From Proteromonas lacertae (taxonomy: Eukaryota): 64,000 bases of DNA. Position 1 is the first letter of the stretch; each line of letters begins with the position of its first letter. The stretch lies in the NCBI GenBank assembly GCA_002245135.1, contig NGBS01000001.1, positions 124,001 to 188,000 on the forward strand, read 5' to 3'. Shown here in pieces: positions 1 to 64,000 of this stretch. A model generated the notes under the pieces. The model had not been told where the DNA came from, ran no database searches, and worked only from the letters and a program-made list of their open reading frames with translations. A program made the translations under genes and the position numbers.

Positions 1-1523
1 ATGCCCAAGACCAGAATGTGGTATAAAGTTCAGAATTGATACATGGGCATTAAACCAAAAAGTGTTAAACAAACAAGAATATGACGATAATGAAAAATCA
101 CAATGGAATTTAATGTTGACTGAAGGATTAGTAATCAGTTGTCCCAATCCAAAATGTGGTTCAGTGTTTGCAGTAGAACCATCAGAAATACATAATAAAA
201 TAACAGGAGAAAAAGATGATAATGGAAATGAGATGAGTTTAGAAGCAATTCAGAATAGAGATAGATATAGAATTAGGTGTATTAAATGTGAGTATATATA
301 ATTTATATTTATATATTATTATTGTATTTCTATTATAGTACAACGCTTTGTATAAAATGTAAAGTATCACCATATCACTTAGGAAAGACATGTGAAGAAT
401 ATTATGAATATGTACATAACCCCAAATGTAGATATTGTCATAGACAATTGCTTAATAATAATAATAATAATATAGATGTATGTGAAGATACAGAATGTCA
501 AACTAAATTGAATATAGCTTGTACAAAAATATTAGTATATTCATATATTGTTATATTGTTATATTATTATTAGAAATGTGGACATAGATGTAATAGTATA
601 AAGAGTTCAGCATGTTTGGGCTGTTTTAATACAGATTGTAAACACCAAAAAATCAATGGAGATGATTATTGTACTATATGCTTTGTAGAAGCGTTGATAG
701 ATGCACCTTGTATTCAATTGAGTTGTTCACATGTGTTTCATTATTTATGTTTAAAAGTATATTTACTATATGAAGTGTATATATATATTATGATAGAAAA
801 GAATACAATCAGGTTATACGACTAAAAGAATCACATTTACTCATATACAATGTCCAGAATGTCGAAAATATATAGATCACCCTTGTTTATCAAGTGAAAT
901 ACAAAAAGATATTTTATTATTAAAGAAAATAAAAGAAAATGCAGTGAGGTGTTTGAGAGAAGAGAATATGTTGAATGACAAAGCTTTGATTGATCCAGTA
1001 TAATATCATATTTTTATTATTATTGTACTTTTTAATAGAAAAGTAAATTTTATAAGAAACCTGAAGAATATGGTTTATCAAAATTAGCGTTTTATATGTG
1101 TAGTAAATGTAGAGAACCATATTTTGCTGGTTTAGTGGAATGTGGTGAAAATGATACAGATAAAGTGTTGTTATGTCGTATATATTATTTTTTATCATTG
1201 TTATTATCTAAATAGCTAAATGTATACCTCCCAAATATGGTATTGATTGTTGTGAAAAGCATGGAAAAGAGTTTATTAAATGGAAATGTCGATTCTGTTG
1301 TAATGTAGCCAATTGGTATTGTTGGAATTCTACACATTTTTGTGATGCTTGTCATACAAAACAAGTAGGTGGTGATTATTTAACAAAAAAGAAGAAAAGT
1401 GAATTACCACAGTGTCCTGGAGTAGATAAATGTCCTCTCCATATTCCACATCCTCCTCCTGGAGAAGAATTTTCATTAGGTTGTTTTGAATGTGAATTAG
1501 AAAGAGTAAATCTGTCACTTTAA
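1..1523 (+). CDS. E3 ubiquitin ligase, IBR-like domains + RING + tandem-cysteine (MYCBP2/Highwire-type RING-Cys-relay) C-terminus; 5'-truncated; 5 GT-AG introns
   Basis: Manual splicing gives CPNPKC..CIKC..CIKCKVSPYHLGKTC (IBR-like), DDYCTICFVEALIDAPCIQLSCSHVFHYLCL..RITFTHIQCPEC (RING), then FYMCSKCREPYFAGLVEC and KHGKEFIKWKCRFCCNVANWYCWNSTHFCDACH..CPLHIPHPPPGEEFSLGCFEC, matching the MYCBP2 C-terminus. Stop TAA at 1521-1523. Confidence 0.88.
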
Positions 1524-1641
1524 CTAATAATTAGTGTTTAAGTTATTTCATTTAATCTTTTTATCATCAAAATAAAAGCAAGAAATATATATATATATAG
1601 TAAATAAAAAACAATTTAAATAAGATTTATTCTTAATTCAC

Positions 1642-3009
1642 TTAATTTTGCCAGGGTGGACGACCATCGTTATATTCTTCTTCTTCATTACCTTCAGCTC
1701 TTTCAATTTCATTTTTTCTAATCTTCAGAATATCTCCCTTTCTTAATTCAATTTGTTTTGATTCAATTACATCTTCAGGGATATCTCTTGCTCTAAATTT
1801 ATTAACATTTCTTTTTTGTTCTTCTATTCTTTGTTGAAACTCTTGCAACGCTCTTTGATGTAATATTTCTGACTGTAAATGAAATGGTTCAAATTGTGTT
1901 AATGGTTTTTCACTCATTTTAGCAAAATTCATTTGTGAATAGGAACATACAGGACGTGCTTTGAAATTATGTTGCTTTTTTTCTTCTTCCTTCTCTTTTT
2001 CCAACTTTTCATTCAATTCTATAACTGTCTTTTCATGGATTATATCAGTCTTTAAATGGAATGGCTCTGGAGTTGTCAATGGTTTTTCTGATACTACAGG
2101 TGTCATTGGTCTATATTTTGGCATTTTTCTTGCTTTGAATTTATATTTATTTTCTTCTTCTTCTTCTTCTTTCTGTAATCGAGCTGATCTTGATCTTTTC
2201 TTAGAAACTTCTTTAGTTTTTAATTTGAATTCTTTGAATGTGGTTAATGGTTTTTTCTCAACTTTAGGAACGCCTAAATCTCCATTAGATTCAAATATTT
2301 TATGATTTAAAGGAAGCGCTTTGAACTTTGGTGTTTTCTGGAACTTTTCATATTCTATTTCTTCTGATGATTTAATATTATCATGTTTAGCTAATTTGGA
2401 TGTTTGCAGATTTGGAGTTTTTGGAACAACTATTTTCATCTTTTTATATTTTGGTGATTCATCGTTTCTTATGTTTGCTTTACCTGGGAATTTTCCATTA
2501 AATTCATCAATTAATTCAGCTGTTGTTTTATATTCATTTTTTGTTCTTTTATTTACATCTGTTACTCTTTTATCTGTTTCTAAATTAAATGGAATTGTTT
2601 TCGTTGGTTTTTTACCAACAGCATAATGTGTTAATTGTGGAGTATCATCTGATTTAGGTCTTGAATGAAATCTTTGAGGTGATCTATTAAACATTCTGTT
2701 TATAAATTCAGCTTGAGAAACAAATTTAGCTGGCCTATTTTCTTTCCCTCTTTTCATTGCTTTATCAGCTGTGTGGAAATGAGGTGTTTTTGGTTGAGTA
2801 GGATTAAGAGGTCTTTGATTTGATTCTGTTTTAAGTTGCAACACACTTTTTGACCTGGATGAATTGTCAAGATGATATGCTCTAATCATCTCAGCTTGTG
2901 ATTTGAATTGTTTTATTGAACCTAAATCAAGAGTTTCTCTCTTATTTATATGCTCATCTGTTTCTGATGATGGTAATTCTGTATCGATAACACTGCAAGA
3001 TTGTCTCAT
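1642..3009 (-). CDS. TPX2: TPX2-family spindle microtubule-binding protein (single exon)
   Basis: Repeated TPX2 motifs LTTPEPFHLKT, FKARP, KFKALPLNHKIFES, LTQFEPFHLQSE, TIPFNLETDKR. First ATG at 3009. Confidence 0.82.
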   Translation of the reverse strand: MRQSCSVIDTELPSSETDEHINKRETLDLGSIKQFKSQAEMIRAYHLDNSSRSKSVLQLKTESNQRPLNPTQPKTPHFHTADKAMKRGKENRPAKFVSQAEFINRMFNRSPQRFHSRPKSDDTPQLTHYAVGKKPTKTIPFNLETDKRVTDVNKRTKNEYKTTAELIDEFNGKFPGKANIRNDESPKYKKMKIVVPKTPNLQTSKLAKHDNIKSSEEIEYEKFQKTPKFKALPLNHKIFESNGDLGVPKVEKKPLTTFKEFKLKTKEVSKKRSRSARLQKEEEEEENKYKFKARKMPKYRPMTPVVSEKPLTTPEPFHLKTDIIHEKTVIELNEKLEKEKEEEKKQHNFKARPVCSYSQMNFAKMSEKPLTQFEPFHLQSEILHQRALQEFQQRIEEQKRNVNKFRARDIPEDVIESKQIELRKGDILKIRKNEIERAEGNEEEEYNDGRPPWQN

Positions 3010-3324
3010 TTTTATCAAAACAAAACTGGGATTTTTGAATTATCAACTGTCACTTTTTGATTTGAAGATTATTCTTTTAATAGCTAGAAATTTTTAAAAC
3101 ATTTGAATAGTATAATATATTAATAATATTAACAATAGCTTTGGTGTTAGAATAGCTGAATAATGAGAATAATTTACATTTGTGTATTGATGTGATAGTG
3201 TAAACAATTCTGATAATATATTTAAGCCCATTAGAACATATTTTTAACGATGATGATGAAGATAAGTAAAATAAACACACTGAACACAAGCTCTTCAAGC
3301 CTTTGATATTCAAAAATCATTTAA

Positions 3325-4291
3325 ATGGGTTCTTGTTGTGATAAGAACTCGAGTATAATATATATATTTCATTATTTGTATTAATTTATTTATAGCTTCT
3401 GCTGTGCAAGAACCACTTCTTGATACTAACAAAAAGTAAGAAAAATTCGTCTTAACCTCTTATAGCAATAAAATTAATGAAAATAACGTCAATATTCCAC
3501 AGACTGAACATCATGACTATGAACCAGTGCCAATAGCAAGTAACAAAGAACAGATGATTAAAGCTTTGGATGATAACGAGAAACACAGTTCTCATCATGA
3601 AGAAAAACCAGAAAGAAAGGGATCAAAATCACACTCGAGTCGTAAAAATTCTGAGAATGTAGAGAATAAAAAGCATCAAGAAGAACTAGAAAGACAAAAG
3701 AAAGAAGAAGCTGAGAAGAAACAACAAGAAGAAGAACGTAAGAGAAAAGAGGCAGAAGAAGCTGAGAAAAAACGAAAAGAAGAGGAAGAAGAACGTAAGA
3801 GAAAGGAAGAAGAGGAGAAAAAGAGAAAAGAAGAAGAAGAAGCTGAAAAGAAGAGAAAAGAAGAAGAAGAAGAGAGAAAACGAAGAGAAGCTGAAGAAGA
3901 GGAAAGAAAGAGACAAGAAGAGGCTGAAAAGCAAAGACTTGAAGAAGAAAGACAAAGACATGAACAAGAAGATGTAAGACCAGCAGAACCAACAGAAGAA
4001 ACAAAGCCAACAGAAGTAGTAGAAGAAGAAAGTAAAAAGAATATAGTTCACATTCACACTCAAGGTTATAGTAATGCACATATATGGAATGATGCTGGTA
4101 CGACTGAATGGCCAGGTGAACCATTAACAATAGGAGAAGATGGATGGTGTAATATTGAAATTAGTAAAGATATACCTTATAATGTAATATTCAACAATAA
4201 TGGAAATGGTATTCAAACTGGGCCTATTCCTGTAAATGAATATGGCGATTATTGGTATGTTAATGGAGCTTTACATACCACTAAACCATAA
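3325..4291 (+). CDS. N-acylated (MGSCC) protein with E/K/R-rich single alpha-helix stalk and C-terminal CBM26-like starch-binding module; introns 3353-3395, 3436-3465
   Basis: Spliced N-terminus MGSCCDKNSTSAVQEPLL joins ORF 3527 in frame. The C-terminus HIWNDAGTTEWPGEPLTIGEDGWCNIEISKDIPYNVIFNNNGNGIQT has the W..WPG..GW..VIFNN..QT pattern of CBM26. Confidence 0.75.
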
Positions 4292-4411
4292 TTCTTTTCT
4301 ATTTTTACTTTATGTCTTTCTTTTTAGATGTTGTTTGTTGGAGTTTAAGAAATGATATATTCATTAATAAAATATTCATAATAAAACAAAAATTAATATA
4401 ATTACATCTAA

Positions 4412-4733
4412 TTAAGAAGACTCATCAACTACACTTGATAGTCTTTTAATACTATTTTCAATATTCAACAAATTCTCTTGACACGATGATACTTCAGTCT
4501 GTAATATTGATTCTGAGGATTTGTGAGGAAAATACAAAAAACAATGACCTCTCCAAATAAAATCTCCTGATTGCTTATTAGATTGGATATATTCAAGTCC
4601 TTTTACATTTTCATCAAAATCCTTTTTCAAATATTGTAGCTATAAAGATAATTAACTATATAAAGCATACATCTCTAATATTTTTCTGTAATAATAATCT
4701 AGAATATTCTTTATCTAATGGATTATCTGACAT
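4412..4733 (-). CDS. Small prefoldin-beta-like protein (PDRG1-like); one intron
   Basis: MSDNPLDKEYSRLLLQKNIRD|LQYLKKDFDENVKGLEYIQ..FIWRGHCFLYFPHKSSESILQTEV..; helix-hairpin-helix layout typical of prefoldin subunits. Confidence 0.45.
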
Positions 4734-4820
4734 TTTTAATATTTGGGTTTATGAAAACAAAAACAATTTTTCATTAACCTATCATTAAAAAAGTGAATTG
4801 CGAAGAATTGTAAAGCTAAA

Positions 4821-6582
4821 ATGGATCGATCTTCATTAGTTAGTGTATTAATTGGTTGTGGAATGGGAACTATGATAGGATATAGTCTTGCCAAACACTC
4901 TAAGAAAAGAAATGAAGAAGATCAAGAGAAAAATGGTATAAAAACGATGAAAATAAATAAAAACAGAGGTATAGATGATGATAAAGGAAAAATTAAATTC
5001 AAAATAGAAGAATCTGGTATTTACAAAGTTGGTCATTTGAAAGAGACTGTTGGAATATCAAAAGGAGCAATGGTTCCTAATATAATGTGGAAGAAAAGTC
5101 GTACGCTTATTATCTCAAACTTATGAATTTTTAGAGATAATGAAGAAAGAAATCAAATTAAAGAATTTTCAGACTGAACATGATGTTATACTCTTTGATA
5201 TAGTACGAAAACTAAGAAAACAGGAAAATCTAATTGAATCTAGACCAAATACATTCATAGTTGATAAAGATTACCAGATAGATAATATCACTGGGTTTAT
5301 AAGAGCTGGTCCAAGAGAATTATGTTGGTTTAATCCTCGTAATAGTAATGTAGCGTTATGTACAACAGGTGGATTATGTCCAGGCTTGAACAACATTATA
5401 AGAGGAATTACTTTAGCATTGTATATATATATGATAGCAATAATATAAATTTTTATAGAATTCATACATATGGTGTTAATCGTGTATACGGTGTGAAGAA
5501 TGGGTTTAATGGTTTTAATGAAGATCCAATCGAATTAACCTCTTGTTATGTCAGACATATTCATGAAAGTGGTGGATCTGTAATAGGAACAAATCGAGGT
5601 GGATTTAATAGTGAAATAATCATTAATTGGTGTTTGAAATATAGCGTAAATATAATAATCTTAATAGGAGGTGATGGTACTCATCGAGCTGGTAATATAT
5701 TATACAATGTAATAAGTGAAAAGAAATTAAATATATGTGTAGCTTGTGTTCCTAAAACAATAGATAATGATATAGCTTTTATTGATCGATCTTTTGGTTT
5801 TGATACAGCAGTAGAAGAAGCAGCGAAAGTAGTAAAATGTGCAGTAACCGAAGCTAAATCTACTCCTCGTGGTGTTGGTATAGTTAAATTGATGGGTCGA
5901 ACAGCTGGTAGTATTGCTGCCTTCTGTTGTATGTCTACTGGATTAGTTGATCTATGTTTAATTCCTGAAGTATATATATATATTTATATATTTATCATTG
6001 TTGTTATTTCTCTTTATTATTATATAGCAACCAATTATTTGGAGTGGTGAATATGGAGGTTTAAAATGGATAGAAAGAGTATTAGAGAGAAAAGGATATG
6101 CTGTGATTGTATTAGCTGAAGGAATATATGATAAAGTATTAGAATCAGGCGAAAGAGAGAATTTAATTGAAAAAGAGTTATTAGAGTCTATAAGGATAAA
6201 GAATTCAAGATATGAAAAGAATGATGAAGGTGGGAATAAAAGAATATTTGATGCTGGTCCAATCGTTGTGGAAATAGTGAAAAATTATTTTAGAGATAAT
6301 AAAGTTCATATAAAATATATAGATCCGTCTTATATCATTCGAAGTGTACCTGCTAATTCAAGTGATAGTGTGATGTGCTTAATTTTAAGTCAAAGTGTAG
6401 CACATGGAGTTATGTCTGGCTATAGTGGATTTTCAGTTGGTGTAGTAAATAATAGAACTGTTTATATTCCAATAAGTCTGATTACTGCGAATTCTCCGAA
6501 ATTATTAAGGCCAAATGGTAGAACGTGGGAAAGAATATGTATTACAACTGGTCAACCTGATGTTCAAGATTTAAATAGATAA
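4821..6582 (+). CDS. PFK: ATP-dependent 6-phosphofructokinase (plant-like/group X); introns 5101-5134, 5421-5458, 5970-6027
   Basis: Motifs RAGPRE, TTGGLCPGLN, GGSVIGTNRGG, GGDGT, PKTIDND, MGRTAG, LAEG, YIDPSYIIRS. GGDG (rather than GGDD) indicates ATP use. Confidence 0.93.
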
Positions 6583-6859
6583 TATTACAATTTTGAAGTG
6601 ATTTTTCTTAATTTTGTGTTTAATGTCTCTTGAATAGAATAATAAATTTTATTTTCATAATATTTATGGATAAAATTGTATATTATTATAGTCAAAGAAC
6701 TACTTAGAACATAAAATACACCCATTTAGTAATCCTACAACCATATGTGAATATTTCCTCCACAAAACAACACAAAATTGAACATCCAATCAAATATATA
6801 AGTATTTTAAAAAGATAGATGAATCTAAAACATAAAACATATAGTCGTTACAAATTATT

Positions 6860-7240
6860 ATGAATGAAGAATTACATCAATTAATCCACTCTATTCTGTA
6901 TATATATCGCTTAATTATTTTTAGATGATTATATTGCTCGTAATGGTGCGATAATTAGAATGAATTAATGGCTCATTATGTTGAAATTTACAGAAAGTAG
7001 AGATTCAGAAAAAACATTGCAGTATGGAAACAATGACGTGAATTGGATTAAAGATATGGTAATTATGTGAAAAGAACTGCATTAGTTGAAGATTATTTGA
7101 TCCGGTGTCAAGAACACAATATATAACACGTTTATGATGATTTATAACAGAATTAGATATGAATATAGCAAAGAATAGAAAAACGAAATTAATAGTCTTC
7201 CAAATGAAGTAGGAGTGGTATAAATTGTATTTAATTATAT
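6860..7240 (+). pseudogene. Possible decayed coding remnant with an intact-looking intron (gtatatatatcgcttaattatttttag)
   Basis: Exon-like composition and a GT-AG intron, but stops in all frames (DDYIARNGAIIRMN*WLIMLKF..). DYIARNGAII loosely recalls Cof-type HAD hydrolases. Confidence 0.25.
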
Positions 7241-7307
7241 AGTATCCCCAAACAAACATTTTTAAAAACCATAGAAGGTTAAACAATATTAATCTCTTCT
7301 ACTGTTA

Positions 7308-7638
7308 TTATGAAAGAAATTTATCCATCATTTTCCTCATTCTTACTCTTCTCATACAAGATTCACATGTTGAAACAACTCTCCCATTTCTTTGAAATTG
7401 CTGGAGTGGTAGATTGCGGTGACATCTTGAACATCGACGTGTAGCTATGACTAAACCATTAGCATTAACATTATTAGGATTAATAGGGTTATGCTGTTGT
7501 TGTTGTTGGTGGTGGTGGTGGAGGTGAAACTGGTGATAGGTTGGATAATGAATCTTCTTCACTATCACTACCATCATTGTAGTTTAATGATGAAATGTAG
7601 CCCAAAGTATGGGCATTATTGGGTGTAGAGGTTGCCAT
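7308..7638 (-). CDS. Small intronless C4 zinc-finger protein, paralogue A; probable frameshift in the CCA/CAA microsatellite
   Basis: C-terminus RCSRCHRNLPLQQFQRNGRVVSTCESCMRR. ATG at 7638 opens MATSTPNN..SDSEEDSLSNLSPVSPPPP in a different frame that stops just after the repeat. Confidence 0.55.
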
Positions 7639-8509
7639 AGTTCAAATGACGAGAGCTAAATTTTTGAAATGGATATTTGAATATTATTGGTTAAAGGTAA
7701 AAGAGAGTGAAAATTTGAATTTAAAAATAAAACCGTTGGAGTATGTATTATGTATTAATGCAAAAACTGATAGATATTGATACATATTTAGTTTATTTTT
7801 TTATATTGAAAAGTAAATTGAGGGTGTTTGCTTATGTTTTTCTGATTTTCTGATAAATTGCGAGTAGAACTAGACACATGTTGATGAAACAACACAGTCA
7901 TGTATAGTTTATGCGTTTTAAATGATATAATAAATACGATGAGGTTCGACTCGATTTGATGACGATTCATGTTATAAATATAAAATTCATAATTTTTGTG
8001 CCTCATTACTAAAACATCTAACAAAACCCCCAATTAAAAAATCTATTATATGATAAACCTATTTATGCATTATTCTTTTGTAAGATATTCACTTCATTAT
8101 ACTGATTAAGGTTTTGATGAAAGCTTGATAGTTTGCTTGATTACATCTCAAAAACCGTAACATATTTCGAATATGAAATAACAACATGTAAGCATATAAC
8201 CTCATATGTCAATATATAGAACATATTTGAGTGAACAGAGTAATCAGATCTACAGATGTTGAATAGATGCTAATTTAACGGGTTATTATATTTATGCTAG
8301 CAACAATATAGTGTGTTCTATTAGTTTTCTATGATAGAATTATAATTTGTCCTACAATTGTATTTATCAAGTTGTCAGTGATGTAAACCCCCAAATATTA
8401 GAAGAATATAAGTGAATAATATAGCAGCATAATATATAATTCTATGTATTATGAAAGAATTAAAAGTACTGAATTTGTACAAACTACTCCTAATTAACAT
8501 GCTGCGTGG

Positions 8510-9110
8510 GTATTATACCGCAATATTGAATATAAAACGTAGTATATAACTGAAAATGAGTATTTATGAAAATGCAGCTTAATTTCTTACATAAGCAAGT
8601 GTTACTATCTATACGATTTAAAGTTTTTATTAGTTATTAGATAATAAGTATTAGATATATATCCATATATGATTATTAACAAATATAGACAGATTCTAAA
8701 CATATACATACGAAAGAAATTAGAATAATAGCTTTACAGGAATATTAAACAAAATAATGCGATATCCCCGAATATATAATAATCATTTGGAATTCTGTTT
8801 TTGTAACAGCATGTATGTAATTATTATTAAAAATGGAATGAAAATAAAATAAAATAATAAAAATTAGAAAATAAACAAAAATAACATAATGATTTATCAC
8901 ATTTTCATGTTTATTTATCATAATCTTTTCATTCTTTTTATGAAACGAATATTTTTTTGAAACTATTGGTGTGAAATGCTGATTAAAAAATGCAGTTATT
9001 TTGCATTTTTGAATTTATTTTGTTATTATTTGTTATTTTTCTATTTTTTATATAGTTGTGTATATATAAGAGTTTTTAAATATGATTACATTTTTAGAGC
9101 TTTCTATAGA
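8510..9110. repeat. Diverged non-coding repeat, copy 1 (partner ~10300-10890)
   Basis: Collinear similar blocks, e.g. tattataccgcaatatt/tattttaccgctattat, gattctaaacatatacatacgaaa/gattttaaacatatgtatgtgaaa, aaaataatgcgatatccccgaatata/aaaataatgtaatatccccgagtata. Confidence 0.7.
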
Positions 9111-9375
9111 GAGGCACACTTCATTTATGATATAAAAAAGTATAATTGTTATATAGTTCAGTAAAAAACAATTTTATATAGATTTTGGTTTGATTTTCAT
9201 CAAAACTGCATCATAATTCCTATTTTTTGATCATTACTGGATATCAACAGCATATGAATACGTATGCATGCTATTTCATGTCTCCTCTAGATTGTTAAGC
9301 TGTTTATGTTTAGATCAGTTATTTATGCTAATTAATTATAGTTCATTAAGCAGAATACTTCAATTTTTTAATAGA

Positions 9376-9470
9376 TTTGATAAAGCAGTAGAAGAAGCAG
9401 CAAAAGAAGCAAAATGTGCAAATACTAAAACTAAATCTTCTTCTTATGGTATTATAATTATAAAGTCAGT
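9376..9470 (+). pseudogene. Degenerate fragment of the PFK gene (copy of ~5799-5890)
   Basis: tttgataaagcagtagaagaagcagcaaaagaagcaaaatgtgca.. (FDKAVEEAAKEAKCANTKTKSSSYGIII) versus PFK FDTAVEEAAKVVKCAVTEAKSTPRGVGI. Confidence 0.8.
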
Positions 9471-10299
9471 TGTATTACAGTATGCTGCTGTAATTATTCA
9501 TGAATTTATGTAATTATTCATGATTCTATACAATTTTCGAATTATCTACTAAATTTACTAGAGTTTATAAGCAAATTTAGATATATTGAGTAATTTTCAT
9601 GCTATATACATATAGTCATGTATTTATTTTATACTACTATCTTCTTAATATTTTGTTGAGTAATTACACTTACACTTTAGTATTATACCACATGATATGG
9701 TTTGCATAATATCTCTATTCTACTTATCTTATCAGTTTTAAACCAGTATAAACATTTTCAAGTTTTTTGTAAACATTGTATCAATCTTAAAATATCTCTG
9801 TAGGCATAAAATTTTGGGCAAAATTTATCTCATGATATTATCTGTATTACTAAAAGTCTAGCTCCACAAAAGATTTGCTTATACAATGAGTTTCAACCAT
9901 AGGTTGTTATATGTCTGCTAATTCATCTACTTACTTAACATTATGAACATATGTACTATTTATTTCTTCTCTATATTTCAGTTTTACGTAGTGCTTTATA
10001 CTGGCTTGAATGATGGTTTGTTAATCTAAAAACATTCAGATTCTTAGATATGAAAAATCTACTTTCTTTTAATAGATAGTTAACCCAGATTTAGCTTATT
10101 TTTTGAATGTATGGCTTCATAAAAACGATAAAGATAGTATTTGTTTAACTGTAAACAAATATTGTATTATCAATGATAAAAAGTATGAATTGTATAAGAG
10201 CAACTATGAATAATACAGCTGTATTATAGATAATTTATTGGATACTGATTGATAAATCAATTTTTTATTTTTATGAACTTCATTATAATATACCATTCT

Positions 10300-10890
10300 G
10301 ATGATTATTTACCGCTATTATGTTTATTTTAAGCAATATATGCTTAATATAAGTTACTTTGAGAATTATAGCAACATTTATTATGATGGCATATGCAGTT
10401 ATCTACATTGTTTAAAAACATTATCAATAGTTAGATAATTGGCATTAAAAGTATATTCATTTACGATTATTGATAATTGCATATAGATTTTAAACATATG
10501 TATGTGAAATAATTGATTACCATATCTTAATAGTTAAGCAAGGAAAATAATGTAATATCCCCGAGTATAATATAGTCATTTATAAATCTTTTATGTAGGT
10601 ATATAATATATAACAACTATATAATTAATACAAAATATAATAGTAATAAAAAGATGAAATAATAAAAATAACATATAATATAACCACATATTTATGTACA
10701 TTTATATAAAAAGATTGATTTAATATTGTTTGAAAGTTTTAAGCTATTTTTTTGATAAAACTCTTAAGAAATGCTATTTAGGTAGATACAGTAGTGTTTA
10801 TTATACTTGCTTACCTATCAATCTCTTAATATATTTATAGATAGATAGATTTTTCAGAGGAATGCATAATTACATAGCTTTTAAATCATA
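10300..10890. repeat. Diverged non-coding repeat, copy 2 (partner ~8510-9110)
   Basis: See copy 1; offset about 1.8 kb, same orientation. Confidence 0.7.
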
Positions 10891-11176
10891 GAAAAAATAA
10901 TAATTTTATAACTATTTTTTTATATTAAAACTAGTAAATAATGGAGGTTTTTTACTAATTTATTTAGTTTATATATGTTATTATTTTATTATTTATTATT
11001 TTTATATATTTTAATATCCTTTTATATGACATAGCAAAAATTAGTAAATTTTTTTTACTACCATTTCAATAGAGCTATAAAAACAACTATCAAATATGTT
11101 AATGAAATTTAAAACCACCCACCCCCCAAAAAGTATTTAATGACTTGTAGTTAGTATACTTAAAAATGTCAGTCAT

Positions 11177-11482
11177 TTATATGGATGCTTTCATCATTAA
11201 GGAATGCTCAAACTTTATCATCGCTTTGTGTAATCGAGCCATCCTTCTACATCTATTACACGTTTTCATCAAATTACCATTCTTCTTCATCCCAAATTCA
11301 GCAGTGCTTTTTCTACAGAAACATCTGCTGCACCTAATTTTCTCGCGAGCTTGATGTTGTGGTCGATATTCTAAATCAATTATGAGATCAAAGCATGAAG
11401 GTTTTAACTCTTCATATTCGGGGTATAAGGGATCCAAGTCATAGTATATATCTTCTTCCTCTGTTGTTTGTTGAGTAGACAT
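11177..11482 (-). CDS. Small intronless C4 zinc-finger protein, paralogue B
   Basis: Acidic N-terminus, then RCSRCFCRKSTAEFGMKKNGNLMKTCNRCRR; same CSRC..F...NG...TCxxC pattern as the 7308 gene. Confidence 0.65.
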   Translation of the reverse strand: MSTQQTTEEEDIYYDLDPLYPEYEELKPSCFDLIIDLEYRPQHQAREKIRCSRCFCRKSTAEFGMKKNGNLMKTCNRCRRMARLHKAMIKFEHSLMMKASI

Positions 11483-11652
11483 GGAGCAAATTCAAATAAA
11501 GAATCAAAAGATTTGAAGTGAAATTATATTGGATAAAAGAAAAGTAGAGTAGATTATTTAAATAATTTTAAACTGTCAACTGATAAAACGGCTATTCTAA
11601 CTCTATAATTTCAAACAAAATTGAATATTTATTAAACATTATATATTTCTAC

Positions 11653-12454
11653 TCAATGTAATTTGTTTTTAACAATGTTCTTCGTTATTTCTAGCAATGA
11701 TACATCTTGACACTGCACACTTTCTTCTGCAGTTATAGTATCTGCATTTTCACTTACTTTTGATTTACAATGTGAAAATCCAGTCTTCCACCTTTTCATA
11801 TTCCATTCATAATCGCTTGGATATTCTTTATTTCCTACATATCTACTAACTTCATTATGAAATTCGCTTAACCATACAACATACTCTTTTTGAGAATTTA
11901 ATTGAGGAGGGTTATGTTTCATATACATTCTCATGTGTAAAGCACACAATCTACAAGGATATAAATTACTTAGAGATATTAAAAAATTCAATAGATATTG
12001 TTGATTTTCTTTGGTAGGATTGTAATATACAGACATTGTGTGTAATAAAGTCCATGTATCATGCCCCAGCCTTCTTCTGTCAGGTGGGCAATCTTCATGA
12101 TCGTGAAATGGAATGGATTCTGTTAATTTTGATTCTTCGTTCGTCTTATCTTCTGACATTTGGGATGTTATATTGAAAAAATTAGTCATTGTATCATGAC
12201 ATACTGGATCGTCACAATTTTCTTTAATATCGTTTATACTAACTGCGATTCCTCTATTATACATCCAGCAACTTCCAACACCTAGTAGTACTCCACCAAA
12301 CACATAATATTTACTTAAATTAGAATTATTCTAACAAACATAACTCCAAAATCTATACTTTTACAGAATGTGTGGTTATTGATCTAGATATTTGGGGTAC
12401 ACTTTTAATTAATGAAATATTCTTAATAGGTAACTTTATAATTCTAGAAAACAT
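11653..12454 (-). CDS. ERV1: Erv1/ALR FAD-linked sulfhydryl oxidase with N-terminal presequence and transmembrane segment; intron 12331-12358
   Basis: CPPDRRRLGHDTWTLLHTM, LYPCRLCALH (redox CxxC), WLSEFHNEVS. Spliced N-terminus MFSRIIKLPIKNISLIKSVPQISRSITTHSVK|NNSNLSKYYVFGGVLLGVGSCWMY. Confidence 0.9.
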
Positions 12455-12524
12455 GAATAGAAGAGAAGAAGAAGAAAAAAGAAAAATCAGAAATAACTTG
12501 ACTTGATCAAAATAAAATTTAAAA

Positions 12525-14018
12525 ATGTCATTTCTTGGATTGTTTAGAAGGACTAATAGAATAATTAATGGAATATCTATACCAAAATCAATTACTGATA
12601 GAATGAAGAATTATAGGATTAGTAAAGACACAATTCAACAAATTCAGAAAGGTATGATGATTGTAGCTTAACGTCTTATAGATAGCACTTTATTTAATAA
12701 TGAAGAATTGAGAATGTTGACAATAGCTGGCAAATCAAAATCGTTTTTGAAGTATGAAGAAAAGAAAGCTGAAGAAAGTGATAAAATAAGAGAAGCGTAT
12801 TCTCCATTAATTCGTTCAAAAAAAGCCACAGTTGAAATGATGCAAGATGCAATTAAGAAACAAAATGATTTACTATACGAAGAATATTCTCCTTTATTTG
12901 CAAAAGAATTCTCATATGAATATAGAAAGTTGATGTTAGAAGAAGATTTCCCTGAATTAGATGATGAAACAAAGAATTACATATTATCATTATCAGAATC
13001 TGAGTGGAATAAACTGGTAAATAATGTTAACAAATTTGTTTTATCTCCTTCAGAACAACTAGAAGCAGAGAAATCAAACAAAATATTTCAAGAGAAATTG
13101 AATACGCTAAATTACGTCATGTCAAAAGCAATGAATGAAGTAGAAGAAAAGAAACTATTAGATGATAAAAGCACAGAAAAAATCAAACAGAAACAAAGTC
13201 AATTAAAAGAAAATTCAATGGATTTAGAAGTGAAAGATATGTTGGGATATAATTTAAAAGATTTAGAAACAATGACAGATGAGCAAATGGATTATTTCTT
13301 AAAGAAAAACTCAAAGCTATTTGATAATATAGTTAATGAAGGAATGGGTGAAGATGCTGATAAAATAATAAACTCTAATGAGTTTAAGAACTTTGTAAAG
13401 ACAATGGATAGTAGTAACTCTTTTGATAAACTGTCAGATTTGCCAGGAATGAAAGATATAATGAAAACAACTAATAAACTAGAAGTATTAATATTATCTT
13501 ATATTTTATAGTCATTAACTGCAATGTCTAATTCATCTTTTAGTGACGATATTAGGAAAGATTTATCTTCAAAAATAAATGATAATTTATTGGATGGTGA
13601 TGTTAATAATGATGATAATAATACAGGTGAATCAAAGGTGAATAATGACATAGATAATAATGTAGATATGAAAAATGAAGAAGAGTTTAATGAAATAAAG
13701 GACCAAATGATTAGATATTTTGAAAAGAGAGTAAAAATTGATCCAAATACCCCTAAGGATGTTAGACAAATGAAAAATGCAGAAAATTTCATTAAAGAAT
13801 ATATTGATCTTCAAAATCAGATGAAAAAAGAGAATAAAAATGGTAAAATTGTTAGTGAAAACAAAGATTTGAATGAAGTTACTGAAAAATTGAACGAATT
13901 AGTTGATGAAATGAAGAAAGAATTCATGAAAGAAGAGGATATGGATGAAAATGAATTAAAGGGATGGATTGATGTAATAAGTGACAAAATGGAAGGCAAA
14001 GTAAATAAAAAGCAATAA
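12525..14018 (+). CDS. Hypothetical helical/coiled-coil protein, probable mitochondrial presequence; introns 12652-12681, 13485-13511
   Basis: MSFLGLFRRTNRIINGISIPKS.. splices in frame to ORFs 12708 and 13524; no recognisable domain. Confidence 0.7.
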
Positions 14019-14138
14019 CCGTTATTTTTAGTTTGTATAAGTGTTTTTAATAGAGTATTTCATAAAAAAACAGAATTAAGCTCGATTATGGTTTGATTCA
14101 TTCAATTTTTTTTGTTTTCTTCCTGATATTAAACTTGA

Positions 14139-15870
14139 ATGTCATTAAACACATTCCCAACAGACAAGCCTAATGTTCCTGAAGTATTGGACAAAACATT
14201 TCATACAGTTACTGAAAGATTAACAGTATATACTTCTTTTGAGGTTTATTTAACTAGAATTTAAATGAAAAATTTAGTAAGCTACTGACAGATTTAAATT
14301 TGAGTGAATGGAATATCCAGACACCACCAATATTAATAAAATGCCCATTAACAGATGGCCATTTGCTTCCGCAAGATTCACTTAACTCCCATCTTGTATA
14401 ATTGTGATTTATGTAATTAAAATTAGAGAATAGTCCATCATATAAAAAATCAATATGACAATTCGCAGAGTCATGATTTTTTCTATCAAAACTGTCCTAA
14501 TGTTAAAACTAAAATCAAATACTCACACAGAACATTCAATTTTCAAAACAATCAACAGCAACAAACCCAACAAGCATCAGAAACTCAATCAGATAATTAT
14601 GAGAATAACAATATAATTGATCCATCCATTGTAATGAATAATAACATCTCTCTTATCCCTTACAGTCAAGTAAACCAATTAAATTCCAATGAAATTGATG
14701 AAAATCTATTGGTTGTTGATAATAATACAGTTGATGATAATAATACAGAAATACCATTAGTTGAAAAACAATATAGAGATATTAATCTATCAATACTTCC
14801 ATTGCATGAGATGGATAAACAAATAGAATCATTGAATCAAATACCACAACATTATTGTAAGTTAGAAATTAATCCGATAGAAGGAATAAGATTACAGAAT
14901 ATTATCAAAAGAATATTAGAAAAATTATCATTACATTGTGATGATGATTTAGTGAATTATATTTGTGGTTTATTAAAATCAGATGAGAATTCAAATCCAC
15001 AAAAGATATATGAAGAAATAAAAGAATTCTATGGATCGAAGACTAAAACTTTTGTATTAGCTCTATGGAAATATATAATGAAAATTACACTTCGAATTGA
15101 ACATGAAAAAGTATATATATATATACTTTATGTTATTTATAAAATAATAGTTATTAGAAAGAGGTATTATCTCCTTAAAATCAATAGTACATGACAGTGA
15201 AGATGAAATGTTGAAAGATAAACCAAAAGAAAGTGAAAATACTGAATTATTGAATATATTTATGGAAAAAGAGAAGATTGATAGAGATTTAGAGAATGAA
15301 ATGCCAAAGAATCTGACAGAAGAACAAAAAGCTCAATGGATAGAAACAATGAATAAAAAAGATTATAAACGAAGAAGACAAACTTATCGAGCCAAATTAA
15401 CTCATTTAACAAAAAGAACTCCTATTCAAGTGCAAAGAGATTTAATTAATACAACTTATTTATTATTGTGTGATGAATATGGATTTAAACTGAATGGTGA
15501 AGTATTATATATATATATATATATATATCATTAGATTGAGAGAGTCACTACAATAACAACCCCTCAAGATTTAGATGCTGAATCAAGAGTGAAAGCAGCT
15601 GTTAAGATAGAACAATATGATGATCCTTTAGATGCAAGAGATGAAATACATAGAAATGGTGAGTATAATAATAGAAGTAGTAGGAGTAGAAGTAGAAGTA
15701 GAAGAAGTAATAGTAATAGAAGAAGAAGTAATAGAGATGAAAGTAGAAGTAGAAGTATAGATGAAAGTAAAGAAAGAGAGAATAGTAGTAAAAAAAGAAA
15801 AAGATCAAGATCTCATTCTTCTTCTCATCATCATCACCACCATCACAGTAGTAAAAGGAGTAAACATTAA
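14139..15870 (+). CDS. SNRNP48: U11/U12 snRNP 48 kDa protein-like (zinc finger + PWI-like insert + RS tail); 4 introns
   Basis: CPLTDGHLLPQDSLNSHL (U11-48K finger, last ligand apparently His), FFYQN, the hallmark DYKRRRQTYRAK..TKRTPIQVQRDLI, and an RS/His-rich C-terminus. Confidence 0.82.
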
Positions 15871-16016
15871 GTATATATTTCGTTGTTTTTTCCCAATTAA
15901 TAATTACATTAATCAAATAAGTAAAAGATATATGTATATATATTTTACTTCATGTATTGAAATGAACAATTATAACATCATAAAAATAATTAAAAAACAC
16001 TAAGATAATTATCACA

Positions 16017-17179
16017 TCAGTTCACTTCTTCATTCTTACTATCTTTTACTATGAAATATAATCCTAAAAATATTCCAATTCCACCAATAATACTCATATC
16101 TATTTTTTCACCAAGTAAAGGATAAGCAACTAAAGCAGAAACTAATGGTTGAAGAGTTGAATAACATGAAACAATCGAAGCATCTAAATAATTATTAGCA
16201 ACTGTCATTAAAAAATACCCAGCAACTGAGGAAAAGAAAATCCAATACAACAGAGGAAGAATAGCATTCTTTGGTATTATAAATAAAGAAGGAGTTGGTA
16301 GATAATAAGAACATGTTAATGTCATTAATACAAACGCAATTAGATAGGAGAAAGTACAAACAGTTATTGCAGAATACTTCTTTAAAGGTTTCTTTGATAG
16401 TATCTAAATGCTAATAGAAAATAATTAACAATACAACATATAATGAACTACAAAGACAATTCCCAAAGAAGAATAACGATCCAATAATTAAATCATTTTG
16501 TTGAGCGTTAATATTTCCATCAGAATTGGGATTAATATAATATTCAATAATTACAATAGAAAAAGCTCCAAGCATTGATAAAGCAATACCAATTATTTTA
16601 TTCATTGATGCTTTTTCGATCTTTATTATAATAGCTATAATAATAGTAAAAGCTGGCTGGCTTGTCTGCCATAGTGAACCTATTACAGCTGGAGCTTTTG
16701 ATAAACCCAAAACCATTAGAGCTTGATTGCCATACATTGCTAATCCTGTATATATAACCATTCCAACATCTTCTGTTTGAAATGGAATTATGGATTTTGT
16801 TTTACATAAATACTTCTACATATATTATATTTTAATACCATATATATATACATAAACCATATACATAATCAATCCAGCAAATCCTTCTCTATACATTGCA
16901 AATATAAGCGACGGAACTGACGATTTACCATTAAAGGCATATCTACCAATCGGACTACCACAACCAAATATTACCTATCAAAACACATACCATAATCACA
17001 GTATTTATACTTGGACTGCCACACATGCTAAATGAGATAAAACAAAAACCGAATAATGAATGTTCTTATCTTTTGTTTTACCAAGTAGTGAAGCAGATTC
17101 TTCAACATCGTAATCACCTATTACAAGACAGATTAAAATTAAAACTACTCAAATGATCTTGTGATCCCTTTCTTTGCAT
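16017..17179 (-). CDS. EamA/WAT1-like drug-metabolite transporter; 4 introns
   Basis: Multiple TM segments; FAMYREG, GNQALMVLGL..SQPAFTIIIA..IEK..KIIGIALSMLGA, GNCLCSSLY, YSTLQPLVSALVA..LGE. Confidence 0.88.
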
Positions 17180-17322
17180 TTTATTAACCGATTAAATAGA
17201 TTATCTGATTATATAAAAATCAACAAATCAAAATTGATGATTCTATGAAGAAATAAACTTTATGAAAATATATCCGTTTCAATATTTAGTTTTTTAATTC
17301 AAAACATTAATACAATCAGTAA

Positions 17323-20300
17323 TTATTTAATTTTCGTTTTTAATGATATAACACCGCTAATTTCTTCATCCACTTTTAATTTTCTTTCAACAATATCCTT
17401 CTTTTTTTCTCCAAAATGAATTGGCTTTCTTCCATGATACCAATTCTTATGCACAAGTGGAGCTATTTATGTAAATAGTAATAAAATAAATAATACGATG
17501 AGCTTCAATTATAGCTGGAGGTATTGACAATAAATAATCAATGTCATTCATTTTACTATCATTTTCTACATCTGGCTCTTGCAACTGCAATATATTATTC
17601 AGAGAAACATCAACAATTCTGTCATATGGATTAATTAAATAATCATAATGACTATATTATAAAACAATATAAATATAATAAAATACTAGTTTGGATATAA
17701 TTCTAAAGGTAATAAAGTTTCAAGTTTTTCCTCTGCAATTATAGACTTAGTGGCTGATGAAATAATAGGAACTATTCCTTCACAACTTATTCTTATTTTC
17801 CATAAATAATTATTATGTCCTTTCAAATATATATAAATGTAATTATAATATTTCTTTACCTTTCTTAACTTCATTAATACATTCAACTCTCTTTCTTCAC
17901 CAGGTAATAGAATGAATTTATTGATTGGTTCAATCTTTATTGTACATATATCCGTTATAAGTGTTGGTAAAAATGGTTCTGTATCTAATGGAAATAATGA
18001 TAATTGTAATGGAATCTTCGATTTATTCTTTAATGTGAATGGCTTCTTTTCTACAAAATCTAAAGTAATTTCATTAAAATCAATTTCTATAATAATTACA
18101 ATATAATAATATTTATACCATTTGGATAATTTAAATTTAATATATCTCCAATTCCTTTTAATATGATATTTGTTACTAGAATATGATTTGCATATACTTC
18201 AATATTACCATTATAATCTCTTTCTTCTTTTGGTGTAAATTTTATGGTTATTCTCTCTGTTCCATCTATCTTCAACAACCTTGAATCTGTAGAAAATTTA
18301 AAACCTTCTGGAATATTCTTGAATGAAACGACAAATGGACATTGACATATATTTGATACAGAAATAACTTCTTCATATTCTTCATTCAATATACCAACAC
18401 CAAAATCTATAGAATTAGATTTTTCTATATATATCTTTGGCTTAACAGCTTTTCCATCAAGAGATGTAGAAAAACTGAATTAAAGAATACTTTATATTAT
18501 ATATTATAAAATGATATATTTTCATTGTGTCTTCATTATCATCTTCTATTTCTATTAACAACATTCCTTCACACAGTTGTTCATATTTTGGATTAAATAA
18601 AACAGTTACTCCATAATGAGTATGAGAAGATATTTGGAAATGTCTTTCATCATTTATTGAGAAATCACCTCCTTTGACGACACTTTTACAGTTCAATACT
18701 CTATCTGATTTATTTTCCATATCAAATTTCATTTGCCTTTTTTCACCTAACAAAATTGTTCCAAAGTGTAATGTTCTATGTTCTCTCTTGATGAATAAGG
18801 TTGTTTGTTTAGAGATTGCATGTAAAGGTATTATCTTCGTTTGGAATCTATTAATAAACAGCAATAGGACAATTATAATATACAGTTCTTTGTAAGTGGA
18901 TATTGATATTGTAACTGGATTTTTTGATGAATTGAATGGTTGAAAAGCACAATAACTCAACAAAAAGTCTAACGAAGCATTTGGATAAATGAAACCTTGT
19001 GATGGATTACAGGTGAAATATGTTATATTGGATAATTCAATATTGAACGGAACTGGAAAATTGTTTGGATTGGTGATTTGGAATGTTAAAGATACTGTCT
19101 CTTCTACATCTGCTTTACCAAAATCATATCCAGTAACTATTAATAATAATATATAGAGTATAATATACTTGGTAAATCTTTTAGTACTGGTTCTGTTAGC
19201 CCAATAACATTGTATTTAATCAATATTCCATATATTCTAAAGTTTCTAAAAGTAATAAAAATATAGTCGTTATGAATTCCTAAATCTTCTCTTGTGATTT
19301 TTAATAAGTCTGATTCTGATGGAACACCATTCTTATCAATTGAATAATTGGATGTTATATTGAATATAATCTCTATTATTAATAAATAAATCTTTATATA
19401 TATATATATATACTCTTATCAATCTTTTCATTTTTCATATTCAAATAACTATCTACAACATCACCTGTTATTGATAAATAATTGTTATATTTATAACTAT
19501 CTCCCATTAATGTAGCTGGATTTGTATTGTTATATCCATTAGGTAAATTAATACCTGCATAATTAGTAAGACTTACTGGAGGTTGATATGATATGGAATA
19601 TGGAATACTATAGAAATTATTTATATAATTATACGGAATATCACATAGATTTCTCAATATTATTTCATTTGTATATGTCTTTCCAATATAAATCTTACCA
19701 AAATCAATTTCTTTTGGTATTTCATCAATTCTAATGTAATAACAATACAAAATAAATATACTTATATTCAATTCCACTACCTTTAAAAAACACTTTAATC
19801 ACTGTACAATTCAAATTGATAGTCATTTCAGCTTTGATTTGACAAGTATGTTTTGGTTCAAAGAAAACAATAACACTTTTAGTTTCATTCTAAACATAAT
19901 AATAATAATAACCAATAGATAATCAATACTTCAGATATATCATCAAATACTAATGTTGATATATAATCTATTGGAGTATCATATTTCGATTTGTACTTAT
20001 TCTTTGGTACAAGTGAAACTGTCCCATTTCCTTTAGCTAATCCCAATGAATATACACATTTTTCCTAACAAATAAACAATAACAATAAAATATATATACT
20101 TCATCTGATTTTAATACATTCAATACAGCTCTTCCTTCAATAATACCACTTCCTTTATTAGTTAAAGGCAATTTCCATTTCATTTTGCATTGTAAAGGAC
20201 AATAACCAAAATCATATGTTATATAAATATGACCATTCTCATCTTTCTTAATTGTAGTGGGAGTTCTACCATCATTTATACTATTATTATTACTATTATC

Positions 20301-23300
20301 TACTGAATTAGAAGTTGTAGAAGTTTTATTCTGTAAATAATTTGCATTTTGAATATTTTCTATCATTGCATCATAATCAAGTATTGGATGACCAACTTTC
20401 GCTTTTAAATTAAACTCCAAATCTGGATTTTGATCTTTTCGAGTAAAGATTAATATTTTACCATTATATTCTACATCTTCTTCACCATTCAATGCTTTAA
20501 ATACTATCATCATTTGCGTACTTTCATGTGGTTGAACTTCAGAATTCTCAAATTCACAGGTGAAATAACCATTAGGAGTATTATCACCTAATTGTAATTC
20601 ATAATTGAAGTTGATTATATTATTTGATCTATTTTTGATTGTTCTTATTACTATCTTTGTATGACCATATGCAACTCTATAAGAATAGATAAATGAAGTA
20701 TATATATATATATACCTTTTAAAATCAATATTGAGATATTCATCCTTTTTATCCTTTTTCTTCTTCTCTCGTTTCTTTATTTTACTTTCTTTTAATCGAG
20801 GAATCTTCTTCAGTTTTATATAGTTACCAATTTCATCTATATATCCTCCATTTTCATCTAATTTAATATTACTAACATCAATTATATCACCATTATCATT
20901 ACAATATACATATTGTATCTCATTATTCTCATTCTTTACAAAATCTTCTTCAGATAATACTTCTCCATTTATATCAATATATTCGCCATTCTCATTTATA
21001 CTTACTCTCACAGTATCTGGTGGTATTTCATATACTTTATGGTAATTACCTTCTGCATCAGTATATCCATTATTTTCATCTAATTGTATATCTTCAATAT
21101 TCACTTTTCTACCCTTTTCATCAATATATATTACTGTATTCTTTAACTTCATTATATCTTCATTCTCACTATTACTGTCATCATCTTCATCATCATCACT
21201 TATTTCTCTCACTATTTCTTCACCTGTTTCTTCATCAACAACAATCTCAGTTTTATGTTTTTTCTTTTTATTCATTATTAATCCACCTTGCTTCACTAAC
21301 TCACGCTGATGCTTTAGGAATTGTTTTCTTTTCAAAATACTTTTCTTTCTTTTAATTATTTCTTCATTGTCTTTACTACCTTCTAATCTCTTTATTTCAT
21401 TCTCCAATTCACTTAATTCATCCATTTCTTCATCTTCATCCTTATTATAATTGTAATTATTATATTCGTCATTATTATCATCATCATATTTCTCTATACC
21501 ATTATTATCATTATTCATTTCATCTTCATCATCATTTATGATTAAATTTGGCTGTGGTTTATCTATTGAACTGTTTATGCTAACAATAATATCATAATTA
21601 TCATTGTAAAGATTCAATATTCCAATATTTGTCTTATATTCTTTACCAATTTTACCTTTTCCTGTATTTATAAAGAGAGTTAACAATAATTCACTATTTC
21701 CATTAATTTGACCTGTTGATGGTTGAATAGAATAAATTTCTTCATTTGAATTAATATCTATTTTGAATGAAACTGTTTCTTTGGAAATATTTTGGATTTT
21801 TATTGACTTTTCGATAATTTCATCATGAGGTAGTTTTCCATAATCTATTTCTTTATTTTCATTATACACTAGTGATGGAGGTGGTAAAATAAGTGATGCT
21901 TCTATAGTCTCAGTACAATCAACACATTCATTACCTTTATTAACTATATCAAACTTACAATCGATTTTTCTATTGCCTTCTTCATCATACAAGACTTCAG
22001 CATCATTATCTAATAGTAGTGGTTTATTTGCATCTAATTTCACCTTGAAATTGATTTTTTCTTTCGGTTTACATGTTCCATGTAATGGATTAACCGTCCA
22101 ATAATATAGCGAATCACTTTTCATATTAATTACAAATGGAACTGTTACAGTAGACTTATTAATAATTGTAAATTCACTATTTAACTGTGTTTTATACATA
22201 CATTTACCAATATTAATCAGTTTTGGAGTTGTTAAGTATAACTGTGGATCAGGTAGCTTTATTCCAGCAACAAGTGTAACTTTACCATCATAACTATTCA
22301 TAAACTCATTAAACACTTTGATTTCTATTTCACTTTCTGGTTTTTGCACATTTGCTACAAATGCTATATCTAATGTAATTTTATTATTTGCTGGAACACA
22401 ATTATCATGTATTATTTGCCATGAACTTATATCGTCTGTTAAATACTCAATCTTAGTGTGAATGGGCATATTTGAGTCATTTGTTATATCTAATTTATAA
22501 GTTCCTTTTCTTCTCCAATCAATATTACCAATTGTTATTTTGGATCTATTACTTTCGACTTTTAATGGAGCTTCTATTATATCGATTGTGGTTGGAATAT
22601 TGATTACTTTATTCACATGTCTAAGTGGTATAACTGTTAAACTTCCGTTATATATCTATTCATAATAAGAAACAAATAATATACTTCAACTGCGTTTGGA
22701 CTATAAATAACTACTAATAAATTGATACTTTCTTGTGATTTCAATGTATAATTATTCATTTGTTTCTTTTCACTGTATATTGGGAATATATTATAATATG
22801 TTTCATCTCTATAATACTCAATGTCTTTGTTATTCTGAAATACAGACATTATTCTATCATCAGAAACTGGAGTATTTTTATTGTAAAATACTTTACAAAT
22901 ATGATATAAATCTGGATTATTAGTAGCTAATAGAAACTATTCAAATAACATAATAAATATAATAATAATAATAATATACTCTTCCAATGAATGAACCAGT
23001 ATTAGTAATATTAATCACTTTCTTATGTAAAAATCCTGGACAGATAGCACCAAATGACAGATTCTCTTTTACTATATATTCTGTATTACCACCTTCAATA
23101 ACTACAGGTATTTCCTTCTTTGAATAAATGGCATCAATTATCAAATTACCATGCTGAATTCCTGTTTCTAATATTGTAGCTTCTACACTGAAACAAACTA
23201 TAGTTTGAGGTTGTAATTCATATCTATTATCTTCACCTAATTCACATTTACCATTGGTTTTATCTTTCTCTAACATTATATTTAATGGAAAAATATCGCC

Positions 23301-26300
23301 TTCAGTGTACAATTTCAATTTCAACGGTAATTGTCCTGTATTTTGAATACCAACATATTTAGCGACTTTTGTTTGAATATGAATTCTACCATAATCCAAG
23401 ATTGCTCTAGAAAATGGAACTGGTTTAATAAATTCTCTTTCATTTTCAGGTATAATAATTGAAGGTAATTTCAATATTCTCCAATCTAAAGTGGCTGTAG
23501 CACCAATACCATCTACAGAAAATATGATTTCTAGGACCATCCCATAAAACTAAAACGAATATTTTATAATTTGGTTCATTACTATTCTCTGATACTTCTT
23601 TTGGACAGAATTCTATTGAAATTGAATTGTTTGTTTTTGGTTCTAAAAATCCATTCGTTTTATCTAATTTGAATATTTGTGTTAATTCATCAGAGAGTGG
23701 ATTATTATCACAATCAACTAATTGTATTTCATATTTAGATGGATAAGTACCTTGATTTTCAACTACAAATACAACATTCTTCTTTGAATGAACTTGAACT
23801 CTGTCAAAATGAATTACATCTTGGTTAAGCACAATTTTTGGTTCACCAATTTCAATCGCAATATGAACACTTTCCATACATTTTGTAACTTTTCCATTTC
23901 CTAATACATCAATGGTAAAGTCAAATAATGCTGGATTATTTCTCTGTATAAACTTCAACGTAATTGGTATTACATCATTAGGTTCTAAATGTGAACTATT
24001 TGGTTGTATTACTATTGTACAATCATCTGGATTAACTGGCTGTTCTGATAGTGTTTCTATTGACATGAATATATGATGTGATATATCCATTTCTACTGGA
24101 ATATTACCTATGTTTTGTATAGTAAATATCTCCGTAACATATGATTCATTTACTTTAATAATACCCAAATCTATACTACTGTCATTAGTTGATGCTGGAT
24201 TGGTTGGAGTGATTAAAAATTCTCCTTTTCCACCAATGAAACGAACAAATCCTGTATAATATTCTCCACCAGTATAATGGAATAACAATTTATAATTATA
24301 TTCCTTTTTATATTCATTGGATTTTAGCTGAAAATTAATCGTCTGTTTTGTTGTACATTTTATATAATTCCTATAATTTGTAACGAATAGATTATTATTA
24401 TTGTTCAATATTTCATTATTATATTCCAACTGTTTTCTTTCTACACTCTTTGTATCTCTCATATTTATATCATTTGCCATTACTTCTAATATTTTATCAG
24501 CTTGATCCTTCAAATCTTCATCACTTATATCTAATCCTAGTACGAAAACATATGCTAAATGAATATTTCCTGTATTAGCTATTGTAACTGAGAATTCTTT
24601 TGTTGTTCCTATTTCTATTATATCATAATCATAATCCAACATTGTTGGGAATGATAATGACGGTATTCCAACCAAGCCATGACAAACTATTTCATATTTT
24701 CCACAATCCCAATCTAATTTTAAACTATCATATAATGTTAATGGCATTGTTGGTTTGTAAATAACATAGATCTTCTGTTGAGAATAAGGTAATATATTAC
24801 CTTCCATTGGTTCTATAGTTATTCCTTTAATGTTATATTCTTCAATATTCCAATCACAATCTGCATCACCATCATTAGTTAGAATTATTTCTATTCTTTT
24901 GGTTAAATTCACAAACGTCAAGCCAAAATCAATATCATTCACATTAATTGTTAGTTTTGGACTACCAAATTTACATTCTATTAATAATGGCTGAATTTGA
25001 TAAGTACCATAAGTTACACCTCTCCATTTAATATTAGTTTCAATAATAGAAGGTAATTCTTGATCTTTCCTATATAATTCAGGTATAAATGTGATTTCTT
25101 CATTTGCATTTTCACCTTTTTCTAATATTCCTTTCTTCTTCAAAGAACCATTGATTGAAAATGGATAGAGTGAATCTAATACGATTTTATATGGCATTGA
25201 CAATAATCCAGAGTTTCTAATTTCTAATATTTTGGGGTATTTTTTCCATGGTTTTATAACCCCAAATGATAAAACATATTTATTATTTTCATGCTTCAAA
25301 TATTCTGATGTTTTTATAGATAATTGTGCACTTGCTCCTAATCCTCTTACTTGTATTATATGTTCAGTAAACTTGTCTTTAAATGAAATAACTCCTGTAT
25401 ATTCTACATTTGGATATTTTGGTAAGAAATAAATAGGTATTTTTATCTGCAAACCACTTGGTATATTCCATTCATTACCAGTAATAGTAAATACATCAGA
25501 TGATATATTATATAACTTTATGATTTGATTCTTACTGCTTGAATTCTGTACTGTCAACATAAATGGTTTTGTATTAAATGATAATGCTGAAGAAGTTGCT
25601 ATAGTTAATGATGGATATGGTCCAAATGAATATTTTACTGGACTAAATACAACTTTTGATAGACAATTACCTTTTAATGATATAGGTAATAGTTTAATTC
25701 TATTCTCTGATGTTATTAATTGTTCAGAATCTAATGATTTAATAACTTCTTCATCTTCTACAGTTTCATAATATAGTTCTAATAAGGATTCGAATTCCAC
25801 TTGTATTTCTGGTTCACATTCTAATGCGATTGTATATGATTCAAATGGATTAAGAGGTTGAAAAATAGACGAATAATCTATTTCAGTTTTGATTAAATCA
25901 ATATTATTATAAATATTCTCATTTCTTTGATAATTATTAATTTCTTCCTCTTTCTTTGTCTTAGTTTTATTAAAACTTTCATCTTCATTTTCATCATCAC
26001 TGTATTCTTCAATTATCTTTTCATATGGCACATAATTAACATTATTATTGTTTTTATTACTCTTATTTAAATGACTTTGATATCCTAACTTAGACAATCT
26101 CAATATTCCTGCCAATCTTTGAGCTGCTATATATCCTCTGTGATGTTGGATTTCTTCTAATATTTCACCATGATTACAATATAAATCATCTTTTACTGCA
26201 TCATCTAATAGTACATTGGTAATTGCTAAGAATAAATTTTGTCTAAGTATTGTCCATCCATTTCGTTTAACTGTCAATGTGGGTGATGTCATTTTGTTTT

Positions 26301-29300
26301 TTATCGTTACACCTTTATATTTGATTTTGATTGGTGTTTGATCTGTCATTTTGATTTGTCGTATTCGTAGTGGATTTGTACCTGTGTTTGTGAAATGTAC
26401 AATTAGTGTATGTTTTGCACCATATTCCATTAGTTGATAATCGTATAGATTATTAACCAAATTACAACATAATTCACTATAACCACCAATACCTTTTACT
26501 TTAATAATAGATGGTTTATTAGCTATTAATAATTCTAAATTCTCTTCTATTAAACCACATCTTGTTGGTGAAAAGGAAATGATTATTTCAATCTCTTGCT
26601 TTGGTCTTATTAGAAACTTTTCTTCATTGATATAAAACGGCTCATTTACATGTAAATTACATGTCACTACATGATTGGATTGGTTTTGAAGTTGATATCT
26701 CATTTCTCTCGATTTACCAACACTTATTATACCAAAATTGATATTACCAGTTGGAAGACCAAATATTTGATTAGAAAAAGCTGTTGCTTTTAATATCCAC
26801 TTCTTCTTATAAACAATTTTATTATTATCATCATTTCTACATACACAAGTCAAATAATCACTATATTTACCATTCATAAATGCATTAAACTGTATTTTTG
26901 TCTTTATTTTCTCACCAGCTTTAACAATACCATTATCATTATCATATATCACAAATGAAGACACTAAATCACTATCAGTATGAAGAATCTTAAATTGATA
27001 TTTCAACTGTATATTTGACTGATTAATTACTTGAATTATCTTCATTGATTTCTCTTCATCATCGATATTACATAATCCAAAATCAACTGTATTTTTTGGA
27101 GTAAAGTCAATATTTATCTTTGGCATTATTGTTATTGGAATTACTTGTTTTTCTCCATTTTCTCTTTCTATTTCTATAAACTCATGGATTTCATTTTGAT
27201 TGTCATTTTCTAAGTTTGTTTCTATGGTTAATTCAATGTTTCCTGTTTCTTTATTGAGTATTTTATCTATTTTGATGTTTTTATTTTCGGATTTTATTTT
27301 TATTTTTGATAAATCAGGTGATGATTCTCCTGTTATTGATTTTAATGTGATTGTTTTCATTACCTTTTTGTTTGTTGATTTTTTCTTTTCCTTTTCTTTT
27401 TTATTCTTTTCTTTTTTGGTTTTTGTTGTTGTTGCATCTTCATTAGTTAATTTATCTTCTTCATTTTTATTTGTGTTGTTATTTTCAAATTCATTAAATC
27501 TCTCATTATCACTATTTTCATCATTCTTTTTATTCTTACTCTTCCTTTTAATACCATTCTCATCTATATTTTCCTTGTCTACATCCTTATATCCATTCTG
27601 ATTCTCATTCATATTCTCTTCATTATCACTTTCTTCTTCTTCTTCATAATCATAGTCATCATCATTATCTTCATCTTCATTACCATTTCCACTATCATCT
27701 AACAATATACCTCCACTCACTATCTCATTACCATCATCATCTACTTCAGATATTAAGAAATCTGTTGGTTTCATTGATGGTATAAACAACGGAATATTAT
27801 CACCATTACTAGATAATTGTTGCGGGAATGGATTAAATGGTTCATCTCTATCTTTAGGTACATTCACACCATTAGATTCTTCTTTAAGCTGTAGTGGTGG
27901 ATGAGGAACAAGCGCAGTTGATGATAATGATGCTGTATCTGATGAAGATGGAGCACTATTTACTCTGTTATTATTACTACTAACATTAGACTGTTGTATT
28001 TGCTGTATATTCTTACTATTAATATTATCATTATAACAATTACCACAAAACTCAATTGTATTTACTGGAAATTTATCACATAACAATTCATTAGGATTTA
28101 CTATTAATATCTGTAATTTCATAGAATGTTCTCCAATATCAGTAGGGTAAAATGTTACAATAAATTGCATTGATTTATTTGGTTTTAATGATTGTAAATG
28201 ATCTTGACCAACTCCAGTACTTACTAAAAACTGATTTGATTCAATATCAACAAAGAAATCGATATTATAAGATGATTTATTATATAAAGTAGTAGATAAT
28301 GGATAATAATCACTTAATTTAGTTGATGGAAACTTGGTAATTGACTGTAAATTACATTGAATTGGATTACCTATATAACCATAACATAATATTGGTTGTT
28401 GGCTGAATTGAGATGATTTTATATAGATAATATCTTCAAATCCTCCTTGTGGTTTTTTCTATTTAAATAATAATAATAATAATAAATATGTAAATATATA
28501 CTTCATATAGTAATTCTATTGATATTTCAACAGTTGATTGTTTTGGTACAATAACCGACTCTACAAAATCATAATCTTTGGATATAGAAAATATCCACAA
28601 TGTCATATCAATATTACTTCTATTGGTAAATGGAAATATCTCTATTAAATCATCTTCTACTGTCTCTGGATTAATAATACCAAAATCTATTGAATAGGAT
28701 GGTTTTATATCAGTAATTGGTTGATAAGAGAGATTATCTTCATCATTTTCATTCATTTCTTCTCCATCTTCCTCTTCATTATCATTTTCTTCATCTTCGT
28801 TTTCTTCATCATAAAAACTATCTGAATAATTTGAACAGAAACTACTTCTCACTGTTGGTCTTACAGAATCAAGTGGTGTAGATGGTGAAACAATATTCAT
28901 CTTTGATTCATTAATCTTCAATGGTGTTGTAATACCAGTATTAAGTGTATTTGTATTAGCTGTATTAATAAATGAAATATTAGTTGGCAAATATGTCAAA
29001 TTACTTGGTTCAATCTTATTAGGAATAATGTTATATTTTGGAGATGTATTACCATTCTCTTCAATATCTTCTTCATTAAAATCAAATGATCTTGGTGTAG
29101 ATGGAGTTGTACAATTTGAAAATATACTTCTTCTTTTACCTTTCTTACCTAATACAGATATTCTTCGTGGAGTTGGTTTAAGATTGAGTAATTTCCTAGA
29201 TGACGTAGTAGAACCACTATTCATTTGTTTCGCTTTACTATTCATTCTTCTTACGGATTGATTTGGTGTAAATGCTCTTGAACGAGGTGTATGTATATGA

Positions 29301-32300
29301 GATAGTCTTAATTTACTATTTCTTTTACTACCTTTTCTTCTATTAGTTCTATTCTTTATGTTACTATTACGTTTTCTATGCCTTGGAGTATTTGCTTCTG
29401 AATTTATATCACTTTCATCAGTTTCTTCATCATCATCATCATTATCATCATCTCCTTTTTCTCCTTTACTTTTCCTTGGTTTTATTTCCTTCTTCAATCT
29501 TGATACGACTGTTTTATGAACTAATTTCTTTGATTTCTTTTTCTTTTTGTTATTCTTTTTACCAATATCAAATAGACTACCACAAATTGCTGTTATTGTT
29601 AAGACATATACTTCATCAAAACATTTAATCTGAATTTCATTATCATAATTACCTTTCTATTTGAATATATATTATAAAATATTAAATATTTATACTTTTA
29701 ATGGTAAATATGACATTTTTATATTCTTTGTTTCTTCTGATGATATTATCATTTCAGAATTATAGAAATCCATTACAGTCTGACCTTCATAATTAATCGG
29801 TTTAACTTCCATAGATAATGAAGCATTATTAAAGTTATAATTTTCAATGGAAATACTGAATGTATTTTCCATATTTGGTTCACTAATAATTGTTCCTTTT
29901 TCTGGTATTTTAATGTTTAATGAAGGACCTTTATAACATTTAATTGGTATTTTTAATAATTTTTCACCTTTGGTTGAATATATATTAACATTACCTTCAA
30001 CAATATGTGATTTATCACTTACATTCTATTCATATAATAATATTAAAATGATAATATATATACATATGGATTATATTTAACATCAATATTATGTATTTCA
30101 GTTCCACTCTTTACTTCAATAATTAATGGATCAATTGAGAAAATAGATGTTGGTGTAACTGTAATAATACAGCTTTGTATTGGAATTGTGGTTGATGATG
30201 ATATTTCTATTGATTTTGTTTGTTCAGTCATAGTATTGTCGAATGTGATACATTCATTGATATACTCTAATTTTAGATCATTGTCATCTTCTGTTAAATT
30301 GATAATTTCATCTTTTCTTTCAATATAATTACCCATCTATAATATATTAATATATATAGCAATTAATATACAGTATCATATAATTCTTCATAGTCATTTT
30401 CTATCAGTTCTTTTAATGGTTCACTATTCTGTATAACTTCACCATCTTTATTCCTTTTATCACTCTCATTCTCAACCTTTTGAATTGATTCAATTACTAA
30501 TGGTATTGTATCATTACTGGGAGTAACTTTAACAATATCATTTACAATCTAATAGACATATAAATATGATAATCATTATACTGCTGTTACTTCATATAAT
30601 AGATTCATCTTTGTATCATGTATCTTATTAGCTTGACTGAATCTTTCATTTATTTCTTTTGTTAGTGTATTTGTACCTGGTAAATATTCTACTTCACATT
30701 TCAAAAACTCAGCTGCTTTCTCCTTCAATTCATAAGATATTGATTCATCTTTAAATAATGATGTAATTAAGAATAAATTATCAAGAAATGATCTTTCTAA
30801 TTGTTTCTATATTCACAATAAAATATATAACAATATTGATACTTTCATTTCATCTCCTGGTTTAATACTTTGATATTGTAATCTGATTCTATGACAATCT
30901 TGAAGTAAATCATTCACTATTATTTCACTATGAATGAATTAATTATGTTATTATACTTTGTAAGATTATCATCATATAAATGAGTAGTAAAATATGCTTC
31001 ACTTTCTAATATAAATTGATAATTGTAATATGGTACTCCAGTATAGGAATAACCACTTGGAGTTGGTAAATTTGTATCTTTTGGAATAAAGAATGGAATT
31101 CCTTTACGATTAAAACCAGCAAATTGTAATGGAGTGGTAGTTTCTACAGAATTTTCTGAATTTGATTGGTTATTATTATTTACATTATACATTGATGGAA
31201 TTGGTTGAATATTTGGTAATTTACCATACCATGCAATACCATCATCATCTTACACAATATAATTAAAGAAATATAAATATAAATAAAAGAATATGATAAT
31301 AATAAAAAAAAGATATATAATAATCTGGTTTAAGATTAACATTAGTAGGAGGCATATACACAACAGTATCATCATTATATTTACCACAACCCATTGAATG
31401 TTTAATAGGAGGAATATACTTAGGTATAACAATATCATTCACTTTGTTAATTATTTCATTAATCAATATTGTTACTGTATAATACTTACCATCATTCTCT
31501 TTAATTTTGAGATATAAAACATCACCATTATGTAAATCATTGAATTTATCAATCTCTAAATGAGTATCTTCATCGCATTGATAGATTGATAAGATAATTC
31601 CATTAATTTCGTATATTTCATTAGTTTTAATAGATATATATATTGGATTATTAATCATAAAATCATGAATGGTGTTTATATGATTTACATTTGGTCTGTA
31701 TGGAGATAATAATGGTTGAGTAGATGTTGTATAATCATCATTTATCTCATCTCCCATTACTATTGGTTCATTCCATATTCCAGTTGGTTTGATTGGATAA
31801 TTATAATACTCAAACGGTTTGGTGGAATAACCATTTGGAATATTCTGGAATATTCCATTATTGGGTAAATTATAATCATTTTGATTCATTGTTTTTTGTG
31901 TTTGAACATTATTATAGGTTTGATTTTGAATATTTTCACATTCAGGAAGTGGAATATAACCAATATTCATCATTGATGATAAACATTTCAATTTCTTATT
32001 CTTATTCCTCACTATCATTGCTGATGAATAATCCTTAAATAGAACAGGAGGAATAGTAGTACAAGATTCTGGAACTCCACCAATTGGAGGATTTGGTAAT
32101 GAAATGAATATATTTTCATCTATTAACACAATAATAACAATTATAATAAATACAATATCCACTAATTGATAGTATAATTTCGTTTGTATAATCCATATCA
32201 ATTGTAGTTGATTTATAATTGATATTTCCATTAGAATTCTCATTATCAAGTGGAGTTAATACGGCATTAGGAGTATCAATATATCTCAACTGCTTATATA

Positions 32301-33524
32301 ATTTATACTTATCTAAAGCTTCTACTTTTAATTGATATGATTTCAATTCTAATTTCTATATAGCATAATAATAATAATAATATAATATACTTCTATTTCA
32401 TCTTGATATTTCTGTATCAATTGACAATGTTCTGATATTAATTTCAATCCATTTAACAGTGATTCAGTCATATTGAGTGTCTGTATTATGTAATATTTAT
32501 TCTGAGATACTTCAATATGATGAGATATAAATAATAATGCCTAAATATAATAATAATATTAATCATATACTTCTGATGACAGTTCTTTGTTATCTGATTT
32601 AACATATTCTTTGATTGTACTCATAAATATATCACTTATATTTGTTTCATCAATAAACAATTGATTTATTAACTAGAATATTAATAAATTCAAAACTAAG
32701 AAATATATACTTTTAATATCATCACTTTAATCCTTTCAGTTTCTATCTCATTTGATTCTAATATTTCAGTGAATATATAATATATTAAGTCATTATTATT
32801 CTCTATCTTTGGTACTATTGAATTATGAAATTGACATAAACAATATAACAGAAATCCTCTTTCCATTATAAAAGATGTAATCTATTATTAATATATTTAT
32901 ATATTTATACGTTATTTTCTCTGTTAAACAACCATATTACTTCTTTTAATATGATATCATACACATTTAGTATAAATGACTCTTCTAATGGTATTGGTTC
33001 TAGTGTATTATCTTTCATTTTCTTAGTTGTTTCTATCGCTATTAATGAACCTAATGAATAACATGCTAAACACCTTGATTTTAAATAATTCTAATTAATT
33101 AAAATATGTAAAGGTTTATACATCATTTCTGATTATATTAACCAATGTATTTATTAATGAGATAATTATAGTTGGATCATCAACTGAATAAGGGAATAAA
33201 GAGATATATTTTGAAACTTCATGTAATAAGAAATATCTCAGAGTGGGTTCTTCTGAATTTAGGTGCTTTGAAAGAAATTTCCAACATATTGAATAGAAAC
33301 TTCTCTTTGCAATTGTGAAAGGGAATGAAATGTAGTTAGATAGCTATTCAAATATAAATCCAAAAATATTTACTTACCTGTTTGGAAAAGTAAAATATCT
33401 CTGATAATGTCAAAGTCGGATCATCTAGAAGAGGACTTTGTAAGAACAACTCCACTTCTCGAACAATAGACTCATTATCGCCTGTTCTAACTAATCAATA
33501 TATTTTTATCCAATATATACTCAT
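17323..33524 (-). CDS. Giant (~5000 aa) protein: N-terminal ARM/HEAT-like region, PxG(Y/F)xxxGxP(Y/F)(Y/F) repeats and many ASH/PapD-like Ig domains (HYDIN/CFAP47-like architecture); >25 introns, one apparent frameshift near 23535
   Basis: Recurrent (I/V)DFG...(I/L)xNxG/S...F..P..G.I.P...I.V.F.P units across ORFs 18096-30336. Exons can be chained from ATG 33524 (MIRTGDNESIVREVELFLQSP) to TAA 17323 using GT-AG introns plus two AT-initiated introns. Confidence 0.72.
18466..18517 (-). other. U12-type AT-AC intron (52 nt) in the ASH-repeat gene
   Basis: ATATCATTTT..TTCTTTAAT-tcagtttttctAC; phase 2; splicing gives DTMK-I-SLDGKAVKPK in frame with ORF 18389. Confidence 0.78.
31250..31316 (-). other. 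U12-type AT-AA intron (67 nt) in the ASH-repeat gene
   Basis: ATATCTTTTT..TTCTTTAAT-tatattgtgtAA|G; phase 0; gives KPDYY|DDDGIAWYG in frame with ORF 31192. Confidence 0.72.
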
Positions 33525-33690
33525 AGATGACTCTTAAAAAACAAAAATAATGATTCTTTAAAAACAGTTTGAGTCAAGCTAAAGCTTGTTTATTATTTTC
33601 TTTATATCTCACCAATTATTACTTCAATACCAATAAAAACATATAGAAAATCTTATATAAGAATTAGGTTATAATTAGATGTGAAATATT

Positions 33691-36600
33691 TTACATTAAA
33701 ACCATAATTACCATAATCACCATTAAAATACTCATACAAACAGTTGTACTTTCATTCTTTTTACTTTTACTGACAGAATTATTGTTAGTTTTACTATTTA
33801 CTGCTGAATTTGATACTGATGGATTATCAACAACTTCATTCCTAGATCCACTTGGATTTGGATTAATAATCTCTATATCTTCAATGGCAAATACCTGTGA
33901 TTTATATTCATCAGTATATTCATTATTTTTAATTGATTCTATAATTTGACTTTTTTTATTAGATATTGTCAATTGAACTGATGTAGGTTTTAACGTATAA
34001 ATATAAGCATATATGTAATTAGATCCATCAAGTATACGAGATTTAGTTCCTATAGGTCTTATTGAATCGAGCAAAATGATTGTATCTGTTGTTGTAATAA
34101 CACTTTGAATTCCTTTTACTAAACCTAAATAACTCTTTGAATTAGATAAATCAACAGGTTCAATAAATGTGAAGGGTAAAACAATAAGAGTTTTATCAAC
34201 TGAAGTGCCTATTACTTTTGATTTTGATACACAATAACTAGTAGAAACATGATTCCATTCACCATATGGTATTGGTTCAGGTGTTGGTGTTATTTCATCA
34301 CATCTTCTTTGAATATGATATTTCTGGTTCTTTCCACTACATTTTATATATCCATAATTATTAATAGCTGTCTGAGGCCAAAGACCATCTTGTGGACATG
34401 ATGTTACTGTTGATTCAATTATAATCTTTACACTTGATTCTCCATTTTCATTCTTCACAGTTATTGCACATTCTTGATATTTCTTTTCTTTTGGAATTCC
34501 ATATATTAAACCACTCTTTGAATCATACTTCAAACCATTAGGTAGTTCTTCTGGTGATATAGTTATTGATGTTGGATTTCCAGTCATCTTGTAAGGTTTA
34601 ATTGATACATTTACATAATCAATAATCACTTGATAATAACTATCCAGATATATTAATGATGGTTTTGGTTGTTTGCATTCTCCATATTCATCTCCTAGTT
34701 TTGGATTCTCTTTTTCTATTGGGCAATCTCTAATTAAAACACCTTCTAAATCACCTGAACATGGCTTCGTTGATTGAAATCCTATTGGAACAGATTCATA
34801 ACCATTATCAGCTGGACAATAAACCATTTTAATAGAAATTGTTAAACTAAATGTCAGAGATGTATAATCACCATTTACTGCCGCAATTTTTATTGTCTTT
34901 GCATCTGATGGTACATATGCACTGACGGCTAATTCACCAGTTGAAGGATCTAATTCAATACCAAGTGGCAATATACCTTCTATTATCTTCACTTCTTTGA
35001 CTGGTCCTAACAATTGAGGTGTATAAAAATCATCATAATAAACAATAAATTCTACTGATGAAGCTGGATACACAATACCTGGTATTTCAGAATCGCAATT
35101 CATTTCTATATTTCCCCATTCTGCTATTTTATCATCTTTTGAAGAAGCAATACATTTACCTTTAGTTGTTCCTGAATATCCATATGGACATTCAAACACC
35201 ACTTCAGTTGATTCATTAGCTATTGGCCAATCAAAACCATAATATAATGCTTTACCACATTGAACTTGAGTTATTGACAATTTCAATGTAGCTACTTTAA
35301 TTACATCATCTTCAGCTTGTATTATTACTGTTATATATTTTCCAAAATACTCTTCTGACTTAACAACACCAACAATTGCTCCTTTTTCAACCCTAAGTCC
35401 TTCTGGTAATTCTCCTTTTATAACAGTAAATACTGTAAAATCTTCTCTACCTACAAATGTTGGTTTGATGTTTGTTTCTCTTCCAATATAAACTAACACT
35501 GCTGTATCATTATACTCAAATTTACTTGGTGATAACTCATGACAGTAATTCACTGGAGATGACCAAGATGGTGTATTAGAATCAGAACATTTATATTCAA
35601 TATAACCATATAATCCATCACTACATGTTAAATGATAAGTTGTATTCTTTGGACTTTCAGGAACTCCTACTCCTAAAGCAGGACATGTTTGTTCATTAAC
35701 AGTAATAGTGATTTCTGTAGATATTCTTTCTGTAGCAATATTTCCATAAACAGTAAATTTGTATTGTCCTTTACTTCCTTTTAGTGGCATACCATAAACA
35801 CTTCCATTTACTGCAGATATATACACTCCTGGAATAGTGATTTGTGGTGTTGTTGAAAAATAATCAACTGATCCACCTTCAAGAGTTAAATCATATACAC
35901 TATATGCATCAGTATAAAAGACTAAACTATCCTTATATTCCATCTTCTTTGGTCTTTCTTTCAAAACTGTAAATGAAAGAATAGTCTTTGATTCATCTCT
36001 TTCATTGCTGAATGTGAGAATGGTTTGAAAATGTCCAGGTATTGTTGGAATACCAGTAATATCATATGATTCTGGATTAATGGATAAACCGATTGGTAGA
36101 TTAACAACATCATATTTAGTAATTGCTGATGCATCTCTTATTGCTGTAATATTCACATATTCACTTTGATATAATGTAAATGAGGAAGATCCATAAGCAA
36201 CATTTGGTAATAAATAAGTACAAAATCCTTTATTAATCATACCCCATTGTGGATTTGTACCACTACCACATTCTCTTGATTCTATACCACTATAACCTAC
36301 ACCACATTCTTTATAGACAATTTTACCAGCAATTGTTTCTTCATATCCATTTTCAGGATCAGCTGGACACTTTGGCATTATTATAATGAATGAAATATTA
36401 GTAAACATACTTCTTTCATCTCTTGCTTCTATTTCTACTATTCTCACTTCTGGAACATCTTCAGCTGGAATACCGCTTATTTTACCTGTTCTCTCATTCA
36501 GTGATAAACCAGTTGGTAGTTTATTTTTTGATATATAAAATCTAGTACTTTCTTGACCTTCAAAAACAGGGAAAATTGGATTAATCAATTCAGCTCCTCT

Positions 36601-39600
36601 TAATTCATATACTTCTGTATTATAACTGAATTGATATGGATATCTTGGTCTACAATAGAACACTTCATTTTCAAACTGTGGATTTAATCTATCATAACTA
36701 CATGATATAGTTATATTACCCCATAAATTGTCTAAACAATCTCTGTATGTTTTATCACCAGCATCTGTATCATTATAGTTTTCATTGCCAGAACAATAAC
36801 TATGGGATATTCTTATCTTAAATTCATTGGATAATGTATAATTGCCAGTATATATTGCTTTTACTTGATATGAACCTTCGAATGATTTAACTTTTGGCAT
36901 TCCACTTATCTTTCCATTTGTCTTGTCAAATGACAAACCTTCAACATTCAATTCAGGTTCAATTGAATATTCATCAGCATATCCTCGATTTAATACTGGT
37001 AAATGCTCATCTGTGAATTTATAATAGAATTGACAAATCTCTTCATATTTAACATCTGTAGGCCTTGTATGAGAAACAATCAATCTAATAGGAAGTGTTA
37101 CTTCATTTGCAGAATTTCTTCCATATATGGTTATATCATATTCACCTACTACTGTAGGAGTACCAGTTAGAATACCTGTGTGACTGTCGAAAGTAAAACC
37201 AGAAACATCTGTACAAGTGATTGTACTAAACAGATTCTCTTTCACTGTTGGCGCTAATGTAAATTCTTCATTCATATAAAGATAATAATGATCTGAACTA
37301 TATTCCAAACTAATAGGTAGTAATACACATCCACTTCTATCAATTTCACCCCATTCAGGTGGATTTGTATCAAGACATTTACGTGTTTCATTACCTGAAT
37401 ATCCATATGCACATTCTTTAGACACAATTTCATTTCTCTTAGTTTCTTCATAGTTATTAATAGTATCAGCTAAACATGATGGAACTACAACAACTAATGT
37501 AAGTCCAACTCTTATTGTCCTTTCATATGTAGCAGTAATGAAGATATTATACATTCCTACTTCTGTTGTAACACCACTTATTACACCTGTTTTATCATTT
37601 ATAGTTAAACCAGTAGGTAAATGTCCTTCTGATAATTCTACTTTAGTTCCTGATTCATTACCTTGGTCTAATTCTGGTTGAATATGTGTTTCATCTCCTG
37701 AGAATACAATAAATGATGTAGAACTATATTTGAAAGTAGTTGGATAATAATGGCAATGACTAACTTCCTCTTCATATGTAGGATTCATTTCATTTGGACA
37801 ATAAACACTGTATTTTCCTGAATATGGTTCTTCACATTCTCTTTCATATGTATTTCCTGGAATACCTGGATTGCCATTGTTATATCTTGGATCAGCTGGA
37901 CAAGTTGGCTCAATCACCTTTACTACAACAGTTACATAAATTATACTACCTTCATAATTAGCAGCAACAATTATCTTCATATCATCTGAAGATGTAGTTA
38001 TTTTAGCAGTAATAACACCTGTATTTTCATCAAATGTGAACTTTCCATCATTATTATCATTTGTTATAAACTGATAAGAATCAAATACACCATCAGTTTT
38101 AGGATATTCTGATAATGTAAAACCTTTATAGAATGTTATTGTATCACTAATGCCATATGTTAAATAAGTTGGTGCTTTTCTCACATTAATTGTAATTGTT
38201 GATGGAATAATATAATCTCTGTTTCCATACTCAATATTCAATACAAATTTACCTGCAACTGAAGTCTTTCCAGATATAGCACCAGTCGTAATATCAAAAG
38301 ACAAGCCAGATGGTATTTCATTACAATTACTACAATGAATAAATTCAATAATATTTTCAGAGGATGATGGTTTTATTGAAGTTGCAACATTTACATCTAT
38401 AACGAAAACTCCATTATTCTCATAAGTCAGAACTGGTTTCAAATATTTACATTCAGATATATCTGCATCTAATAATTTGGTTGTTGTTTCATCAATAGCA
38501 ATACATTTTCTTTTCATTCCACTATCATTATTCTCAAATCCATCTCCACAAGGATATGAAAAGATTGTATTTACTGCAATAGAATTACCTTTATCATCAT
38601 TACAAACTAAATTCTTAATTTCAAATTTTACAGTAGATTTGAATATTTCATTTAATCTTGTAGCTTCAACTACTACTTCAAAAGAATAATCTGTATTTTC
38701 AGGTGTAGCACTAATAGTTCCAGTTTTTTCATCAAATGTCAGCCAGTCTGGATGTTCACCAACAATTGAATATGAAATAGCTCCAGAACCACTTAATAAT
38801 AGATAATCTGTTCTAATATCTGGAATTGGTTTTAACAGATTATCAACACCATAAACAATAGATGAATCATAATCTGGTAAATAACATGAATCAGTATTAT
38901 CCAACCACTCATGATCAGTACCACATGTTCTCTGATATGTTCCTCTATAACCATTTCTACATGGTAATGTTAATACAGTTCCTTCAATAAATGGACCATT
39001 ATATTCATCATTACAATAGTTATAACCTTTTCCTAATGGATTGCAAGTTTCTAATCCAATTTCTGATGTTATCATATAAGAATTTTTATTAGCACCACCT
39101 TCATGTTGTCCATTAATTATCTTCCATTGAAAAGAATTATAATGAGAAGTTATTGCTACTGATAATGGAAATTCAACTAATGTATATTTTTTTGAAATAT
39201 CTGATCTACTGAACGAATCACTTAATTCATATTCTCCGTTTTGATTCTTTAAATAGAATTCCCATTTGTTTGAATTCTTACCATCTTCATTACCAGTTAC
39301 ATAGTAATATTTATTAGCATAACATTCAAAATTATCAGGAAAATCACCTGTAAATGTTATTGGCTTATACTCTTTAGTTCCCCATATAATACCTTTGAAA
39401 TAATGAACAAATGAATTGTATGTTTCATCATTATTATCAACAAGTTTTTGGCAATCAGGACTTTCCCCTTGATTATTTCTAGATGAACATGTCAAAGGTG
39501 AATATGCTACACATCTTTTACATCCATAATCTTTCACTAATTCAATTGATAATTCAAATTTGGGTGTTAATATCTCAAATATCTCAGCTTTATGTATTTC

Positions 39601-41484
39601 AACAGAAATGTAATTCTCTCCGACATGTAATAATTGAATAGCTAAAACAAGATTAAACTCATAACCTACTGTATTATAATCAGTTCCAAATGTATCAGGT
39701 GTTACAATTTCAGGTAAGTTTTTCTTAAATGCAATCTCACCATTAATATACATTATAACTCCTGAAGTGTAGAATATTTTAGCAAAGATATGACTAAACT
39801 CTGCTACATTATCATATAGAATGAATATTCTTCTGTAATATGTAGTAACTTCAGTTTGTTCTGGATAATTATCATCAGTAAATTCTTCCCAATCACCAAT
39901 ACTAAATCCTGTATTCCAACTATTATCATACTGCTTTGTGTTTGAATATTGCCATTCTCCATACATTCCTAAATAAGGAGAGTATTGTTCTACTTCTGGA
40001 TTTGAACTTCCTATATATCTATAAGTTTTAGTATTAGCAAGATGTTCATATATAACAACAACTGAGGAAGTAGAACTCCAAGCATTACCATCGCTACTTG
40101 ATAAATGTAAAGTGATTTTAGGGGTATTCAAGCAAAAGATCAATTGCTTTGTTGTAAAATCTTCATCACCTTTATAAATATATAAAAGATTCCCATAAAT
40201 ATTATAAATTGACAGTTTCATTTTCCTACTTTCACTTTCACTATTCATATTTACAACTATTTTATTCTCCTTCTCATTACATTGTGTTGGTAGTGGGGCA
40301 ATTGGTGTTGGTGATGGAATAGCATCAGATACAGTAAATGAAAGATCAACAGTTGATGTACCATATGGATTTGTTACTACAACTTGAAATGCCACTGAAT
40401 TATCCAATACACCACTTATTTCACCAGTTTGTTTATTTAGTAAGAATGATGATGGTAAATTAACAGCTTCAAAATTTGTAACACCATAATGAACAAATGG
40501 AGTAGTGTATATATTATCTCCAGCATATGTTGTTATAGTTTGAGAAGAATAAAATGGTTTAGGAGGTTGATTATTGATTGTATAAAACATTCTTTTAATT
40601 GTAGTTTTCTCACCATTAAATACTAAATGTTGATTCATCATTTCATTCACAATTAATGTAAAATAACCTTCTGTTTTATCAGGTAAATCAAATGATAATG
40701 TAAGATGTGTTGTTGATGGAATATAACATTCAGCATATACATATTCTTGATTTAGATGACTTGATTTTGAGTATAATACTTGTCCATTACTCTTTTCTAT
40801 CATCACTTTTGTATTAGGTACATCTACTTTATATTTAAGATATATTGCATTAAATGGTTGTAAACAACCTATTATTCTAATTGACACTGTAACTGAAGTA
40901 GTCTCTGTTGAACTAACAACATTAATGTTAATTGATCCATCAAAACTAGCAGCTGGAGTTCCTGATATTACACCATTTTCTTCATTTAGATCTAAACCTA
41001 ATGGGAGTGGTGTATCTGGATTAACTGTGAACTTCAATCCTTCGGAATTTGATGGAGTTACTTCAGCTATTTCTATACCTATTTCTCCAAAAATACTAGG
41101 ATATGTAACTTCTACAACACTTCTAATCTCTTTTCCTCCTACTTTGTCACCTAATTTATCATTTTGACTCATAGGAGATCTTATTGATAAACTGAAAGAT
41201 ATTTCAGAGAAGAAATTATTATCTCCTTGTAATTTAAGAGTATATTCTTGTCTATATGGTGAAACATTTGATCTTCCACTGATTGTACCATTTTCGTACA
41301 ATATAATACCATTTGGCAATCGAGGAATTATAAAAGCACTTATAATATGAGTATTACAACTAGGATTCACTAGAATGTCAGAATCTTTTTCAAATGTTAA
41401 TTTAGTGTTGGGTAAACTACAAACTATACGTGACTCTAAACCATAGCAACCCACTAGTAGTAGAATAAACACTCTAAGTATCAT
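33691..41484 (-). CDS. 2597-aa intronless secreted/surface protein: putative Ig (He_PIG) repeats alternating with Cys-rich modules, a galactose-binding-like region, and a hydrophobic C-terminal tail
   Basis: Signal peptide MILRVFILLLVGCYG; repeats LPxGLxxxxxTGxISGxP; modules CPAD..Y....G......C..GY.G...R.C; Ser/Asn-rich spacer then CMSILMVIMVIMVLM*. Confidence 0.88.
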   Translation of the reverse strand: MILRVFILLLVGCYGLESRIVCSLPNTKLTFEKDSDILVNPSCNTHIISAFIIPRLPNGIILYENGTISGRSNVSPYRQEYTLKLQGDNNFFSEISFSLSIRSPMSQNDKLGDKVGGKEIRSVVEVTYPSIFGEIGIEIAEVTPSNSEGLKFTVNPDTPLPLGLDLNEENGVISGTPAASFDGSININVVSSTETTSVTVSIRIIGCLQPFNAIYLKYKVDVPNTKVMIEKSNGQVLYSKSSHLNQEYVYAECYIPSTTHLTLSFDLPDKTEGYFTLIVNEMMNQHLVFNGEKTTIKRMFYTINNQPPKPFYSSQTITTYAGDNIYTTPFVHYGVTNFEAVNLPSSFLLNKQTGEISGVLDNSVAFQVVVTNPYGTSTVDLSFTVSDAIPSPTPIAPLPTQCNEKENKIVVNMNSESESRKMKLSIYNIYGNLLYIYKGDEDFTTKQLIFCLNTPKITLHLSSSDGNAWSSTSSVVVIYEHLANTKTYRYIGSSNPEVEQYSPYLGMYGEWQYSNTKQYDNSWNTGFSIGDWEEFTDDNYPEQTEVTTYYRRIFILYDNVAEFSHIFAKIFYTSGVIMYINGEIAFKKNLPEIVTPDTFGTDYNTVGYEFNLVLAIQLLHVGENYISVEIHKAEIFEILTPKFELSIELVKDYGCKRCVAYSPLTCSSRNNQGESPDCQKLVDNNDETYNSFVHYFKGIIWGTKEYKPITFTGDFPDNFECYANKYYYVTGNEDGKNSNKWEFYLKNQNGEYELSDSFSRSDISKKYTLVEFPLSVAITSHYNSFQWKIINGQHEGGANKNSYMITSEIGLETCNPLGKGYNYCNDEYNGPFIEGTVLTLPCRNGYRGTYQRTCGTDHEWLDNTDSCYLPDYDSSIVYGVDNLLKPIPDIRTDYLLLSGSGAISYSIVGEHPDWLTFDEKTGTISATPENTDYSFEVVVEATRLNEIFKSTVKFEIKNLVCNDDKGNSIAVNTIFSYPCGDGFENNDSGMKRKCIAIDETTTKLLDADISECKYLKPVLTYENNGVFVIDVNVATSIKPSSSENIIEFIHCSNCNEIPSGLSFDITTGAISGKTSVAGKFVLNIEYGNRDYIIPSTITINVRKAPTYLTYGISDTITFYKGFTLSEYPKTDGVFDSYQFITNDNNDGKFTFDENTGVITAKITTSSDDMKIIVAANYEGSIIYVTVVVKVIEPTCPADPRYNNGNPGIPGNTYERECEEPYSGKYSVYCPNEMNPTYEEEVSHCHYYPTTFKYSSTSFIVFSGDETHIQPELDQGNESGTKVELSEGHLPTGLTINDKTGVISGVTTEVGMYNIFITATYERTIRVGLTLVVVVPSCLADTINNYEETKRNEIVSKECAYGYSGNETRKCLDTNPPEWGEIDRSGCVLLPISLEYSSDHYYLYMNEEFTLAPTVKENLFSTITCTDVSGFTFDSHTGILTGTPTVVGEYDITIYGRNSANEVTLPIRLIVSHTRPTDVKYEEICQFYYKFTDEHLPVLNRGYADEYSIEPELNVEGLSFDKTNGKISGMPKVKSFEGSYQVKAIYTGNYTLSNEFKIRISHSYCSGNENYNDTDAGDKTYRDCLDNLWGNITISCSYDRLNPQFENEVFYCRPRYPYQFSYNTEVYELRGAELINPIFPVFEGQESTRFYISKNKLPTGLSLNERTGKISGIPAEDVPEVRIVEIEARDERSMFTNISFIIIMPKCPADPENGYEETIAGKIVYKECGVGYSGIESRECGSGTNPQWGMINKGFCTYLLPNVAYGSSSFTLYQSEYVNITAIRDASAITKYDVVNLPIGLSINPESYDITGIPTIPGHFQTILTFSNERDESKTILSFTVLKERPKKMEYKDSLVFYTDAYSVYDLTLEGGSVDYFSTTPQITIPGVYISAVNGSVYGMPLKGSKGQYKFTVYGNIATERISTEITITVNEQTCPALGVGVPESPKNTTYHLTCSDGLYGYIEYKCSDSNTPSWSSPVNYCHELSPSKFEYNDTAVLVYIGRETNIKPTFVGREDFTVFTVIKGELPEGLRVEKGAIVGVVKSEEYFGKYITVIIQAEDDVIKVATLKLSITQVQCGKALYYGFDWPIANESTEVVFECPYGYSGTTKGKCIASSKDDKIAEWGNIEMNCDSEIPGIVYPASSVEFIVYYDDFYTPQLLGPVKEVKIIEGILPLGIELDPSTGELAVSAYVPSDAKTIKIAAVNGDYTSLTFSLTISIKMVYCPADNGYESVPIGFQSTKPCSGDLEGVLIRDCPIEKENPKLGDEYGECKQPKPSLIYLDSYYQVIIDYVNVSIKPYKMTGNPTSITISPEELPNGLKYDSKSGLIYGIPKEKKYQECAITVKNENGESSVKIIIESTVTSCPQDGLWPQTAINNYGYIKCSGKNQKYHIQRRCDEITPTPEPIPYGEWNHVSTSYCVSKSKVIGTSVDKTLIVLPFTFIEPVDLSNSKSYLGLVKGIQSVITTTDTIILLDSIRPIGTKSRILDGSNYIYAYIYTLKPTSVQLTISNKKSQIIESIKNNEYTDEYKSQVFAIEDIEIINPNPSGSRNEVVDNPSVSNSAVNSKTNNNSVSKSKKNESTTVCMSILMVIMVIMVLM

Positions 41485-41619
41485 AATTCAATGATGAAAC
41501 ACTTTGTGATGTGTTTCAACACTTTTGAAACGGATAGTTTTCATTTTTTATTTTTTTTAATGTTTTCTCAACTAATAGAAAGATAAATTAATAAAGTCAT
41601 GTAACTTAATATGTATAAA

Positions 41620-44603
41620 TTATATATGATTCGATTCTGGATGTTTAATACATCTTCTGACATGTCTTTCAGTCACAATATTGTCTAAAGTCTCTTTAAC
41701 ACCATCAATCTTTCTAACAACCCTAATACAAGCTTTGCTTCTTTTATTTTCATTGGTACTTGGTTCTATAACAATTCCACCACCTAGAATAAGCATTATC
41801 TTTATAGAGTTATCATCTTCAAATCTTTCAACTTGAAATGTTTGATCACTAAACACTTTCAAACAATGATGAGGTGGTTCTACAAGATAATAAACAGGAT
41901 CAAGAAATTTCTTATTCATAAAACTATCCTCTAAATATTTATAAGATAATAATCTACAATTCTCACTTAATAAGTAGCAATAATAGCCAAACTGATTCTT
42001 ATAATCACAAGTCTTAATCAACTGTGAATGAACAAAAACATAAGATATATTGACTTTCTTACTTTGAAAAGCTATATATGGTGTATCAGCATTGATAGCA
42101 GATATATTGAAAAAATTACAATAATCTTCTGCATCTGTTTTTTCAATTCCACTAAATATTGCATAAGCTATAAAAACATATAAACAATATAATATATCTA
42201 TACATTGAGCATGTTGTTGATTTGTCATATTCAATCTTGGATCTAATATCACTCCACTATCATAATCATTATTATTAAATGATGATGGTTGAACATAAGG
42301 ATATTGTTGTTGTTGCTGTGATGGTAGTGATGGTAGTTGAATTGGTGGTGGTGGTGGTGGTGGTGGTGGTTGATATGATTGGTCAATCTGTGGTATTAGT
42401 GAAGGTAGTGGTGTTGGATATGATCTATTATTATTATTATTATTATTATTATCTATAACAGTGTTATCCATTGTATTAATAGAAACAAGTGGTGGTGGTG
42501 GTGGTGGTGGTTGAATGATTGGTATTTGTGAAGGAAAAGGTTTTTTATCATTTCCTTTAATATTATTATCAGTTACTACTATATTTAATGGTTTTATCTT
42601 CTTAGGTTCTTCAGGTTTATTGAGTTTCACTGCATTCACTGATTCTCCTGGTCTACATGGTGCATATAGTGGAACTTTCCAATCAATTGTAGTATAATCA
42701 ACTGAATCATCATGTTTATCACTATTATTATTATTATTATTAAATAAAGGATCATCAATGATTGGTCGTAATTGATTCTTCTTTTCTTCTGCTGATTTTA
42801 TAAAGTCAGTAAATGCACTTTGGCTTATTATATTATCCTGATCTTGAGATTCACTCTCTGTTTCTTCCATCATTGGCAATAATTCTCCTCTATTAAATGA
42901 TAGATTATTAGCTTGTTGGTTTACTACTGGTATTTTTAGTTCAGGTGGTTTAACAGTTGGTGTGTTTGGCTTTTCTTTCTCTATCTGTTTTGGTGGAGGT
43001 GTTGGTATTGGTTTAACCACAGTTATATTTAAATTTTCTTTTTCTGTTGTTGGTGGTTTAACTGAAGGTAAATTTGGTTTTTCTATTTGTTTTGGTGGAG
43101 TAATTGGTGGTTTAACAGTGGGAATATTTGTCTTTTCTTTCTCTTTATCTAACTGTTTTGATGAACTTGCTGGTGGTGTTATATTCTTATATATTGGAGG
43201 TTTATCATTAATTCTTTTCTCTTTTGGTTTAACTGTTGGTCTATTATTCTTAATACTTTTACTATGACTGCTGTGAGTATTATATTTTCTATCATAACTT
43301 CCACTTCTGCTTCTACTATTACTATAACTCCTGCTATAACTCCTACTTGGACTTCGATTATATCGATTACGTCTTTTATAACTATTACTTCGACTTCGAC
43401 TATATCTTCTATCTCTATCTCTACTATAACTTCTTCTTCTTCTATTCTTACCATTCCTACTACTGCTACTACTGCTTCTACTACTACTTATATTTCTACG
43501 ATATCTTCTATTTCTATTTCTACTGTCACTTCTACTTCTACTTCTTTTGTTTCTTCTATTATAATCTTTATTTCTATTTTGATCATTATTAACTCTCCAA
43601 CTCTCATTATTATCACTTCGATTATCTTTAAATTTATCTTTAGTATTCCTTTTATCTGTAGTTGATTGTATATCCTTCTTCTTATTTTCTTTTTCTTTTG
43701 TTTTATCATTATTATCTACCACATCTTTACTCTTTTCCTTATTCTTTCTATTTGTATTATCTTTCTCTATCATTTTATTACCACTGATCTTTTCTTTACT
43801 ATCTGTTTTGCTTGTTTTTTCGACTATATCTTCATTCACACTTTTACTATTTTCATCACATTCCTCAATCATTTCCATACTATCCTCATTTCTATTATCT
43901 TCCTCCATTCTTTCCTTACCACTGACACTTATCATACTATTGTAATCATTATTCTCTTTTTTTATCATTTCCTCCTTCTTCTCCTCTTTCACTTTCTCTT
44001 TTTCATCAAGATGATTGATTATTTGTATTGAATCATAATCTTTATCCAAATCACATTTTACAGAAATGTCTGATATTCTTGTAACCTGTTGCAAACTTAA
44101 AATAGAGCTGTCTGCACTATTAATTGTAATTGGTGAAACATCATTCATAGGAAATAATTCATCAACATCATCTAATCCGTCTGATTCATCTACATTTATA
44201 ATATTCAAGTAATTTCCTCTTAGTTCCCCCTTATTTGAATCATTTTGAATTTCTTGAAGTTTAGAGCCTAGCTCCGAAGTTTGAATTAAATTAATTATGT
44301 CTTTCTATTGGAATACAGAATCAATTATATACAATAAGTGTTGCACTTCTAGATTCTCTTTTTGAGCATTTACATCTTAATTTCTTTTTGCATTTACTTA
44401 AACAACGTCTAAATAATATGATAAATATAAAATATCATACTCACAAACAACTTTCGAACAACATTGACATGGATAGTAAGGTTCTGTAGGAATTTCGCCA
44501 CTATAGCATGTATACAAAGTCAAATATACCATTTATCACATTTAAGTCTAGAATAGATCTGTTTTAACGTAGAAAACGAAGATCTTTCAAAAAAGCTTGT
44601 CAT
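41620..44603 (-). CDS. BARD1/BRCA1-like protein: N-terminal RING-like finger, RS-rich and Pro-rich linker, C-terminal tandem BRCT; 4 introns
   Basis: Upstream exons give LKCDKCGEIPTEPYYPCQCCSKVVCERCL..CKC and splice into ORF 44208. C-terminus AIFSGIEK..LLSYKYLEDS..FLDPVYYLV..VFSDQTF..ILGGGIV..VTERHVRRCI. Confidence 0.68.
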
Positions 44604-44715
44604 TATGCTTGTGTGAGAGAGCTATTTTTGTATTTTTTGTAGAATGAAAAATGATATCAACATCGCATTCTTAACAAAAACAGTCAGAGTAATAAAATTC
44701 ATATTATCATGCTAG

Positions 44716-46768
44716 TTATTCTTCTGCAAGAACTGTTTCATCTGTTTGGTCTTGTTGCACAGTTTCAACTATTTTTAATAATAAAATGTATTTTAAAATG
44801 ATAAATAATAGTAAAAGATTAAATATATACTTGTTTCTTCATTTGTTTGTGGTATTTCTGTTTGATTGGGTTTAACAACGTTATTTCCTTTGAATAGTAT
44901 GCTATCAATATATTGTTGTCTTTCAGGCTATATTAAATTAAATAATTGTTAATCTATACATCACTGTCATGATTGAAAGGACAGAACAACTTCCTACATC
45001 CTTGCACATTGCATGGAGTAGCTTCAGGATTTGAATGAGAAACATGATGCAAAAATTGACAAAATTTGTTTGAACATTTTGCTCCAAATCGACAAACTGT
45101 TGCTCCTGTTTAATTGTATTAATATATATCTTATACTTTGTCTAATCATTGGGTGTTTATGTTTACAATCTATTCTATAACATTTAACACCATGTGGACA
45201 ATCTTTTGGATGCTGAAATGGACATAAAGGATTATTACAATTTACTCCAAATTTACACCACTATAATATATATATACATATATCAATAAAATAATATACT
45301 GTATTAATTTTACTACCAACAGTTGGTATATTATTGTTAGTATTAATTTCATGTAGGAATGGACAGTCTTTATTAGTACAATTTGGATAGAATCTACACT
45401 TTGGTTTAGATGGTTGTTGTTGTGGTGTAATAGTTGGATTAACAGTAGTAGAATCAGTTGATGTTATTGTTGCTTCTGTTGTAGCTCCTTCTGTTGATGG
45501 TATTGGATTAGTTTCTGATAAAGTATTGTTACTGATATTATCTTTAGATTCAGCTGTTGTTACTGGATTTGTTGGTGTTGTATTTGCTTCATCATGAAGA
45601 TAAGGACAACTATTATTCGTGCAATTTGGATAGAATTTACATCTCTATAAAATAATAAATGCAATAATAGATAATATACAACTTGGTTCAATTGTTTATT
45701 CAATGGTGATGTTGATGGTTGATATTTTAATAACGATTTATCATGAATATATGGACAATCTTTATTACTACAGTTTGGATAAAATTTACATTTCTATTAA
45801 TGAAAATAAATAAAGAGAGTATATATATACTTGATAAGAAATAGAATTAGGAACAACATGTAAAAATGGACAATCCTTATTTGTACAATGAGGATAGAAT
45901 TTACATACTAAAATATAATAAATCATAATTACATATACTATCTTTTGAAGTGATTACTTGTTCTTCTTTACTTTTATTATTCTTATTCTTCTTTCTCATA
46001 TTATTATTATTATTATCTTGTTGTTGTGATGGAGTTGGTTCTATTTTCTTACCAAGTCTACTTAATATACTACTACCTCCTCCATTACTTTTAGATGTTG
46101 ATTTTACTGTTGTTTTAGTTGGTGTGTTGTTATTACTGTTCTTCTTTGATTTTGCTTTATCTAATGCTGAGATTGGTGATGATACTATTATTATATATAT
46201 ATATATAGACTAAACATACAATTCTTCTGTAATGCTTTTGATAAATTGATTATTCTGGATTTTTTATTTTGCGAATTATCATTTGAATTATCATCAGATA
46301 CTTTCCTTTTTGTTGGTTTACTCTCTTCTATTGCAACATCTGAATCATTTTTCTCATCATCACTGATAGCTTCTGCATTTTCATCACTATTTTCTCTTCA
46401 AAATTATAATATTTATTCATACATGTTGACTATTCATATATTAAATACAATATTTATACCATTAGTTTTAACATTTAAATTATTGAATAATCTACAACAA
46501 TAGCATCTATAAATCATACATCTCACAAAATGAATCTGTTTGCTCTTTCAATATTTCTTTTACATCCTCGTAATTGTCTTTAAAAATATAACCTTCCTTA
46601 TTCAATATAGCCATAAAATAATCCTAACTTTATAACTTAAAATTATACAATAACTGCATCATTTGATTCAATTCCAGATTCTTCCAATGCATTTTCGATA
46701 CACTTCTTCATAAACACCTGTTGTTCACCAGAAAATGCTGCAGATAAATAGAATTCTTTAAAAGACAT
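44716..46768 (-). CDS. Nab2/ZC3H14-like poly(A)-binding protein: N-terminal PWI-like domain + multiple CCCH fingers; ~11 introns
   Basis: Fingers CKFYPHCTNKDCPFLH, CKFYPNCSNKDCPYIH, CKFYPNCTNNSCPYLH, CRFYPNCTNKDCPFLH, CKFGVNCNNPLCPFQHP, CRFGAKCSNKFCQFLH. N-terminus ..NDAVIDYFMAILNK..EQTDSFCEILF. Confidence 0.8.
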
Positions 46769-46812
46769 TTTTCAATATTTGTAACCCCTATATTTTATTG
46801 TTAACTTGAATC

Positions 46813-47063
46813 ATGAATTCAGCTGGTATTTGATGATCGTTTATAGTTTCAATAGGTCCAATTGTTGATGGAGTAGAATATACATGCGGAGGTATGATTT
46901 TTAATCTATATATTTAGCATGTAGAGCTACTGTTACATTAAAGCCTCAAGAAGCTATTCAATGTAGAAATTGTGGTCATCGTATATTATACAAAGTCCGT
47001 ACTAATGCTCGTATATTTGTTGAGTATATTTATCAATTAGCACAACAATTAGAAGCTCGTTAA
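46813..47063 (+). CDS. RPB12: RNA polymerase I/II/III shared subunit RPABC4; 3 introns; absent from the ORF track
   Basis: Spliced MNSAGPIVDGVEYTCGACRATVTLKPQEAIQCRNCGHRILYKVRTNAPQQLEAR*. Confidence 0.93.
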
Positions 47064-47297
47064 TTAATCTTTGGTTTGATTTATTATTATTTTTTGTTCT
47101 TAATTATATTCTATGAAATATCATATGAAAATAAACATTCAGTTCAAAAATAGATGAATGAAATATTTTGTTATATATTCGTAGTTACTTCTAATTAAAA
47201 AGTTGTTATGCAAAATCTTATAGTCTAAATCGATGTACATCCTTCAAAAAGAAAATATCAGCTTGATAAAAACAAACATATTTGACAAAAAGCTTGA

Positions 47298-47739
47298 ATG
47301 AAAAAACCAAAACCACCACCACACGAAGGAGTTGGTCAAATTGCTGTCAAGTATAATATTTCTTATTAATCGAATAGAATTGATGGGAATCTTACATGGA
47401 ATAACGTTTTTTTAAAGATAAATCCTGATACTTATAGTCTATGTGTATATAAATCTGAAAAAGAAAGTAGCAAAGTAAAATCAGCGATTGGTATATTATT
47501 TGAATGATCACTAAAATCAATTAGATAAAATACAGCTTCAGACTGTTACAAAGTTACAAAGGATGGATAAACATGCATTTGAAATTATAGATAGTTTAAA
47601 TCCTAGAATTGTTCAGTTTACTAAAGTAACTGACTGTGATAATTGGTATAATTATCTAGAAGAGTATAATTTGTGTATATAAATGAATAGATATATTCAT
47701 GATTATAGTACATTCATAAATAGTTTAATTATGGATTAA
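47298..47739 (+). CDS. Small PH-domain protein; 3 introns
   Basis: Spliced MKKPKPPPHEGVGQIAVKIDGNLTWNNVFLKI..LCVYKSE..IQLQTV..HAFEII..DCDNWYNYLEEYI. Confidence 0.65.
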
Positions 47740-47826
47740 TGTGATTTGTCATTAAATTATAATTTAAAACCTTTTTTTATTGATATGTGTAATTCTCTAC
47801 AATAATACATATAAATACATAATTAT

Positions 47827-50800
47827 TTACTCATCCTCTATTAAAATAAAATCTGGTTGAGTTATTTCACTATTTTCTACTTTATCTTCCTTATCCTTTT
47901 GATAATTATCTATTAGCTTTAGTTTTTCAGTCTTTTCATCAAAACTATAGAATAACCTTTGATCAGTATATAATTCAATAAACACTACTGATTTCTCATA
48001 TGTACATTTTATTACATCCTATATAAATATAAATATATAATGAGTATAAAATTAATACAGAAACACAACTGTAATGAAATACTTCCTTTAATTCAATACT
48101 CTCAAATTCACCATCCAATTTAAACACAAATAATTCTCTGCCAATTGTAATAATATAATATTTATCATTAATATTTGTTATTTGAGAATTAGAACATAAT
48201 TGATATTCTTTGTGAAATTGTAATATTATATTACTCTCTTTATTATCTAACAACAAATACCACAACGATATTATCGTTTTATTTGGTATTGTTGTTGAAA
48301 GTGGTGATTCTATTGGAGATACTACTTCAGAAACAGTAATAATATAATAATTATTATTGTATTTAAGCATTTTATGTGAATAGATGAAATGATTCTGTTG
48401 TAATTTATAACTTATCATTTCCTTAAAACTTGAAACATCATAAACAGATAAAATATTCTGTCTATTATCACTTACTAGATTCAATGATATATATTTATCA
48501 TCCTTAATATAAGAGAGTGATAGTATTCTATTTGATATTGGTATTGAAGAATAATAAACATTTGATTCGTTAGATAAACAACATAAATGAAATGTATTAT
48601 CACATGTTATTGTAATGAAAGAGATTTGATCTGAATGTGATATAATTGGATATATATGAGAATAATTTGATGAATTGTTTAATACAGTCTATATATTATT
48701 AATGTATATATATATATACCATTGCATATTGTGATTTGTTAAGTGATAATATATATGGTATTTTCATTGGAATGAATAATCTATTATTTGTAAGGAAAAA
48801 TGGTTGAGATGTGAATATATTGTTATTTGGTAAATATGATATTATATGAAATTGATTAGTGTTAGATATACTCCATTTTGATATTAATATTACACCATTA
48901 TCTATATATTACAATAATAAATAAACAAAAAGATAATAATACTATAAAAGACGAATAAATCATATTTATCATTTCCATTGTCAAAAGCAACCAAGTACTG
49001 TATTTGTGAATCTAAATCTGTTGATGTAATTGTGTTGATTTTGGAAGATCCAATTTCTTTAAGTGAATTATCACTCATCATTTTATACACATAGACAATG
49101 CACGAAGACCATTCACTGATGAATATAATTGAATGATTATTAGTGTTTATTGTAGAGACACTACCAATCTATTTTGATAAATATATTTATATATTTATAC
49201 TTCATAATCCATTGCAGACTTATATATTTCACTCAACTCTAGATTATTATACTTCAACAACAATATATTCTTATCTCCCCATATATAAATGATATCATTG
49301 TTATTATTGCTTTTATCTGTTGATATTAAAGTATGAAATAAAGCAAATGATATATTATATTGAAGTGATTTATCTTTATCAATAATATTCACTTTATCAT
49401 TTGTTATTTGATAGATAGTATTCTTTTTATGATCACTTTGAATATATTGAGTAAATGAATCACTTATTAATCCAGAAATCTCTTCATATTTCATATACTT
49501 TTCATTGAATAAATAACTCTGAGTACAATTTTCATTATACCAAGTCAAAATTACATAATTCCTATTATTATAACTTATTGTATATATTATCGGTTTATCT
49601 GATTCACTATAACTATCTAATACTACATCATTATATTCATATTGACATAATAACCTATTGCCAAATAATCCACAACTTAAATAACTACATTTGTTATTAT
49701 AATTACCATATCTTATTAAATATTCAGATTTGAAGCTATTGAATAAAATTGTTGATTTAAATTGTGATATAATTGGGCCAGGTTCAGAAAACTCATAATC
49801 ATGAGTATTGATATAATTGTAATCATTATCATTAATAAGATAATAATGAATAGTAAATGGAATTGTAAATAGTATAAGATAGGTTGAGTTTATTATATCA
49901 ATATACTGTATCTATTTATAATATATTTATTATTATTATGTATATTATACTTTATTATTGAGTGGTATTTTCATTGATATTTGGTTAATTGAAATCTCTT
50001 TCTTGGTTTTGTGATAGGTTATTTGTTGAATTAAATTATTAGTTGATAATACATATGTTATTGTCATTTGATTCTTTTCAATACAACTATTACACACTGT
50101 TTCAACATTTATATTCATGTTTTTATTATCTAATATACATACATTGCTGTTATTATAAATCAATATTTCATTTCTACATATTAGCCATAACAACTCACTA
50201 TAACATCTTATACAAATCAAATCATCAGGAAGTACTGATATATCATATGAACCATCTTCTAATATCATCTTACGAGAATTATAACAGCATAATTTCAACT
50301 GTCTAAGTAAATTATGATTATAAAAATCTTGTGGAATAAAGTCAAATGCAATGACTGGATTATGATGATAATTGTTAGTTAAATACATTGCATTTATTAT
50401 GTAAATAGTGAAATATTGATCTGTTATAGTTACTTACATATTATTAAGCTATACTAATTATTATTATTATTATTATATTAATAAAAAAGGATATATCATC
50501 AGGTTTCGGTAAAAATAAATTGACATGATTAAACATGTTTGATTTATACTCCCATTTATTAGACTTTTTGTAATATGTGAATTTCAATATTTCAATTAAT
50601 TTACCACTATGTAGTAGTAGGATTGAAAATATCAATGGATTCTTTAAAGAAGGAGGTAAGGTAATTATTCTAACATTTGAATCTAATAAATCACATTCTC
50701 TATTCTATAATTATTATAGTTCGTTATATCAATACTGACAAATCTGCTGATATCCATGTCTTCATTGTGTCCGAATGAAAATCATAGTGATAAATCTGCC

Positions 50801-51109
50801 ATGAATGTTCACACCAACAAAATAAAAAATCTGAATATAATGTATATAATATACCAATATCATTTTCTATGTTTATTGTTTTGATTGCGATTACGTTACA
50901 GTCTAACGTTATTCTTAATATGTCACTATTTATCATCTAATAGATGATAATATAACTTGAATACAGAGAAACAATCACCTTTTTTTATTTCTATCTGATT
51001 ATAGAGAAATGAAGCAACTAGATAATCAAAAATCTTTGAATATACTAGATAGATCACTCTTATTGAAAAAATGTCCAAATTGAAATGGTGGATTCTGTAG
51101 ATCATTCAT
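47827..51109 (-). CDS. Divergent DDB1/RSE1/CPSF1-family beta-propeller protein; ~8 introns
   Basis: Beta-rich exons chain from MNDLQNPPFQFG to ..ILIEDE*. PGPIISQF..YLSCGLFG resembles the family NLGPI..TCSG motif; the C-terminal part resembles a CPSF_A region. Confidence 0.5.
50434..50494 (-). other. U12-type AT-AA intron (61 nt)
   Basis: ATATCCTTTT..TAGCTTAAT-aatatgtAA|G; phase 0; gives PKPDD|VTITDQYF in frame with ORF 50388. Confidence 0.75.
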
Positions 51110-51206
51110 TAAGAAAGAAAAAACTGACAAACTAGTTTGAAATTTTGAATGAACGAAAATTTTGAATCACCACCACAAAAATAAAAAAAACATAAACAAG
51201 ACTAAA

Positions 51207-52472
51207 TTAAATAATTTCTTTTATTCTTAAATCATGAATAGATAATTTCAAACCTTCTGGATCAAAACAAGTAAATGAATCTGTTTTAGTTATAATATCA
51301 TAAATAACATCACTTGTCTATATTAATAAGCATTAAAAATAAATATAAAAATATACATTATAATTCTTCAAATTCCCATGTAAATATAAAAAATCTCTAA
51401 CTATAAACTTCAATCCAATAATTCCATTATCAAGTTTGTTTTCATTTCTTAAGTTTTCTTTAAAACAAATAGAACTCCTTTGAAACCTCATAAAATTGGA
51501 AAACCAATAGCATGTAGTTAATATCTCTTTTATTGATTCATAATCTACAATATGAAATCCATATCTTAAATTCTCTCTTAATGGAACATCATCTACACCT
51601 GCTACTTTTATTTTGTTATTATCACCTCTTGCTAGTTTGAATAATCTTTCCTTATGTTGTAATACTTTATATTCTTTTGATTTTGGTATTATTTCACTGA
51701 AATTATTTTCGTAGAAATCACAAATCTATGGATAAAAACACCAAAAATATACTTCTTTTATATGATTTACTGGTATTATTATATGTGAAAGCCATACTTC
51801 ATATGCTCGACTATTGCTTGTTGATTTTATTGATCTATGACAAATTAATGGAATGAGAAAGCATAATACTTTGTGAAATACTGTTGAACTGGTAAATTAT
51901 TACAGCAAGGGAATTTGTTTTCTATAAATAATAAATCAAATATCATTCAACAATACTGAATTGAACAAATGATATTGGTTTATCTAATTGAATTATAACT
52001 AACATATATCCACTTGGATCTAGTAGTTGCATTGATTTTACTCCATAATGAATTGATGGTTCTGAATATACATGAAAGTTATGTCTTTCTTTTCTCATAT
52101 TTAAATATTCATTGAATGTTTTTAAACTACTAACATAATAAATAAAGTGTTCTCGAAACTATTTGAAATGATAAATTACATGATACTTCTGCAACATGTA
52201 TCAATTTATTTCCCCATACATGACATCCATCATGTTGAACAAAATGAAGCGTTAATGTTTTTGTATCTCCACCTTCCATTATTAAGTGTTCTTCATAACT
52301 TTCTGAGTATCTTGCTACTGGTCTCATACACTATTATCAAATAAATACATCTAATCTATACAAATAAATCTTCATAAAACCTTTGAGACTCTTCATTATT
52401 TTTGACCTTCATAATAACTGAATGCAGACAGCACGGACCTAACTCTGGGTCTAATGTATTCTTATTTGACAT
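51207..52472 (-). CDS. Glyoxalase/VOC-fold-like protein; 5 introns
   Basis: Spliced protein contains LHSVIMKVKNNEESQRFYEDLF, YGVKSMQLLDPSGYMLVI, LSHIIIPVNHIKEICDFY and FDPEGLKLSI (two VOC-like units). Confidence 0.6.
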
Positions 52473-52574
52473 TTAATTCAAAAATTAAAATAAAACAGTC
52501 AAATCAGAATCAAACTTATTTAAACATTAATTGTTTATCTCTTAAACAAAACAATGAAAAAATATAAATTTCAT

Positions 52575-53829
52575 TTAAAATACATTACTTAAACCTGCTT
52601 CTTTTATCTATTACAAAAATATACATAAATATTATACATTCTCTACTTTTTCCATTATTCCTTCAAATATTTTATTTATTTCCTCTTTTCTGTTTTTATC
52701 CAGCACACTAGATTCAATTAATTTCATTAATTCATTAGTTTCCGATTTAATTTCACTATACACTGTCAGAATATGTTCAGAGTGTTTAGCTTTCTGTTCA
52801 ATTGATCTAATTACAAATTCAGCCTATAAACATAATAATAATAAAATATAAATACAGTTGAATTTCTAGGTTTTTCATTCACCTCAATTTGTTGATAAAA
52901 AGGATCTTCAATGGGTAGTGTAATAAAATGATCAATACATTCATCAATTGATTTACCAACATATTTGCTTATTAATTGCCAATTATCATTATACAATCTC
53001 ATTGCTTCTAATAAATTATGAGTCTCAGAAACTGACCAAGTCTGTTCTGGTGATATTTTGATGAACAAATCATCATCGAAATTAGCAGGATATTGTTTCT
53101 TTCCATAACAGTCTACACATATGAAATATGATTGATTGTTATATTGGTAATAGATTGATTGATTTTCTATTCCACAGCTAGAACATTGCTGATTGGCTGA
53201 TGCATAAAATTTGTTTATGAATTGTTTTAATTGTCTCTTTAGAGGAATCTATGAATAATAAAATTAAGTAAATACATTACTATCAAATGAAATGTTAATA
53301 TCATTCTCAGGATTGATAACCTTTTCATTTTCTTCTTTTTGATTGTCATCTTCAGAATGACAATCATTTTGATTAATTATTTGTAATTTATTTAATGTAT
53401 TATAAATATGCATTATTTGACTGCTTTCAGCAATACTAATAAAAGTCAAATAAAAATAAAAATACATATTTCGCCTACATGCAATATAGGAGAGATGTTC
53501 TTTTGGATGTGATAAATATAAATCAATAATTGCATTTCTAATACTATGATACACCTAGATTATATTCAATATAGCTATTCAATACATCTAATGTCTTTCC
53601 TGGTATACTTCCCTTAACATACTCAGGAAACAACTCCTTTTCTTTATTACTAACAGTACTAAATGAAAACCACTCTGGGAAATGTAAATCAAACTGTTTC
53701 TCACATGTAAGATTATTATACAACTATTATCATCAAATAAAGTCAGCATACTTTAATTTTCTTGGGCTCTGGAAATAAATCATCTCTTTCAGATTTTGGA
53801 CGTATTTTAGCTTCATTCATTTTGCTCAT
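52575..53829 (-). CDS. SWI3/SMARCC-like chromatin remodelling subunit (SWIRM + ZZ + SANT); 6 introns
   Basis: PEWFSFSTVSNKE..PEY..YHSIRNAIIDLY..LSYIACRR..LQIIN (SWIRM); CSSCG..ICVDCYGKKQYP (ZZ); WSVSETHNLLEAM..W..ISKYVGKSIDECIDHFITLPIED (SANT). Confidence 0.88.
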
Positions 53830-53950
53830 TAATGAAAAATTTAGAATTAAAAAATCGATCAAACAATTAGCTTGATAATCTATTTTGAATAATCTCTAAA
53901 AAAACATAACATATGTAATAATATCAAATATTATAATGCTAATAAATTAA

Positions 53951-55071
53951 TTACTTAGACCTATGATATAAATGAGCTAGTAAATCAGTCAACACTTCAC
54001 GATTTATAGGACTTTTAGCAATCATTGCTTCTATCGCTTTCTTCTTCTCCTCTTCATATTTTTCATACTGTTCATTGATTTTTAAATCTTGATACACTTT
54101 CTTGACAGCTTTTTCATCAGCTATATTATCTTTACCAATATGTTCATATATTGTTTTCTTTTGTAGTTCATTTCCAATTTCTAAAGCTTTAATCAACACC
54201 CAACTACACTTCTTATTCTTAATATCAGTACCTACTTTACCAGCAATCTTTGAATCAGTAAAACAATCAATATAATCATCTTGAATCTGGAAATATTCAC
54301 CAAATTGAAGTGATATATCTCTAATTGCTTTTAATATATCTTCATTTGAGTGTTTCATGTATATATAACCTGCTGCTATTGGTAAATAGAATGTATAAAT
54401 TGCTGTCTTCATGTGAGCAATCTTTAAATAAGTATCCATTGTATAATCACTAAATAGATAGAAAAATAAATAATAAATAAAAAAATATACTCATCAGGAA
54501 GTTTAGCAGAATCTACTAATTTACCTAAAGCCGTTTCCATTGCAGCTTTTCTAAATAATTCTACTAATTCCACATAATTAGGATGCTTTCGGAATTTCAC
54601 TTCTAAAATGTGATACATTTGATCTTGCAATATAAATCCATCATTTGTTGATTCTAATCCAACCTAAACAGATATTATACATAAAATATATGTTTCTATA
54701 CCTCTTCTCTCAAATGCCAACAAGATTTGTCTCTACGTGTTTTTGCTTGGTCTATAACATCGTCAACTACAATTACTGATGATTGCAACCATTCTACACA
54801 CCATCCTAGGGAGCAAGCTCTATTGATAGTAAAAACCGTTTTTATACTCACTAAACTGTTCGTCGCTCAATTTACCTCCAGACAATTTGTAAATAGTTTT
54901 TAAAGTAGTTAGACCTCTATACATTTTTCCACCAACAAGATTATAAGAAATCATTCCATCAATGTAATCCAAATGATAAGATGGAAGTTCAAATGATTTC
55001 ATATAATCGACTACAATGTTTTTCACCTTAGGATATTCAGAAACGAATCGAGGTAATAGAGTTGCATCCAT
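53951..55071 (-). CDS. FPP-synthase-family trans-prenyltransferase, paralogue B (altered chain-length region); 3 introns
   Basis: GGKMYRGL, LQSSVIVVDDVID, KTAIYTFYLP, FQIQDDYID, GKVGTDIKNKKCSW, LYHRSK*. Confidence 0.88.
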
Positions 55072-55172
55072 TTTTTCAATTTGGTTTACCAAGCCAAAAC
55101 GAGTTTTTTCGATTAATACATTTAACCCCACAAAAATAAAAATCATTGAATAATAATTTATTATTCATTAAT

Positions 55173-56245
55173 TTACTTTTGTCTTTTATATATCTTGTTA
55201 ATCAAACTCAAAAATATATTTTTATTCTCTTTTAACAAAGATCCTTCAACCATTTCTTCAAGTTCTCTATAACAATTTATAAATATTATAAATATACCTT
55301 TTCATAGATTCTTCCAATTCCATATACTTTTCTGGAATTTTTAATTTGGAATATAAATCTTTCACAATCTTTATATCATTCTCACTATCTATACCAACAT
55401 GATCAAATATTGCTTTCTTTTCTTCCTCATTTGCAGCTTCTAATGCTTTTATCATCACCCAACTGCATTTCTTATCTTGAATATCAGTGCCAACTTTACC
55501 CATCAATTTTGAATCACCAAAACAATCCAAATAATCATCTTGAATCTGAAAATACTCTCCTATTTTCAATGAAAATTGACGTATTAATGAGAGCAATTCA
55601 TCACTGTTCTTGTTCATATAAATAAACCCTGCAGCTAATGGTAAATAGAATGTGTAAATTGAAGTTTTCATTTGAACGATTTTTAAATAGGTCTCTGCAT
55701 TGTAATCTTTGTTTTCTTTTAGTGTTGAATCAATTAATTGACCAACTGATGTTTCAAGAACTGTTTCATGATATAACTCGATAAATTTAACATAATTTGG
55801 ATGAGTTTGAAATCTTTCTTTTAGAATCATGTATATTTGTTGCTCTAATAGCAAACCATCATTGATGGCTTCAAGATCAACATCTTTATTCAAATACCAA
55901 CAATCATGTCCTCTTCTTTTAATACTTCTATCCATTATATCATCATCAACCAGAAAGAATGCTTCACTCCATTCATTACACCAACCAAGTGTACAAGCAC
56001 TAAAACAATAAAAATGTTATAATTTACTCTTTGAACGCTTCATCCAATAGTTTACTACCACTCAATTCTTCTATTGTTTTTACTGTAGTGAGACCTCTTG
56101 TCATTTTACCTCCTAAGACATTATATTGAATCATTCTATCAATATAATCTTGATATTTCTCTGGTAAATGAAATTTACGAATATTGCTCATTACCAATGA
56201 TTTTATTTCATTAAAATTAGCTGTAAAACGAGAAACTAAATCCAT
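55173..56245 (-). CDS. FDPS: Farnesyl diphosphate synthase, paralogue A; 2 introns
   Basis: GGKMTRGL, AFFLVDDDIMD..RRG..CWY, GQLID, FQIQDDYLD, GKVGTDIQDKKCSW, KIYKRQK*. Confidence 0.9.
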
Positions 56246-56306
56246 TTTTAAAATAGGATTACAAACAATAATCAAACTTGTATATGTAAATATTATAGAT
56301 TAATCT

Positions 56307-59300
56307 TTATTTATTAGTTATTTTTGTTGGAATACCGTAACATACTACACTACCTGCATTGAGAGTTTTAAGTTTACATTTATTTCTTGATTCAAGTATT
56401 AATTGAAATATATTCTTTTCTTCATCAATGTTCTATAATGTAATATTATAATATATTCAAATATATAATCATACTTTCCAATGTTCAAACAGAGAAATAC
56501 AGAATTTATCAATATCAGCATCTGTAACATCCCAAAGACAGCCAACTACCCATTGAGAACCGCTTAGCAAATATGATAAAGCTGTTCCATATGCTTCAAA
56601 ACATCCTTTTACTTTTAACCTTCCACTTGAACAACCCATTAATAATGCAGGTGGACATCTCTAATAGTATATTGTTAATAATAGTGATAAATACCTTCAG
56701 CTCATATAATTTGTCTCTATTAAAGTATTGTTCACCATTACCATGTCCATTATATGCAAATACTGATGATTCTTCTAATAATTCACGATATTCTCTTTCT
56801 GTTGGCATTTCACCACTTTTACCTGTCCAATTGTATTCTTCTGCTAATTCTTCAAATATATCTTTTAGACGTTTCTCTGTAGCTTTTAAATCGCCAGCAG
56901 GGTAGAATAAATTAAAGAACATTATATGTAATTATTAATAAAAAAAGATATATTAACAATATAAGCTCCATCTTTTAACTCAATTGTTTTTGAATTAATG
57001 TGATTCTATAATGAATAAATAATAATATATTATACTTTATAAACCATTAAACCAAATTCTAATGAAGGTAATCTATAAACATATTCTGATTTCATTATTG
57101 GCAACATTTCAATAGGTAGCCAATGTAAATCATCAGAGAGTATAATATGAACTGTATTTACATCAACTTCATTATTATCTCTTTCAACTATTTTATCATT
57201 ATTATTATCTTCTGCTTCTAATGTATCTGACAGTAATTTGAGTAATTCATCTTTTCTCTTTAATCCTTCGTAAGTTACTTTTCTATCATCTAATTCTTTC
57301 TTTATTGCTGCTATTGTCATTCTATTATCAACTTTTCTTTTCTTATTATTTAGCCTTTCTTGCTGGTTTGGAAGATCTGATGTTCTTTTTATTCTTGATG
57401 TTATTTCGAATATCATTTCATCATTTGGTTCAGGATAAGTTATAGATTTTATTGCCTTTGTTAATTCATCAGATTTTAAGATATTTCTTGCATTTATTAC
57501 TCTGAAAAGTATTGGATAATTCATCATTAAATCTTTATTCTATATATTGCATAATAATAATAATATACATTACAATATTTCTTAATACTCTTATATATTA
57601 TCATATTATTACTATCATTCATATTTTGATGAATTAATAAACATTTTCTCCATCCAAATACATTATTCTCCATTTCAATAAAGTAGTTTATATATTCATT
57701 CTCAACAATATCTATTAATAAGATTGATATTATATAATTACTATACTTCTACCTTCCCACCAATGTTGTTTATCAGTCGATTGAATTGATTTTTGATTGT
57801 GTTCCATTATGATTTTATATTCTTTGGTATATTTATCTAAAACGCTTTTACCATCTTTATTTGGAGGTATTCTGTAAATGACTGGTTCAATATTAGAATA
57901 TGGAATAATGTTTGTTATAAATAAACTATTGTCTATTCCTGTTGATATTGTTATGATTGTTGAAACTACTTTTAATTCTTTTAATGTGTTTATAAGTGAT
58001 GGATATGCTTTTTCTTTCTCTTCAAGATAGTAATTTTGATTAACCTAAAGAATATATTACTATTTATTATATATACAGATTCTTGTTTCCCTATTCTTAT
58101 AGATTCTAAATAGGTATGTTGTTCCATGACTTAATTGAAGCGAATAAGTAGCAAACGATAAACTAAATAATAGTAATAATAATAGAAAATACTCTGTTGA
58201 TGAAATATATAGTAATTGCATTATCTTTTTATGGTAAAATGGAGATATGATTCTATAATCAGATGATAATAATTGTGTGATTTCTTCATTACATTTTCTA
58301 TTAAATCAATAATAACAAATATAAAAATACAATAATGATGATGATTTGTTAATAGTTGGAGTATTTGAACTCCACAGTTTATCAAGCGATTTATCATCTT
58401 CGCTTTTATATAAATACAACATACATCTTTGAATAACTAACTTCTGATTATCTTCTATTGTTCTCTTATACTTTTCTGCTTTCTTTAAATATTTCTCACT
58501 CTCTTCATAGTTTCTAGGATATACTGAAGTATAGAATGAAGCAACAAGTAGATATAACTCATTATTTAATGATTTATAACACTTCTTATTTGATATTTCT
58601 TTTATTATCTTTTCAGCTGTTCTTAAGTAATTATATCCTTCTTCTAAACCATCTTTCTTTGAAACTATACACAATTATAATAAAGTAATATATATACAGT
58701 AATAATTACATACAGTGAGTAATGATTTTGCATTAATATAAGTACTTCTCTCATCAAAACTATTTTTAATTTGTTTATCATTAAATTCATTCACTATTAT
58801 TTGAAAATTCATATATCTTTCTCTTTGAACTTTGCTCCAATATGTTGAATGTAATATTTGTTCTAATTCATTACTCTTTACATAATAATATTCACATTTT
58901 CCTGGAATACCTCTATAAAACCATATATTACCTAACATAATCAATCTACTTTGATTTAAGTATAAATAATTATAGTGATATTTACATATATATGGTTGAT
59001 TTAATGAATAACTATATTACAATATAATAACATTAAAGTATACATTTTACTATAAACACTGTCGATTATCTTTTCTGAATTGTTATAATTGGCATTTAAC
59101 ATCTCTACTTCTGCAAATAACAATCTATTCGTTATTAATAGTATTCTTTCATTCACATAATCTGTAGCAGTAAAGCAATTTGGATCACTTGCTTGAGTCT
59201 TTCTTAATTCTATTAAATTGGTTAATATTAAGTGTATTTTGTTCAGTTTCTTTGATAAATCATTATAATTGAATGATTCTCCTTCTAATCTATATTCTAT

Positions 59301-62115
59301 CTCAATAAGTTCAATTGCTAATGTAAATAATTCACTCTTTGATTTTGTAAGACAACTCTTCAAAGGTTTTAACTATTATTTTAACAATAATAATAATATA
59401 TTTATATAATACTTTTTGTATATATTCTAATATATCATCTAGTTTTCCTATTTTGATTATTAATTTCATGATTATTAATATTATTGATATATATTCCTGA
59501 ATAATACTCTCTTTTATTGTTGTTGATTTGATATATACCATCAATTGATCAAAGAATGAAGTAATTAATCCACTGAACTGTGAAAATAACTCCAAATGAT
59601 CATTATCAAATGTATAATATAATGAATGTATCAATATATCTGAATTATTAAACAAAATCATCATGTTAACTTCATTCTTCTCTTCATTTATTACTTTATT
59701 CAAACTTGTATAAGCCTTAGATATGTAGTGTAATATCTTATCATTAGTATAATCTCTTGTAGATTCATACATAGCTAAATATGAGTTGATTATTCCAGTT
59801 GCAATATTGTAATATTCTCTTTTTTCAGATATTTGTTTTGTATCTTCCAACAGTGTAATTGCTCTTTCTATTAAGTCACTATTATTCTCACAACATCCTT
59901 TACAGTAATAAGCTCTCGATTCTAATACTTTAACATACCAATAATAATCATTCTTTTCATCTAGATTGATATATGTGGTAATAAATTGTATTACCCAATC
60001 ATAATAACTTGATTTTAGATTAACATCAACAGTATATGCTAATGTATATTCATCACATTGTCTAAATCCTTGTGATAATTTGTTTAATAGAATATCAAGT
60101 CTAATACTTAATGCTGCTAGTAATATTTCACTGTTTTTATCTGACAATTTCACTTCAATATTCTATAACAATGTAAAAAGCAATAATTTATACATTAATT
60201 TTCTGATTGAATAATGAATAATAAAAGTTTGAAGTGATTGATGGTTTGTATATTCCCCATAAGAAGGATCTACATCTACAATCAAATATCACATCATTAT
60301 TACCACTGTCTATTATGTCTGCAAGGGTTGAATATTTAATACATATCTTTGATGATTCTATAATGCTATCTATTTGATTCATTTTACTTGGTAATTGATA
60401 GGTTATATAATAATCACAGAATGTACAAGACAGATTAAGAATATAAACACAACACTCTTCAAATCTAATACTTTTCAATGAATGAAGCTGTAAATAAATA
60501 TAATTTAAAATTGCACTGATATTCTTAATCTCTATTAAGATAGGTGAATCAGATTTTTGAAATGATTCACTAAACTGTTTAAAGAAAGGAATCATTTTGT
60601 TTGATATACTGCAAATTGTCTTTGAATAATCTAATATTTGGTCAATTAAACTCTCTGATAATTGAACTCTATCAGTTAATAGTTTGATCTTCATATAATA
60701 AACCCATAATAATCTTCTATTGATTAAATAGAAATGATATAATATTCCATCTAAATCTTTTGATTTACTTGTTATCTTTTCTTGCTGTGGTGAGTTGTAT
60801 AAGTATAAGGATATATCCAATAATAAATCAATATTACCTTCATGATCAACTTCAAATACTTTCTCAATCACTTTTGAAAACTGTTTTATTAATCTGAAAT
60901 ATTCATTTAACTCATTATTGGATAGTTTGAGATGGAGAGATAGAAGAAGATTTATCTTTTGTTTTGTTTCTTGATTGTCAGTTTTATCAAATATTAGTTT
61001 CTAAAAGAACATATAAATAATATATAGATATACAAGACAATAGAGTATTAAATTATTTGTAAATAATAATACTCTTGCTTTATTATCATTCAAATCACAT
61101 TTACAGTTTTGATTCTTTTCAATTAACAATTGTGTGATATTGCTATTTGGATTGAACTGACTTAATATTACATAATCATCAAATATATCAATAATATCTG
61201 ATAGAATAACTACATTATCTTCTAATTTGTATTTCTTTAATAACATTTTTATCATTTTATCATAGAATATGAGTATATCATTGTATAATGATTGATTCTT
61301 CATTAAACTATTCATTTGTTTTGTAATGTCTTTTAATCTCTTCATAAACTCATTAGAAATTGTATTTGATGAATGTATATAACTCTTTATTGCAATATTG
61401 TAATATTCAATTAAGTGATTATATTTTTTATTAACAAATAAAGATGTTGAGATTGTCAATAACATTAAATGAATTTGTGTGAATAAATCTTTCGAACATT
61501 TCTCATTTTCATATGATAAATACTTCAACCAAGGATATAACTATTAATATAATACAATAAAATGTTGTTTATACCATTTTGGTTACTATTTGACCTGATA
61601 TATCAAGGTTTACAGTAGATTTTAAATCAATAAAGTATAACTTTGATATATTGAAGAGTATTTTACATAAATAACTGGCATAACCATCAATTTTTATTGA
61701 ATTACATGTGGTGGGTGCTAAAGGACATACCAATTCTCCTATTTTGATTGTAGATGTTCCTAAATTGAATTTAGAAAATATTTTCAAAGATATAGGTGCT
61801 AATGATAAACCTAGATCCGTCTAAATATGCAATAAAAATATTTAATCATACTAACTTATCCTTCGTAATTAAACTAAATGAATTTGATAGAGTGACCAAT
61901 ATTGATTTGTATGTGGTTATATCAACACCATCTAATGATGAATATTGCATGTATTCTATTATATTGCTAATAAGTTCTTCAGAATCGTTTCTCTTGTAAA
62001 AGTTTTTATTAACAAACATTAACTTCACTTTGTTATTATAATCATTAAATGCATCCAAAATATTCCTATTGATAGTCAGATATAATTTATACTTTGAAGA
62101 TTTACATTGAGACAT
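56307..62115 (-). CDS. ESP1: Separase (peptidase C50) with long helical N-terminus; ~12 introns
   Basis: LPIEMLP..YRLPSL, YIVN|PAGDL, YNGHGNGEQY (catalytic His), LMGCSSG (catalytic Cys), LWDVTDADID, CYGIP. Confidence 0.93.
56902..56951 (-). other. U12-type AT-AC intron (50 nt) in separase
   Basis: ATATCTTTTT..TTCTTTAAT-ttattctAC; exact removal rebuilds the conserved separase motif YIVNPAGDL. Confidence 0.9.
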
Positions 62116-62277
62116 TATTCTGTTTTACTAATTCTTTGATTTGATAAATTAATCGAGATTACTAAGATAAATATAATCAAATTTCTACAAAAATGAGTAC
62201 TTCAATAGATAAATGAAAAATAAATTCAAATTTCAAACAGTTATAAGAAATTTGATCGTTTCAAATTCATTTCAAAA

Positions 62278-64000
62278 ATGGTTTTATCTGCAAAACCCCT
62301 TTGGAAAGCAATATATGATGATTTAGTTGCTATACTGTGTTACTTTATTGAATATATTATATAGATATCATCCTATTCTTTCTGATTGTCGAAAGAACAT
62401 TCTTTGTTCTCCTGTCCTAAAGTCAATATTAGGTCAGGTGCATTTAATCATTGAGTATTTATAATAATTCAGTATATTATAGTAAAATAATTACAGATGA
62501 GAATAATTTGAATAGTTTATTGAAAAAAGAAGGATTTCTAGATGAATTAATGTATAATCAAATGCATGAATGGTTAAATCAAATCAATAATTTAATAAAT
62601 TCACTAATTCAACCTACAGATTATGAAATTTTATTTGATTGTACTAAAAAGTTAATGAAGAGAATTGAAGCTGCATTTACTGATAATAGTTCAGAATCAT
62701 TGTGTTTGGTTATATATGCATGTTGTAAAACGTAAGAAATAGCATGTTTATCTTATATTCATAGTTTATTCTCTTTCTTTCAAACAATAACTGATGAAAA
62801 AATGTTATTAGCTTTATCAACTGTATACACTACAACAACACCCTTTCCAAATTGGTTAAATCGATTAGAAACTTCATTATTTCCAGATTGTGAAGATAAT
62901 ATAAATGAATTGAGAAAAATAATTCATGAAATCTATTTCTTTATCAATCAACAACCTTATAAGTTATATGAATCAATTCCATTGAATTATTTCTCATCAG
63001 ATTTTGATGAAACAATGACTATTATTGATACTGTCGTATAATTATTATATTTTTGGTATAGGAAACAATAATGCGTTATTATTTAGATGAAGAACCAGAA
63101 AAAGGACAAAAATGGATAGAATTAGTCCAGAATTATATTACTCAACTAGAAAATTTCGAAAAGAGTTATGTAAAACCACCCAAAGATACTTCGTTTTCTA
63201 TTGATACATTAATAGAATATTTCAATAAAAGAGAGAAAATGGAATATGATTTAGTAGATCCAGTCGTAAAGAGTAATTTATTAAAAGGAATAGGAATGTC
63301 AACATTTATTGATTTGTCTGATAGAATATCCTTTTTATTATTATTATTATTATATTCATTTAGTATATATTTAATTCTGCTTGTAAGTTAGATTCCATCC
63401 TAATTGCTTAGAAACATTTAAACTATTACATTCAATGAAAATTACACCTCATATAATCAGTGTAAATTGGGCTAAGAATTGTATTAAAGTTCCATTAGAA
63501 AGAAGAAATATCACAGACTTCATTGTTTCATCCTGTGATTTGTTATTTGATAAAGAAAATCTTTCAACAGGAGATATTACTAAAGATATGTTGAGTGGTA
63601 TTGATAAAGTAAGAGAAATGAATAAGTATTGAATATATTCAATAACATTATTATTGTATAGAGTATTGGATAAAAACAAACCTGGTTTGTCAGTGTACAT
63701 TGGTGATGGATCGACTGATGTTTTACCTGCATTAGAAACTGATATTGGAATAATCATCTACAAATCTGAAAATCCTAGTATAATCAGTTTTTGTAATGAT
63801 TTTCATATTGAATTAAAACCATTATACAACTGTAATAGAGACAATATAAAGAAGGATAGTAATAAACCAGTATTGTATTATGTACATTCGTGGTCTGAAA
63901 TTGGTTGGTTTTTATTTGGATCAAAGTACAGTCAATATATTCAAGGTTATGAATGGATATACAATATTCCAAGAATGTTAATCATTGCTGGAAGTGATAG
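62278..64000 (+). CDS. Thiamine-metabolism fusion: degenerate TenA-like + HAD phosphatase (TH2-like) + start of ThiD HMP(-P) kinase; 3'-truncated
   Basis: HAD motifs DFDETMTIIDT, HIISVNW, YIGDGSTDVLPALETDIGII, LYYVHSWSEI. The frame stays open to the window end as IPRMLIIAGSD(S), the ThiD N-terminal motif. Confidence 0.8.
63326..63386 (+). other. U12-type AT-AA intron (61 nt)
   Basis: ATATCCTTTT..ATATTTAAT-tctgcttgtAA|G; phase 0; gives LKGIGMSTFIDLSDR|VRFHPNCLETF in frame with ORF 63435. Confidence 0.75.

Follow-up and report, generated by a model that had tools for sequence, protein, structure and literature searches.

Predicted A-type U12 introns ending in AA in three genes of a probable Blastocystis relative

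Introduction

Minor introns are currently classed by their ends as GT-AG or AT-AC, and AT-AA is viewed as an exception of 1%–3%. Three genes in a 64-kb stretch of DNA (the whole stretch analyzed here, hereafter the window) are interrupted by short inserts that begin with ATATC(C/T)TTT and end in TGTAA|G. Are these inserts minor-spliceosome introns, at which base would they be cut, and is their AA ending a common one in this lineage? Five candidate minor introns bear on these questions, all from a single window that was flagged for looking odd in a very large scan.

Results

Three inserts with predicted AT-AA ends and two candidate AT-AC introns

The inserts lie at 31250..31316 (intron 1, minus strand, 67 nt), 50434..50494 (intron 2, minus strand, 61 nt), and 63326..63386 (intron 3, plus strand, 61 nt). 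All are in phase 0, with predicted protein joins YY|DDD, DD|VTI, and SDR|VRF, respectively. Stop codons arise if any of the three stays in; a cut after the AA brings back a long open frame in 3/3, whereas use of the AG one base downstream causes a frameshift. Coordinates, lengths, motifs, phase, TGTAA|G ends, and frame logic were thus all reproduced in the sequence as the original prediction had described them. The predicted junction codons are GAT (D), GTA (V), and GTT (V); if both cuts fell one base further on (TA-AG), the codons would instead be AAT, ATA, and ATT.

The start ATATCCTTT of introns 2 and 3 matches the U12 5′ site RTATCCTT, and ATATCTTTT, shared by intron 1 and the separase intron described below, differs by one change at +6. 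Branch-site-like motifs are found at 31262..31267 (TTTAAT, minus strand, 12 nt to the 3′ end), 50443..50448 (CTTAAT, minus strand, 9 nt), and 63370..63375 (TTTAAT, plus strand, 11 nt). The U12-type branch consensus, TCCTTAAC, is conserved and located ∼11–13 nt from the 3′ site. The candidates' spacing of 10–14 nt after TTAA is near that optimum and would suit the AG one base downstream equally well, and they have the degenerate core (C/T)TTAAT alone, a motif that occurs frequently in an intron of 89% AT.

Two further candidates with AT-AC termini and TCTAC ends are present, as had also been proposed. One is predicted in the separase gene (Peptidase_C50) at 56902..56951 (minus strand, 50 nt, phase 0). 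The other, at 18466..18517 (minus strand, 52 nt, phase 2, start ATATCATTT), interrupts a large gene with HYDIN/CFAP65/Cep192-like Ig domains and is the weakest of the five. Our simple gene parser, which accepts A plus any base as the end of an intron that starts with ATATC(C/T)T and has a favorable minor-intron prior, picked AA at 3/3 inserts and AC at separase; it missed the candidate at 18517, whose start breaks the parser's rule, and favored an 85-nt GT-AG intron there. The five candidates (50–67 nt) are longer than the major introns of the window, which have a median length of 34 nt (99 clean ones) and end in TAG in 112 of 120 cases. Further ATATC sites with AT-rich sequence behind them (1003+, 17698−, 28525−, and others) were left uncounted, since they fall within exons or ordinary GT-AG introns. 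A search of the 64-kb window for minor snRNAs gave no Rfam match.

By itself, the 5′ motif is frequent in the window (29 observed vs. 26.9 expected). The full pattern is present three times. In 300 local Markov simulations it averaged 0.01 occurrences and never reached two, although this test is post hoc because the pattern was derived from the observation.

Homologues and composition of the host genes

The host gene of intron 3 extends from 62278 to beyond the window end and encodes a HAD domain, which holds the intron, followed by a ThiD-like start; we take the labels ThiD and plant TH2-like to apply to this gene. Against a HAD profile of 28 homologues, removal of the 61-nt AT-AA insert aligns gap-free (205.7 bits). 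The corresponding 27-residue segment is equal in length in 14/28 homologues, longer by 1–24 residues in the other 14, and shorter in none, and the junction column holds V in 11/28 and I in 4/28. Removal of the inserts restores the frame of the host protein in all three genes, with a gap-free homologue fit in the one of the three that is testable.

For introns 1 and 2, frame and composition make up the whole support. On a coding-vs.-intron scale their bodies score −33 and −19 bits. The host gene of intron 2 spans about 51109–47756 on the minus strand. An Atlas match (0.90, rank 7) to the RSE1/DDB1/CPSF1 propeller cluster gives a weak beta-propeller lead for this gene. No family was found for the exons flanking introns 1 and 2 in Pfam, NCBIfam, and PDB scans; the HAD exon had no match in the PDB; and the exon upstream of intron 3, used as a query for homologues, gave no matches at E ≤ 1.

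The homologue test on the HAD gene, the composition, and the 3′ consensus of Blastocystis ST1 minor introns (below) all point to the AA register, and on this evidence the inserts are probably genuine U12 introns of the A type with an AA end.

Comparison with the minor introns of Blastocystis ST1

The organism is an AT-rich protist and likely a relative of Blastocystis. In a PFK tree the window gene groups with P0253 and then with Blastocystis Blastoise and NandII, sister to both (support 0.956), in a placement that comes from one gene tree with no named Proteromonas sequence included. Scanning metagenomes with an FPPS alignment gave 80 loci, all at ≤46% identity and none from a close relative, and these loci were not used.

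Blastocystis ST1 possesses 346 U12 introns and the complete set of four minor snRNAs according to the published account (PMC5608401); U11, U12, U4atac, and U6atac, together with minor-specific proteins, are reported for both ST1 and ST7. We tallied 210 of the 339 ATATC rows of the published intron table (PMC5608401 S11 Data), excluding 25 rows of GTATCCTT introns that are 29–33 nt long and look major-type. The ends in these 210 rows are AC 123, AG 72, AA 10, AT 4, and CG 1. The expectation that GT-AG and AT-AC are the normal termini of U12 introns thus fails for this lineage, and since AC, AG, AA, and AT ends are mixed in the table, relaxed AT-AN ends are a Blastocystis trait. The AA share is 10/210 (interval 2%–9%), and one AT-AA row has a GTAA end preceded by a CTTAAT branch motif.

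In the tallied rows the minor-intron 3′ consensus is G/C, pyrimidine, A, N. C at −4 accompanies AC ends more often than AG or AA ends (42/123 vs. 9/82, P = 1e-4), a covariation that may partly mirror C-rich vs. G-rich introns. The proposal that TGTAA, as opposed to TCTAC, is a signature of the window's AT-AA introns therefore loses its uniqueness: ST1 has an equivalent −4/−1 covariation, and the contrast in the window itself (TGTAA in 3/3 vs. 0/2 in the TCTAC group) has P = 0.10. Both ends look like AT-shifted versions of ST1 ends, TGTAA of GCAG/GCAA and TCTAC of CCAC. ST1 orthologues of the host genes were absent from the searched portion of 33 supplementary files.

How common is the AA ending?

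The share of AT-AA in the window (3/5) exceeds that in the ST1 tally (10/210; P = 0.002), with n = 5 and a window chosen for the feature. Non-AC ends as a whole are similarly frequent (87/210 in ST1 vs. 3/5, P = 0.65), but AA accounts for 10/87 of them in ST1 and 3/3 in the window (P = 0.002). AT-AG is found in 0/5 candidates vs. 72/210 ST1 rows, a difference that is not significant (P = 0.17).

A doubtful but still appreciable alternative is that the AT-AA introns are real and that AA is a minority ending here as in ST1, three in one window being a selected fluctuation. ST1 already has such introns, five introns give a 95% interval of 15%–95%, and the window was taken from a very large scan for its oddness. 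Against this, 3/5 is improbable not only at the ST1 rate tallied above but also at the AT-AA share of AT-start introns given for plants (10%, P = 0.009) or animals (4.5%, P = 0.0009), and every signal in the window is AT-shifted together. The original suggestion that AT-AA is a major subtype is weakly favored by the 3/5 count, with its wide interval. Dominance of AT-AA in the lineage is plausible, and the counts hint that this normally rare ending is common there.

A more far-reaching proposal falls somewhat short of an even chance. It holds that the lineage has A-type minor introns only, at several times the ST1 density (5/∼125 introns), with AT-AA having replaced AT-AG and being at least as frequent as AT-AC, and that a genus-wide rule linking −4 to the last base (CTAC/CCAC vs. 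GTAA/GCAG) selects AA upstream of a usable AG.

Alternative cut sites

It is less probable again, though not negligible, that the minor spliceosome cuts at either the AA or the AG a base further on, with a sizeable fraction of transcripts frameshifted and destroyed. AA would then serve as a leaky or regulatory 3′ site instead of the accurate one, next to a decoy AG, of the original proposal. Because 72/210 tallied ST1 minor introns are AT-AG, the pairing of A at +1 with G at −1 is functional in the lineage, and since AT-AG is used so freely in ST1 the downstream AG is a credible competitor. The branch spacing permits both sites, and in a post hoc comparison the exon starts with G at 3/3 AA ends and after 8/58 phase-0 major introns (P = 0.005). 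However, positions −3 and −4 of the AG register are A and T, AAG ends only 2/72 of the tallied ST1 AT-AG rows, and a frameshift is expected to be costly.

Excision of other, GT-AG introns by the major spliceosome, with the ATATC signals incidental, is very unlikely. In-frame options for it exist at all three sites: an upstream GT with a TAAG or TTAG acceptor (for example, 63316–63391), or an internal GTATA donor (25-nt and 34-nt introns). The internal GTATA(G/T) of introns 2 and 3 resembles the donor consensus of the genome, and HAD homologues tolerate insertions at the intron 3 spot. Yet all five GT-AG rivals of intron 3 score worse against the HAD profile, trailing AT-AA by 12.5–34 bits and with gaps: 193.2 (+12 aa), 190.2 (−5), 186.3 (+4), 181.7 (−11), and 171.6 (−18) bits. 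No homologue is shorter at this segment; the +12-aa internal-GT rival survives on length, because 14/28 homologues are longer.

Composition argues in the same direction, the stretches lost under GT-AG splicing being coding-like and those gained intron-like. For intron 1, the 68–74 nt lost score +20 to +22 bits (coding), and for intron 2 the upstream-GT rivals lose 110–113 coding-like nucleotides (+27 to +31 bits). The stretches added by the internal-GT rivals score −6.9 (intron 2) and −13.6 bits, where the minimum among 934 held-out coding windows is −3.9. AAG acceptors are also rare (4/120 in the window parse), and three U12 5′ sites with their branch motifs would be left unexplained. We thus rejected U2-type GT-AG introns, whose scored versions fit homologues worse at intron 3 and fail on composition at introns 1 and 2.

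Hardly credible is a one-base displacement of both cuts (TA-AG), or an assembly error masking ordinary AT-AG introns. The former keeps the frame and nearly ties on the HAD profile (205.1 vs. 205.7 bits, within 0.6 bits); frame and homology set the removed length of intron 3 at 61 nt and do not distinguish the two registers. However, U12 introns are defined by their conserved 5′ site, and a TATCC start occurs in only one row of the ST1/ST4/ST7 intron table. The latter would require three matching errors, and 20.7 kb of long ORFs contain no frameshift. A 5′ U is said to have been found highly deleterious by Dietrich in 2005. A systematic G-to-A base-call artifact was rejected as well, since GTAGG (34 vs. 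35.1 expected) and TGTAGG (16 vs. 14.5) show no depletion.

Discussion

The reading we prefer, and hold to be likely, is that the inserts are A-type U12 introns with predicted cuts at AT and AA|G, in which the AA end probably takes the place of the AT-AG common in ST1, a Blastocystis of the human gut. Going by established minor-spliceosome biology, U11/U12 would recognize ATATC(C/T)TT and (C/T)TTAAT, U6atac would place the 5′ cut at the initial A, and several last bases would be accepted in an intron with an A start, as in the AT-AN class. The second step would then choose the AA register, because −4 is then G and −3 a pyrimidine, the arrangement of most ST1 minor introns; the AG register would instead yield TAAG, with A at −3. 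The exon-start G at all three sites might, speculatively, support a weak terminal pair.

Synonymous sites in the window are heavily A/T-biased (GAA 386 vs. GAG 79; AAT 499 vs. AAC 40). Strong AT mutational pressure may have pushed all of the signals to A/T: the branch from TTAAC to TTAAT, +6 from C to T or A, CCAC to CTAC, and GCAG to GTAA. With every signal under this pressure, AG ends would have turned into AA over time, and the optimal AC would have been kept.

If AT-AA is indeed common here, the lineage and its ST1 relative, about one-third of whose tallied introns are AT-AG, would form a natural experiment on the coupling of first and last bases in the second step, and would test whether mutation bias by itself rewrites splice-site ends. 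The AA|G junctions permit 3′-site choice against a competing AG to be measured at one-base resolution. Gene models limited to GT-AG and AT-AC would disrupt these genes and give too low a count of minor introns in AT-rich protists.

Among non-canonical U12 endings, AT-AA is the most frequent in both animals and plants, accounting for 1.117% and 2.958% of minor introns, respectively, and for the AT-start shares used above, and MSH3 switches between AT-AA and AT-AC between human and mouse (PMC10639083; PMC1557818). The termini there are as in the window, but such introns are rare, compared with 3/5 here. In the part of the CENATAC work used, AT-AC, AT-AA, AT-AG, and AT-AT introns form one functional, CENATAC-dependent class with less efficient splicing, and the AT-AA and AT-AC ends of the window belong among these AT-AN types (PMC8280824). 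A-type introns are a minority of human minor introns (PMC8280824) but make up 5/5 window candidates and apparently nearly all of those in ST1.

A close likeness is to ST1, in the data covered here. Its A-type introns, like those of the window, have an ATATC 5′ site, a high share of phase 0, and a mixed last base (PMC5608401; PMC10639083), as well as a TT(A/C/G)A branch motif close to the 3′ end and G or C at −4, with C favoring AC (PMC5608401). ST1 minor introns are also short yet longer than major ones (median 39 vs. about 30 nt), although the window candidates, at 50–67 nt, are longer still (PMC5608401). The spacing after TTAA is 10–14 nt in the window and mostly 5–9 nt in the tallied ST1 rows; +6 is T or A in three of the five window introns, whereas ATATCT starts occur in only 3/339 ST1 rows; and non-AC ends, mostly AG in ST1 (72/210, with AA in 10/210), are AA in 3/3 cases in the window (PMC5608401).

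Three predicted AT-AA introns and two AT-AC candidates

Three inserts in the window (GC 26.5%, introns abundant) are likely to be true U12 introns of the A-type that end in AA. The predicted AT-AA introns lie at 31316-31250 on the minus strand (intron 1, 67 nt), 50494-50434 on the minus strand (intron 2, 61 nt), and 63326-63386 on the plus strand (intron 3, 61 nt); all are in phase 0 and have a GC content of 9%-13%. Each begins with ATATC(C/T)TTT and ends in TGTAA followed by G, with (C/T)TTAAT 12, 9, and 11 nt from the 3′ end in introns 1, 2, and 3, respectively. Left in, they introduce stop codons; cutting after AA joins two open frames, and cutting at the AG one base downstream shifts the frame. 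The original prediction thus holds for the positions, lengths, starts, branch-like motifs, 3′ ends, and phase of the inserts and for the frame being restored after TGTAA and broken at the next AG at all three sites. The 5′ motif by itself occurs about as often as expected by chance in the window (29 observed, 26.9 expected); the full AT-AA pattern occurs three times vs. 0.01 expected (300 local Markov simulations, post hoc test). Introns 2 and 3 both carry TTAGTATA ∼21-25 nt before the 3′ end (50454-50453 and 63362-63363), a look-alike of a major-type donor just upstream of the branch motif.

Two AT-AC candidates end in TCTAC: one at 56951-56902 in the separase gene (Pfam C50 matches) and a weaker one at 18517-18466, starting ATATCATTT. 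A simple gene parser, trained on the window with a favorable prior for minor introns and any A-N end permitted, called 124 introns within gene regions, of which 120 are GT/GC and four AT. Its AT picks were three AA and one AC, and at the fifth site (18517-18466) it favored an 85-nt GT-AG intron instead. Of the parser's 120 major introns, 112 end in TAG and four in AAG; the 99 clean ones (those of the form GTA..TAG with at most 50 nt) have a median length of 34 nt (25-48), and two of them have G at position −4.

Among other genes, the region ∼17322-33475 (minus strand) looks like a very large gene of many exons, with Ig domains of HYDIN/CFAP65/Cep192-like type. The parser suggests that it is one gene, in which case intron 1 and the AT-AC candidate at 18517 share a gene. 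An uninterrupted 2598-amino-acid ORF with repeated He_PIG Ig domains (33694-41487, minus strand) stands in intron-rich surroundings, and two tandem farnesyl-diphosphate-synthase-like genes (53954-56245, minus strand; 56% identity over the aligned part) differ in intron pattern.

Predicted splicing mechanism

Introns 1-3 would most likely be removed by U12-dependent splicing as A-type introns, cut at AT and AA. According to one review, U12 introns are defined as a class by their 5′ site and branch sequence, can have other termini, and have an optimum branch-to-3′ distance of 11-13 nt (PMC3584512); according to another source, AT-AC, AT-AA, AT-AG, and AT-AT act as a single A-type class (PMC8280824). 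The branch spacing observed here fits AA and the next AG alike and makes no choice between them; going by the tally of Blastocystis ST1 introns described below, a pyrimidine at −3 and G at −4 would favor the AA register. Dietrich reportedly found in 2005 that any 3′ base is compatible with a 5′ A, whereas a 5′ U is deleterious.

The next exon opens with G after all three introns vs. eight of 58 major introns in phase 0 (P = 0.005, post hoc), and 28% of codons start with G. As G at the exon start can help splicing in human genes (PMC8283771, accessible part), it might, speculatively, play a role here. We infer that AG ends would drift to AA under AT bias in this lineage.

Two alternatives are compatible with U12-dependent AT-AA splicing. 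The introns may be truly AT-AA while this subtype is minor in the genome and over-sampled in the window, which is unlikely but carries some weight; leaky use of the AG one base past AA appears rather improbable.

Choice of junction

Removal of GT-AG introns at these sites instead is very unlikely, even though in-frame options exist at all three. A search for HAD-family relatives at intron 3 yielded 51; four long multi-stretch matches and 17 short ones were dropped, leaving 30 (at least 260 amino acids), and the 28 with the DxDxT motif, which was used for trimming the domain, formed a profile. Against it, removal of the 61 nt is gap-free and scores 205.7 bits, whereas the five GT-AG rivals score 193.2 (+12 amino acids), 190.2 (−5), 186.3 (+4), 181.7 (−11), and 171.6 (−18); the −5 case is the junction 63316-63391, which the original prediction had put forward as a rival. 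The junction segment is of equal length in 14 homologues, longer in 14, and shorter in none, so that deletions are rejected and insertions are tolerated in the family. The residue after the junction is V in 11 and I in four of the 28 homologues. The bodies of introns 1, 2, and 3 have coding-vs.-intron Markov scores of −33, −19, and −15 bits. Upstream stretches discarded under the tested GT-AG rivals score +5 to +31 bits, and those added by rivals with a donor GT inside the insert score −6.9 and −13.6, vs. a minimum of −3.9 among 934 held-out coding windows.

A TA-AG shift or assembly error is the least probable explanation: the shift scores 205.1 bits at intron 3, which the profile does not tell apart from AT-AA, but GTAGG is not depleted in the window and the long ORFs (20.7 kb) are unbroken, arguing against assembly error.

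At 62278-64000 (plus strand), the HAD-family phosphatase domain is fused to the apparent start of a second domain, presumably a ThiD-type kinase; one relative, P0122, runs on into that second domain.

Placement of the organism

The best match of the spliced PFK of the window among 90 single-domain homologues is Blastocystis sp. Blastoise. In the PFK tree, the window groups with the homologue P0253, and this side is sister to both Blastoise and NandII (support 0.956). As far as it goes, this sequence placement points to Blastocystis or a close relative at most, since it comes from one gene and a tree without a named Proteromonas sequence. PMC12129017 gives a GC content of 27% for Proteromonas and describes tortoise isolates with a GC content of 21%-23%, longer introns, and encoded stops. 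Encoded stop codons are present at the gene ends inspected in the window (55075, 53954, 52581, and the 11650 region), which thereby differ from the stop-less genes described in Blastocystis subtypes of humans (PMC12129017).

Comparison with known minor introns

AT-AA is the most frequent noncanonical end of U12 introns in both animals and plants, yet accounts for only 1.117% of minor introns in the former and 2.958% in the latter (PMC10639083); Sheth et al. list eight cases in four species (PMC1557818). Our search of mostly non-subscription literature found no lineage with dominant AT-AA and no mention of either AT-AG or AT-AA for Blastocystis, and AT-AA is absent from the accessible text of PMC2831892, PMC7367187, and bioRxiv 10.1101/2020.10.19.345900; such ends may already be visible in the sequence logos of Gentekaki (Fig. 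1) and Larue (Fig. 6C). The original interpretation is partly supported: A-type U12 introns with AA ends are likely, and the AT-AA excess is statistically notable but comes from five introns, in a window that had been selected. That AT-AA is a main subtype in this lineage, having replaced AT-AG, is a tentative reading that falls a little short of even.

Blastocystis ST1 has 346 U12 introns, "typically" AT-AC, and all four minor snRNAs (Gentekaki et al., PMC5608401, accessible part); Larue and Roy count 253 minor introns, 77% AT-AC and 49% in phase 0, with a median of 39 nt (PMC10639083, accessible part). Minor-intron candidates make up five of ∼125 introns (4%) in the window vs. 346 of 35,412 (1%) in ST1 (P = 0.008, post hoc). 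In the accessible S11 Data of PMC5608401, 339 rows begin with ATATC, all in the ST1 sheet, and 210 of these (places 1-120, 181-210, 241-270, and 310-339, duplicates included) were tallied by hand. They end in AC (123), AG (72), AA (10), AT (four), and CG (one). Position −4 is G, C, A, or T in 51, 42, 16, and 14 AC rows; 41, 8, 14, and 9 AG rows; and 6, 1, 2, and 1 AA rows. C at −4 is linked to AC ends (42/123 vs. 9/82, P = 1 × 10^−4), possibly in part through local composition, and two of the 72 AG rows end in AAG. The AG ending is called disfavored in a review (PMC3584512); in the literature searched we found no remark on ST1 AG ends or on covariation of −4 with the last base. Another 25 ST1 introns in the same data start with GTATCCTT, are 29-33 nt long, and mostly lack a U12 branch motif; nearly all minor introns of ST1 may therefore belong to the A-type.

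Relative to these accessible ST1 rows, the five window candidates are alike in their share of non-AC ends (three of five vs. ∼41%, P = 0.65) and differ in AA, both among non-AC ends (3/3 vs. 10/87, P = 0.002) and overall (3/5 vs. 10/210, P = 0.002); for AT-AG, 0/5 vs. 72/210 is not significant (P = 0.17). Synonymous sites of the window genome are strongly A/T. The branch motif TTAAT, present in all five candidates, is A/T-shifted like the 3′ ends, and position +6 is T or A in three of five vs. ATATCT in three of the 339 ST1 rows, a shift in the same direction. The window ends TCTAC and TGTAA correspond to ST1 CCAC and GCAG/GCAA after C-to-T and G-to-A change.
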